From assembly GCA_051362555.1 (NCBI GenBank), contig CM120640.1, positions 66,628,788-66,692,787 of the forward strand: DNA of 64,000 bases. Direction: 5' to 3'. The DNA comes from Lingula anatina. Lineage: Eukaryota; Animalia; Brachiopoda. The notes beneath the pieces are model-generated. The model searched no databases, was not told where the DNA came from, and saw only the letters and a program-made list of their open reading frames with translations. This document shows, one piece after another, positions 1 through 64,000 of this stretch (its first letter is position 1; each line of letters begins with the position of its first letter). The position numbers and the translations under genes were made by a program.

Positions 1-107
1 CGAAGGGGGGTTCCACATATGCGAAGCTATCCCCATTTTAAATAAATATACCGTTCTGGGTAATAAGAATATTGAAACTTTCTTAATTGCGAGACTATTT
101 CTGACTA

Positions 108-622
108 AATAATAATAATAATAATTTTATTGAGCATTAAAATGTGTACATTTACATTTTACAAGCTCTCTAAACTACAGTTTTACATAAATTGTAATTG
201 TATACACTGAAATAAGTATAACTTCTTTAGATCATTCCATTGCCAAAATACATGTAAGCTAACTACTTCATTCACAATATAATAATACTGAATATAGTAT
301 TTTGTACAATATGCCTTTGCTACTTAGGCATAACTGACTGTATAAACTTGGCCACTGCTGATGCACTTGCACGACACTGTGGATTGAGAATCTGTATTAT
401 TTTGCTATCGTCATCAGTGCCTGATAGACCAGAGAATCGTGACAGGGAATCAAACATTCTTTTACGCTCACGTTGATGCTGAGTGCAGATCAGGAGAAAA
501 TGCTTTTCGTCTTCGATAACATTTTTGCAGTGTGGACAAAATCTTTCTTCCATTGGTGTTTTAGGATATGTATGTCTCCCTCTTTCAATTTGTAAATTGT
601 GGTCACTAAGCCTGAGTTTTGA
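108..622 (-). mobile_element. 3' end fragment of a non-LTR retrotransposon (LINE ORF2 C-terminal CCHC region plus (TTA)n tail)
   Basis: The minus frame reads KLRLSDHNLQIERGRH...EERFCPHC...EDEKHFLLIC, typical of LINE ORF2 C-termini. The (AAT)n run at ~108-125 is the tail. Confidence 0.75.
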
Positions 623-714
623 TGATATTATTATTTATGGAAATTAAGCTGCGATGTGTGGTACATATGCTGTGAATACGCTGTCCTTCATCTGTTGCGT
701 TAGTCTACATTTTG

Positions 715-769
715 CTGGGAATTTTAAAAATCTGTGCGTACAATTTTTAAAGGTCTGGTTACGCCCCTG
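715..769. mobile_element. End of a hAT-like MITE (…GGTTACGCCCCTG) that truncates the Gypsy copy
   Basis: The same terminus and ~55 bp subterminal sequence recur at 31835-31892. The complementary end CAGGGGCGTAACC is at 21161. Confidence 0.55.
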
Positions 770-3520
770 ACTTCCTCCCCCTCTTCACCAATTAAGACAG
801 TAGGATCTTCCACCAGATCAGTGTCATCATAATCAGGGACAAAACAGGCTTCATCTAGCATGTCTAAATCATCCATATCTGAAATAAACTTATACAAGGT
901 TTTATTTTCTTGAATAAAAATAACATGATAATGATCTTTTCTTTCAAATGAATATTAACATAATTTTACATAGTATTAAGTTACTAACATAGCATTACAG
1001 CATTGCCGCATTTACTATGTACACATATTATTCAAATAAGAAGCAAAGCAAATTATTTTTATATTAAATCTCTATGAAATATTCTATCATCAAAATATGT
1101 AATAAGAAGAGAATTGTTACCTCAAGAATCTCTAATCCAACTACATGCAAAACACATGCTAAACTGCAAGGTATTAGTTTGAACTGTGTAACAATGTTAA
1201 TAAATATTCAATGGTTTTTTTTTCAAGCCAAAATAGTAACCATAATTCAAAAAATACAATAATAAAAAAAAAAAATGGATAAACTTATGCAATCTTCAAA
1301 GCATCATGCTCAACAATAAAATTCAAACAAATTTTTAGAAAACATATACCAACTTGGACTGTTGTTTTGATCAAATTACCTGAAATATAACAGGAATTAC
1401 AAACTATAATATACTTTATTAGATATATATATATATTATATTATATATCTGAGCATACATCTACTTCTTAATATCCATATAATTTATATCGGAGGTAATA
1501 AATGATATCTATACATTCTTCTTTTGTTATCTTCTCTTGACACAAATCGATATTTTCAATCATCCAATCAATTCCTTTATCTAACAATAGTCCTTCCTTA
1601 AGTATAGTTCCCATGTACATTGAAAGTCTGGACTTTGAAAGTTTGTGGTATAAAATTGTTGATAGATATGTTGAGCAGAGTGTTTGGTTGTTCGATCCAA
1701 TTTTTGCACCAATTATATTCTTTCTCTGCTAGAATACTGTAAATGTTTGATTCATCCATGGTCTAAAATAAAAAATACAAATAAATAAATTAAGTTCCTT
1801 TTATTTCAGCACTGCCGAAAATTAAGGAAGTATTTATATACAACTATGCATTAACTAATAAACAAAATATATATCAATATAATCATTCTAATGCAAAATC
1901 TCTTAAATGAGATGGCATCTTAATTTGTCTACCAAATCTTGATCTTTTTACAATTGGTTCCACCAATTGTGGTTCATTCAAATGAAAATCACCCTCTCTT
2001 TCAACAAATTTTCTTAATCTGTCATGATGTACCACCTGGATTTTTCCTTTTTTATCTTTAATTGTATAGAGAGGTGGGGATGCTTTGATAACATCATATG
2101 GTCCTCTATATAAGGGTCTAAGTTTCTTACTTTCTCCCTTTTTATGACTTTCATCCCTCAAATATACATGTTCCTTCTGACCACAAGTATAGTCACTCTC
2201 TCTTAACTTTGCATCGTACAATTGTTTTTGACGTTTTTGAACACATTTCAATTTTCTCTAGCCATTTCATGTGACCTATTTAGGCTTTCACTCAAGTTTT
2301 TCAACCATTCATGAGTCTCATATGGTATCAAATTTTCATTCACACAACCTGTTAGTAAGTGCAATGGCATAAAAACTTCTCTCCCTAACATCATCATGTT
2401 AGGAGTAAACCCTGTTGATGCATTCACAGTTGAAGGTAATGCCATAACTAATTGAGGTAAATCCCTATCCCAATATCTCACATTCCCTTCTACATTACAT
2501 CTAATCAACTTGTCCATTAGCACTTGCTCTAAAACCAGTTGTTCTAAGTTGTTTGATTTCTAATAATCTACACAAATTTCTAAATAGACTACTTTGAAAA
2601 TTTGACCCTTAATCTGTATATATCTCGTGGACAACCAAAAGTAACTATGAATTTTTCAAAAAATGCTTTTGCTACTAATTCAGCTGTCTGATTTGGCAAT
2701 GCCACACACTCTATCCACTTAGTAAACTGATCTATCATAACCAAAATATAAGAATTCCCAAATTCACTTTGGGTAAACGGTCCAAGTATATCTAAATGAA
2801 CCTTTTCCATAGGAAATCCTGCATGATGTTATTTCATTTTGGCTTTTGGTCGAACAGTACTATGCTTGTTTTTATTGCAAAGTTCACATGAACTTACGTA
2901 CAATTTACAATCTCTATTCATTCCATGCCACTTGAATGATTGTTTGAGTTTTTGCAAAGTTTTCTCATAAGCAAAATGACCAGCTGTTTTTGAATCATGA
3001 CAGAAAAATAAAACTTCATTGACCAAATCTTTTCGTACAATTAAACACATATTTTTCTATCCTCTCTCTTTTCCCATTTGTAATATAAGACATCATTCAA
3101 AAGAATCAATTGCTCTTTGCAATTCCACAATTCTTTCACTGCCATACTACACAAATACAACTCTGACTCTTTCGGTTCACCATTCTCTAACCAACCTATG
3201 ATTATTTTCAAATATGCATCTTTTCTCTGCAAGTCTTTTTTTCAAGTCATATCCTTTCAACCAATTGCATAATTCATCTCTTTCATTCTTAACAGTTTTA
3301 TCATTTGTATCAGCCCTCTGACACATCAAAACTGAACTGAATTTTTCACAATTCGTTTCATTCTTCATATCACCAACTGCATTCGATTCAATTACATTGT
3401 CATCTGATTTCTTACTTCCCAGAGGAATTACATCATTCACATCAGTCTCAAACCTTGACCAATTTTTAGTCAATTTTGATTTTTTAAAGAACAGATTGCA
3501 TGAACTCAAACATTTGCAGC
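770..3520 (-). mobile_element. Degraded Gypsy/Ty3 internal region, copy 1 (integrase, accessory ORF2, start of ORF3)
   Basis: Frameshifted integrase pieces: HHCC (CHDSKTAGH...CELC), core (VHLDILGP, MIDQFTKWIEC), GPY motif (PLYRGPYDV, VVHHDRLRKF). 770-2430 aligns with 14020-15600. Confidence 0.9.
1440..1759 (-). pseudogene. Gypsy accessory ORF2, copy 1, with one frameshift near 1640
   Basis: Reads MDESNIYSILAEKEYNWCKNWIEQPNTLLN.../MYMGTILKEGLLLDKGIDWMIENID..., homologous to ORF 14614-14937. Preceded by TTTTAG|ACCATGG. Confidence 0.7.
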
Positions 3521-3696
3521 TGCTGGTTTCTCTGCATTTCCATTTGCTGTCTCTGGACTTTAAATTCCTCTTCCTTCAGCTTACTGTCTCGTTCCAACTT
3601 TTCCATCAAGAATGTTGCTGTCTACAGGTCAATAACTTGAAGCGCAAACTCGGTCATCTTTAAAGTTAACCTTTATTCATTCACGCACCAAGTAGA

Positions 3697-4362
3697 TGTA
3701 ATACAGCACATACAAGTAGTTGTTGTGGTAGTGGTAGTGGTGAAACTAAACAAACAGAAAAACTTAATAATAAATACAATACAATAATTAAATAACAAAT
3801 CACAAAAACTGAAATACAAGAAATGTACATACAAAATGAGAATAAAAGAATGGAGAGAAAGAGAGAGCTACATGTACACTCAAATAGCGACAATGTAAAT
3901 AAAATTATGAAACTTAAATATCATATAGCTATAGTACCTGTAGCTTATACTCACAATATTCGGCTGTTTTTTAGCATACATGTACAGCAGAATGACGGCC
4001 AGGAAAAACAGAATTGTCTAAAAGGATAATATTCATGCCAACTGAATATCAATATAAAAAATTGACTTTAATACAAATACCACCTGACTTAATTAACTAC
4101 AAATAGGTGATGACGGTTTACCAAATTTTCATATCGAAATAAATGTACTAAATGTACATACCCAAAGCGTATTATATGGCTTAATTACCTTATTACATTC
4201 TTAGAGACAACCTGACTTGAGGTTATGATGAGCGTAAAGTGATGACCTAGCGCACATGTTCGTCCTTCGTCTTCATAGTAAATTTAACATTTTACTTTAC
4301 TTATAGAGACATCTACCGGTAGCAATATAAAACAATCTCAACTAACACACTACATCGTCACA
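3697..4362 (-). mobile_element. LTR of a second LTR-retrotransposon family, flanked by a PPT and a PBS
   Basis: Minus strand: PPT AAAAGGGGGGAGAG (4376-4363), LTR TGTGACG...TATTACA, PBS-like TGGTGCGTGA (3690-3681), then a coiled-coil gag-like start (MEKLERDSKLKEEEFK). Confidence 0.65.
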
Positions 4363-7214
4363 CTCTCCCCCCTTTTGACGAACAAAACTCCCCCCTATTA
4401 TTACAATATAAACCATTTCTTTAAATTGTTTAACTAACAATTATTATAATTCAACAACTGAAATCATCCTTTACATTTAAAATAAGCAAGTAAAGCAAAT
4501 AAGTTCATTCTTGTTATACCAAGACTCGACATTTAACTTTAACACAAGCAAAGTCAATCAAGTCCACGTCTCAACACAAATGTCCATCTGTTAAGAAAGC
4601 AAAATAAAGTTTTTAAATCCATTATCACTTTAAATCAACTTAAAAGTAACAAAGTGATTTTAACTCAAAGTTGCTCCAAACAATATTATTAATGATAACA
4701 ATGTCAGTGTGAAATGTCAAATCATTATATAGTCCATTTTTCATCCATGCAGTAAAGTAAATTTCATCTGCCAATACTGTAATGTTCTCGTTATTCTGCC
4801 ACTAGTGTACGGTTCTCTTTATTCTTTTAAAGAATGAACAAAATCGCTGCCACCAACAAAACAGGGTTCTGTTTTGTAATCTTTATTTAGTACCACCAGC
4901 GTGTACGCTGGCGGTACTCATGGTTTTAGTCCCGACCCGTCTCGTCCGGCTCCGCCGGCTCCGTTGGCTCCGCCGGCTCCGCCGGCTCCGTAAGCTCCGC
5001 CGGCTCCGCGTACTGGCGCCGGATACAAGTCACCGTTACCGCTTCTCCTCCTAGACCGCAAGGACCCCTGTCCCCATCTCTTGGATTTAGGTCACATATA
5101 ACCTCAACTTGAACCCCCAGGTTTTTTTGTCTCAGTCGCTGCATTGACCTGGGCGTGACGCTCCTTGAAATGCACCCTTGTCAAAATTTTTGAAAATTCA
5201 ATGCCAATTATCTACCCTACGGAAGGAATTATGGGAAAATTTTCTACAGACAGCTTTCCAAAAGTCATATGTGTAGATTTCAAATATGCCCTTGGATTTG
5301 ACCTTTGACCTTTATTTCAAGGTCAAACGGGCCAAAATTTAAAAAAAAATGAAATTTTTTAAGAAAAAAAATATTATTTGCCCTGTTATTCAGACACCAC
5401 ACAGACTTAACCAATAATATTATTGGAAAGTGTTACCCTTCAGGTCATCTTTCATCTCCATGAATTTGGGGTCAATCGGTGCATTTTCTTGGGAGAAGCG
5501 GCCATAAGATGCCAAAACTGAAAACTGTCTCTAATTCAGGAACCGTTAATGCTAGAGACCCATTCTTTTTTGCATTTTGTAGAGCATGTAAAGCCCAACA
5601 CTGGAGGTGGTCTCCGTTTTTTTGTATTCCAAACGGTTTTCGTGTTATGCTGTATTAAAAAGTACTTTGTGGTGGCACATTATTGTAACTCAGAATTGTA
5701 ACATTTAGTCCCTTATATCTCCAAAACTGGCCGAGATAGGTCAATAGTTATTATTTAAGTTGAATAGGAAGTCATTTACTTGCAATCTAGATGTGAGCTT
5801 GAAATTGACCTTTGACCTACTTTTCACCATGAACTGAACTTTGCAAATTATTGTTCCCTTTTATCTCCAAAACTGGCAGAGATAGGTCAATAGTTACTAT
5901 TGAACTTGAATAGGAAGTCACATACTGGCAATTTAACAGTGACCTTAAAATTGACCTTTGACCTACTTTTCACCATGAATTGAACTTTGCCAATTTTCGT
6001 TCCCTTTAATCCCCAAAACTGACAGAGATAGGTCCATAGTCACTATTGAACTTGAATAGGAAGTCATATACTGACAATTTACTATGACCTTAAATTTGAC
6101 CTTTGACCTACTTTTTACCATGAACTGAACTTTGCAAATTTTTGTTCCCTTTTATCTCCAAAACTGGCAAAGATACGCCCATAGTTACTATTGAATTTGA
6201 ATAGAAAGTCATTAGAGGCAATTTATTAGTACCACCAGCGTATACGCTGGCGGTACTCATGGTTTTAGTCCCGGCCCGTCTCGTACAGCTCCGCCGGCTC
6301 CGCCGGCTCCGTTGGCTCCGCCGGCTCCGCAGTCGGGCGCCGGAAACAAGTCACCGTTACCGCTTCTCCTCCTAGACTGCAAGGACCTGTGTCCCCATCT
6401 CTTGGATTTAGGTCACATATAATCCCAACTTGAACCCCCTGGTATTTTTGTCTCAGTTGGTGCATTGGTCTGGGTGTGATGTTCACTGAAATGCACCCTT
6501 GTCAAAATTTTTGAAAATTTGATGCTAAATATCTCCCAAACTGAAGGAATTATGGAAAAAGTTACTATAGAGGTCTGACCAAAAGTCATATATGGAGTTT
6601 CCAAATATGCCCTTGGATTTGACATTTGACCTTTATTTCAAGGTCAAACAGGCCAAAATTTTCTAAAAATGGGAATTTTCTGCAAAAAAAGAATTGTTTG
6701 TGCCAATTTTCAGAAACTACACAGACCTAAGCTTTCATATTACAGTTAGGGCTACTATTTAGGGACTCCCTTCATCTTCGTGGGTTTGGGGTCATTTGCA
6801 GTCATTTGATGCCGAAACTAAAAACTCTGTAATTGTGGAACTTTTTACACTAGAGACGTCTTGTTTTTTGCATGAAGTACAGCTTGTCAAGCACAATACT
6901 GGAGGTGGTGTCCATTTTCTTATTTTCCATACGGTTTAGGAGTTGCACTTTATTAAATAGTACAACAATGCAATATTCAGTAGTTAACATAAAATGAAAA
7001 AATACTCCCAAAATTAGCAGAGATACGCCCATAGAATTTGAATAGGAAGTCATTAACTAGCAATCTAACTGTGACCTTGATATTGACCTTTGACCTACTT
7101 TTCATGATGAACTTCACTTTGCAAGTTTTCTGGTCCTTATATCATCAAAACTAGCAGAGATACACCCATAGTTACCATTGAACTTGAATAGGAAGTGATA
7201 TACTGACAATCTTA

Positions 7215-7411
7215 GAGCGCATTCCCATAGATTAAGATCGATCTTACTTGATCGACCTAACTCCCTGCAGTTAGCCGACCACACACAGAATTTAATTATC
7301 CCCTTACAGCTTTTAGTAGGCAGGACAGGCACTTAAGCCAGCTAAGCTGACAGTAATCTAGTGAGACTCCCCATGGGGATAGATCGATCTAAAATCTGTG
7401 GAAATGGGGTC
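7215..7411. mobile_element. PIF/Harbinger-type MITE with TTA target-site duplication
   Basis: Imperfect TIR GAGCGCATTCCCATAGATT / AATCTGTGGAAATGGGGTC, with TTA on both sides. Paralogous units show the empty site CAATCTTACTGTG. Confidence 0.75.
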
Positions 7412-9816
7412 TTACTGTAACTTTGAAATTAGCCTTTGACCTTCAAATTGATCTGTGACCTACTTTTCATAATGAACTGCACTAAAAAAAATTCCCTCCC
7501 TTATATCTCCAAAACTGGCAATAGTTGCTATTGATCTTGAATAGGAAGTCATATACTGGGAAACTTTTACTTTGAAATTGACCTTTGACCTATTTTTCAC
7601 CATGAACTGTAGTTTGCAAATTTTCCCACCCTTATAAAATATACTGACAGAGAAATGCCCATAGTTACTATTGAACTTGACTATGAATTTGACCTTTAAC
7701 CTACCTTTCACCACAAACTGCATATTGCAAATTTTCTGATCCTTATATCTCTAATATACACCTATACTTACTGTTTAATTGAATATGGAGTTGTATATTA
7801 ACATATTTGTTATTAAATATAAGGCATGTCTGTTATAAAATATTTTATTTCCAATTGGTATACTTTTAAGAACTCCCAGATAGCAATGAGCGGTCGGGCC
7901 GACGTCGGCATTGGTCGGCACGGTCGCGGTCGGCAGTCGTTGTCGGGCCGACGTCGGGCCACTACTAGTGACCCGACGTCGGGCCGACGACTGCTTCACG
8001 CCGTTGGCCCGACGTCGGTATAACGGTGGCTCATCAGCTGTGCGTCGGGCCACTACTGGTGACCCGACGTCGGGCCGACGACTGCTTCACGCCGTCGGCC
8101 CGACGTCGGTATAACGGTGGCTCACCAGCTGTGCTCGATTTGCACTAAGCGGCCAATTTCAAATCGAGGTCACCCACACTAAGCGGCCATAGATCGTTGC
8201 AAGTGCACTTGACGGTTATTTCATATTTTCCGTATTTTGCACCAAATTGTTAGGTAAGTATTTGCTTTAAAGTGTTTATGTTTTTCGTACTATAGGTGGA
8301 GGTTTATTTGTTGTAGATGAATTAACGAAAACAAGCAAATCTGTCGATAATTTGTTAGTCGTAGCTGCAGGCAGTTGGCGCGCTGCATGCCACCTTTGAA
8401 CCAACGTCGGGGCGACGTTGGGTTTCCGGCGGCCAAAAAGATTTTCCCGCTCAAATTCTTTTATGCTTTGAAAGACATTTCAATTACCACATTTCATGTA
8501 TAGACAATTTATAAATGTGAATGAGCAACGTTCTAGTACTTTTTTTTGTACCTAGGAGTATATATTGTTTATATTTTCTCTAGTTGAATTTGAAATGCTT
8601 ATATAATAGGGGTATATAGCAAGGCTGCATGATACTAACATGTAAACTTATAATGTCAGCATGGGTTTAACACTGGATAAACCTAATGGCATACATTCCA
8701 AACTCAGTTTAGCATTAAGGGGTATAATGTCCACTCAGATTTGTACAGGTTTTCTGTTCAAAAATGGACCTCAGTAGGCTAACCTAAAATATCCAGAAGT
8801 GGTTCTTTTAGGGAGGGGGGGGGGGGGGGGGCAAGTTTAAATTGAATTTTTTTCTAGATGTTTAGTCAAATACCCACAGGGTATGATATAATAATGTTTC
8901 TTTTTTGGTTTAGGCTCATAATTAGACAAGGCATTTTGTGCACATTACAAAGCCACACTTAATATGTATCTCATATTTCTCTTATAGTCTTCCATCATGC
9001 ATTACTACCTATTTGTCGCCTGTGTTGAGCAGTCAATCCTCACAAGAAAATACACTTGAAAGGTATATGTGTATATAGTTAAAGTGCTTCAGTGTGTCAT
9101 TGCCATGGTAAGATGCAGTAGTTTAACTTATATCATCCCTATCAATGGATTAAGTAGTAAACAACTAAGAAATTAATTTAGCCTACTTCTTGCCTGCGAC
9201 TCTCTTCTGGAATTTAGTACATTATTCTTCTTAAAATATATGTAAGTGACAGGGATGGGGGTAGGAGGAGGAGGCTGGAGAAGAAGAAGGGTAATATATT
9301 TAGCAGAGTAACCACTTCCCTGGAAAATAATTACATTATTTCGTCTACATTTCAAAGTATACATTAACAACTTCATTTCAATATGCAACATTACGAATAA
9401 GCGCGGGTGGATTGGATGCGAACTAAGAAATAAGTCATTAGAAGACAACTGAAACCAACGGTTCAATAATACGATAGAGAAACATGGATTGTTGATTCGT
9501 TGCGGCCAAAATCGAGCGTATAAAACTAACCTGTCTGTCCCTGACCTCATAAAGTTTAGAACATTTCACATCGCAAATAGAAAAAATAATAGTTAGAGAA
9601 ACGTGGATCAGTATCATGCTAGATTCCTTAAGCTTGGTTTCAGTTGTCTTCTTAGCCGTTTTTTATTTTGCATATCAGTGAAATAACATATGATATTAAC
9701 GGTGAATTTTGTATGTTTTATTAGATTAAGTGTGAGTTTTTATATTTTTTCTATTCTCTTCACAGAGAGAGAAGCAGCCCAGGCGCCGCAGCAGAGTTCC
9801 TCAGATGAATCTTAGT

Positions 9817-9878
9817 CATCATCATCATCCCTCTTCGTCCCGTGTGGGAATTAAGGCCACAGTCACTTCTTTCCAGCG
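9817..9878 (-). mobile_element. Short RTE-like LINE 3' end with (TGA)n tail
   Basis: Minus strand reads RWKEVTVALIPTRDEEG* followed by (TGA)n. Confidence 0.45.
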
Positions 9879-9880
9879 TA

Positions 9881-10360
9881 GTGTCGTAGTCAAAGATATG
9901 CTGCAAATCTTGCGACTCACAGAGCGTCATCTATTTGATATGATGTTAACAATGCCATCAAATGTACGTCGGGGAAACGAGGCAGAAATTAAAAGACAGA
10001 ATTAGACACCACCGCTGCCCTATAAACAACAAAAACCTCTTCGTGCCTGTGGGACAACACAACACTCAGCTAAAGACATCACCGTCACCGTCTTAAAAGG
10101 AAACGACACTAGGCAAAGACGGATCGTCGTACAGAAATGTATTAGAACACTAGACACCTTGAATAATGGACTCAGTAGGGACAATAGTTTCTTAAATGAA
10201 TATTGATTTTTTATATGTTACGTTTAGCGTTTAGGACGCTTTTGCAGCATCGCGTGCCTTTAACACATCATCGACGCCACATACCCCAGGAGTTTTTCTT
10301 CATTTTTTTAATGTCTCTGAAGAAGGCCTAGGGACCGAAAGCTTGGATTATATATGACAT
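9881..10360 (+). mobile_element. Penelope-like element 3' fragment (degraded GIY-YIG endonuclease and 3' UTR)
   Basis: Reads SCDSQSVIYLI*C*QCHQMYVGETRQKLKDRIRHHR...PVGQH...RTLDTLNNGLSRD, with the stop at 10204-10206. This matches the Penelope GIY-YIG pattern. Confidence 0.85.
10308..10352 (+). ncRNA. Minimal hammerhead-ribozyme-like motif in the Penelope 3' UTR
   Basis: CTGAAGA (10317-10323), an imperfect stem II, GAAA (10337-10340) and palindromic AAGCTT. Stem I is degenerate. Confidence 0.55.
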
Positions 10361-13279
10361 CTGTAAAGTAGATCTTTAGAGATGCATCAGTAATAATATT
10401 TATTTTCAATAACTAATTGAATTATCGTTATTAACTCACTCAGATTTATAAAGATGTTTCTTCACAAAACATGATTCACGTTGTTATTATTATTATCTTT
10501 TAGGCCAACGGGACTTTTTCACTTCAGTGAGAGGGTAATTACGAAGAAACGCCGCTGCTACCCTATTGCCAACGTTCGCCAATTGAGTCATAGCTGGCTG
10601 ACCATGGAGAGTCCATAATAACATTGGCTAATTAAAGAACGGCATTATTTGCATAACGGTGGTAAAACGATGGTTAACGACGTTGGCGCGAAGTTGGCAA
10701 GAAGGTGGCACCGTTGGCATAACAGCGGCTAACCGCCGATAGTAATAGCTCATAACGACATTGGCCCAACGTTGGCGCGACGTCGGCAAAAGGTCGGCAT
10801 TATAGTGGCTGACCGCCGGTTATCGATAATAACGTTGGCCCGACGTTGGCGCGACGTCGGCAAAAGGTCGGCATAACAGCGGCTAACCGCCGATAGTAAT
10901 AGCTCATAACGACGTTGGCCCGACGTTGGCGCGAAGTTGGCAAATTGTCGGCATGACAGCGGCTGACCGCCGTTTATCCATAATGACGTCGGCCCAGCGT
11001 CGGTGCGACGTTGGCAAAAGGGTGGCAGACCACCGGTGGGCCGACGGCGGGCCGCCGGACACGCCGACTTCGAACCGACGTCGTCTGCCAACGTTGGCCC
11101 GACGGAGGCAAAGTCGTCGGGCCGACGTTGGCGCGACCACTCTTTGCTATCTGGGCTATGTTCTAATAGTTTAACAGTAGTTATGAATCAATTAATCGAA
11201 GCATCTATTTCAAGTATAATAAACATTAAAAGATATATTAAGTTATGTATCAAAAAATCAAAGTATCTGTTTTAAGTATTATATACATTAAAAGAAATAT
11301 AATGTAAAACTAATGGGTGATAGAGTTATTAATTCAGTTTATTTCTTGAGGTGATTTGAGGCCTGCAAGAAACTAGTACAATTAATTAATATGTTTCTGG
11401 TTATCCAAGCTCCACCTATACTCAATTTGTATGAAGTGTAACAAATTAATTATCACAATAAATAGATATACTTGCTTTAATGCATGATTAGTTTGGCATT
11501 AGTACCCATTTGGTCAGCTGTACATGTGAAGTATTTGCTCTCGCATTTCATTAAAGCTCAATGAAGTTTTAGTATCAGTTACCCGTTACATTCAATCCAT
11601 TAAAAACTGTTTTTCATTTTCAACGTCAATGTGATAATATTTGTATAACTGTCCTTTTCAATATCAAAATCCCCCAAATTTTTAAAAATTTATATGTAGA
11701 TATTTTTCAATCGCATACAAACTCTTTTTAGTATCTTAAAAATGGCAACTATATTTTGTTGTTTATCTTTTTTTTCAGCACTACCGAAACAAGATTTTCA
11801 CTTTTTTGGTGGATTTAATTTCCTTAACTATAATTTCTCTCCCAGTTTTGATATTCTAATTATTTTAAATGTCAAACCAGCTGCATCAACCCATTTTTAA
11901 ATTTTCATTAATATATATGATACAAACAAACACAAAAATAAAGAATATACAATATTGCCCATGTAGGTCAATGTCAACTACAGAATAAAAGGCAGCACGG
12001 CTTAACCCAAATATAAACAAACTTTGAAATATTGTTTCCATTACAGTTAGAGAGGAAGTCCTACATTCACAATGATACTACATCCTTGTATTTGACCTTT
12101 TACTTTTTCCCACCTGATTTAAAAATATAATAATTATCTATAAAAAATGATAACCCTTGTTTACTGCATTTCATGCAGCTTGTCAACCCCTCCCCCTTCT
12201 TTTTCCTTCCCATTCGAATGTGCTTACTCCAGCTGGTGGTACAATACCAGGAGGCGGTATCGCCTCTCTGATCCTCTAGTTTTGACCTTAAAATTGACCT
12301 TTAACCTACTTTTCACCATGAACTGAACTTTGAAAATATTTGTTCCCTTTTATCTCCAAAACTGGCAGAGATAGGTCCATAGTTACCATTGAACTTGAAT
12401 AGGAAGTCATATACTGGCAATCTAAGTGGGACCTTGAAATTGACCTTTGACCTACTTTTCATCATGAATTGAACTTTGCAGATTTTCTTTCCCTTTTATC
12501 TCCAAAACTGGCAGAGATAGGTCCATAGTTACTATTGAACTTAAATAGGAAGTCATATACTGGCAATTTACTGTGACCTTAAAATTGACCTTTGACCGTC
12601 TTTTTACTATGAACTGAACTTAGCAAATTTTCGTTCACCTTTATCTTCAAAACTGACAGAGATAGGTCCATAGTTACTATTGAACTTGAATAGGAAGTAC
12701 ACTAGCAATCTGTGACCTTGAAATTGACCTTTGACCTACTTTTTATGATGAACTGCTTTTTGCATGTTTTCTGGCCTTTAAATCTGCAAAATTGGCAAAG
12801 AAATGCCCATGGTTGCTATTGAACTTGAATAGAAATTCATATACTATGATATTGAAATTGACCTTTGACCTACTTTTTCACCATGAACTGAGCTTTGCAT
12901 ATTTTCTTGCCTCTCATATCTTTAAATCTAGCAGAGATGTCCCCATTGTTTCCCCTAGGTTTTATCTTTTGTCAGCATATATGCACCATTGACAACGTAT
13001 TTCAAGGAAAACCAATAGGCCTTTTGTCTAGAGAATACAGGAGTGATCAAGGGTATGAAAATGCAAGTCAATTCAAAAATCTGCTTGATTGTATCATTTT
13101 TAGTCATATTTTTTTGCATATTTTGAGAACTCTTGTTGATTGCATCTTATAGAGCTTGTCAAACACCAGACTGGTGATGGTGTCCCTTTTAGGAGGGGGG
13201 GGGGGGTCCATACGAATGCGCTTACTCCAGCTGGTGGTACAATATCCGGAGGCGGTATCGCCTCTCTGATCCTCTAGTT

Positions 13280-13633
13280 CTAAGAATAATTCTCAACACA
13301 AATGTACATGTTTCTGTATCTTTTACTAAACACTGTCTCTGGTTATCTTGCTGTACTGCTGTACTTCTACAACTTAAGTACTGCTGTAACTTAAACAACT
13401 GCAGCTCAACTACAATAAACTAACTGGAACTATACTGTGAAACTAACTCAAACTAAGTTGTGAAACTAAGTCTGACACTATACTCTAACTGGCCAACACT
13501 GCGTGGAGCGGCTGTATTTATACATTTCAAAAGTGGACAACCTTGAATGGTTCACTGCTACTTTGACTGGCAGGCAGAGGAAAAGTGGACGGCCTTGAAT
13601 GGTTGACCGCCAACCTCTCTACTGGACACCACA
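13280..13633 (-). mobile_element. Gypsy LTR (5' part), split by HINE A1; the remainder is probably at 4806-4885
   Basis: PPT AAAGAGGGGA followed by TGTGGTG at 13633, and TATAAATA at ~13515-13522. Across the HINE: AATAAA ... CGTACA (4806), then PBS-like TAGTGGCAG. Confidence 0.65.
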
Positions 13634-13691
13634 ATCCCCTCTTTAGTAAACTGATACCACTTACAAGCCATTCCAACTTAAGGTTCAAAGT

Positions 13692-14126
13692 TCAACAATA
13701 CACTAGCCGAATGTAAACAAAAGGCTGTAGCTTACTGCAGTAATTTTCCCATGAGTTTAAGCTATGTAAAATCATTACAATTTCCTCGAAATCACCAGTT
13801 CTACATGAATGAACATCACCGTGATGTTTACGTAAAAGCGAATTGTCCTTTTCCATCGATATGCAATACCAGCACACCAATCCTGGAGTCATATACCACG
13901 ACAAATAACAAGAGTTCACATGACGTCCAAGATGTCTACTCAGGTCAGCACTGGACACCAGACACAAACCACACTGAACTTCTTTCCTCTGTTTCTTCCT
14001 TCTGCACTTTGAGTGGGTAGCTTCCTCCCCCTCTTCACCAATTAGGACAGTAGGATCTTCCACCAGATCAGTGTCATCATAATCAGGGACAAAATAGGCT
14101 TCATCTAGCATATCTAAATTATCCAT
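13692..14126 (-). CDS. Gypsy accessory ORF3: acidic N-terminus, basic RRKKQRK patch, two C2H2-like Zn fingers
   Basis: Open frame from the ATG at 14126, just after TTTATTTCAG|AT. Contains CGLC-x10-HLGRH and CWYC-x13-HHGDVH, and lies just before the PPT. Confidence 0.6.
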   Translation of the reverse strand: MDNLDMLDEAYFVPDYDDTDLVEDPTVLIGEEGEEATHSKCRRKKQRKEVQCGLCLVSSADLSRHLGRHVNSCYLSWYMTPGLVCWYCISMEKDNSLLRKHHGDVHSCRTGDFEEIVMILHSLNSWENYCSKLQPFVYIRLVYC

Positions 14127-14613
14127 ATCTGAAATAAACTTATACAATGGTTTACTTTCTTGAATAAAAATAACATGATAGTGATCTTTTCTTTCAAATG
14201 AATATTTGCATAATATCACATTATTAATATAATTTTACATTGTATTACGTTATTAACATAGTATTACAGCATTGCCGCATTTACTACGTACACATATTAT
14301 TCAAATGAGAAGCAAAGCAAATTATTTTTATATTAAATCTCTATGAAATATTCTATCCTCAAAATATGTAATAATAAAAGAATTGTTACCTCAACAATCT
14401 CTAATCTAACTACATGCAAAACACATGCTAAACTTTAACGTATTAGTTTCAACAGTGTAACAATGTTATGTAATATTCAATTTTTTTCATGCTCAACAAT
14501 AAAATTCAAACAAATATTTAGAAAACATATACTAACTTGGACTGTTGTTTTGATCAAATCACCTGAAATATAATAGGAAGTACAAACTATAATATACTTT
14601 ACTAAATATATCT

Positions 14614-14937
14614 TTATTTTATTTTATATATATATAAATTTTTTTTTAAATAATGATATATCTGATTTCTCATGTAATAGACAATTTCTTGATATTCTTC
14701 TATTGTTATGGTATTTTTGTAATCTTCCAAATGTTCTATTAGGTAATCCAGTCCTTTCTCTTTAATAATGTTCTCTTTCCACAGTGTGCCTATGTATATC
14801 AAAATTCTTGCTTCATATAGTGTATTGGGTTTTAAGTTTTCTAGGGCAGTGTTAAATAAACTGGATGGACTTTCAATCCAATCTCTGGTCCATTCAAAAT
14901 TCTCTTCCATGATGTTTAAAATATTTGATTCATCCAT
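14614..14937 (-). CDS. Gypsy accessory ORF2, 107 aa, unknown function
   Basis: Intact ORF after TTTAG|ACCATGG (splice acceptor plus Kozak context). A homolog is at 1440-1759. Confidence 0.7.
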   Translation of the reverse strand: MDESNILNIMEENFEWTRDWIESPSSLFNTALENLKPNTLYEARILIYIGTLWKENIIKEKGLDYLIEHLEDYKNTITIEEYQEIVYYMRNQIYHYLKKNLYIYKIK

Positions 14938-15029
14938 GGTCTAAATAAAGAAATACAAAAAATTAAATTAAATTCCTTTTATTTCAGCACTGCCGAAAAT
15001 TAAAGGAAATATTTATATACAACTATATC

Positions 15030-15610
15030 TTAACTAATAAACAAAATATACTTCAATATAATCATTCTAAGGTAAAATCTCTTAAATCTCTTAATTTGTC
15101 TACCAAATCTTGATCTCTTTACAATTGGTTCCACCAATTGTGTTTCATTCAAATGAAAATCACTCTCTCTTTCAACAAATTTTCTCAATCTGTCATGATG
15201 TACCACATGGATCTTCCCCTTTTTATCTTTAATTGTATAGAGAGGTGGGGATGCTTTGACAACATCATATGGTTCTCTATTTAAGGGTCTAAGTTTCTTA
15301 CTTTCTCCCTTTTTATGACTTTCATCCCTCAAATATACCTTCTGACCACAAGTATATTCACTCTCTCTCAACTTTGCATCGTACAATTGTTTTTGACGTT
15401 TCTGCACACATTTTAATTTTTCTCTAGCCATTTCATGTGATCTATTTAGGCTTTCACTCAAGTTTTTCAACCATTCATGAGTCTCATATGGTATCAAATT
15501 TTCATTCACACAACCTGTTAGTAAGTGCAATGGCATAAAAACTTCTCTCCCTAACATCATCATGTTAGGAGTAAACCCTATGTTGATGCATTCACAGTTG
15601 AATGTAATGT
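15030..15610 (-). pseudogene. Gypsy integrase C-terminal fragment, copy 2
   Basis: Nearly the same sequence as 1883-2430 (MMMLGREV...VVHHDRLRKF...RSRFGRQIK). Confidence 0.9.
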
Positions 15611-15619
15611 AAGTTGAAT

Positions 15620-16028
15620 GGAAAATAAGACATAAGGCTTGGCAAGGCAGACAACTTCTGGTCTAAAATGATATTATTTCATGAAATTTGAACATCTGGA
15701 ACTTCTGAGCACCTACCATTTCAAGAATTTCAACCAAAATGACCTTTTCTTTATTTTAATTAATTTTTTCTGTAGGAAATTTATGGCACATTATTGTAAC
15801 TACAAAATTGTAACATTTAGTCCCTTATATCTCCAAAACTGGCAGAGATAGGTCCACAGTTACTATTAAATTTGAATAGGAAGTCACATACTGGCAATAT
15901 AACTGTGACCTTGAAATTGACCTTGGACCTACTTTTTATCATGAACTGAACTTTGCAAATTTTCGTTCCCCTTTATCTCCAAAACTGACAGAGATAGGTC
16001 CATAGTTACTATTGAACTTGAATAGGAA
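15620..16028 (+). repeat. HINE internal fragment (spacer plus ~1.4 units of the 146-bp repeat)
   Basis: Matches 52480-52890. Confidence 0.8.
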
Positions 16029-16034
16029 TAGTCT

Positions 16035-16515
16035 TCATTGTTGACACACTCTATTGTAAGTCGTAGTTGCCCAAAAAACAAAAGAAATGATGTCTCCATT
16101 ATTGACACACTCTATTGTAAGCTATAAGGAAGACAGAACTCAAGTAAGCTTCACTGTTGATGCGAGCTATTGTAAGTTATAAGGTACATTATTGTTGACA
16201 CAATCTATTGTAAGTTATAAAGTAGTCAGAAAGCGAGTAAGTCACACTGTTGACAATCTCTATTGTAAGTTGTAGTTGCCCAAAATTTACTGTTTGGAGC
16301 GTAAACCATTTAGACATATATTTGTTACGCCTGTTTGAGTACAAGGGCACTTGAGTGATCATATATGGACTGTGCCCACTGCGCGTCTTAACTGAACTGT
16401 TTGTATGGGCTCTTATCGAAGCAAACTTCAGTGCAAACGCACTTTTACCTATAAGATAAGACGAGACTGAAAATCAAAACACAAGATTTTCAAAAAAAAA
16501 AAAAAAAAAAAAAAC
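16035..16515 (+). repeat. Short tandem repeats (TTGTTGACACACTCTATTGTAAGT, ~5 copies) followed by a poly(A)-ended segment; possible retroelement 3' UTR
   Basis: Motif at ~16038, 16100, 16155, 16191 and 16247; A-run at 16492-16514. Confidence 0.45.
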
Positions 16516-16585
16516 CAAAAAATTAATTAGACTTAAAAAAAACAATTAAAAAAAGCATTGGTAGCCATAGTTACCCCTCCCTCTA

Positions 16586-16631
16586 AAACAAACAAACAAG
16601 CAAACAGACAGACAGGCAGACAGACAAACAG
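16586..16631 (+). repeat. (ACAA/ACAG)n microsatellite, left flank of the YR element
   Basis: AAACAAACAAACAAGCAAACAGACAGACAGGCAGACAGACAAACAG. Confidence 0.9.
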
Positions 16632-18321
16632 TCGAGGTTTTTAGGTCTGTTTTTCATTGTGAGGTTCTTGTTAGTACCAACCACACTTATGGGAAGCTAT
16701 CCAACTTGTGGGGCTACAAATGGATACTCCTAATGGGAGGTACTTGTGGGAGAGACCGTTTTTGTGGGACTTCTCAGGTTATTAACTTATGCAGGCTTAC
16801 CCGCTTGGATAAACTGCTTAGATGGAAAATTTACTTAACTGAATCACTCTCTTGAAATAAAGTCTATATTATCATTATTATTGTCTTGTCTAACTTGTGG
16901 CATTACCAGAGAGTAGTTGTGGTGTTTCTACATTCCACTTAATATACACTACCTTATATGCAAAATTAATGAGCGGCAAATAAATTGGATGAGAGAAATG
17001 TAGCAATTATGTGTTTCAGTAATGAGAGTAGTGCAAAAATATGCAGGTTTAAATTGTAACTATTATATTAATAAGTAACCACGCTACCATGAACTTTAAA
17101 AACAAAATTAATCACTGGGAAATGCAGAAAAAATATAATCTCCATACAGTGATTCAAAGCAAACAAATCCATTTTACACATTCACAATAATAATAATAAT
17201 ACCATTTTAATAAAAAAAGTCACTATGCTACCATGAACTTTAAAACAACAATAGTGTGAAATCGTTGAGACATTGGAGAGTTTATGTTACTCATGCTTTA
17301 TTTTAAATGTTCAGTTCAGTAACCATTCACATCGCTTATGTCAGTACAGTAAATGGACTAGTCAGCAGTTCAGCATGTCAGCATGACAGCAAGCAAGCAA
17401 GCAAGCAAGCAAGGTACATAATCTAGGAAAGAAAACAATAAATAAAATGAATAAATACATAAAGAAATAAATAAATACAGGAAACTATAATTTACTAGAT
17501 ATATTGAACATTACATTACATTAAATCGGTTATATACAGCGAGACTTGAAATTTGCTATACCTATACAATGAACACAAATGATATGAAGTTTACCTTATA
17601 ATGCAATAATCATAATTAAAACATTATATACTGAATTACAGGAAGGGTTTACAGTTGATAATTAAACCAATGCGTTCTCATATTTAACATTTATCGTATT
17701 TCATATTAATGACCACACCCTATCAGGTGCTCTATCTTATATACCTATTTTTTTCACCTTTATAATTTATACAGAAAACTTATAAATACACTATGCAAAC
17801 ACATTTGATAGTATAAACACTTACATTATGATTTCTCCCTTTGAACTGTTACAATACACTTCACTACGTTGGGAAATACGGTTAACTGCAGGAGAGACCC
17901 TTCTTGTACAGATTCTATTCACATAAAAAGGCGACATTTCAGGAAAAGTATAAAAATACATAAAATATTGCCTTTTTACGCGCCCTCTTTTCATGGTGAA
18001 AGCACAGGGTGTGATTTTCTTAAATTACATAATTACAAGGGTCCGTTGTAGTTTCATGTGGTGACACTTAAAAAGCGGGACATACAGTATTTAATGAAAT
18101 AGACAATGGCGTTACTTTGATGCCATTCCTAACTTGTAAACGCACAAGTATAAAAACTTAAGAATAAGACGTTTTTAGTCTTAGACAAATGCTCTTAACA
18201 TCTTAACACTAAAGTGTGCGGTACATAAGTCTAAATAAAACTTATTTGGTTCCCGGTCTAATTATACTTTATGCAATCGTAATTCATTCATATCTGATAA
18301 CTGAACAAGGTGAAACAATTT

Positions 18322-21300
18322 TCAACGTAACATTCGATCTATCTTGTTTTTAATTGCACTGGCAGTAAGTTTGCCAGGGTATAGGTCTTTGAATACAGCG
18401 CTTCCTCTGATTTTGGTGGCGATTTCCTTCAGACCTGGCAGCTTCTTGCGGTCAAAACTCTGAGGAAAGAGGTTTCTCAACTCATTCTCTTCTTCTTCTT
18501 CTCTCCAGTTATGCCTCTGCACAGGTTTGCGCTTCTTCCGCCCGCCTCTACTCTCTCCATCTTCTAAAATAGACAAAATGATAATTAACATTCCAAGTCC
18601 AAACTGGTTCTATCATTCTTAAGGAAAAAGTTCTCGAACCTGAGAACTAGTTGGGGCTATTCCATGTGAGATACTAGTGAATATATCATATTGATATGTA
18701 CATGACATTACGGTTATGTGCCATGAATTTCGAACAGTAGAAAATAATTAAATTTGGGAAAAGATCGTTCTGGCCGAAATTCATGAAATGGAGGTGCTCA
18801 GAACTTCCGAAAGTTCGAATTTCATGGAAATCTGTCAATTTTGACCGGAAGTTGTCTGTTCGTCGCTAGGCCTTCTGTTATCTTCTCTCGACGATCTATT
18901 TAGAGTTACCATAATGTATGATGTGTGAGTGTCGGTAATTGCGACCAAAGGTATACACGTACTTTCACCCGATCACTGTGTATGGCCCATAGATAGAGCG
19001 GTACTGTTGTTTAGGGCCGCAAAACAGCATCGTTATCAGTAGTGTCGTTTTTCAAAAGCGATTTTGGCAGCCAGAAACTAGTGTCTTTTTTCAAAAATGA
19101 TCCTGGCGCTCAGAACGGGAGTGGACGGAGGGAGAGACGGCCGACGATTAGCGTCTGCCACGGCCAGATAACCTTTACTATGGAAGCTTAGTGTTACCGT
19201 TGCTCCTTTCCGTGCACTGACACCGAGACGACAGCCGATCAGTGTCTATGGCGCACGTGCAGGTAGCCTTCATCTGCGATAAGTGTCTTCCGCGACCAGG
19301 TTCGTTGCCTTTACCGTTAAAGTCGGGCGGAACTTTACGCGCGAATGCGTCCTCATCTCGCCGTTCGCGGGTCGGTGTCTCTGATGCATACGTAGCCTTC
19401 CCTGCAGAAGCCGGCCTCAGCACTACGACCTCTCCTCCGCACAGGTAGACTTCGCCACTGCCCGGAATGTGTATTACGGTCTCTCTCCGTCGTGCGCTGC
19501 GACCAAGATGACCGCTGATTGTTGTCTGCGATCAAATATACTAGGTTTGGGGGGGGGGGGGGGTGCAGGGCCGTTTTTTTTTTTTTTTTTTTCGCTCAGG
19601 CAACCCAATCTTAACTCATTGTCCCCTGCAGTGACTGCTGCACGATCCCCTACAGCCATTAACACCAAATCTGGCCACCACCATGTGGTGGCGCCACTGT
19701 CAGCACTCTCCTATATCCCTGAGGAAATTCAATATGGCCTTTTTCTAGGTCTGTTGTTTTGTTTGTTCCAAATTTTCAGGGTTCTTAAGGCATGAAATTG
19801 GTATAATATGAAATTCTTTATAACTGGACATATTCAAAATATTGTTATTTATTGAATGGGGAAGATCAAGTCCGAATTATTTGGTCTATAAAAATTGAAC
19901 AATGAATATAAGTTCAACAACTGTTTATAAATACGGTATATAAAATATACATCATAATACTTCTTTAGATTATATCAACAGGTACAAAAAAAGACAAAAT
20001 TCTACAAAATATAATTAAAAGATGAGCATCAGATTACAAAAAAGTATATTTATTATCTATATTATGCAGTTGTGATAAGATAAGCATCAACTTAAAAATA
20101 CTACATGAACCCTGACACCTAGACATGCTTTTAGTTGTTCTTTCCACTTAGAGTCATTGTATGTTGCATATGCATTTATATTTTCCAACAAATTGTTCAG
20201 TATTTTATCAGTAAAGAACAGTTTTTAAAGTCTAGTTCGTCTTTGTCACCCGGCAGTTCATGTGTGAATCCAGGTAGTTCACCACAGAAAAGCTCCTTGT
20301 CCACCTCCCACAGATCGTTTTCCCACTGACTTCTTCTAAAATCTTCACTAATGCTGCCTAATTCACTTTCAGACTATGTCTGTAAAGTGTTATTCAAAAG
20401 AAATATAGCTCAAATTATTGCTGTCAGACTCACTGTCACTAACAAATCCCGAAAATTCAGACCCAGAGCTCTCATGAAAAATACTCTGTATTTCCTCCAT
20501 ATGTAGATTTCCCGCAACCCTCAAAATGTTTACATTTTGTTCTATAGTACTCTCCTTTTGATTGGCCAAAAGAAAAGCAACAACCAATCAGAAAATGAGC
20601 TATTTAAAACCTACCTATCAAAGTTTCTTTCTCATGCCGTCATATGAAGTCGCTAGGCAAGGGGCCCGCCATATTGGATGCCGTCATATGACGGCAGTCG
20701 GGAATGGGTACTATTAATATTACGACGTCAAATGACGACGCTCGGGATAGAAATAAGAAAACATTGTCGGCAAATGACGGCGGTAGGGGACAATGAGTTA
20801 ACCAGCAGCAGCAACTGATTTCCTGGCGCATAGTTGCGTCAATGTACGCATTTGAAAAGCGTGTACGTTTTGTCATTGAAACCATCTTCAAACAAACGCG
20901 AGAGATAGGTAATCTAGAGTAAACCGAAAAGGCAGTTTTTATATTCGTTCAAGGGACTGGAAGATCGTCAATGGGAGATAGTGAGCGATCTGAGCGCGAC
21001 AATAAGCCAATTTCCACACTAGTAGTTCATGGGACTTCGTTACTATATTCGTCAGCAAGAGATCGTCAGCGATTCGAGCAAGCATAGAAGCTTGGACTTT
21101 TTGTCCATGCTAGAAGGCAATTTTCATGTAGTCAGCAGGATATGGTTTGCTGGTTTGCGACAGGGGCGTAACCAGGCATACGCACGGATACACTGTGCGT
21201 ATATAATTTTTTGGCCAACCATGATATTATTCTTTATAAATCTAGTGTACTTTTCAAGGAATATCATCGAAAATCCCCTTCGATTATAAGTTAATGTCAC

Positions 21301-24300
21301 CTGAATGTACAAATTCTCTGTATAATTTATATATGCACCATTGTTCTGACACCCTTCTCGTTTGCTTTCACAGAACTGAGGTAAACAATACTAGTTACCA
21401 TCTGAATTCCGATCTTAATCGTCCATCTAGCTGGAACTTGCTTTACCTCTTAATTAGAGGGTAAAGTGCCCTTCAGCTCACAGGTAGCTTTTGTCTTGAG
21501 TGTATCGAACGTGATATTTATCTCAGATAAAAATCTACCTGTGTGTTATTTTCAAAGAGCTGCTCCAGCAGACCTGGGGGCACTAGATAAATCTGATCGT
21601 CGGGCTAAACAAGGAGCCAGAGAAACAAAGGAAGATTGATTTTTCCTGCAAAGTTTCAAAGAATTTTGACACGGACTTGATCCAGCTTAACCCTCCAAAC
21701 TAACGGGGTGGCATGGGCAATTTTTACAAAATTTACAAACAATTAAACTTAGATATATTACAATTTTATCCTTTAATATAATTTTGGGAGGCATGCACCC
21801 GCATGTAAGCTGGGTGATGTCAGTAAGCCCCTAGTTAAATAAATATACTCTTATGAGCAAGGCTTTTCCCAGCGAACCGTCCAGCCGTCATTTGGACGGC
21901 CGCTGACATCACCGGACGGCCTATATTTTCAAAGACGGCTAGACGGCTTGCGACTTTTTTTAATGACGTCTTGACTTGTCGGGACAGCCGTGGACGTTGT
22001 AAGAAATTTTCTTAGAGTAATTTGACGTACCTAGCTTTTATGATGCGTCACAGATGAATGGTACTACTTTGTAGTGTACGCTGATATTCAGTCACGACGA
22101 AACTACTTCCTAAAGCTTACAAAACACAATAAAATGTTTCTATGAACTTTAAGATACACATTCCAACCGTATGCAGCAGTGACAAGAGTGACCTTCATGC
22201 GGTACAAAACACTAAGCAAACTACAGGCCAATTTGTGAAAGGGGACACCTTCCGGACCTTCATACGCACGGCAACTGACAAAGCTGATTGACAAAAAGGA
22301 AAATTTCAAATTTTCAGCGAGAGATCGTTTGCAATCCGAGAGAGACCAGGAGGCAATTTTCATATTTGTTAAAGAGACTTCGTAAGCCAAAGGGCGAGAC
22401 GAGAACGCAATTTTCGTATCGTCAGCGTCGCAATCCGAGTGAAACGAGAAAGCTCACACTCGTTCAGTGGCTTTCGTTTGCGGCAGATCGTCAGCCGGAG
22501 ATCGTTCTCGATTGTTTTTAGCCCTTCATCCCTCCCCATTGGAATTTATAATTTTTAAAAATATTTTTCATTTCATTTGTACATTTCAAGGGACTTCATT
22601 AGCGGAAGATCGTCAGCGGGAGATCGTGAACGATCTGAGCGAGACAAGAAAGCAATAATGGTAATCTTTATTGCAGCTCTTAATATTGCTCCAGGGCTAG
22701 ACACTAACTTTTATGAGCACCTGTCCTTCGGACAGGTGGTCATAAATTTGACCTGTCCGATTTTCAAACCAACCTGTCCAACAAAACCAATATTTTTTTT
22801 TCTATTCATACCCAGAACTTTGTAAATTAATATGTGTAGTCATACATTTAATGTATTTATTACCAAAATACTCAATCAAATGAGCTGGGAAAATGCACCT
22901 TAAAGTGAATTTATTTTCAGATAAAAAGTTGTTTTTTCATACTTGTGAACTCCTGAAGATTAAATCTTGCATATAAGTCTGATTTAACATAGTTCCAATC
23001 AGGGCTTCTCCTAGGATTTGGGGTACAGGGTCTACTAATTGTAAATCTGCAATTTGATAACAGATTCACATGAAGTTTAACCACAGCTAAAAAAAACCAA
23101 AAAAAAAAAAAAAAAAACCAAAAAAAAAAAAAAAACCTGAGCGGGAAGTGGGGAGGGGGTTCTGTTAAATTAATTTTATTAAAATATTCAAAATTAATGA
23201 TATTTGAATATAGTTCAATGAAAAGTTAAATAATATTCATTTTATAATACTTAACTTTTATTTATGTTAAGAATTTGACTTCTTTAGGGGTTATCACGTG
23301 TTTGATTTTTTTTAAATATATGAATTAAATAATATCAGTATAAAAAGTTCCCCTTCTTTTTATTTAAATTCTCATATTTGTTATTACTACCGTAATTTCT
23401 TCCTTACATCAATATCACACTGGTATATGACAGCAATGTTAATTTATCATATTCCAGCACTAATTTTTTTAACTGTAAATAACATAGGTGCTAGAGTCAT
23501 TAAAGAAAACATCATACAAAATTTCAGGTCATATTTTGGCAAATAAACAACATTTCAACAAGATCATCAGTCCAAAAGATTTCACTTTCTATAGTGAGTA
23601 GATAGCATACAACGTATTTGATTGACAGGCAGTATGTTGCCTTGACAACGAACTAGATATAGCCAGTTCATCCAGTTCAATCTGGCTTTGTACCCAGTAC
23701 AGTACCTGTGTAGTTCCTGTTTTTGGAACGGTCTTTATTACCAAAGCACGTAGATTTTGAACTAAATAATATTTAGTAAAGAACCTGAAATGTGAATAAA
23801 TTTTGTCTGATGAAGTTCTGGAGGGTGTTCACTTTCATAATTTGGCGGTAAGTTTACTCAGACTTCGTTTTGCGACTGCATGTGTTTTGTGCCAAAAGTA
23901 GGTCATTCTATTCAATGCCGTCTAGGAAGAGAATATAAGACGTTAGGATGCAACAAAAAAAAAAAAAGATTTTTTAAAGACTTTTGCTCCAAATTTCTCA
24001 CAAAACATGACCTGTCCGTCGGACAGCCAACCCTGCAACTTCACCTGTCCGAACTGAATTTTAACCTGTCCCGGACAGGCGGACAGGCGCTAATGTCGAG
24101 CCCTGTGCTCTTTTGTTCTGTTACTGAAGTCTCTACTGTTAACAATGCTATTGTGCGCCTCAGCAAAACTACCGATCGCTATCTCACACCGAATACTGCG
24201 GTGAAGAAACAACAGCCCGACAGTACAACTCTTAATAGATTCTCCTGTTATCTGAATGAATGGATATGACGATGTTGTTTAGCGTCCTAAACTAACTGCA

Positions 24301-27300
24301 CTGATCGTTATCTTGCACCTTGGGCCGCACACGTAGTACTCAGGTAAAGGTATGCTAGGGCAACATTGCCGACTGTTAGATCTTTATAAGCGCGAGAATA
24401 GCCCGGTGGCCGATTTTAAGGTGTACGAAATTCACGAAATCAAGATTGCGCAAAATTGCTTACTGGCCGAAATTCATGGTCCAGAAAAAACTCCAGACGG
24501 CCGATTTTAAGATCGTTCGAAATTCAAGAGCCGTTCGAAATTCATGGCACTTTACCGTACTATTATAGAAGCTTAACATGAACTATATAAAAAAGCTAAA
24601 TTTGGTCTTATGAATCAACCTCTTGGCTTATTCCCTTCCTATTTATTACAGCTTCTGTTCCCTACTATCACAAACAAAACCTACCTTCAAAGTCAAAAAC
24701 AACAGGTGTAGCAAGTTCATCATCCTCATCATATGGGTGAGGCATAAACTCTGGTTCATCAGCATTAACGTCTTCCTCAGGGGCATCAGACACAGAAACG
24801 ATGTCTATAAAATAAAACAAACATAAAGCTATGCAGTCACAAATTATATAGTAAAATTTTTTTTTTCATTTAGGCCTAAGAAAAAAAGTTGTTTGTTTCC
24901 TGTTACATGGTAAAGAAAAATTAGGGTAGGTCGGTAGGGATAACATTTTATTTTATTTTATTTTTTTACTCTCTCAAATCACAGGGTAGGCTACTTCTTA
25001 TTTTATTTTATTCAATGTTCCTATGTATCTTATCTGGTATTTGACATATATGAAATAAAACAATATATTATCTCTGCCAAGAAACTAACACACTATGTGA
25101 TATTTTATAGCTCCAATATTATTGATGAATATTCCAATATGGCATTGCATTGAATACTGTACAGGAATTAATTTGACAAATGACTAGATCTACTTAGTAA
25201 CACACTGAATTTCCGCCAAACTTTCGTAGTGAATTTCAAATACCATTATAGTTACTATTAAAACAAGAGCTGTCAGAAAGGACAGCAAAGCTCGCGGGGT
25301 ATATATAAATTTGTTAGCATGTAAATAACTTGAAGTATATAAATACAACTTAAATGATACTCGTAATTCTAGAGATATAACACCTTAACGCAATTTAAAA
25401 AACACACAATTCTACAATATTGCAGATGAGTGACTCCCAGCTAATTATTTCAGCTTATATATTTCTCACTTACCATTATATTAAATATAAAAGCAATATT
25501 CAGTCAGTACTTACGTGCATACATATTTGTCAAGAGAGAAATAAATACTATTGTAGTCGGAGGATGAAGCAAAGATTATTTAAAATTCTCATTATAAAGT
25601 AGCAGTAAAATAAAAAAAAGCTACCGAAAAGGAGGCTATATATGGGGGTCGGTCGGAAGCCAAAACTTTTTTTTTGCTAGTGGCTTTAAAATGTTATGGG
25701 TCGGGTACTTTTTCATAGGGATGGTCGGGTAACAGGAAACAAACAATTTTTTTTCTTAGGCCTTATTTCATCATGTTATGTGTTGTGTATAAGTAGGTCA
25801 GCTTATGACGTCACCATATCGCGAGAGCATGAGTATCTCGAGAGCGTTAGTTTAGACAGACACTGGGAGTATGAACGGATAGGAGACTGAGTTTTGTTTT
25901 GGGACTTTTGAAGGAGAATATATTTTTTTTTTTGGAACCTATTTACCACTGAACCGACACTCATATTTTCTACTGGAACTTGCATTGTAATTACTGTGGG
26001 ATTTCATCGGACACTTTCACTGAACTTTGAGCCGATTTGTCTCCATTCACTCTCCAGTCGACGGATTCACATCGGACTTTCACACAGGACACTTCAATGC
26101 TTTCAGATAGGTTTATTTGTGTATTAAGAATAGCTTATTGTTATTGTCATTAGTTTATTTAGTTTTAATAAAATATTAAAACTTCTTTAAATCTTTTGTC
26201 ATTGATTTTTGCTGGCATTGGGTACTCTGACCCGTAACATATGATTTAAATTAATTACAAAAATATCAAATACAACTGTATCATAGATAACATTGCAGCA
26301 ATAATCTGATACATAAGTAAATAGAAATATATTCTATTTGTGTTTTACCTGCAAAACCTGCCTTGTTTAACTTCTCGATGTCTATTGAGTTCATCCCTTG
26401 CTTCCAGTAATCTCCAACCTGGTTTGTGTCCTGGAGAAGCAGAAGCTTACTAACATCTAACCGCTCAATAACACTACTATACTGGCGGTAGAAATCACGG
26501 TGTACGTCCCATGTATGGCCCATGTGATTTAGTACATGTACCATGTCATTCTTATCCAGAGACAGAACCTGAAAAATATTGATATTCCATTTTCTAAATA
26601 AAAGAAATCCAAAACTGCATTCTTAAACCATATTCATTGAGATTCAAGATTCCCCTGAAATAATTAATGATGCGTGACTTTGAAGTAACTTACTTGAGTA
26701 ATGCAAGCCATGTACTTCTGCAACCTTGTAGCAACGATCAACTCTGGTCTCTCCAGGTTTCCAGCAGCCGTTACTGTGTGCTTAAGTGCATAATACCCTC
26801 GAAGTATTGAGCCGTCTATGAAAAGAAAAAAAAAGAAAGAAAATAAGACCATTTTACCTGGTTAACATAATATCTACAAGATAGAAGATTTAACCCGTAT
26901 CATGAAACAGTCTTGTCACATAAATATAAAGCTTGGCAAGTCATCCCCTCAGTATTATCTTGTTCTAACTACATCCTCCAAACTTATTGAGTTTTTGATG
27001 TGTGGAATAGGAAAATGTTCTATCTAAACTTAATTAGACCATTAAAGCTGGTATGGTTTCCCATATAAACAATATTTTTTTCTTATTTGTTCTAAATAGA
27101 AGTGAATCAATTTGATAATGGTCTAAGTCCTCATTATAGAGTTGTATTTTGTTATATAAATTATTTGATCAATCTCATCAAAATATTGTTCCCTCAGTAT
27201 TATCTTTATCTATGTCTTTAAACTGGTCATTTGAGGAAAATGAGTGTCATGAGAAAATGGGAAAACAATATGGTCAATTAGACATAGAACATTATTCAAT

Positions 27301-30269
27301 TTGCATATGGTGATATATCAAGTAGAATTACTCCCAATCTAAACATTTTCAAATATACACAAAAAGGAAAATAGTTTTTAGACATTTAAAACTCTTAAAT
27401 ATATTTTAAAAATGTAAAAACAAAAATTGATAAAAAAATGAGATTATTGAATTTTTAAATTCAATTTTCTCAAAACATTAGTTTCTAGACATAGAACAAG
27501 ATAATACTGATAGGACTAAGTGTTAGGATAAAAAACAATAAATTCACAGACAGCAACCTCAAAAGTATATGTCTGTTCAATTTTACTACAATAATTTATC
27601 TTAAAAAGACAAATACTTCAATCAGGTAGTTGGAATCTATTCATTTAAGAGCTGCTGGTAATACAGAGTAGATCTACTCACTACTGTTGCTCGTAAAGAC
27701 AAACATGCTCTCCACATGGAACTTCTTTCTGAGCTGTTCGTTTGCGATATATCCCAATGGTTTGATGCAGTCCCGAGGGATAATGAGGGGTACTTTTCGG
27801 TCTTTCTATAAAGAAATATGAGGAAGATGAATATGTAGACAGATTTATTTCCATAAGATAAAGATATTAAGTGCTACAAACCTCAAAGAACTAAATCAAT
27901 ATCTATTGAAAATGATTCCAAAAAATATGAATAAGCAAGACCTCTTACTTTTCCTCTAATTTCCACCACTTCTTGGGATGTCACCAATTTCAGTTCGACT
28001 TCATTTAAATGTTCTTTGAGGGTTTCGTGTGTTCCTTCAAGCCCCTTCGTCCGGTTAGTGTACTGCTTCATCCTGTAAAATAAGAAAATGGAATTCCAAA
28101 TAATAGCTCAAAATGAATGATAATGATACACTAAAAAAGAATAACATCACAGACAGAAGTTAACCGGAAAATGAGAGCAACAACCACATTCTTAAAACAG
28201 GCCTTACCTAAGTGTTTGAACTTCCCCTGGTCGACGTCTGTTGTAACTTATGAGTCTTGCCAGGACGAGAAGTTGTAACTCCCGGAAATCATCATGAGTC
28301 TGTGGTACTTTGAGGTTTTCTGAACTGAGTTCACCCTTCAGATATTCGGCGACCTTCACTATGTCCTCTGGTATAGGTAGTTCAATCTTCGTATTCATCC
28401 TTCTCTCCCTAAGGACATGTCGTGCCCGTTTCTTCACGTCTATACACCACTTATCCCTAAACTTATCCATAAATCTCTTGGTAACTTTTCTGTTTTTTTC
28501 TCCTCGTTCCTTGTCGTCATCATCAATGGCTATTGATATCTTGGCATGACACATTTTGATTATATCATAAGATAATTTAATTGCGTTGCTTGGAGCCTGT
28601 AAGTCCTCTTCATCATCATCACAATCTTCCACATTTCCACACACTTCGAAGGCGGCTGTAACAAAGTTCTTGTACTGCAATGGGTGTATAGCATCAAAGA
28701 AGGATAGATTTTTCTGCAGCTCATCAGTTTCTTGCAGTTTTCTCAGTTCAATGAGGAGTCTAGCAAGCAACCTCATTACCGAACTGGCGTAGTACCGCCT
28801 CATTGCTTTGTTTCCTATGTTGCGGTCCAAGCAACCATTCCCCATCTGAACAATTAGGGGGTCCGTTTTAGCAACTCTTGCGATCTCATCATTCTTCAAA
28901 ATTGTATACACTTCGTTCACTAGGTTAACCGACGCTTTAAGATCTATCCTACCAGCAAGAATATCAGACTGGAGTAGTACCTCTGAAGTCGATTCCTTAG
29001 GGTTATCAGAATTGTGACACACACAGGTTTTACGATGCCTGTAGAGAAGTTGCTTTCTCATCCATACCTTGCAGTGTGGACAAGGACCGTAGTCCTTGAC
29101 ACTCCATTCCTTACCTTCACCAGAGGACGGCCTCCTGCCTGGTATGAACATTCCATTTTCTTTTTTGATCGTTTTTAGGTTGTGTTTGTGGTTGCCACGG
29201 TAACGAATGATGTCAATCTTTTTGGATCTTTCTGTTGATCTAGACGGAAGTTTTAGTATTTCTTGAACTTCTTCCTCATCAGCATGTAAATGTAGGTGTT
29301 GTTCAAAGTTAACAAAGACTTTGTAACAGTAAGGACACACATTCAACTTGTTGTAAACGCGTTCATTTTTCTTTACATCACCCTTCTTGGAGGTAATGTC
29401 TTTTATAACAGGTACTACATAGATACCCACTATTTCACTAGCGAAAAACTTCTCTGGGATTTTACTTTCATCAAATTCAATATCAGCTGGCTCCTGAGAA
29501 CTGAACTCGTCAGGGAGATCACAGGATTTCCTGGAATTTCCACTGTATTTCATCTTTTTCTCCGGAATTTCATCATTATCATCACTATCAGCTGACTCCT
29601 TTTCAGGATCAAAATCAGGATCTCCATCACTATCACTATCACTGTCCGTAAAGCTTATGTCAATGATTTGGGAGGGAGTGGGGTGTTCGTTCTCTGTCTG
29701 CATGTTGACATCATCTCCTTTTTGCTCTGTATCACTGCTCATGACATCTTGGGGAGGGGACGGTGTAATGAGAATGTGGTTTTGGTCGCTCTGCTGTGCG
29801 GTGCCATGTCTGATGTTGGTGGGGTGTTCATTCTCTGTCTGCATGCTGACATCATCTCCTTTCTGCCCTGCGTCCCTGCTCATGCCATCTTGGGGAGGGG
29901 GTTGTGTAATGAGGCTGCGGTTCTGGTCGCTCTGCTGTGTGGTGCCATGTCCGATGCTGGTGGGCTGTTCATTTTCTGTCTGCATGCTGTCATCATCTCT
30001 GTTCCCCAAGACACCATGGGGTGGTGTAATGAGGCTGCAGCCTTGCTTGCTGATCTGTGTGGCATCATGTCTGATGGAGTGTTCGTTCTCTGTCTGCATG
30101 TCAACATCTACGTTCTGCTCTGCGTTTCCATTTTGCCCTACGTCACCGCTCATGCTGTCAGGGGAAGGAGGTGGTGCAATGAAGCTGTGGTCTTGCTCGC
30201 TTTGCTGCAAGGCATCCTGAACATCTGCCTCGAAGGCCTTCAGTGTTGAGGGCTTCTTTTTCCATTTTT
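18322..30269 (-). CDS. Spliced tyrosine recombinase, Crypton-like (~1003 aa from these exons; N-terminus further upstream)
   Basis: GT-AG exons 30269-28208, 28072-27949, 27805-27682, 26815-26694, 26568-26349, 24804-24685 and 18563-18322 join in frame to TGA. Motifs: YNRRRPGEV, RGKKDRKVPLII, ATRLQKYMA, HMGHTWDVHRDFYR, CPYC/CPHC Zn fingers, and a C-terminal Myb/SANT-like WREEEEENELRNLF..LPG. Confidence 0.9.
22230..22650 (+). repeat. Dispersed repeat with internal AGATCGTCAGCGGGAGATCG subrepeats (other copies at 31165-31630 and 20900-21080)
   Basis: Aligns directly with 31175 onward (AAAGGGGACACCTTC...). Confidence 0.75.
22692..24105. mobile_element. hAT-like non-autonomous element with a 5-bp TSD
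   Basis: TIR CAGGGCTAGACACTA / TAATGTCGAGCCCTG, TGCTC duplicated at 22687-22691 and 24106-24110, and subterminal ACCTGTCC repeats. Confidence 0.8.
24873..25762. mobile_element. PIF/Harbinger-type MITE in a YR intron
   Basis: TIR GGCCTAAGAAAAAAA..TTGTTTGTTTCCTGTTAC / GTAACAGGAAACAAACAA..TTCTTAGGCC, with TTA TSD. Confidence 0.8.
25781..26239 (+). mobile_element. Solo LTR (459 bp)
   Basis: TGTT...AACA ends, 4-bp TSD TATG on both sides, and AATAAA at ~26167. Confidence 0.75.
26946..27515. mobile_element. MITE in a YR intron
   Basis: Inverted TCAGTATTATCTTGTTCTA / TAGAACAAGATAATACTGA. TSD not resolved. Confidence 0.55.
29680..30210 (-). repeat. Coding minisatellite in the YR N-terminal region (~4 units of ~42-52 aa)
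   Basis: QQSxQxxxLITPPP..D.MS.D.GQ.GDDV.MQTENEHPT repeated in frame. Confidence 0.85.
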
Positions 30270-33200
30270 CTAAAAAAAAAAGAACAAAAAATATGCATGA
30301 ATTGTTGCTGGGCTATTCACCAGTGTTCACTAGAATAGATGTATACAATTGTTTCTATACCAAAACACCACTTACAAATTGTGTAACTTTAGTAAAATCA
30401 AGCAGGGCAAAGTCTGATGTTTATAAAAAGTAGGATAGAGGGGTACAGCTACAGGATTAATTTCGAAGACACTTTAATAGCCTTGGTTTATAATCCTTAT
30501 GGTAGTTAAACGACTATTATCGGTGCGTTAATTATAGGGAATTAAACCTTAAGCCGTTGGGACCCAGCAGCGATAAATACTACTCTAACTCGGCCTAAAT
30601 TTACTCAGCTCGCTTTTAGCCACCCACTGTGAGCAGGACACCATCATCAATAGAAAAGTACTCCTGCACTTTCATTTAGATAAACAGGGTGATAAACCCG
30701 ATGGGGTGAAAATACCGGCCTTTGTTAGTCAGAACAATAGCAGCCCTCGGATCGCGTCGCGTATTTCTCTAATTAAATGCTCTCAAATTGCCTTATACTG
30801 TTGAATAACCACGAAGAAAAAATAATAACTGAAAGTCCTTGAATAATCCCACCTTTTATAATACTTTTTTTTACATTTCAAATGACGAACATTTTGCTGT
30901 TGCGAAACACGCTAGTAAAAATCGCGCGCTATCTTTCCCGACTTGCGTTTATTCAATTTGATGCACTATAAAATTAAGAAATTTAAAAGTTATAATTATA
31001 TCATTATCAAGGTATTTTATTTCAATTTAAAAAAAATAAATAGTGTATGTATCACAGCTGCATAAATTTTCATCATTATTCTAGTTCTAGTCGTACACCT
31101 TGATACACCGCAGTAGGGTTATAAGATTGCAGTCATTTTAATTATTCGTATGACAAACAAACTGCCAAATTATGAAAGGGGACACCTTCAGGACCTCCAT
31201 ACATAAGGCACCTGGCAAAGCTGATAGACAAAAAGGCAATTTTCAAATTTTCAGCGCGAGATCGTTTGCAATCCGAGAGAGACGAAGAGGCAATTTTCAT
31301 ATCTGCTAAAAAGACTTCGTTAGCCCAGGGAATTATATCCGATAAAATTGCCTGGTAAGCCAAAGAGCAAGACGAGAACGCAAGTTTCGTATCGTCAGCG
31401 GGAGATCGTTCGCAATCCGAGTGAAACGATAATGCAATTCTCATATCCGTTCAAAAGCTTCTGTTTGCGGAAGATCGTCAGCCGGAGATCGTTCTCGATC
31501 TAAGCGAGACGAAGAGGCAATTTTCATATTCATTCATGGGAATTGGTTCGCAAAAGAGTGTCAGCGGCAGATCGTTATCGATTGTTATTAACCCTCCATT
31601 CCCATTGATATTTATTATTTTATAAAATATTTTTCCACTTCATCACACTCCTACCCCATTTGGACAGCCTGTATCCCAATCCTAGAAAAAAGGCTTGGTT
31701 CTGGGTGAAATGATGTAATGGAACTTAATTGAATAGCCGCAATATATTTAATTTTATCTGATGATTTTATTACTGGTGAAAACTTAGCTATGATATTTGG
31801 CGAATTAAATTTATTTTAAATTTACATTTAACCGTACCTGGGAATTTTGAAAATCTGTGCTTAGAATTCTAAAAGGTCAGGTTACGCCCCTGATCCTTAA
31901 CCTACCCCTCGCTGGTTAATTACTAGTTTACTTAACATCACAAAACGCAGTAGATCACTTTCCTGAAACCGCACTAATACGTGTATCAACAGATTTGCTC
32001 GCGGGTTTATGTAAAGGGTGGTTGATTTTAACTTGTGTATAGGCAGAGCTTAGGTTTTGCGTAGCTCGTGAAGTTTATATGCACTTTTTCTCAAAAATGT
32101 TTTAACATGTCCTGCCCCACCAGTCAGCTTTTGTTCATTACATCCGGGATATAGCGGTTTTGTTCATGTCTCTTAAATATATGAGTCGTCGTAGAAACTT
32201 CCAACACTTTACTTGCTTCATGAAATTCTGCCCTTCCATATCAAAGTCGAACATTCTGCGTGTGTTGCTAGACTTTGTTTTGATTATTTTTAGCGACACA
32301 AGTTGCCCTTACGCGTTAACAAGAGTTGCAGCTCTTTGTTAGTAACGAGCTAATTGCACTCTAAACCTACCCCTGGCTGGTTAATTACTAGTTTAGTAAA
32401 CAGTACAAAATGCAGTACAAAACGAAGATCACTTTCCTAAAACAGAAAAAAAAATTCTGTATCAGTTCATATATGCTGTCTCATTCATCTTCACTACACA
32501 AATATGAGCGGTACATGTAGCTGTCGTGTGTACTGGGTAAGGGGGTGGCAGTGAAACATTTGTTATAAATATAGACACAAATAATGTTCGCATCCTTCAC
32601 CCCCTGGTAAATAATTTAAAAAGTGGGTGAAAGATATGTATTGTAGGGTGGCGTTCCGTATTTGTTTTTATTATCTTATCATTTTCTTTTGTGTGAACGT
32701 TCTTTGTCATGAAGTGCGTTGAGTCAGATGGTTTTATCCCCCGAAAAGCTGAACGATTCACTGTCCATCTCATGCGTGTGACAGTTGCTTCTTATATATA
32801 TTTGTTTTAATTTTGTTCGCAATGTATGTATATTATTTGGTATACGTTGCGGTGTACAGAATGTGGTCACAGACATAAATATTTGCATCGTGATAGACTG
32901 GGCATCGAGATCTAGGTGGAGAAGGCAAATTAGGTTTATAACGAAGTTTATGGCCACAGTAATTAGTGGTCGATTTCTCACCTCATTCTCTTCAACCAGA
33001 GGTACAATGTAGTTACAGATAACCATCGCCTGTCTTTATTTCAGGGACATTAGTGCTGGCTCATGACAGCATTGATAGTTTCCTACTCTTTTGTCACTTC
33101 CTCTTCCATTGTCTGTTGAGGTATGTCCGATGAATACCGATAAGGACAGAGATATCAGCACGCATATAACAATACTGCTGGAAGGCTCAAAATTATCACA

Positions 33201-34564
33201 GTTTATGTAATTTTATTTCAAAGATCAACTTAAAGATTGAAAGCACTCACTACCAACACTCGAAATTTGTACAAATACTTTTTTCGAAATGAACGTTCTC
33301 AAACGGAATGTTGAGATGTTGGTATGTGCTTTGTAGGCTGTTGATTGAGATCGGGTTCAGCCCCGTCGTAAGAAAAAATATGTTATAGTGATCCAAAACT
33401 ATGCGATATTATACTCATTTTTGCTTTATTATTATTTAAGATATATTATAATAACATCTGTAGGTGAAACAAGAATGTAGTGATGAAAAAAAAGTAGGAG
33501 GGAAAACCAGAGGACTAGCAGACTCCTTATATAAAATAATGACAGGGAGAAAACCTGATGTGAGAGTGGCCTTTGTCTTCTGTCTTTCTTTCAAATTTTA
33601 CTGCACTGCAGATACCAATGTTTCTAACTTTTTTGTTGAAGAATGCTGATACTGGTACGTGTTACTTTGGAACGCTTGGCCCACGTAGCATCCTAGGGGT
33701 ATTTAAGTTTTCACTGAGACAGGAAAAAAAAAACAGAAGAAAAAATTGCTGAAGTGTTTCCTTTTATTTATACTGATGAATCTGTTATCTGTTTGCCAAA
33801 AAGCATTTTTGGTTTGACCACATTCTCTATTGTGTCTGTCTGAAGAGAAAAAAGGAAACAGGGTATATATTAGAAGCGTTTTACTTGGGAGGGGGGGTCT
33901 ACATATTCAATATACAATGTGTATGCGTACATGAAGAACAATTGCATTATTTTAAAGAAGGTTTAATTACGTTTTGTTTACATTAATACAAACGCTGGAT
34001 AATTTTTACAGAAAGTTAATTGTCCTTAAAACGTCCTATATTTTATCAAATTTTCAGCAAGCAATAATCTGTAAAATGAAGCAAATAAAAACAAACAATT
34101 TAAACACTGAAAATTCTTATGAAAATCAGGCTATTTAAGGGCCCTTTTATTACTTTATATGAAAAACGGACCTATTTAAAACAACAACTTTTACCATCAA
34201 GCAAATGTTGATAACAAAATAATACTATTCATTGCATGCAGTGAATATGTTAGTTCGAACGTTAGTTTGATCTTTTTTTCCACAATTTAAAAGTTTAACT
34301 GTTTTAAAGTTTTAACTTGTTACTTAAAAGTCTAATTTAGTTTAATAGTCTAACCGAACAAATGTTGATTCCATGCAATTAATGGTTATAAAATTTAAGT
34401 TGACTTTTAGATGAAACATTAAAACAAAAATAGTGAGCAACATGGCAACATAAAAACGACCGCAAACAAACCAATAAATTAACACTGTGGTCGGATAACG
34501 CATGTACATGTGCCTACATCGTCTGAATTACCTTTGTTACCGTACTTGTAACCTGGAATTCAAT

Positions 34565-37256
34565 GGGGAATACCCGCTTTAAGGGTCTGCCGCTAGATGG
34601 CGTGGGGGTGAAAGCAGTCCTTCTTAAATCTCGCAGAATCTCGCTCACAGCTTTACACCAGAGTTTAACATGGAGCGTGTGCACGCGCCGCTGACAGTGA
34701 ACCAAGTCAAACGCAATTTACTTGAATGTGGTGCCATAACATCTGGATGAAAATGTGAATTGACTAAAAGGTATGTGTTTTCTTTTCATTTAGTGCTTGA
34801 AAAACACGAATGCTAACTATTTTCCTTGAAAAAAAATCGAACATTAGTCGAGGTGTGTGTGTCAAATCTGACATGTTATGTACATGTAGACTACTGTAGG
34901 TACGAGTAGGCCTACGCTCATATTTTGTTTTAGTAGCACGAAAGACGAAGATTTTTTATACTTAGTAAATGTACTTATTTTTTTCTTTATAAGGTTACCC
35001 AAAGAAGGCCCATATATTGGGGGCAAAGCCTGAAACTGTCGATTTCAGGACCCCAGGACAGCCAACTTCAAGAGCAGGATAAAATGATTACTTCAGGAAT
35101 CTTACCCGTCACTTCACATCAGTGGCAAAGATTGATGTAGCCACCAGTTATGCCTACCCTAAAGCTGACTTACAGGCGGCTGTGATGGACAACAACTATT
35201 GCCAAGTGCCATGAAAACAATAATGCATGGATAGAGGGAATGATGTAAGTGAAAACAGAGGTCTAATATTAAGAATCAGGCCCAAATATGAGAAAGAATT
35301 ATCAAACTAGGTGATGTGTGACATCATAGAAATATAAAATTGTATCTTAACTATTTAATGCTGTAACCATTTACCATGCTTTAATGGGATATGACTATTT
35401 CAGGTTGAGGAACAAACAGCAAAGGACACTGAGCATAGCAAGTTATAACAAGGAAAGAGCGCAATCTGACACAAGGAGAGACAATGGCGGATCACTGCTT
35501 CCAGATTTGGAGAGATAATGTCAGCTACAGAGAAGAAGTATATGAACAAACTGTATGAATAATTGTTGTGTCCAAAACCATTGCAGACACATGACAGTTG
35601 GACCCGGACCTGATTTCCCCTTTTTGGAATGTGTATCTTGTGCACGAATCTGGGCCTAAAGAAAACCCGCGAATACTATACTAAGTTAGAAGGCCAGATG
35701 TTCATTACAAATCGCCCATTCTGCTATTTTGTTGTGTTTACATTCAAAGATCTGTTTGTGGGGTTGATTCATTCTGACGCTGGATATTTTTCTACATGTA
35801 TTTTGCCCAGGATAACTTTTTTTAATGAAAAACACTATAGGAAGTATGTGTCAACCAGTTTATAGAAAGTACCCCTGTATGAGATGGTTTTAGCTGCAAT
35901 CATAATTTTGAAGTGCAATTTTAAAAAATGTTTTCACTAAAATGAAATAATTTGGTGGTGCTATATTCTTTACAAAAAGTACTTATGTGTTTATGCTGTT
36001 TTTAATAATATTTAACTGTAATGAAAAAAAACCTATGATGCTATTTTGTAAAGTATTTTAGTGGGATGAAATAAATTGCTAGTTGTATTTACAGCAAATA
36101 ATTTGGTTTTTCTGCTTTTTAAAGAATTTTCAAAGTGATGACATAATGTGGTGGTTCTATTCAAGTAAAATAATTCATAAGTACTATTTTGTAAAAAGGA
36201 ACAAAAAACTGTGTTAATTTGTAAAATGTTTGCTTTCTTTAATTTTTATTTCTTAAACTGTTACAAAAAGTTTTCCATGCCTACAGTAATCCATTGGCTG
36301 AGAAATTGCAGCTATATATTCAGGAAAGTTATAGCACAAATAAATTATCTAAGTATTACATGGTTTCATGGTTTTTACTATGGACTGAATAATTATTTTG
36401 TTTAAATAAAATATTTGGTTTTGCTGCTTTTTAATGAATTTTCAGAGCGATGAAATAATATGGTGTTTCTACACAAGTAAAACAATTCACAAGTGCTATT
36501 TCGTAAAAAAAGAACAAAAACTGTTCATTTATAAAATGTTTTCTTTCTTTAAATTTTATTTCTTAAACTGTTACAAAAAGATTTCCAAACATGCATTATT
36601 CCATTGGCTGAGAAATTGCATCTATACATGAACAAATAAATTATCTAACTATAACTAGTTTTATGATTCTTACGAGGTAGTGAATAATGATTTTAAATAA
36701 AAATTATTATTTAATTAACATTACCGGTCATGCTCAATACATCAATAAAAAAGGATATTACTTAATAACACAACCTTATGCGGGTAGTAGGCTACCGGGA
36801 CTTATATATATTTACTGACAACTCTTCTGAAATTACGGACATAAGAAAACACACTTTGATAAATCATACTTCCTAGGGGCACTTTCTTGCTATGGAGCTC
36901 TCTTTCCAAAACTTTATAAGTTTTGCCAAGATCAATTAACCTTTTTACGTGTATTCTTTTTGAGGCAACTCGTCTATCTTTAGGGGCCTAATTACTGTTC
37001 CTGGGTCAAGTTGTAACTGACCCTTTAACATGGAAGGTGTGTTGACATGGGCAACCCTTTACTTCAAACGAAGCCCTGAATCCTCAAGAAAATTATGCCC
37101 ACCTTGCCGACTTTGACATTCAGGTACACAACAATACTGAGGCATGTTTATTAAGGCCAGTACCACAGTCCAACGTATACAATATCCAACATGGCGACCT
37201 AGGAAGGACTGAATTCACACTAGCGACACCTGGCGCCAAGCGGGCTGGTATTCCTC
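34565..37256. mobile_element. Internally deleted ISL2EU (PIF/Harbinger-related) transposon
   Basis: TIR GGGGAATACC / GGTATTCCTC and AT TSD. The + strand has YqaJ/lambda-exonuclease remnants (ERQWRITASRFGEI; YYTKLEGQMFITNRPFCYFVVFT). The - strand has a THAP start (MPQYCCVPEC, ATG 37145) fused to a DDE_Tnp_4 tail (RRVASKRIHVKRLIDLGKTYKVL). Confidence 0.85.
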
Positions 37257-38854
37257 ATTGGATATAAAAGTGTAAAGTAAACAAAAAGGTTACTGAGGTG
37301 CATAAGCACTTTTAACAGTTCTATCTAAAAGCTATAACGACTTTGTCGCAATGTAGTTAGCGCGTTCGATATATTGTTGCTTGCACATGTAAAAAATGGC
37401 GCCAATGAAATATCAGCCGCGTGCTTAAAGTCGACTCGACGCGGAATGTAGTTATTGTTTTGAAAATAAAGTTTCTGTGAATGGTGGCCTGAAAAGATGT
37501 TTACAGTGTAATATGAAGTTTTAAAGAACATATTAAACCGCGGCAGCATTAGTATATTCATATCAAGCAGACTCTGTGCATATACGCGAGTCATGCCCTG
37601 CAATGTGAGGGTCGCGCTGTCGACGTCCGGTAAACTGTTCAGGTAAAATTTAAGTAATGCTCGGCAAATCCATAGTGAAATAAGTCAATCAAGTTGTCTA
37701 GCGAGATATATGATGCAAGCACGTTCCACAAGGTTATAATTAACTGAAGCGATCTTAATAGCTGATTCAACGAGCCACACGTCGTTTACCGGATTACATA
37801 ACAGGCAAAGATAAAGTGGTGTTGGCGTCCCGCTGCGGCTTCAACAGCTTATTTTGACAAGGCTCGCGCTACGTGCTGGCTTGAGAAAAACATCATTGTT
37901 AAACCTTAGTGTCGATGCGTTAATTACTTATGGTCTCATTGTCTTCTTCCCACGGCGACCATTCATAAAAAGGGGGCGTAGTTAGGTATTAGACGAATTT
38001 TTCAATCACCCAACGCGTTAGTGGTGCGTTGTCCTCTGACATAATCCGTTACCTGTATACCCGATAAGGGGGTGCACCTATGAATAAATGGTAATTTCTT
38101 TTTTTTTTTTTTTTTTGCTAACAGCAATACAGGAACCTGAAACTTTAAAAATCAACAACAACTCTGAAATTAGGCAGCAACAACAAACAGAATAAGACCA
38201 TGACTAAGAACATTTGCTTCCCTTTATATTTCTCATTTTATTTGGATTGATTATTCTTAAACCCAGAGGAGTCCTCCAAATTTTTTTCTGCTTTCACTGT
38301 AAATGGGGTCAATTTTATTTCAAAGGAAAGATTTTATATTTCTATGGATGTGGTACTATAGGAAGCAAGCTATCTTTGTCTAACAGCAAAATTTGCAACA
38401 AGTAACAATTCACTCAGAAATTCAACTACAAAAACATAAAAGGCTAGGTCTCAGAACATTTGCTTCCCTTCATATTTTCCATTATATTTGAATTGATTTT
38501 ATAGTAATTATCAATAATCATTTATACATGGCGTACTTTAGGAAGCAAATAATCTTGGCCTAACTTCAAAATTTGGGAAAAATCAACAATAACTCTTAAA
38601 ATTAACAATTACATACTTCTACCCAATGACACATAATGATCAAATTTTGCCTCAAAATCCTCCACTTCCCTTGGTTGTATGCTGTACAAAAAACCATCCA
38701 AAATAATTTAAAACTTTATCATTTACCTAAACAATACAATCAACTAATAATTAGACAAATTCATATGATAATGGTACTTTCAAAAGGTCTCAGATCACAA
38801 CTATTTAGGCTCTTTGTTTCCAATTTATTTCAGTAATAAATGGTATTTACTTAC

Positions 38855-38967
38855 GTCATGTTGTCTGATTTCACATAAAACTTGCCATCTGCCATCCTGA
38901 AGACCGGCCATTTTATGGTTTTGGGTAGGGTAGGCACGCTCGCCCAAAATACCTTGTTTTTCGGCAT
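38855..38967 (-). CDS. Probable first coding exon of the YR gene (PWWP/Tudor-like start)
   Basis: TTTTCCAG|ATG...AC|GTAAGT, encoding MPKNKVFWASVPTLPKTIKWPVFRMADGKFYVKSDNM. It ends in phase 2, so at least one linking exon is needed. Confidence 0.55.
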
Positions 38968-39197
38968 CTGGAAAAGAAATGGGGTAGGGCTTAGCACAAG
39001 TGACTGAAGACAGGTGACAATGGTTTTCTAGCCTTGGTGCTTTGAGTCAAATGTGAAGTCATTGATCTCATCCACCATCAAAAGCAAACCCTGGCACTGA
39101 ATTGATATCACAAGAACTGTTGATGTACATATGAATTAAAATAATATTTGGTGATTTTTGTATACTTCAAGGTCCAGGATAATCTCTTTACGAATGA

Positions 39198-39874
39198 AAG
39201 TTTTATTCGAACAGACATATACTTCTGAGGTTGCTGTCTGTATATTTATGAGGTTTTTATCCTAACAATTGTAAGGCTTTATATGTGGCTGGGGATCAAT
39301 CTTTTCAATTTCATTATCAAACATTCATTGGAACAGACATATATTTCTAAGGTTGCTGTCTGTATATTTATGAGGTTTCTATCCTAACAATTGTAAGGCT
39401 TTATATGTGGCTGGAGATCAATCTTTTCAGTTTCATTAACTAACTTTCATTGGAACAGACATATACTTTTGAGGTTGTTGTCTGTATATTTATGAGGTTT
39501 CTATCCTAACAATTGTAAGGCTTTACAGTATATGTGGCTGGAGATCAATCTTTTAAATTTCATTACCAAACTTTCATTCGAACAGACATATACTTCTGAG
39601 GTTGCTGTCTGTATATTTATGAGGTTTCTATCCTAACAATTGTAAGGCTTTATATGTGGCTGGAGATCAATCTTTTCAATTTCATTACCAAACTTTCATT
39701 AGAACAGACATACTTCTGAGGTTGCTGTCTGTATATTTATGAGGTTTCTATCCTAACAATTGTAAGGCTTTATATGTGGCTGGGGATCAATCTTTTCAGT
39801 TTCATTACCAAACTTTTATTCGAACAGACATATACTTCTAAGGTTGCTGTCTGTATATTTATGAGGTTTCTATC
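39198..39874. repeat. 122-bp tandem repeat, ~5.5 copies
   Basis: GAACAGACATA at 39209, 39331, 39453, 39580, 39702 and 39822. Confidence 0.95.
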
Positions 39875-40588
39875 TTGGTCAAAAAAAATGGTCACTTTGT
39901 CAAAAAAAGTGGGCCATTTCTAAAAAAATGTGTGCCGTGAATTGTTTAGAGAAAATTTATTATATTTTAATATTTTTATATGATTAAAAACAATGAAAAA
40001 AGGCTTGATGCTACTACTATAAAGTCCTAAATAATTGTAGTGTGTGGAAAATCTTCCATAATTAACAGTTGTACTGTCCTAAAAAATGTACTTAATAATG
40101 GAAAATCTTTCAGAATTAATAATTGCACTATGCTGAATAATTGCACTGCATGTAAAAGATTGACAATTCCCATTTTTAATGGACCTTTTTCCAGCAAAGG
40201 TCCCCCCCCCCCCCCCCCCCAAGATCCCTGGAAATATTCCAGGTCTTTTTTCATAAAGGGACCTTTTACCTATCAGAGAGGAACATATTTACGACAATTT
40301 GTAAAAAGGGGAATTTCCTTTGTTTTAAAAAGTTAACTAGAACAGTAATGAAAATCAAATAAAAGCAAGAAACATTAATATTATCATATAATATCAATAT
40401 ATTACAGTATTCTCAAGCTATGGGAACTTGCTTTAACACACAGATCAAGTAACATCTACCAAATAATTAAGATAGAATGTGGGAATTCATCAAGGATGAG
40501 AAAATTTTTGTTAAATGGGGGAAATCTAACTTATCTTATGAGGAGGAAGGGACCTTATAACCGCCCTAGTTTGTTAAAGAAAAAAGCC

Positions 40589-40590
<2 letters not shown>

Positions 40591-40665
<75 letters not shown>
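40591..40665. repeat. (TA)n microsatellite
   Basis: Read directly from the sequence. Confidence 0.98.
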
Positions 40666-40666
<1 letters not shown>

Positions 40667-41122
40667 CGGGAAAACTACCAGCCCTATGTCAGCACCTTAA
40701 TTTAAACAAGTTGAAGTCAGCATTGTTAACCGACCAAATAAATTGTTATTAGTTTTGAGGACAAAACTAGGTCGATGAAAATTCCTTTGACAGCTGATTT
40801 ATGAACGCTCATTTACTACTGTACAGTAAAAACCTCCCAAGTCGGAATCCTAAAATGCATGGATGCAGATATTACCTAACGATATAATTCTTTCGGATGA
40901 AATAAACACAGAAATGCAGTAACTATGCATAAACAAAACCACGTGTTCCGAGATCGATTGTAATATTTTTCTCGCCAACATATCGCATTCAAACAAGGCT
41001 TATCCGTTATTATATAACTAGATCTAATATGTAATTATCTATAGAAATACTTGATAAAAATCTTATTGAAACATAAGTGTAAAACATCTTATTTATGGGG
41101 CTAAATGATATCCATTGGACTC

Positions 41123-41310
41123 ACCTTACTGTAAATCGTCTGCTCGTCGTCACTTCTCGGTCTTCAGCAACAGGTGGCAATCGGACGGTGCCTGCGCAGT
41201 CCCCAGTTCAATATGTTTGCCGGTGTATCGCGACCATATATGGCGTCTATTTACCACGCATGCGCAAACGAGCCTCTGCTCGTCTAATAAGTGAGCTGCG
41301 ATTGGTTGGT
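41123..41310 (-). promoter_or_regulatory. Candidate promoter and non-coding first exon of the YR gene
   Basis: CpG-rich patch with NRF1-type TGCGCATGCG (41257-41266), CCAAT (41301-41305) and a strong minus-strand donor AAG|GTGAGT at 41125/41124. Confidence 0.5.
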
Positions 41311-41610
41311 GTGACCGCTAATCGACCATTCACAGCTCGCCTTGTTTCTGAGGCGCGAAACCTCACAATTTTTTAACAGAAAAGGAAGTACTTGAATGTT
41401 GCCATTTTCATGGGACTTTTGAAAACGGACAGACAGCACTGTCCGAAAATCTTGTGAGGTTGGATTTAAAAACGAATTTTGTGAGGCTTTTAGGGGGAGA
41501 TATGGCTTTTTAACTTTGGGCACTTGTGGGAAAACCTCACAAGTCGGTTACAACCGCACAAGTACCTCCTGTACCAGTCAGAAACCTTACAAATACCCTC
41601 TGGTAAGGCC

Positions 41611-41777
41611 AGACGAACAGACAGATAGACAGACAGACAAACAAACAAACAAACAAAGAGACAGACAGACAGATAAACAAGCAAACAGACAGAGAGACAG
41701 ATAAATAAACAAACAAACAGACAGACAAACAAACAAATAAACAAACAAACAATCAGACAAACAAACAAACAAACAAA
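41611..41777 (+). repeat. (ACAG/ACAA)n microsatellite, right flank of the YR element
   Basis: Read directly from the sequence. Confidence 0.95.
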
Positions 41778-43199
41778 CTCCTCACGTCGCTCCTCACGTC
41801 GATGGTAACTGTCAGCCTGATTTCATACTACTCGCGTATCTAGACTACAACAGTGAACTGAAATTACAAATGAAAGGAAAAACTGATAACAAATGAAAGT
41901 CATAGGATAGACATAAATATGAACATTTCAACTTAATACAAATAATATAATTAAGGATTTACATAGAAACAAATACATTAAAAACTACAAAGTATGTACA
42001 TAATAATGCTGCCTCCACGTATTCGCTTATTATTACGGGCTGTTTGGAACTGCGTGAAATTTAGCTAAAAATCAAATTTAGAAGCAGGCTAGAAATACTG
42101 ACACTGTTGTAAACTTTTAGGTTGGGTAACGAGTGAATACTAACTTCCAGATTCATGGTCAAAATATTTACCTGTAAGTCGCCATGAGGAAATCAAACGC
42201 TGACAACAATAACCAGCTTCAATCATTTAATGTTCACTAGTCACATGCTCAGGTACATTAATTCTGACGATATATGGGGAATCCCTCTTTAGTATCAAAC
42301 CAAGACAATGGCTTCGTTAACTTTCATATCAATGGCTTCTTAATCAGAATAGTCAACAAGCCCACTCTTTCACTCTACATGAAATATTGTAGAATGGCTT
42401 TAAAAACTTGTAACAGCTGAAATGATTGAGTTAGGTTGCTCATTCTGAGCCATCTCCATGATGTCTTCTGGAAGAGGCTCATGTGTTGTGCTTTCTGAAG
42501 ACTGACATTGGTCTGTGATCACATGATCTGCAAATTCACCCACTGCGGCTTACGAATCATGTATTTCAGTCTTATAGATAAGTGTCCCTCTTCCTCTAGG
42601 TCAGTGACCACAAAGGCAACCATATCTATAGCCCTCTGTCGTAGAAGTTGATAGATACGGTAAATACTTAAAAACTTTGTTACTTAAAAATTAATTAATA
42701 TTTTAAATTGTGTAAATCCGATAAATTTTTCATAATTACGTTTCTCCAACTCCTGGGTATGACGAAATTTTCAAAAAATCTGACCTTCGGGCTCTTATCC
42801 TTATCATCTTTTATCCTTGTTTCTCATACATTGTTGGATATTTATCACTACTTCCAAAGTCACATTCTGGTGGTAAATAATAATCTATTTCCTTTTAATA
42901 ACTTGCCCAAAAAGTGAGTTGAGAATTGTTTTTTCGGTTAGGAACATACCCTCAGATAGAGGATGGGGGTCAAGATGAGCCTAATTGCAACCTCACATGA
43001 TAAACTGGCATATTTAACATTACGCTCTTAAATAACAATGTTTGTTGCATGCAGGGTTTTCCCGCAGCACAATAAATATGGCAACAATGTGATTGCCATT
43101 TTTAAACCTTAAGTAATATGAGGCTGTACATTTAATAATCATACACATCCAGATTTAATTGGGCTTTAACAAACCAGTATTATTCTTCCTGAAATCTTT

Positions 43200-43660
43200 T
43201 TAAATTCTTCCTGACTGTAGCACCTAGCCCTTGCTAGCAGAGTTTTGGAGCTTCTGTGAAAATTTCAAAACAGTCAATTATACATATCAATCTTGGAAAT
43301 TTCCCTTCGAACACTGGCGGAACCGTAGTAAAAGTATTCTCTCTGTTTTGAGGTTGTATCATCCAATCCAAGTTTGCATTTAGAACATCAATGGTTTTCC
43401 AGAAATGGTCAGTGATTGTCCATTTTGGCAAACATGTCAAATGCACCATTAAATCAAAAGAGGTATTGTACCTAAACCTCACCAATGTTAAGAACACTTC
43501 TTTCAAGGGCAGTCTAGACTGCAGGTATTCTGATTTACAAAAATGAGCCCAAGAAATACCAGTCATCATGATGCACAGTTCATCATTATCTTCAAACAGA
43601 GGAGGATGATAAAAGGCTAGACTGAACATTCTTTTCAGCTCTCTGCAAGGCTTCATCCCT
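43200..43660 (-). pseudogene. Harbinger/ISL2EU transposase remnant (HTH_Tnp_4 and start of DDE_Tnp_4)
   Basis: VFLTLVRFR..SFDL...FWKTIDVL...VPPVFEGKFPRLICIIDCFEIFTEAPK. Confidence 0.8.
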
Positions 43661-46600
43661 CTCTTACTTCAATGCCACCATATCCTTGATAAACATAACA
43701 TCTGGTGGGTTTAGTGGATGGGAAAGTGGAGTTGTGCCCACTAGAATGAAAATGAGGACAGCTTAATTGTCATAATGAAAACAAAGAACAGCCGAACCAT
43801 GAGAAGCATTTAATTCAATTAAACTATAAAATATTCAGGATATAAGAATACAATGAATGGAAGTTAAATGGCCAGTTTTGGCATTTCATTTCATATTCCA
43901 TTCCTACCTACGAATATGTTGAATAAATATGTGTCAAAGAAATACACAGAGACTATTGCACCTACCAGTAAACATCATCATACCTTACTCCTGGTAGACT
44001 TTCTTGTACCTGTTACCTGCACTATCTGAATGTCCAATATCCAAAATTTTCAAGTTTTCACCGTACAACTTTTTTCAAATTTTCTTCTTCAAACTCCAGT
44101 AGATCAATGTCTCCTTTTGTCATCAAGCAACCCGGGAGCAACTTTCTTCATGTCAAATGCTAGTTTTGGTTTCCCTTGTGCAAGTAGCCACCTGCAATGC
44201 CAATTCTTGCAATATCCTGGTAAGATCTGGTCTGGCCAGAAAATGCCTCTAGGCTGGTAGCTGCATAGCCAATTTGTGGCAGGTATTGCCAATGTCAGGT
44301 CAGATTGTGCTGGGTCCAGAACTGCCGCCTCTGCCTTTCCCTTAAAATTACTCCACTTGCTCTCCAGCCTGACCTAAGTCTGATGGGTGCAATTTCAAGT
44401 TTTGTCAGGAATAGTCTCCAAAAGGTCTCTGTTTTGTCCGAATATCCCCTTTGGCACTTCAAATTAAACAGCTGGCAAGTTTCCATAAAAATGAGCTCCA
44501 ACATGCTGTTTCTTATATCTTCTGTCATATTGAAAGTATTTTGAGGTCGATACTAAAGCTTGCCAGATTGGTAGTGCTAGGTATCACTGTGGTGGTTAAT
44601 TTGTGGGTTGAGTTTGTTGAAGGCCTCAGTGCCAAAAGATCTGCAGGTATTGTTAGTAAACAGCAATTCCCATTTATGAGGCTTGTTACTGTACTCTTTG
44701 TACTGTATGGACAGGCTTAGAGTTGAAAACAAAGATGTAATGAGTAGTTAGAGAAGAATAGAAGAATTAAGTCATGAGGATTTCAAGTTTTGTTTTCATT
44801 TACTTGATAGGTATTAGGGGGAGGCGGTTTATTAATTTATTATTGAAATAAACTTACAATTGCAAAGACAAATATTTTGGACCATAAATTATTATCATTG
44901 TTAGCTTTTTAATTTTGAGAAATTGTACAGATATAAGAATGAGTACCTGTGAGCGCAGAAATGAATTGAATTAATAATATTATTAGCACACTTATGTACT
45001 TAGAGTCATTTAATGCACAGAAAAGTAGTCATATACCGGTAGGTTCAGATAGTTGAAATAATTATTTTGTGATGAGTTTGTGTTTGGTGTTTTAAATGCA
45101 GGTAATATTTATGTTATTCTCTCAATTTTCAGGTGCCTTGTAATTATTATTATGATATGAGAAAATAAGCAAGCAGGTAGGCTTTAAGTTAGGCCATGTA
45201 TTGATGATTCTACTGAAATTTAAATGAGGGAGCAATTGTATACTGCGCGTGATTAAATGAAAATAAATTCTTAAGCAAACAATTGATTGAATTATCTTAT
45301 TTTTAAGATCATTATGTCATTTCATAGTCATTGAAAATGAAAAAAGATAATAATAAAGTATGTAATAAAAATGTGAACTTACAAGAGGAAGTATGTTTGC
45401 TTCATCAAGTCTTTATAAACCGCTAGAAGAAAGGTTTCTGGGTGGCACATACAGTGTCATTTTATCGATATTCTTGTGCACAATTTCTTGGCTCAACAAG
45501 GACATTTCCATCTAATTCACAACTAACACATTCTGTTTTAATGCTGAAGACAATGCTATCAGAAGACAAGAATGTTTAATACTGAAACTTTCAAAAATAC
45601 TGAAACTTTCAAAAAATGTTTTTAATAACAGCATATAGCATCTGCAAATGTTTTCTTGATTTTGTTTCATCATTCAAGATAAAAGCATGATATCATTTTT
45701 AAATGTTCACAAGGAATATTGAAAAAGCTATCCATCAAACTCACAGATTATGAGCTTTTAGCTTGTCATTAAGCTGTTTACTTTGTTGATAACATCAACA
45801 TTTGTGATTTTGTAGATTAAAGTATATGTACCATAAAAAAGGCAGCCTGATAATAAAAATCATTAAGGTTTTTAAATGTTTGGACAGGTAACTGTATACA
45901 CAATCAGGTCTGGTTAAAACTGATAACTTTTAAAAAGAACTGAAATAAACGAGGGCACTTCGCTAATATATCGGTTGAATCTATGAGATATTTCAGATTG
46001 GATGGAACACTTGTGCTCTTTTACAAGTGCGTGATTGGGGCTGTCTTACCCAAATAGTATGCATGGTCCTTTTATTGTTTACCTGGTGCTGAATAACAGA
46101 TTGTTCCTACAGTTTACTTAGGGCAGGGGCCCCTAAATGGATATCCTGATGTTCTATTGCTGCAACCAAAGCAAACTTAAACGATGGGACACGCACAACA
46201 TTGAACCATAAAATTTCAAAATGGAGTAACTGGTTGTGTTATCTAATGGTGTGGAAAATTTGGACCAAATCTTGTAAGTATTCTTTGTATATTATTCATG
46301 ACAGGGTATTAACAGGTGTGAAAAATCAAAACTGAGGAATTTGGAGACTTAGCCTTGTTCAGTAAAATGTTGGGATAATTTATTGGAAGATGGAACATTT
46401 ACACATAACTGCCTGCAGTGTTTTCTTCATGTAAGTAGAATTGATTGTTTTGGTTGGAAGAAATGATTAAATTGAAAAAAAAAAAAAAAGAAAAAAGGCA
46501 GTTGATAAATTCATTAAGAAAATTGGATTTTGCTGTAAAATGTCAATGAATAAAATTTCCCATGTAAGAAAATTGAAAATAATGGGTACCTTGTGCAAAA

Positions 46601-49600
46601 AAAAAAAAAAAAAAAAAAAAAAAGAGTTTGCCACAGAGCAGCTGGTAAGTTTATTTGTAGTTAGAGGAATATTATTTTCATATTTTATATTTGTTATTAA
46701 TTGAGAAATAAGTAAAATTAGCACAAATCAGTTTTAAATAAAGCTTGTTTGCATCTCAAGTGAATTTATTTTTGATTTGATATTGGTAAATCACTGACAA
46801 ATTTCTGAGACTATTGGAGATCTTTGTTGACTTTACTTCACTTATTTTATAATTTCAAGTGAAGAAAATTGTAAGTTTTTTGTTTTGGTCAAATAATGAA
46901 TCTTTTTTATACCAGCTTAAATTGTGTTAGTCCTCTCATTACTTTTGAAGGTAAGATAAAATTTTCATAAACTATTGAAAAAAATTTATATTGGCTCTAG
47001 CCAAGTGAGAAGGATACATGATTCACTCAATAGATATGATTGATGTCCTTACATACATGATGACACAGATATTTGTACAGCATTCATTATTTGGATTTTG
47101 CATAATGACAGACATTGGTATACAACAGTTATATATCTGAAACCATCCTTGAAATTTGTGACTGTAAGGTAAGTCTGAAAATAGTTGAAAGCCCTCTGCT
47201 TTCAGTAAGTTAGATCCCTAGTAACAGTGTTTATGTAGGGGGTTTAATTTTGATTTGTGCATTTAAACATCACTGATTTCCAAAAGTACTGGAAGTATTC
47301 TATTTGATGATTTCCCCTTTCCTATTGCAAACTTGTGACAAAAATTTTATTTATCAGTTAAAAGAGAGATTTTGAGTTATCAGAGGTGAAAAAGACGCCA
47401 TAGTGGCAGTGAGCAACATCAACAGGTAAGAGAAAAAAAGGAGATGTTCAGGTTCGTTGCTAACCAAACCTTATAGGAAATCTACCAGCAAACAACTGGA
47501 TCAAATAACATGTGTTTTGTGGAAAACCACTGTCATGCTAATGTCATTCTGTATTATTCAATTTTTTGAATGAAACCCATAGAAATTTGAAGATAATCAC
47601 ATGCAGCTCTATAGCACCAGTATTTTGTGAGGTGATGTTGACAACCTCACTGTTAGAGGAGCACTACAGATTATCAGATCAGCCTAATTAATGATGGCAT
47701 TTCAGGCAAATTGATGGCAATGTAGCAGGGACAGCCAAGTAGAAGATAAACAATGGGAAGTCAATATAGGAAGGTTTACTCAGTGGCACTGGCGTGTACC
47801 CTATGGCTGATTAATGGAGGTCTCATACATGCATTCTGGACTGCAGACTCTTACTGGAATGGACGCTATGGAGCTGAAGGGATTTCTTATACCTCAGGTG
47901 GGTTATGAGCATTATCTCAAAGAATAAAGGGGTAAACAACATGGGCCTATGTGTGACAACACAACATTGCATGATCTTGCAGTAAAATAATACAAAAGGC
48001 AGAATAAATTCATTCAAAGGTTGAAATATATTATTTCTCATTGTAGGTAAAATTGAAGGGAAAATAAAGATTAAAATAAATGTAGAATAATATAAAAAGG
48101 ATGATAATGTGTTGCATGTTTAATTTGGGACAATGCACCAAAAGTATTTTTGATGAAAATTAAACATTTGTGGAGAAAAATTAGTTTTTTATTTTACTTG
48201 TACCATTTTTTCACATCCTTGAAAAAATATACATACAAAGTATATCAGTGTGGTTCAGTAAGTGGCATAGTTTGATCTGTTATCTGTAGTCAGGGAGGTA
48301 AATATAACTTCCTAGTTTAAAGATATGTGATAGGTGATGATAAATATTTTATTGGCATGTGATAAATCAGGTGCCACCTTGAGGGTGATATTTATTACTG
48401 TGAAATAAAATCATTAGTGTCCACTTGGCCTGGTTCATGCCTTGTCCTCTGCTGGCTGGTAGATGAAATAAGGAGAACATGGGGTGGTCACTGAAATAGG
48501 GACCTGCTTCACAAATTTTAAGGACCTTGAAAAAAAAAATTGGGCAACTGCAGTTCAAGTTGAAATCACAATGCTAATAATCCAACTGAATAAAGTAAAC
48601 CATGTCTTTCTTATGAGGCAGACACAATATTCAATTAAATTGATCTACTAATTCTTGGGCTTTTACATCATTAGAAATTAAGGCAATGAGTATCCTTAAC
48701 AAGGATAAGTTGACAAGCTCCACTTTTATTGCCCATTGCCCTATAGTGTTCCTTAATAAAAAATATAGTACTTTCAAACTCTTTATTCCCTCATAGTGTA
48801 GAATTGGTTTTTAATAAAATGATTTGCTTTCACCGCAAATATTCTTTTAAATGCTTAATGTGTGGTTGTATACATAGCCCCTCAGGTGTTTGCTTAGCTA
48901 AACGTATTTGTTTGCTGTGATTAAAAAGCCTTTGTCGCATTTCTTTTTATTTAGATTGCATTGCAAGTACATAAAATACTTCCTCCAAAGAAAAAGGCTA
49001 CCTCAAAACAGTATGGCTTGTCATTATATCATGCTCTCATTGCATGTTTGTGTAGAATGAAGTAAAACCCTAATTTTTCCACCATTCTGACCTTCATGAT
49101 AATATTTCTGAAAGTTTGGGTTAAATGGAAGAGAAAATTTTTGAATTGTTTGAATTTTTAAAAAAATCATAAAATTAACTGAATGGGTTGAATCTCATGA
49201 AGAACAGAAGCAATTTAAAATATATCATTTAAGTTTGTTATTATGAATATATATGATATAGTGTGTGGTAGAAATATGGAAACATTTGTTCATTAATACA
49301 TTTCAAATGGCTTAAAATTAATGAAAAAAAAGCAGTTCTTCAAGTGCTGTGAAACAAAATCGAGCTTCATGGCTGTTCTACAGTTGTTCCTATGGAAGAT
49401 ATTCACAAGCCTGAGCAGCATCATGCTCAGATGGTAGAGATTATCCTGCGTTTGGCCAAACAATCCAATAAAAGGTACAGAGTTGAATCAAAACAACTGT
49501 TAATCAAATATAGAGGGCATGTTTTATTTAGTCTTACATAGAACGTAATTGTGAAGAAGAATTATAATCTTTTATCAACAAAGTGATGCATAATGACAAT

Positions 49601-50208
49601 TGGTCAGTGAAAAGGGTGGTTTAAACAGGTGAAAGAAATGTAGACCTCCTTGCCTGTATTGGGATATTCCATGACCTCAGGGCTTGAGTTTGTGGTATTA
49701 CATGATGGTCAATCAGCTTTACACAAACACCCTTTTCTTGCTGTTTGAATCCTGTTTGTGTTTTTATATAATGTCCATATTTCCACCTGATTTGTAGCCT
49801 CAAATTGAAATTAACTCAGAATGATATCATTTAAACTCACCTGTACATATGAATATATTTTATTCATGATATATGGATTGCTAAACTAGCCACTGGCCAT
49901 TTTTAGATATTTTCTTTATGTCTGGATCTAATTTGAGATTGCAGACCTTACTGCAGATTGTCCTGATGTCCACTATCACCATACAGATAAATTAAATGTA
50001 ATAATCAAACAGAGCAAGAAATACATGTGGGACATAAATTTGATAAAGTACTTTGTGAAGTTGATTGGTGGCTATATAAAAGAAATAAGCGAGATTTCAA
50101 ATTTAAACAATTGTACTGCAGTTAGAACCCTCATGAAAAATTATTAATTAAAGGGTGATGGCTTTTCTATTACAACAACATAAATGGATATTTTTACCTG
50201 AATTTCAG

Positions 50209-53200
50209 TTGACACTAGTAATGGACTATGGTCTGATGATGGCAGTTTGTATGAACCGTACTTGTACGCTTCATCAGAGTACAGTGCCACCGCCTGCTCC
50301 TGTGACTGTCAAACAGCAGATTATGTCCACTCTTGTAGTGGAGCAGTGTAAGTGGCACCACCTTCAAATTCTGAATTCTTATTTACTTTTATTGTGGCAA
50401 TAATTGTGAAAATTGATGAAAGAAGTTGAAAGATAAATGGGTATTGATGGAATTCCTTTGAGAGTGAAAAGGGAGATGAATTAGAAAAAAATATTGATGA
50501 CGCTTGTTTTTATTTTAATGCTCACTTTCAGATCACTTTCATCACAAACATTTTCCAACATATCAGCAGAAACCTTCACAGGCTCAGTATCCACACTGTA
50601 AGTGTTGACTGTTTATATGGTTGTATGTATTTATGATTTGTAGTTGTAAAATAAATAAAACCAGGGGCACGTTGTCATCTCAATGAAACTTGTCATTCAA
50701 GGTCTAACATGTATAAGTGAGAATATCCAAATTTTGTAAATCATGCCTTGTGTAGTGCAGGGATTCAAGATTAAGTCTCTTTCTGCGAATTTATGAAATT
50801 ATGTTTGAATACATTTATTGTTTTATTTTAGGACTATTTTGTCCTGCCCAAGTTTTAATTTACTTGTAAATGGATCAGCCACATTTGCTGCATTAACCTC
50901 AATGACAGAGATGTAAGTGTAATATTTTTTTATCCTACAGACAAAGGATTACTTGGTTGATATAAGGAAATTGATGAAACTGTAGTATTGGACAAACTTG
51001 CAAGCAATTTGGCAGTGACTTTGTAATGAGTGTCTTGGTTTACTCTTTAAAACTATTTTTGACTAATGTCAATTATCCTTTCAATGAAAAAACCTTTTAG
51101 TAATATGAGACTAGTATTGATTGGTTCTTAAAGTGAACAGTAAAGGATAAGCTATTTAATGCACAAATCAGTTATTTGAATAACTAAGATCAATACAAAA
51201 TATGGATTCTAAAGTGCTTATTTCAGGCATGCTTTTTCAATGGAAATGAGGAATTCCAACGTTTTTAATTAAATTAACATTTTTATTTCAATGTCTTTCA
51301 GTCTAAAAGTTTAAAGGTGTTTATCCATTTCTTTAACCAGGCGAATCCAGGTTACTGGTCTGACAAGTTTTCCTGATGTTTCCACTACAAGTCTTCAGAT
51401 CTTGTGAGTCTGTAAACCATGCAGATCTTGTCTTTTAATTTTATAAGATGTTTTAATGTTTTTCACAAAGGCAAAAAATCAGTTCCTTCAGAACCAGTGC
51501 TGTTTATCATTATGTACTTTAAGGTGCACAGTGTAGGATTTTCCTGTGAAAAACTTTTCTGGGGTAAATAAAAATTTTCTCAGACTAACCATGATGATGA
51601 TGACTATGAACCAAACTTTGATCCTACTTTCCTGACACAACTCTGTAACAATCTGGGATAATAAAAATGCCAAGCAATGATATTTGTACCACCAGCGTTA
51701 GCGCTGGCGGTACACATGGTTTCGGTCCCGTCCGGATCGCTCCGCCGGCTCCGCCGGCTCCGTTGGCTCCGCCGGCTCCGCCGGACGGCTACCGTTACCG
51801 TTTCTCCTCCTAGGCGGTAAGGCCCCCCGTACCCATCTCTTGGATTTAGGTCACCTATAATCTCAACTCGTTCCACGTAAAATTTGGGCTTTGTCGGTAT
51901 TGGGGTCTGGGTGTGGCACTCATTGAAATGCACCCTTGTCCAAAAATGGCAAAATTAAATGCTTATTATCTACCCTACGGAAGGGGTTATGGGAAAAATT
52001 TCTACAGACGGCTTTCCAAAAGTCATATGTGTAGATTTCAAATATGCCCTTGGATTTGACCTTTGACCTTTACTTCAAGGTCAAACGGGCCAAAATTTTC
52101 AAAAAAATTAAATTTTTTACGAAAAAAAATTTTTTTGCCCTGTTATTCAGACACCACACAGACTTAACCAATAATATTATTGGAAAGTGTTACCCTTCAG
52201 GTCATCCTTCATCTCCGTGAATTTGGGGTCAATCAGTGCATTTTCACCGGAGTAGCGGCCATAAGATGGCGAAACTGAAAACTGTCTCTAATTCGGGAAC
52301 CGTTAATGCTAGAGACCCATTCTTTTTTGCATTTTGTAGAGCATGTAAAGCCCAACACTGGAGGTGGTCTCCGTTTTTTTGTATTCCGTACGGTTTTCAA
52401 GTTATGCTGTATCAGAAAGTACATATTGGTGGTGAAAGCAAAATGTGCAGTACGGTAATGGATAATAAATTTTGAACTCTGGAAAAATAAAACATAAGGC
52501 TTGGCAAAGCAGACAACTTGTGGTCAAAAATGACATTATTTCATCAAATTTGAACTTCTGGAACTTCAGAGCACCTCCCATTTCAAGAATTTTGACCAAA
52601 ATGACCTTTTCTTTATTTTAATTAATTTTTGCTGTAGGAAATTTATGGTACATTAAGGTAATTCCAAAATTATAACATTTAGTCCCTTTTATCTCCAAAA
52701 CTGGCAGAGATAGGTCCATAGTTACTATTGAAGTTGAATAGGAAGTCATATACTGGCAATCTTACTGTGACCTTGAAATTGACCTTTGACCTACTTTTCA
52801 CCATGAACTGAACTTTGCAAATTTTGCTTCCCTTTTATCTCCAAAACTGGCAGAGATAGGTCCATAGTTACTATTGAAGTTGAATAGGAAGTCATATACT
52901 GGCAATCTAAATGTGACCTTGAAATTGACCTTTGACCTACTTTTCACCATGAATTGAACTTTGCAAATTTTGCTTCCCTTTTATCTCCAAAACTTGCAGA
53001 GATAGGTCCATAGTTACTATTGAAGTTGAATAGGAAGTCATATACTGGCAATCTAAATGTGACCTTGAAATTGACCTTTGACCTACTTTTCACCATGAAT
53101 TGAACTTTGCAAATTTTGCTTCCCTTTTATCTCCAAAACTGGCAGAGATAGGTCCATAGTTTCTATTGAAGTTGAATAGGAAGTCATATACTGGCAATCT

Positions 53201-56200
53201 TACTGTGACCTTGAAATTGACCTTTGACCTACTTTTCACCATGAATTGAACTTTGCAAATTTTGCTTCCCTTTTATCTCCAAAACTGGCAGAGATAGGTC
53301 CATAGTTACTATTGAAGTTAAATAGGAAGTCATATACTGGCAATCTAAATGTGACCTTGAAATTGACCTTTGACCTACTTTTCACCATAAACTGAACTTT
53401 GCAAATTTTGCTTCCCTTTTATCTCCAAAACTGGCAGAGATAGGTCCATAGTTACTATTGTATTGAATAGGAAGTCATATACCGGCAATCTTACTGTGAC
53501 CTTGAAATTGACCTTTAACCTACTTTTCACCATGAATTGAACTTTGCAAATTTTGCTTCCCTTTTATCTCCAAAACTGGCAGAGATAGGTCCATAGTTAC
53601 TATTGAAATTGAATAGGAAGTCATATACTGGCAATCTAAATGTGACCTTAAAATTGACCTTTGACCTACTTTTCACCATGAACTGAACTTTGTAAATTTT
53701 GCTTCCTTTTTATCTCCAAATTTACGCTGTATCAAAAAGTACATATTGGTGGTGAAAGCAAAATGTGCAGTACGGTAATGGATAATTAATTTTGAACTCC
53801 AGAAAAACAAAATATAAGGCTTGGCAAAGCAGGCAACTTGTGGTCAAAAATGACATTGTTTCATCAAATTAGAACATCTGGAACCTCAGAGCACCTCCCA
53901 TTTCAAGAATTTTGACCAAAATGACCTTTTCTTTATTTTGATTAATTTTTTCTGTAGGAAATTTATGGCACATTATGGTAACTCCAAAATTATAACATTT
54001 AGTCCCTTATATCTCCAAAACTGGCAGAGATAGGTCCATAGTTACTATTGAAGTTGAATAGGAAGTCATATACTGGCAATCTTACTGTGACCTTGAAATT
54101 GACCTTTGACCTACTTTTCACCATGAACTGAACTTTGCAAATTTTGCTTCCCTTTTATCTCCAAAACTGGCAGAGATAGGTCCATAGTTACTATTGAACT
54201 TGAATATGAAGTCATATACTGACAATCTAAATGTGACCTTGAAATTGACCTTTGACCTACTTTTCACCATGAACTGAACTTTGCAAATTTTGCTTCCCTT
54301 TTATCACCAAAACTGGCAGAGATAGGTCCATAGTTACTATTGAACTTGAATGGGAAGTCATATACTGGCAATCTTACTGTGACCTTGAAATTGACCTTTG
54401 ACCTACTTTTCATCACATGAACTTTGCAAATTTTGCTTCCCTTTTATCTCCAAAACTGGCAGAGATAGGTCCATAGTTACTATTGAGGTTGAATAGGAAG
54501 TCATATACTGGCCAATCTTACTGTGACCTTGAAATTGACCTTTGACCTACTTTTCACCATGAACTGAACTTTGCAAATTTTGCTTCCCTTTTATCTCCAA
54601 AACTGGCAGAGATAGGTCCATAGTTACTGTTGTATTGAATAGGAAGTCATATTGGCAATCTGAATGTGACCTTGAAATTGACCTTTGACCTACTTTTCAC
54701 CATGAACTGAACTTTGCAAATTTTGCTTCCCTTTTATCTCCAAATTTACGCTGTATCAAAAAGTACATATTTGTGGTGAAAGCAAAATGTGCAGTACGGT
54801 AATGGATAATTAATTTTGAACTCCAGAATAATAAAACATAAGGCTTGGCAAAGCAGGCAACTTGTGGTCAAAAATGACATTATTTCATCAAATTAGAACA
54901 TCTGGAACTTCAGAGCACCTCCCATTTCAAGAATTTTGACCAAAATGACCTTTTCTTTATTTTAATTAATTTTTTCTGTAGGAAATTTATGGCACATTAT
55001 GGTAACTGCAAAATTATAACATTTAGTCCCTTATATCTCCAAAACTGGCAGAGATAGGTCCATAGTTACTATTGAAGTTGAATAGAAAGTCATATACTGA
55101 CCATTTTTAATTATATTTTTTTGTATATTTTGAGAACTCCTGTTGATTGCATTTTATAGAGCTTGTCAAGCACAAGACTGGTGATGGTGTCCCTTTTTGG
55201 AGGGGGGGGTCCATACGAATGCGCTTACTCTAGCTGGTGGTACAATATCCGGAGGCGGTATCGCCTCTCTGATCCTCTAGTTTGTATTCTCTTTTGCCAC
55301 CTTTCAATTCAATTTTTACACAAACTTCTGGATTCTGTGCGATTTACTTGTAAAACTGTCAAGATGGTTGACCGGTGGCAAAGTGGTAAATTCTAGTATT
55401 TTTTTTGCAACATTAATTCTTCACTAATTAAATATAGAATATCAATAAGAATTCCTATTCCTTGGATAAATTCAACAAGAAGTGGGTTATGTACCTACTG
55501 GGTGTTTAAAATCCCACACTGTGTCACTTTAGTACTATTGGAGGAATAAGAATTGAGTAAATGTTTTTTCAAATATGTTAAATTATAATATTTCATCAGA
55601 ATGTTCTTAATTTCAACATATTTTAAATTTTTTCTCACTAGAATATTGATTTGGTGATTTCTATTTCTTTGGTGAGATATCGATTGAAATTGAGTGGGTT
55701 CTTTATTTGTAAACACTGTTTTCCTCTATTATTTTCATTAGAAATCTAGCAAACAACAAGATAACATTTTTCAAACACAATCACACCAACCAAGTATTTC
55801 CCAGTTCTCTGACTCATGTGTAAGTATAATTAAATCAATTCACACCTGTTTTACTATATTTCAAACAGCAAGATTATATCTACTTTTTTTACTGCATGCA
55901 AGTATTCATATTTTAAATATTTCATTGTACATATGATGCAGTATTAATGCGTTTGAATGATAGTTACATGTATAAATGGGGACTTTGTGCTCAACAAGGT
56001 TTTACTAGTGCTTAATGTAAGTTATTTTTTATCTACAGGGCTTTGATGAATAATGAAATATCGTGGGTGCCAGATGGACTGTTTTCCGGGAGCAACATTA
56101 GAATCCTGTAAGTAGATGATATGAAATGTGTGTGTGTGTGTGTGTGTGTGTGAGTGTGTGTGTGATAATTGGGGTATGTTTTTATCTACAAAAGTGTGTA

Positions 56201-59200
56201 TGGTTGCCTTTTTTTAAAATGTGTACATGATTGAAATTTTCATCGTCTTCTTAATACCCTTACCAACAAAATTGGCTCCCATCTACATTTGCGGGAGTAT
56301 TCTGGGGATACCCCTTTTAATCACTATATTTTATGAAATCTATTATATCTGGATTAAAATAACATCAAAAAGGCCAAGCTTTAAGAAAGGCCATAATTTG
56401 AAATGTGTTTATCTACTTTTTCTGCACCCAGGTGTACATACTGTATTTGTGCCATAACCAAAGGCCAAGATTACAGAAAATGTATGTAGAGACATTATTT
56501 GTGTTAAATATCTTGTGTTTACCTTTAAGGTTGCACCTGGGGATCTTGTGAAACGTTTTTCTTTTAATGATATAATCCAGGAAGGTTGCTTATTGTTATT
56601 CAATTACAATTACTTGTATTCTTACACATACACTAAATAAAAACACCATTATTTTCTTAACAGCTACCTTTTAGTAGATTTGTCATCAAAACTGTAGTCA
56701 GATATGAAGTAATTTTTGAACAATGTTTAGGAAAATAATCTGATATTATTAAAGCAATAAATCATTTGGGATATATATATCAAAAGGTTTTAGAATAAGA
56801 TAGTGAAAAAGGTATCATGACTGTAGCACTGATATAGTTATACCCATAAAAAACTCACGTTGTAAATGTAAATAATAAATAAACTAACTTAGCAAAAAAA
56901 AAAAAAAAAGAGGGCGCATCAAAAAGTTTCTTCTTAAACCTTTTTTCGAAAACAAATGAAAGCAATTTTATATATTTTATACTTTTGGTACAGCTGGTCA
57001 GAATGGACCAAACCATACATGATGATGATGATGATTATGATGATGTACATTACGTAGGATAAATTTGTTGAAGACAAAATGAGACATTTCTGACTGCATG
57101 TTACATTACAAAGCACTCTGAACTTTTTGGAATCAACAGGTCAATTATGAAGGATGTCCCTGATACAAAAATTAACTGTGATCAACTGAGTTCAGTTGCA
57201 TGCATCACTGGAGTCACCTCTCAATGCTATTTCTATGAAAGTGCTCATGCATTGAGGAATGAGACAACAATACACATTTTCCATGTATCCCTGCATCTTA
57301 ATTTTACCTTACTGATCATACTCCAGAAGGGAGAAAAGCAAGCGCACTGCCAGGGTAAACTGTTTGCATAGTCAACAGATTAATATGAAGAGTGGTGGTG
57401 AAATCATTGTGTTATGCCTTAGAGTGTAATGTATGACCACTTGTCTGGGGGAATAAGCTGTAAAGCAATTTGTGTTTAATGTGCAAACAGGGGATGGAAA
57501 CGAGTTTGCTTATGTCATTTCAACACAATGGGTGCTTTTTAAAGACTTAACTGTACACAATATCTCTTGGTTTGTTTATCTATGATGAAGTGGGTCATGT
57601 TGTTCAGCTTGATTTTACAATATATATTGATTACAATTAGATTACAATGTCAAATGGTTAATTCAAGAAACAATTTTTTGTTTGTTTTATTAAAGAAGCC
57701 TGAGTGGGAATCAGATCCGTTCCTTTCCGAGTTCTGCATTTCATAATATGGCCAACTTGGAATATTTGTAAGTTTTCTTTATTCATTGAAGTGTTTTTTT
57801 TTTTCTTATATGATTTAAACTCTTCAACATTACCAAACAGATTACTTTTAAACTTTTAATTAAATAACTCTTATTGAAAGTACTTAAACAACTGACATTC
57901 GAAAGAAGAGTTGGAATTTAAACCATTGCTTTAAAAGTGATTTAAGTGGCATTAATGGATATGTAACAAAATTGTATTAATCTTTGTACAGAAAATGAAT
58001 GAAAAACCTAGCATATTTTTACCAGATTAATGTGAAGAATGGTGGTGAAATCACTATGTTATGTCTGACCGTGTTATTACTGGTATTTTCTAGAGGCTTG
58101 GATGGAAATTTACTCACATCTATCTCCACCTGGCATTTAACACCCTTGGCAACCAGTAACTTGAAACACCTGTAAGTATACTATAGTCTATAAGGAACTA
58201 TTATAAACTGGTAGCTTGGGGGGGTTTAGGCAAGACATTTGCTTTAGCAAACAGAAAAAATATTTGTCACGATGCCCTTAAGATCATAAGTACCATGCTT
58301 ACTTTGAAATGTAAAGTATAGGTATGGATTGGATCATATTTCATATAAAATTTCTTAAAAGTTGTATTCTTATGTAATTTTACTGCATATATGTATGGCT
58401 TTGCAGTATATTATAATACTTAAATACTTTTAGGAATATAAGTAATAACCAGCTGAATAGTATTGGACAAAATGCTCTGGCACAACTCCCAGAACTAAGA
58501 ATTTTGTAAGTAAAGATATAGTGGTTTATCTAATTGTGCTTGCCCACTGACATGCAGGCAAAAAGGTACATTACTGTCATAGTGCTCATAAATTGTATCC
58601 CCATTATAGGACACATTTGCTAAGCACTGGCAAGCAGTATTTATATCAGTTAAGTTTTTTAAGTACAATAAAAACACTAAGACTCAATCTGCAAGTATCC
58701 CATTTTCTTTTAAATTTTCTTTTATGTCATATATTATTGTCTTAATTAAAATTTTAGGGAGGTTCACCAAAATGAATTTGTATCATTACCATGGAAGTCA
58801 TTCCATAACATACCAAAGCTGGTGCATTTGTAAGTATATTGGAGTAAAGATCCAATTCTCAGATATATAAAACCCTAAATGCAAGTGTGACACAATGATT
58901 TTATGTTTTTAACAGAGTTTCTGTTTTGTAGGTGGAAAATCAATTATTACAGTATTTGACCCATTTTGACCACAACTGTATAAATATATAATTGAGATTG
59001 ACACGGAAAATGATGTTTTCTTTATTAGGGATTTAAACAATAACAGGATTCAAACATTGAACAGCAGAGCACTGACGTCTTTGCCAAAGCTCCAGACTCT
59101 AAGACTTCACTCACAGAAAAATCCAATGACTGCTATCATGTTTGATGCTTTCGTTGGGATTGGAGCTGAACTGAGGACACTGTGAGAGACTTTTTGTTTT

Positions 59201-60165
59201 GCTTTGCTGTTAAAGTACTTGAAATGGGAAATACTCTGTGTACTTTGAAAAACGATGTTGTTACATGTTGTGCATTATAGCATGATGATGAAAAAGGCTA
59301 AGAAAGTTTCTTAGATTTAATGTAAGTCTGCTAAGTGCAAGAGTTGTTTGTTCTAGTTGGGTCAGTGACAATGCCTTGCCTAACTTTCCGCACCAAGTGT
59401 TGTCTGAGGAAGTCTATCCAATGCTGTATACTATGTAAGTCCATGATATATCTCTCTAGCAAAATCAAAATGTACTGTTTATAGATATATTATAAGTCAT
59501 GTAGCACTTTTCCCAAAATAGAAGATTTTTTTTTTTACTGATAATGCTGACAGACTTGGTGTAGTTTGAAAAATGAACCATGGTTTTACAACATTATTGA
59601 CAAATTACTGGGGGTCATAGGATAGTATATACTAATCCATTAATTATGCTTTACCCAAAAATTTTAAAAACACACAAACTTGTTTTACAGTATTTGTACA
59701 AGCAATTTTGCCGCTATAGAAAATATATCCAACATTTTCTAGCTATGCAGATCATAATTCTATAAGAGATGTCACCATCTATGGATCAGAAGGCTTCCCA
59801 TCCTACTCCCAGTCCATGTATACAGTGAAGAAAGTGGGCAAGATTCCATTCCAGAATGTTACTGCCGTCAGATCACTGTAAGGAAATAATTTGCAGTCTT
59901 TTTTTGTTCAATTTTTTACTTGCTATTGAGTTCTAGAAATAAATTCAAAATAAAATATTGACATTATGACAATTTATGTTCAAGCCACAATCTACTGTAC
60001 TGCCATCTATTTTAGATATCTTGACAGCAATTTGATTGCTCAAGTGAATGAGACAGACTTCTGTGCCATGTTCAATCTGAGCCTACTGTCCATGAACTAC
60101 AACCAGCTAACGGAGGACACCATTCATGCAAATGCCTTCCAATGCCTGCAAGATTTAAGTTATTT
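50209..60165 (+). CDS. Host leucine-rich-repeat protein gene, partial (Cys cap plus ~14 extracellular-type LRRs)
   Basis: 13 GT-AG exons with phase-2 introns, all in frame: 50209-50347, 50532-50597, 50832-50912, 51341-51403, 55742-55819, 56039-56107, 57696-57767, 58094-58171, 58758-58829, 59029-59181, 59357-59434, 59743-59877, 60016-60165. Examples: LSGNQIRSFPSSAFHNMANLEYL, DLNNNRIQTLNSRALTSLPKLQTL. Confidence 0.9.
51683..55282 (+). mobile_element. Complete HINE/Helentron-type element in an LRR-gene intron
   Basis: 5' subTIR hairpin, (CTCCGCCGG)n, core, internal array, 3' subTIR, palindrome and CTAGTT end, with T-rich flanks and no TSD. Confidence 0.85.
52405..55100 (+). repeat. 146-bp satellite array with higher-order structure
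   Basis: Units start at 52691, 52837, 52983, 53129, 53275, 53421 and ~53566 (7 units). A ~300-bp spacer follows, then 5 units from 54011, another spacer and a partial unit. Confidence 0.95.
56127..56164. repeat. (TG)n microsatellite
   Basis: Read directly from the sequence. Confidence 0.95.
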
Positions 60166-61765
60166 GTAAGTACACATACATGATTTAAGTTGAGGTTCTG
60201 TGTCCTTAAGGAAAGGTATTAAGTACCAGTCTCTGTAAGAATCAGAAAAATAACATAGGGGCATTGGAACATGACCCTCCCAGATTTTGTTTTCTTTTAA
60301 TTTATTGTGAAGAACTATGCTAAAAACTAATAAATTGAGCCCGAAAAGTTGCATATTTAAAATAATTTATTTTTTAGAGCGTTTTATATTTAAGCCTGAA
60401 ATTTTTCTCCCATATGCTTTTCTATATAAAATGTTCAGGTAACCCCATATTCACTGACAAATAACTCGTATGGCCGACGTAGTTATGTAAGATGGCTATA
60501 CAAGATGTTTACAGCATATATTCAGGTACCAAAAAATGAAATAAAATTTTTTTCAAAACACAAAATGGTTAAATTACATTAAAAACAATCAACGTTAAAA
60601 CTACGCGAAAAAGACCATCTGCGCATGCGCAGTAGCGGTGACTGCTAAACTACGAACTCATTCAGATGTAAATAAATTGAATTAAGGTTATTTATCTCAT
60701 GAAATGGATATTTTTTGGATAAATGGCACTTGTTTTCTGGATCATTTATTGCTTGGATTGTTTTTATGCTGACTGGTGTGTAGTATTTGTTTCCGCACAT
60801 CGTTTTTTTTTATATACAACATAACTAATTTTATCCAAGATGGCGGGAGCTCTGATTGCCGTCAGGGGGTGGAAACGCGCTTCTTATATGATTATGACGA
60901 GCCTAACCGTCAGCACCGGATATTAGTTTGTGACCTTGAGGGGCAATTAGGCTTGGTCTTTGCGGCACGCGCGAACAGTAGTCGATCTACCACACCTGGG
61001 TCTTTTGTTTTTGACAACTGTTCACTCGTCATGGAGGTGCTTGTTCAAGACTACAGACTACTAGTACTACCAGTGGCTTCATTAGTAACGTTCCCACAAT
61101 ACATGGTTTTCTGTCTGTGCGTACATACCCTGAATTTGGTTAGCCTCACTGACGAGAACAATGGACGTTTCTTACCCCTCTCTAGGATTACCCCTGTTGC
61201 CGTCGGTTTCGTATGTGGAAGGAGAATGCACACAGTTATTTATTTACGGCATGATATGCAATTTTTCATAAATTACCCTCAAGAAAGGACTGGTAGAACT
61301 TTATGGTCGTAAATAATCGGCACTACTAACTACGGATATCAAGAAAACTACCAGGTACATGTACCACTGTGAAAACCTCGTCTTCTCCCTCACGTGCAGT
61401 TGCCGTTAATATCCGATATAATCGACAAATAAGTAAAGCACTGTCAGTTACTATACTCTAAATTACAGTCAGTGTTAACTTTGATAAGGCTTTCTAATAA
61501 AGTTTTGATGTTCAACGTGAGTTTGTGTTTGACGGCTATTTACTGCTTGAGTATGGTCTACCTCCAATTTAAAACAGCGCCCTGTAAGGCCCGTCATGCC
61601 CTCTCAGGTACTTGAAGTCGATAACAGAACAGATTACTTGAATACTTAATATATACAGTAGAAATTGGTACTCATACAAGTGGAAGAGATTTCTAGTTCT
61701 TCACAACCAGGATTCTAAATAAAAAAACTTGTAAAATAAAATAGACATGTAAAAGATATCTGTCA

Positions 61766-61911
61766 ATAATAATAATAATATTCAAGTATATGGTGCCTTA
61801 CGTGCTACCTCAAGGCGCCTTACAATAATATAACTAAAATCATTACAAAATCACTACAATATTTAAATCTGAAACAATTGGAAACCATTTAAAGTTAACA
61901 CTACTAAAAAC

Positions 61912-61969
<58 letters not shown>

Positions 61970-62340
61970 AGATATAGACAGATTTAAAAATGTGAGTTTT
62001 AAGAAGGGATTTAAAACTGTCAAAGTCGTCTGCTTTTCTAATAAAATTTGGTAAGGCGTTCCATAATTTGGAGGCATAGATTATAAAAGCCCGATCTCCA
62101 TAACTTTTGAGGCACCCCTTCTCTAAAATAGACTGTTCTAAAATAAGGTCATTCTCAGAATTAAAATGTGTGGACCGCCTTGGTCAGTTAAAACAGATAG
62201 GATCAGATAAATATAATGGTCCTTGTGTATGTATCGCCTTAAAAATAATACAAATACAAGCAGCCAGTTTTATCCTTTCAGAATGGGAGTGATATGGTGT
62301 GTACTATTGCACTTTATTTGACAAACCAGTCTTGCAGCTC
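61766..62340 (-). mobile_element. L2/CR1-clade LINE 3' fragment with (TTA)n tail and internal (TA)n
   Basis: Minus frame reads KSYGDRAFIIYASKLWNALPNFIRKADDFDSFKSLLKTHIF; the 3' end is AAGGCACC..(TTA)n. Confidence 0.85.
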
Positions 62341-63394
62341 AGTTTTTCTCGGAAAGATATAGCAGTACATTAGATTTTCAGTCACAAAAAATACTACATG
62401 AGAAAACAAGTTAGCATTACTTTATAAGCCTTGATAATCATGCTATTTGTATTAAAGACTCACCTAATCAAGTCCTGCTTAGTATAATGCTCCCAAAGTT
62501 TTGATATCATAAAGTCTGTGTTATCCATACATTTTTCTCATATTTCTTTACTGAAAACTAGCAGGTGACCTAACTTTACTCTTTACATTAAAATTGTAAA
62601 TAGTAACTTAAATAGGGGAAATTATCATAATGATACTTTCTACCTGATTGTAACATGCCAAATTAGTCCTCAGTGTTGAGGCAGATGTTGGACTAGTCAA
62701 AATGTATGATCATGCATGATTCTTGGGACAAAATGCATCAAATACTATCATGTTGAGGCACCCTTAACATTGATAACTGCTTTGCTTTGATATCACAACT
62801 TCTAACAGTGTAGCTGGTTACCAATGGACTTTACCTACAACAAATATTCTTACAAATAAGTTGTATACCAAAAGAAAATTAGCAAAATTAATAAATTATG
62901 AACATCTTAGGGCAAGGAGCATGAGGGAAAATATATATTGGTATTTTAAGTTTGTGACAAAAATGCTGAACACCATAACAAATATTCATATAATTTACTA
63001 CTATGTAGAGAAGATGCCTCATTTTCTTTCAAATAAGAAAGACTAAAAACATGTTTTAATTCACTGTGACTTGTTTAAAATATATTCATATACAATTAAA
63101 AGAATCAAATAAAAATGTTAACTAATCTGGGGTGGGCACTGCTAAATCCATGCACATTATAGATAGTAGTTTATGGATAAGGGAATTTTTTTCCTGGACA
63201 GTGGTAGAAGGTCCACAAGAGATTGAAACTGAAGCTGAGACTGGTAGGAGATATTTCTCAACTATTGGATGTCAACCAAAAGAATACCACCACATTGCTG
63301 TTATTGTATGACCTTGAAAGATTAACACCCATTGCCCCACTGTGAAAATTCATCATTTTAAAGTTTTTTTTAAAGATCACAAAAATATTTACCT

Positions 63395-64000
63395 GTGTGC
63401 TTTTGACTAAATCAAGTTATGTAGCAGGACACAAGTACAAAATTTGTATTTTAATCCATTTTTAAAGCAGAAATAGCGAAAAATGGAAAATTTGGTTGAC
63501 GCCATCTTGAATTGTGAATTTAAAAATTTGCATTTTTTTTTAATGTTTGAAAAAAGATTTTTTTATAATATTAACTCAAAACATTTACTTATAATGTATG
63601 ACAATATTAGGTGGGCTTGGCCAGTCTATGAAAAATGTATTTAAAAATGGCAAAATTTGGGCATTTTAGCTAAAATTTGAAATTTTGGAAATCTGCCATT
63701 TTTAGAGTTGTTTTTCTAAATTTTTAGGACTGTTTAAAATATTAAGTAATATGCATTTGACTAAATCAAGATATAATATTTAGCAGGATACTAAAATGAA
63801 ATGTGTGTTTTATCCATGCTTGTTTAGTTTAAAGCAGAAATAGGGACATTTTGCCATTTGATTGCCGCCATCTTGGATTAAGAATTTTAAAATTTGAATA
63901 ATTTTTTGAAAAATGTGTTTGAAAAAATGTATTTGAAATTTGCAAATTTGGGCATTTCAGCAAAAATTTGAATTTTTGAAAATTCCCCATTTTCAAAGTT
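63395..64000. repeat. Diverged ~355-bp tandem duplication with GCCATCTTG motifs
   Basis: TTTGACTAAATCAAG..AGCAGGA..TTTAAAGCAGAAATAG..CGCCATCTTG at ~63402 and ~63757. Confidence 0.6.

Follow-up and report, generated by a model that had tools for sequence, protein, structure and literature searches.

Positions 16631-41614 of the window, the 64-kb stretch of Lingula anatina DNA analysed here, are probably occupied by one Crypton-type DNA transposon. It carries an intron-containing tyrosine recombinase (YR) gene, lies within an (ACAG/ACAA)n microsatellite, has since received nested insertions, and is probably unable to move itself. That the span forms one mobile unit inserted into a microsatellite was proposed in an earlier note on this DNA, and is supported by paired end motifs, the register of the flanking tracts, and the protein. 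The Crypton-like layout proposed there, a YR gene between motif-sharing ends, is also supported. The interior holds no intact reverse transcriptase or DDE transposase open reading frame (ORF) of the element's own; the DDE fragment found there belongs to a decayed nested element.

Probable insertion site and element ends

The junctions and termini comprise the following features.

16586..16630, + strand: left part of a compound (ACAA/ACAG)n microsatellite (TRF, pattern scan); a putative crossover spacer has its left copy in the final 5 bp
16631..16920, unstranded: left (3') end, with GTC terminus, clustered TTGTG-type subterminal motifs, and a 13-bp arm at 16736
41100..41350, - strand: GC-rich promoter-like patch with a splice donor near 41124 (putative function)
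41345..41614, unstranded: right (5') end, with TTGTG-type motifs in both orientations, a 13-bp arm, and a terminus matching the microsatellite unit
41615..41778, + strand: right part of the compound microsatellite (TRF, pattern scan)

The only long ACAG/ACAA tracts that TRF detects in the 64-kb window lie at 16586-16631 and 41616-41778, in the same orientation. A pattern scan of both strands yielded seven matches in 64 kb, all on the forward strand. One is the left tract, four are parts of the right tract, and the remaining two are 20-nt runs at 17391 and 45163. The two tracts have an identical, imperfect 19-nt stretch in common, and they fall into register once the element and a 5-bp repeat are removed. 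Among overlaps of 0-9 bases, only 1, 5 or 9 restore the register, and a 4n+1 shift has a chance of 1 in 4. These observations agree with the earlier view of the tracts as one split microsatellite. A near-identical putative 5-bp spacer (one mismatch) sits inside an 11-bp direct repeat at both junctions, and at the left junction it is framed by GAC and GTC. The element's right terminus itself matches the microsatellite unit.

Both ends read GTC inward, a symmetry of 3 bp only. The motif family that they were said to share is evident from 8-mer counts: 13 are common to the terminal 150 bp of both ends, against a control mean of 0.8-0.9 and a maximum of 6 (none of 422 windows reaches 13), and 14 to the terminal 250 bp, against a maximum of 12 in 251 control windows. 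A 13-bp inverted repeat has its arms at 16736 and 41569-41557. The promoter-like patch reported just inside the right end stands in part. It has a GC content of 50-54%, a CCAAT box and a YY1-like site, but its CpG count (16 per 200 bp) falls below that of each of the best 30 windows listed (at least 18), and its role as a promoter is therefore suggestive only.

It is unlikely that a real element came to lie here without choosing its target, either by landing by chance in a host-repeat tract or because the tracts grew later from ACAG-like terminal bases. Microsatellite targeting is argued from a single site, since reads on 15000-22500 from four runs revealed neither an empty allele nor a second insertion or a circle junction; the left-junction repeat was skipped in placing these reads. 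A depth of 390-1230 at 16255-16505 shows the left flank to be multi-copy, and a common host repeat may therefore include the tract. In addition, 31 metagenome loci that have exon boundaries in common with the window gene, most of them short or rearranged-looking, show no match to the element ends and no microsatellite-bounded end. Against an unchosen target stand the scarcity of such tracts (about 0.3% of the window), the right terminus that matches the repeat unit, and the shared 19-nt stretch, as expected of one split tract.

If the microsatellite was indeed the target, insertion can be pictured on the Crypton model: the recombinase would bind the subterminal motif clusters, with cleavage next to the 5-bp spacer. 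The element would then depart as a circle and integrate into a tract by recombination, a reaction that would leave the near-identical spacer at both junctions. Because the right terminus copies the microsatellite unit, any ACAG/ACAA tract could act as a partner site.

The recombinase gene and its product

The gene has nine exons and 1061 codons, with a frame that is open throughout and eight introns that are all GT-AG.

38855..38967, - strand: coding exon 1 with ATG (predicted)
38623..38681, - strand: coding exon 2 (predicted)
30270..38622, - strand: 8.35-kb intron (predicted), with about 3 kb of recognisable repeat, about 5.4 kb unassigned, and no intact ORF recognised
28208..30269, - strand: coding exon 3, with low-complexity repeats, two CPxC zinc-finger-like motifs, the core-binding region, and RRRPGE with catalytic Arg737
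27949..28072, - strand: coding exon 4
27682..27805, - strand: coding exon 5, beginning at catalytic Lys786
26694..26815, - strand: coding exon 6, in which Gln at residue 860 (26720-26718) replaces the second catalytic Arg of relatives
26349..26568, - strand: coding exon 7, with MGH (H886) and catalytic Tyr895
24685..24804, - strand: coding exon 8, an acidic linker
18322..18563, - strand: last coding exon, with a C-terminal domain matching relatives and the stop at 18324-18322

Seven exons, from 30269 to the stop, are supported by homology, and the multi-exon gene ends about 1.7 kb inside the left end, as had been described. The two 5' exons are predictions without homology or RNA support. The domain in the last exon is one that we take to be SANT/Myb-like. 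No RNA run among the listed samples holds sequence words of the gene. The last exon drew 0 reads in about 6% of the polyA run X12, a run of unspecified tissue and genotype and so uninformative on expression.

The window protein is 35% identical over 832 columns (E 4e-133) to a relative, P0019, whose model matches XerH with a Z of 11.6 (rmsd 3.4 over 154 residues), and also XerA and Cre. Foldseek alone gave weaker matches (best PDB E 4e-3). Judged by this modelled fold, taken from the relative, the gene encodes a tyrosine recombinase. Of 142 relatives, 135-136 conserve R737, K786, H886 and Y895. The second catalytic Arg, at position 860, is Gln in the window copy, while 133 of the 142 relatives have Arg and none has Gln. 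The R-H-R-Y set of this copy is thus incomplete; the His position is Thr in 124 of the 142, a Thr-x-x-Arg form of HxxR. The incomplete set marks a presumably damaged copy and not a different kind. Because of the change from Arg to Gln, the enzyme is predicted to be catalytically dead and the copy is probably immobile. The earlier note missed this change at residue 860. The frame is intact in all exons despite it, and a co-opted gene would look alike.

The recombinase family comprises 14,065 clusters at 50% identity and has no Pfam model; neither the large exon nor the recombinase portion of nine relatives corresponds to a Pfam family. SET fusions occur in 10 of 40 long relatives. Several copies are present on frog chromosomes, and relatives are also found in insects, a sea cucumber and a sea anemone. 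Searches of the ESM Atlas returned hypothetical eukaryotic clusters only, with recognition under the reliable level. Two candidates at individual metagenome loci were rejected. A (GTCG)n run after the gene at L010, considered as an element end, is presumably part of a separate small repeat, to judge from its layout. A 5737-bp duplication at L001 is not a clean circle, because it starts inside the large exon.

Nested repeats and probable original size

About 11 kb of the 25-kb span consists of nested repeats, the amount that the earlier note had attributed to nested transposons; they include terminal inverted repeat (TIR) elements, a MITE and a tandem array.

17260..17920, unstranded: multi-copy repeat in the 3' region (approximate limits, based on depth bins and contig ends)
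18711..24557, unstranded: nested 5.85-kb element with 24/28 TIR and TA duplication; contigs from two other individuals do not follow it
19615..20797, unstranded: TTAA-flanked TIR element, nested in the 5.85-kb element
22692..24105, unstranded: TIR element ending in CAGGG, with a 5-bp duplication, also nested in the 5.85-kb element
24873..25762, unstranded: nested 0.89-kb MITE with 27/28 TIR and TTA duplication
34590..37030, unstranded: decayed nested transposon (limits approximate), with SAP- and YqaJ-like remains on the + strand (by eye) and a DDE_Tnp_4 fragment on the - strand at 36805-36987
39197..39874, unstranded: 122-bp tandem array of 5.5 copies, a fragment of which recurs inverted at 27518-27578

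By their rule-based features, we take the TTAA-flanked element to be piggyBac-like and the MITE to be PIF/Harbinger-like, and the layout of the decayed transposon is presumably ISL2EU-like. Its DDE_Tnp_4 fragment (E 0.001) is below the cut-off. Over 17260..17920, depth rises from 52-101 on the two sides to about 290-490 in X3 and to 500-1600 in X6.

The largest (5.8-kb) insert is polymorphic. At 18711 two contigs diverge from the window, one of 2834 nt (X3) with 2131 nt still to come and one of 3006 nt (X6) with 2084 nt. Since both alleles, which come from two other studies, stop following the window exactly at the insert boundary, most of the size of the element is clutter acquired later. The original unit probably measured 8.5-14 kb and had one gene and no cargo.

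Copy number and presence in other samples

Read depth was followed over 15000-22500 in four of the 22 listed runs. Over the 3' end and the last exon it is 52-59 in X3 and 67-101 in X6, similar to that of rare repeat variants (24-54 and 59-112, respectively). No family of copies is therefore visible, and against a putative single-copy level the depth suggests one or two copies per genome. The gene is present in six samples from three studies, and the share of sequence words implies about 99% identity in the best-covered runs. Run X21, which bears the same species label, has next to none of the words from 26200-30400 and a depth of 0-3 on the unique 3' parts of the element. Two multi-copy repeat families found in X3 and X6 are also missing from X21, which may therefore represent a diverged lineage. 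Contigs provide no proof of absence.

These data also bear on the idea that the locus is a domesticated, catalytically dead host gene of YR origin, fixed here and kept as a DNA-binding protein, which we consider improbable. The low copy number, the open 1061-codon frame with all recognised insertions outside exons, the lost catalytic Arg and the presence in six samples, at near-identity in the best-covered runs, would all suit such a gene, and Crypton domestication is described as common (PMC3212892). However, the paired ends are still intact, and the near-absence from X21 is unlike a conserved host gene. That five or six insertions should all miss the exons is not unusual, because coding DNA makes up only about a quarter of the uncluttered unit.

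Comparison with known systems

Some CryptonV families target microsatellites according to PMC8869645, which cites Kapitonov and Jurka 2012 (Repbase Reports 12:2034); the group is also listed in PMC4455052. Compared by description only, the window element resembles CryptonV as an animal DNA element that sits in a microsatellite and has a YR as its sole recognised enzyme. The present copy differs in owing its length to nested inserts and in the Gln that replaces the second catalytic Arg.

Cryptons carry direct repeats of 4-6 bp (PMC3212892), a range into which the 5-bp repeat would fit, and a model in which the terminus matches the target is shown for CryptonF (CryptonF-1_cRei; PMC9977147). The element would share with CryptonF, A, I and S the apparent lack of a long TIR and a putative short direct repeat at the junctions, and it has one terminus matching the target. 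Unlike them, it shows two CPxC fingers and clustered subterminal motifs, with the Thr-x-x-Arg form of HxxR across the family and SET fusions in relatives. Neither DUF3504 nor GCR1_C (CryptonA and CryptonF) was matched at E 0.1 in nine relatives and two window exon ORFs.

An animal counterpart of Starships had been suggested on account of size; a giant element with cargo genes is very improbable. Starships are likewise YR-driven and tens of kb long, with a terminus homologous to a short target (PMC10104507), and the 25-kb span with its short direct repeat, together with the unassigned 5.4 kb of the large intron, would allow for such an element. However, the gene with its introns occupies 21 of the 25 kb, the length comes from introns and nested transposons, and the largest insert is polymorphic. 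DUF3435, the captain domain, was matched neither in nine relatives (E 0.1) nor in 40 more (E 1e-4). No cargo gene was found: none of 79 interior ORFs (at least 55 codons) reaches a Pfam cut-off, a search that small spliced genes of no known family could escape, and the sole plausible match is the transposase fragment.

It is highly unlikely that the locus is what remains of a large endogenous DNA virus resembling nimaviruses: according to PMC10871703, nimavirus YRs combine a C2H2 finger with a SAM-like domain, are in some cases multi-exon, and insert into host repeats, a similar list as far as enzymes compared by description only can show, but their targets are the telomere repeat or 28S rDNA instead of ACAG/ACAA, no viral gene occurs among the interior ORFs, none of nine candidate stretches in viral contigs is a relative, no nimaviral recombinase is among the best 50 BFVD matches listed, and both ends are present around a single gene.

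Implications

For the Crypton-type transposon favoured here, the locus supplies the two ends together with a junction model and a complete gene model, and the recombination site can therefore be tested with an intact relative. Microsatellite-targeting YR transposons have been reported in a database note and are barely documented in the searchable literature. No description of this element type was found in the literature searched, whose coverage excludes Repbase Reports and most subscription papers. The locus does not extend cargo-carrying giant transposons to animals.

It is possible, if doubtful, that the recombinase belongs to a very large animal family, often SET-fused, that lies outside CryptonV or extends well beyond its present description, and that the elements of this family have yet to be described. 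If so, the locus would provide the end anatomy of the family: arm-type motifs in clusters, a spacer of 5 bp, and a terminus imitating the target repeat. It would also suggest the existence, across animals, of Tn916-like integrative elements that are rich in introns and home to simple repeats. Thousands of animal proteins now named 'uncharacterised' or 'KMT5A-like' are probable transposon recombinases.

The element and its ends

The window (35% GC) is animal-type DNA dense in transposons. The features bounding and filling its putative Crypton-type tyrosine recombinase (YR) element, at 16631-41614, are as follows.

16586-16631: left ACAA/ACAG tract, same orientation as the right tract
41616-41778: right ACAA/ACAG tract, same orientation as the left tract
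30269 to 18322, minus strand: seven coding exons, GT-AG splicing, open frame
Minus strand: two predicted 5' exons supplying the start codon, without homology support
18711-24557: nested insert, 5.85 kb, TIR-bounded, TA duplication
Within 18711-24557: TTAA element
Within 18711-24557: element with a 5-bp duplication
24873-25762: nested MITE, 0.89 kb, TIR-bounded, TTA duplication
~34590-37030: decayed transposon, SAP-/YqaJ-like remains (read by eye) and a DDE_Tnp_4 fragment (E 0.001)
31142-31650: repeat
Near 17260-17920: multi-copy repeat, judged by read depth

A both-strand scan of the window for the tract gave seven hits: the left tract, the right tract in four pieces, and two 20-nt runs. The two same-orientation tracts that the earlier note had placed around a YR gene are thus located, and have a 19-nt imperfect stretch in common. 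Its description of the ends also holds. GTC reads inward at both, and their terminal 150 bp have 13 8-mers in common, against a mean below 1 and a maximum of 6 in control windows (0 of 422 reach 13). Over the terminal 250 bp, 14 are in common; the highest count among 251 control windows is 12. The shared motifs consist of TTGTG-type words that occur in either orientation, and the longest of them is a 13-bp inverted repeat. Because they have more 8-mers in common than any control window, the left and right ends belong together beyond chance.

Joined directly, the tracts are one base out of register, which is restored by removing 1, 5 or 9 bases (0-9 tested), a test that is weak alone as one in four offsets fits by chance. 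Each junction (16621-16631 and 41610-41620) is covered by a copy of an 11-bp direct repeat, the copies differing at one position, although such repeats are cheap in microsatellite sequence. It may represent a 5-bp spacer, with one copy each side of the element, whose right terminus would copy the microsatellite repeat unit.

The recombinase gene and its relatives

With the two predicted 5' exons, the gene has 1061 codons in an open frame. Its large exon retrieved 32 relatives among 7059 candidates (identity up to 62%), and relatives in metagenome loci are interrupted at the same intron positions. This exon contains a 141-bp (47-codon) internal repeat at 29678-30226 that keeps the reading frame. 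The window protein is 35% identical over 832 columns to the relative P0019, whose AlphaFold model (mean pLDDT 59.6, core mostly 70-90) has structural matches to XerH, XerD, Cre and the Tn1549 integrase. With this model Foldseek found nothing in the PDB at E 0.001, the best hit being 4e-3, and it matched a phage integrase at E 1.7e-4. A second aligner scored XerH at Z 11.6 (rmsd 3.4 over 154 residues), versus 9.9 and below for type IB topoisomerases, which have the same fold. The exons and the fold of this relative together bear out a multi-exon YR gene between the tracts.

The family, which we take to be PANTHER PTHR33480, is large: a profile built from nine relatives matched 14,065 clusters at E 0.001. 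Named members occur in frogs (several copies per genome), beetles, a wasp, a moth, a sea cucumber and a sea anemone. Among 40 long relatives hand-picked from the best 150, SET was found in 10, and Phage_integrase gave one sub-threshold hit. N-terminal modules vary (SET, THAP, zf-AD or BRCT in P0019, P0060, P0084, P0044, P0052 and P0081), and at least one KMT5A-like-named protein, P0019, has the full recombinase motif set.

Relatives turn up repeatedly in several environmental metagenomes. One such locus, L001 (900-11000), carries a 4.4-kb duplication, 99.95% identical, at 5737 bp spacing; in three others (L006, L017 and L021), pieces of that sequence appear in shuffled order. These could reflect an amplification chimera, a tandem copy or a circle.

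The active site was compared across 181 proteins, of which 167 had a domain match and 142 spanned the domain. Of these 142, 135-136 retain R737, K786, H886 and Y895. At position 860, the site of the second catalytic Arg, 133 have Arg and none has Gln, while the window copy has Gln (codon 26720-26718). By established YR chemistry this Arg is required for cleavage, and the recombinase of the window copy is therefore predicted from its sequence to be inactive.

Nested insertions and original size

The bounded inserts, the decayed transposon, a 122-bp array and the 31142-31650 repeat sum to 10.4 kb, to which the multi-copy repeat near 17260-17920 is added, in line with the roughly 11 kb of nested elements first estimated. 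Superfamily labels of the inserts are presumptive, following general rules. About 14 kb is left after repeats, including 3.2 kb coding and ~5.4 kb of intron without assignment, which puts the original unit at probably 8.5-14 kb. Among 79 interior stop-to-stop ORFs (at least 55 codons; 16631-18320, 18711-24557 and 30270-41300), none reached the Pfam cut-off, seven had weak hits, and no cargo gene was evident.

Elsewhere in the window, a 146-bp tandem repeat family (5709-6225, 12283-12938, 15622-16028 and 52484-55099) is covered to very high depth in DNA runs and draws polyA reads mostly on one strand (2687 vs 34 at 15753-16003 in the polyA run X12); its head has ~170 bp in common with the left end of the 18711-24557 insert. 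Decayed Gypsy-type integrase fragments (1883-3575 and 14021-15662) are 84-90% alike. A zinc-finger-like ORF lies at 13692-14234, and a minus-strand ORF at 43234-43668 resembles a Harbinger/ISL2EU-type transposase fragment by eye, with no meaningful Pfam hit. The most CpG-dense parts are CpG-rich palindromic tandem repeats of 74-91 bp units (7952-8134 and 10675-11021).

Other individuals

Nine sequencing runs of the same organism, from six samples in three studies, the best of which may be the source of the window, contain 47-95% of the words of 26200-30400, and two with the same species label, X21 and X22, next to none. Runs X3, X6 and X21 were compared on 15000-22500, passing over the junction repeat. 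Contigs from X3 and X6 span the last exon, then depart from the window at 18711, where the 5.85-kb insert has its TA edge, and continue for 2131 and 2084 nt. If the 0.89-kb MITE were missing from them too, their predicted ends would fall at 27583 and 27536, by the repeat 27518-27578, which should break such contigs. Read depth over the unique 3' sequence (52-59 in X3, 67-101 in X6) equals that of rare repeat variants, suggesting that each genome has one or two copies of the element. In X21 this depth is 0-3. X21 also lacks two multi-copy repeat families; the repeat at 17260-17920 and the TTAA element (19615-20797) are both missing from it, and the repeats it does share differ by several percent. 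It may thus be a diverged or distinct lineage rather than an empty allele.

Comparison with known elements

Published accounts describe Cryptons as having no TIR and 4-6 bp direct repeats (PMC3212892), a layout that the window element would share if the putative 5-bp spacer flanks it. In CryptonF-1_cRei, the terminus matches its own target and excision is clean (PMC9977147); the putative right terminus here would likewise match its target. By analogy, the element would work like a Crypton. Some CryptonV families reportedly target microsatellites (PMC8869645, citing Repbase Reports 2012; PMC4455052), and were the only such animal YR DNA transposons found in the literature searched; the window element, which also sits in a microsatellite, may belong to this group. 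A further paper mentions Crypton-V just by name, among the repeat classes expressed in Hydra (PMC13465017). The literature searched nowhere describes the ends of such an element, though Repbase Reports and preprint supplements, outside that scope, may do so.

Nimaviral YRs, which insert into host repeats, resemble the window recombinase in their domains (PMC10871703); no viral gene occurred in the interior ORFs, and no relative in the viral contigs searched. By domain, in a search of nine relatives, the element is neither CryptonA nor CryptonF. The suggested analogy to Starships (PMC10104507, PMC13465315), for which a 2026 preprint reports circular intermediates (10.64898/2026.09.21.753150), was dropped: the relatives searched gave no DUF3435 hit, and no cargo was evident in the interior ORFs.

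The proposal of one mobile unit inserted in a microsatellite is favoured by the paired ends and tract register, but present mobility is not, given the Gln at 860. The boldest reading, that the very large, unmodelled recombinase family makes up its own class of animal elements homing to repeats, is doubtful. We consider it likely that the microsatellite carries a genuine CryptonV-like element, probably a single one, which later insertions have enlarged and which is probably disabled.

Follow-up and report, generated by a model that had tools for sequence, protein, structure and literature searches.

A spliced, unbroken tyrosine recombinase gene in Lingula anatina, probably carried by a Crypton-type DNA transposon

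A tyrosine recombinase (YR) gene of Lingula anatina keeps a single reading frame across seven joined exons within the window, the whole 64-kb stretch of DNA analysed here. The explanation that we favour, and regard as probable though well short of secure, is that this is the only YR gene of a Crypton-type (CryptonV-like) transposon copy that spans about 25 kb of DNA and is likely lodged in a microsatellite, and that its unbroken product is likely crippled by replacement of the second catalytic arginine (Arg II) with glutamine. Taken alone, the locus is a modest finding, a transposon gene that looks intact and is probably crippled. Animal tyrosine recombinases are poorly catalogued, and the family to which this gene belongs is large and was missed by Pfam recombinase models in the members scanned.

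Exon structure and reading frame

The initial annotation proposed that the long open reading frame is one exon of a larger gene. This is correct, although the frame measures 702 aa from stop to stop, and the stated length of 668 aa was not reproduced. Six further exons splice to it in phase, as proposed, one of them across a 6.1-kb intron:

30269-28208, minus strand: exon E1 (coding exon 3 in the nine-exon model); its N-terminal part encodes the last helix of a PWWP-like domain, 47-aa tandem repeats (29678-29999) and an acidic tract, and the remainder two Zn-finger-like motifs, the core-binding domain and box I, NRRRPGE
28233-28231, minus strand: likely Arg I (R679), in box I of E1
28072-27949, minus strand: exon E2, ending in RGK, with the catalytic Lys728 at 27951-27949
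27805-27682, minus strand: exon E3, beta strands of the catalytic domain
26815-26694, minus strand: exon E4, box II, with Thr799 at the His II place and Gln802 (CAG, 26720-26718)
26568-26349, minus strand: exon E5, with His III (H828, 26517-26515) and the catalytic tyrosine (Y837, 26490-26488)
24804-24685, minus strand: exon E6, acidic linker; the same exon is present in the metagenome locus L003
18563-18322, minus strand: exon E7 (coding exon 9), end of the acidic linker and a three-helix C-terminal domain, with stop codon TGA

All six introns are GT-AG (introns 1-6: 135, 143, 866, 125, 1544 and 6121 nt), and the joined exons encode 1003 aa, the terminal stop being the only one. The RGKK (726-729), MGH (826-828) and FYR (836-838) motifs fall in E2/E3 and E5, as had been claimed, and the proposed order of repeats, acidic segment, Zn fingers, YR, acidic segment and tail is roughly supported. 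Proteins predicted independently for scallop, oyster, sea cucumber and sea urchin match the spliced model from end to end, and the homolog P0043 matches it at 35% over model residues 218-1003 (E 2e-138). At L003, which is 63.5% identical, all six introns occupy the same codon and phase. As chance would produce neither the end-to-end alignment nor the common introns, the seven-exon structure is real.

These common positions and phases also rule out the intron gain implied by the earlier description of a heavy intron invasion. The six introns are old and inherited with the family, and only their size is local. Among 153 motif-bearing homolog ORFs, 63 terminate no more than 25 residues from box I, in most cases where intron 1 falls.

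Predicted 5' exons and terminal domains

Because E1 starts with a phase-1 acceptor, the seven exons, described at first as the entire gene, are probably not complete. A start 8.7 kb further upstream is likely, where two additional coding exons (nine in all) would supply a PWWP-like N-terminus:

38855..38967, minus strand: predicted 5' coding exon A, beginning at an ATG and coding for the first half of the PWWP-like domain
38617..38681, minus strand: predicted 5' coding exon B, with two alternative donors (38617 or 38623), each in phase with exon 1
41124..41330, minus strand: putative promoter plus a putative non-coding first exon with donor GTGAGT, as read from the sequence

The splices of exons A and B are predicted, and the intron between B and exon 1 would span 8.3 kb. 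Consistent with this arrangement, P0289 is homologous across A, B and E1 (E 1.3e-9 in a set of 320 proteins), and exon A is the best tblastn match in the window to the N-terminus of P0070 (E 0.005). The putative promoter carries CCAAT, GCGCATGCG and GCCAT, which we take to be promoter motifs. In total, the predicted gene would contain 17.5 kb of introns and 3.2 kb of coding sequence, spanning about 25 kb with its element and encoding a protein of roughly 1060 aa with additional N- and C-terminal domains. A further candidate exon at 30417-30380 was rejected, as joining it to exon 1 would create a stop.

Three comparisons, each below its firm threshold, point to a PWWP-like fold at the N-terminus. 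In the Atlas, homolog N-termini scored at best 0.87, with 10 of the 10 best named matches within one family or clan; a PDB profile search returned PWWP as the best match (E 0.017); and the top matches of a single-sequence model of P0275 (mean pLDDT 56.7) were PWWP domains (E 0.008), this protein being linked to the window N-terminus at only E 0.04. Some homologs carry a SET domain upstream, for which tblastn with P0046 found no counterpart in the window.

At the other end of the protein, the predicted model of the homolog P0018 forms three confident helices (residues 770-834), and the C-terminal tails of homologs conserve a W...F...I pattern. The label Myb/SANT-like, given initially to this tail, found no backing in sequence searches: 11 tails had no Pfam match, and the PDB search gave no convincing one.

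Recombinase fold and loss of the second arginine

The YR fold suspected from the motifs is borne out on the predicted model of P0018 (pLDDT 83.9), a homolog 36% identical to the window protein. Its top PDB matches are XerA, XerH and Cre, and its superposition on XerH (Z 14.4, 300 residues aligned, rmsd 4.3) indicates that the gene family has the core-binding and catalytic domains of a tyrosine recombinase.

Most of the catalytic set is retained in the window protein and across 99 homologs. Arg I (R679) and the glutamate of box I (E682) are each kept in 94, Lys728 in 93, His III in 94 and the nucleophilic tyrosine in 92. The nine residues from H828 to Y837 match the spacing of XerD H270 and Y279. 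Box I has the spacing of XerD GLRVSE and was assigned by motif, as it lies outside the local HHalign stretch. At the His II place, where the window has Thr799, the homologs carry Thr (68), Ser (9) or Val (9), so that the absence of His II is family-wide. This site is tolerant to change in Cre (PMC2943603).

Arg II is the exception. This column reads Arg in 96 homologs, His in two and Lys in one, and Gln802 in the window. HHalign places Gln802 opposite XerD R247 and Lys728 opposite XerD K172, in a statistically weak alignment to a two-sequence template (probability 6.7%, E 0.0054) that excludes the tyrosine. Arg II is conserved at 99.1% across YRs, and in Cre only Lys or His in its place retained recombination in vitro; nine substitutions of Cre Arg292, of which Gln may be one, had weak activity in vivo (PMC2943603). 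Loss of this residue likely leaves the product of the window gene unable to jump alone. Recent mobility, one of two origins offered earlier for the intact frame, is thus doubtful if driven by the gene's own enzyme, since its catalytic set is incomplete.

A large family with transposon-like behaviour

Searches returned 5,173 representatives (50% identity clusters) at E<=0.001 and 905 at E<=1e-30. The named members among them are called 'uncharacterized', 'hypothetical' or after a fused domain. Neither the window exons nor the homologs matched a recombinase model in Pfam, PHROGs or PDB sequence searches; DUF3504 was matched by none of 22+39+9 homologs scanned, and no DUF3435 match was found. In the Atlas, unnamed eukaryotic clusters rank first, with a phage-integrase set at 0.90, and the 18 pattern matches in IMG/VR included no relative of the family.

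Apart from this number of representatives, three further observations make the family transposon-like. First, near-identical copies occupy different loci: two proteins of one oyster species (P0273 and P0274, two LOC ids) are 99.87% identical over 1513 aa and lie on separate records of 61.8 and 60.5 Mb. Second, the copies of one genus are scattered in the family tree. Third, one related locus (L001) contains two copies that are 99.95% alike. The close relatives of the window gene retain Arg II and are present as multiple copies.

Nested insertions, selection and expression

Two insertions account for much of the length of the longest introns of the seven-exon model:

18709..24559, no strand assigned: 5,851-bp insertion in intron 6, with 27-bp terminal inverted repeats (25/27) and TA at both ends
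24872..25763, no strand assigned: 892-bp MITE-like insertion in intron 5, with 35-bp inverted repeats (97%)

The first makes up 96% of intron 6 (5.85 of 6.1 kb) and contains nested elements, such as one bounded at 19611 and 20801 by inverted repeats of 17 bp; intron 3 holds repeat fragments. Likeness between the inserted repeats and their other copies in the window is only about 75%, so that these insertions may be old. Self-BLAST of the window placed no interspersed repeat in any exon, exon 1 having only its own 141-bp tandem repeat. The earlier statement that all nested transposons are intronic and the exons free of stops therefore holds for elements with repeats inside the window, the range that this comparison covers. 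Two exon-like frames (20240-20385 and 23560-23930) lie within nested insertions and gave no family match by tblastn.

Purifying selection, also proposed initially, is evident along the lineage, with pN 0.24 against a saturated pS of 0.76 in comparison with L003. CpG observed/expected values (0.65 in the window, 0.66 in L003) indicate no special depletion. In simulations, an unselected copy stayed unbroken in 17% of runs at 0.5% divergence and in 2% at 1%. With so few survivors, either the dead phase of the gene has been very short or the host has selected for it.

Early domestication is the main rival to the crippled-transposon reading. It would make the gene a former Crypton recombinase that the host, much as with the DUF3504 genes, has kept as a non-cutting chromatin- or DNA-binding protein, built from the PWWP-like reader, the Zn fingers, the core-binding domain and the helical tail, and we judge it unlikely though not negligible. 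The frame is intact over 17.5 kb of introns with several insertions, none of them seen in exons; the exon-1 core has no changes at 25 conserved columns, on a branch that is not long (0.27); a stretch upstream looks promoter-like by eye; and Arg II is missing, a loss common to all DUF3504 genes (PMC3212892). The DUF3504 genes, however, have lost the tyrosine too, whereas here Tyr, Lys, His III and Arg I all remain. The putative element ends described below also look well preserved, and close relatives retain Arg II and exist in multiple copies. Expression may argue against domestication as well. Across four same-species RNA runs, 5 reads (4+0+1+0) in 41.4 million fell on 27640-30300, none of them 99% alike to the locus, so that the gene is near-silent in these runs and domestication, the second origin offered earlier, lacks positive support. 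Neither splice junctions nor loose read ends occurred over this stretch, which includes introns 1 and 2, and the junction check suggested for the gene model accordingly returned none. These runs come from unspecified tissues; the reads examined make up 6-25% of each, and in two runs none of them showed the organism.

A second possibility, quite improbable in our estimate, is that the 25-kb unit still moves, with Gln802 being a private allele, an assembly error or a defect complemented by Arg-bearing copies in mixed tetramers. CAG is one base from an Arg codon (L003 has CGA), all else in the gene is intact, and non-autonomous Cryptons are known (PMC3212892). The four RNA reads of run X1 are 90-99% alike to the locus, which indicates low-level transcription of another allele or copy. 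Against this, protein searches found no near-identical relative of the window gene: of 17 candidates for longer proteins sought through exon 5, four matched at 58-63% and none was near-identical. Expression is also near nil in the runs examined, over a stretch that leaves codon 802 outside.

Putative element ends and target site

The crippled-transposon reading places the ends of the element at two microsatellites that bracket the gene:

16586..16631, plus strand: (CAAA/CAGA)n microsatellite, likely left (3') flank and target site
16657..16768, no strand assigned: four clustered TTGTGRG motifs, likely (predicted) subterminal binding sites at the element 3' end
41362..41542, no strand assigned: five clustered TTGTGRG motifs, likely (predicted) subterminal binding sites at the element 5' end
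41612..41778, plus strand: (CAAA/CAGA)n microsatellite, likely right (5') flank and target site

These are the only two (CARA)3+ runs in the window, and 9 of its 17 TTGTGRG occurrences fall in the two clusters, each just inside one microsatellite. The pairing suggests an element of about 25 kb spanning 16632-41611, with ends read from this one locus, and insertion into a CAAA/CAGA microsatellite is likely. Between the putative ends there are no long terminal inverted or direct repeats, and the same microsatellite stands on both sides. ORFs above 142 aa in this interval are limited to exon 1 and frames antisense to it, making the YR, as judged by ORF length, the sole enzyme, with no reverse transcriptase.

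TTGTGRG was first picked by eye and later recovered in an unbiased 7-mer scan of the window. That scan also returned the intron-6 element at both its ends, while most of its other finds were repeat-family copies. In a shared-7-mer control with a G/C filter, which removed the TTGTGRG class itself, the end pair scored 3, a value of at least 3 being reached by 1 of 392 random pairs; of the two tests, the unbiased scan is to be preferred. The clusters and microsatellites were found at none of 15 related loci, most of which stop short of the ends.

Genomes of this kind commonly contain non-autonomous repeats that carry microsatellites. It is nevertheless very improbable that segmental duplication spread the gene as an old member of its family and that the clusters and microsatellites are unrelated small repeats (for example of Helentron type): tandem and rearranged copies do occur at L001 and L006/L011/L014 and the motif was initially chosen by eye, but the two ends fail to align as members of a single repeat (away from the microsatellite, matches are <=23 bp), the clusters sit symmetrically inside the only two such microsatellites of the window, and the promoter-like stretch is close to one of them on its inner side and points toward the gene.

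Proposed mechanism

For the favoured Crypton-type copy, we infer a mechanism from the YR family and from the Crypton model in PMC3212892. Accessory domains (the Zn-finger-like motifs and the C-terminal helical tail) would let recombinase subunits attach to the TTGTGRG clusters of both ends, while the PWWP-like tip might tether the enzyme to chromatin. The core-binding and catalytic domains would cut the DNA through a 3'-phosphotyrosine, releasing the element as a circle that could re-enter at a microsatellite.

The introns would have arrived together with the element. Other transposons may then have accumulated in them, insertions into exons being purged as long as the lineage still needed its own mobility. 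The loss of Arg II would be recent and would have occurred in the window copy.

If the ends and target are right, the locus offers recombination sites together with a sequence-specific integrase architecture that has a built-in chromatin module; it would bear on how transposons choose safe sites and might be a source of site-specific integrases. A broader proposal, rather unlikely in our view, is that the family consists of animal, very large, Pfam-invisible, intron-rich, microsatellite-targeting YR transposons that swap N-terminal chromatin modules (a PWWP-like reader or a SET writer), the window copy having taken the first step of domestication with Arg II lost and the rest under host selection.

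Comparison with known systems

The closest described counterpart is CryptonV, a Repbase group credited to Kapitonov and Jurka 2012, some families of which are reported to insert specifically in microsatellites (PMC8869645). The likeness, drawn from description only, lies in a YR-encoding animal DNA transposon and in window flanks that suggest a microsatellite target. The available portions of papers naming CryptonV describe no protein architecture, introns or PWWP/SET domain. Literature searches turned up no Crypton recombinase fused to a PWWP or SET domain, and Repbase Reports or the Kojima 2020 review may describe one. CryptonA and CryptonI, like the putative element here, are DNA elements of animals that carry one YR gene and lack terminal inverted repeats; the autonomous ones listed in PMC3212892 are 1.2-2.3 kb with no C-terminal domain, in contrast to the predicted ~1060 aa and ~25 kb here, a conserved C-terminal domain, and homologs free of DUF3504 matches.

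The domesticated DUF3504 genes (KCTD1, ZMYM2/3/4, QRICH1, KIAA1958, WOC) also combine a YR-derived fold with chromatin- or DNA-binding domains and lack the second arginine. They differ in having lost the catalytic tyrosine and in being expressed, with conserved orthologs, whereas the window gene keeps the tyrosine and has near-nil expression. Should domestication be true, this would be an early-stage parallel to KCTD1/ZMYM.

Two larger systems invite comparison. Endogenous nimavirus YRs are animal-associated, C2H2-bearing or multi-exon, and target repeats (a telomeric microsatellite, 28S rDNA; PMC10871703). They are likened here by description only, and the window has no recognised viral genes and the family no IMG/VR relative. 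Fungal Starships are large, are driven by a YR and end in short direct repeats (PMC13465315); the window element differs in having no DUF3435 match or cargo genes, and its size is due to intron passengers.

XerH, XerA, Cre and lambda Int share with the family the core-binding and catalytic fold of about 300 residues and the R-E-K-R-H-Y layout. They are only 10-17% identical, and the family has Thr or Ser for His II; the window gene, unlike these enzymes, is eukaryotic, spliced and equipped with accessory domains. Topoisomerase IB, which is also without His II, matches the P0018 model as well (Z 12.9).

Gene structure

The analysis as a whole leans toward a recently crippled, passenger-swollen Crypton-type transposon as the leading reading of this locus. 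The observation behind the initial annotation is confirmed: the spliced model comprises seven exons joined in phase, one splice spanning a 6.1-kb intron.

30269-28208, minus, exon 1
28072-27949, minus, exon 2
27805-27682, minus, exon 3
26815-26694, minus, exon 4
26568-26349, minus, exon 5
24804-24685, minus, exon 6
18563-18322, minus, exon 7

Introns 1-6 (135, 143, 866, 125, 1544 and 6121 nt) are all GT-AG, and the joined exons give 1003 codons whose sole stop is terminal. The long ORF of the window (702 aa stop to stop) is, as claimed, a single exon, exon 1. Predicted proteins from Pecten, Saccostrea, Holothuria and Lytechinus align along the product at 33-37% identity, so the exon chain is not a chance construction. 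The accompanying interpretation, an intron-invaded tyrosine recombinase (YR) gene under purifying selection, is partly supported.

The gene probably extends beyond seven exons. A phase-1 acceptor opens exon 1, and its first residues, KKKPSTLKAFEADVQDAL, are a motif found near the N-terminus of several homologs. Two upstream coding exons are predicted.

38967-38855, minus, predicted exon A, starting at ATG, in-frame splice model
38681-38617, minus, predicted exon B, in-frame splice to exon 1 across 8347 nt

Their addition gives 1063 aa; residue numbers here follow the seven-exon model and rise by 60 in the nine-exon model. Residues 5-80 of the predicted 85-residue N-terminus match the N-terminus of an oyster homolog, P0289 (E 1.3e-9 among 320 proteins), with a further match to the homolog P0070 (E 5e-4). 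When the P0070 N-terminus was run blind by tblastn over the 64-kb window, exon A was the top-ranked match (E 0.005).

Three weak lines from homolog N-termini hint that this domain is PWWP-like: Atlas features (PWWP, 0.87), a PDB profile search whose best match is a PWWP (E 0.017), and a structure model of P0275, low in confidence, for which PWWP chains fill the ten best places (E 0.008). A SET domain takes its place in P0046 and in 5 of 39 homologs in a second scan; SET-bearing members are P0046, P0125, P0162, P0198, P0199 and P0207. The literature searched, Repbase and the Kojima 2020 review excepted, yielded no Crypton recombinase described as fused to PWWP or SET. The linker after the N-terminal domain consists of tandem repeats in many members, including the window protein (29678-30207), P0025, P0047, P0048, P0056, P0058 and P0273, and the unit looks different in each.

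Fold and active site

Pfam, PHROGs and PDB sequence searches left the family unnamed. Consistent with the YR fold proposed initially, an AlphaFold model of the homolog P0018 (119-sequence alignment, pLDDT 83.9) has its best PDB matches in XerA, XerH, Cre and other integrases (best E 1e-3), with 300 residues aligned to XerH at Z 14.4; topoisomerase IB scores Z 12.9.

The Lys, His and Tyr listed in the initial annotation are all present. R679, E682, K728, H828 and Y837 are conserved in 92-94 of 99 catalytic-domain homologs and retained in the window protein; the His II place is Thr/Ser across the whole family. What was overlooked is the loss of Arg II: of the 99 homologs, 96 have R at this place, 2 have H and 1 has K, and the window protein has Gln802 (CAG). 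A profile alignment to XerD/XerC, weakly scored (E 0.0054, probability 6.7%), sets ATRLQKY over PHVLRHA and Gln802 on R247, and agrees with the Lys and His III matches. In a Cre study (PMC2943603), Arg II is listed with 99.1% conservation across YRs; weak activity in vivo was seen with nine substitutions other than Lys, and recombination in vitro occurred with Lys and His substitutions only. The window enzyme, with Gln802 in place of Arg II, is therefore likely crippled. Continued mobility of the element, the third-ranked explanation, is improbable.

Introns and nested insertions

The "heavy intron invasion" of the initial annotation is not borne out: the introns are inherited, and intron size alone is local. 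In the metagenomic locus L003, which is 63.5% identical across 515 codons, each of the six introns has a counterpart that matches in codon position and phase, with lengths of 158-484 nt. Judged by eye, the first five also occur in related loci L001 and L004; a donor for the sixth is present in L004, and L001 lacks that intron. Of 153 homologs bearing box I (the NRRRPGE region), 63 stop no more than 25 residues from it, in most cases where intron 1 falls, which is what gene calls that left a shared intron unspliced would produce.

Intron 6 is 96% filled by a 5851-bp element that has inverted ends of 27 bp and itself harbours other nested elements; intron 5 houses an 892-bp element, whose inverted ends measure 35 bp. 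Self-comparison of the window found no interspersed repeat overlapping an exon, in line with the claim that nested TEs are confined to introns. Inside a nested element (19611-20801), an acidic exon-like frame with a good acceptor (20240-20385, minus) was rejected as a YR-gene exon: a stop stands at its start, and it shows no match to the family. A 122-bp tandem array occupies 39197-39874 in the first predicted intron, and a single inverted partial unit lies in intron 3 (27518-27578).

Putative element ends and likely affiliation

Window-wide, runs of at least three CAAA/CAGA units are confined to 16601-16628 and 41630-41777, both oriented alike. Just inside each lies a TTGTGRG cluster, the two holding 9 of 17 window matches; just inside the right end, a promoter-like stretch oriented toward the gene carries a splice donor (by eye). 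Together these features suggest, at this single locus, a 24,980-bp element (16632 to 41611). That the ends are coincidental is very improbable. The TTGTGRG total is not above chance (17 vs 18.6 expected) and the motif was first spotted by eye; no other window segment has at least three in 300 bp, and an unbiased scan over every 7-mer that allowed one ambiguous position recovered TTGTGRG and both ends of the intron-6 element, its remaining picks being mostly repeat-family copies. Short inverted matches (13, 11 and 23 bp) join the ends, which are not copies of one another. Neither cluster nor microsatellite was present in any of 15 related loci, most of which stop short of the ends.

The element would work like a Crypton, described in PMC3212892 as a YR-only DNA element without long terminal repeats and with a proposed circle intermediate. 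CryptonA and CryptonI, short and without a C-terminal domain in that description, differ from it. CryptonV is its likely home by analogy, because some CryptonV families are reported to target microsatellites (PMC8869645).

The family numbers 5173 representatives at E<=0.001, and named ones occur in molluscs, echinoderms, cnidarians and insects. From sequence comparison it appears to be mobile; IMG/VR yielded no relative. L001 carries two near-identical tandem copies (643-3891 and 6638-9628; 5737-bp duplicate, 99.95%), the second without its 5' part. Two annotated loci on different long records of one oyster species are 99.87% identical over 1513 aa, probably through mobility, though assembly duplication might also account for it. 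The relative seen on L001 recurs on other contigs (L006, L011 and L014) as copies with internal deletions or rearrangements.

Selection and expression

Comparison with L003 (pN 0.24, pS 0.76, saturated; pN well under pS in each of the seven exons) shows that the lineage, as distinct from the window copy itself, has been under purifying selection; the initial claim stands to that extent. At conserved columns the window protein has 0 changes of 25 in the exon-1 core; in the catalytic domain it has 2 of 18, namely Gln802 and Cys807, the latter shared with L003. Its branch (0.27) is not long (FastTree, 47 sequences, three intended sequences absent from the core set). At 0.2, 0.5, 1 and 2% divergence, a simple neutral simulation assuming 0.1 indel per substitution left the frame intact in 45%, 17%, 2% and 0 of its 400 runs; the unbroken frame therefore marks a copy very recently dead or still selected.

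Early domestication, ranked second, is rather unlikely. The window protein differs from DUF3504 domesticates in keeping its Tyr. Four same-species RNA runs gave 5 reads on 27640-30300 among 41.4 million records (6-25% of each run), with no junction there and no read 99% alike; two of the runs, with no read at all, are uninformative. This scarcity is a mild argument against a host gene with broad expression, and has no bearing on germ line or embryo. Similar mobility-versus-domestication questions attend intronised and intronless CryptonA copies in fungi (PMC13465315).

Other features of the window

Two related broken Gypsy-like integrase remnants lie at 1883-3575 and 15030-15662 (minus; Integrase_p58_C, E 0.035). 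At 43234-43740 (minus), a short exon and a 144-aa frame resemble a Harbinger-type transposase remnant, with no firm Pfam match. A 180-aa frame (13692-14234, minus) with a C2H2-like motif (E 0.0066) lies 2.4 kb beyond the putative left end. Arrays of a 146-bp satellite-like unit lie inside dispersed repeat elements at 5709-6225, 12283-12938, 15794-16047 and 52683-54744.
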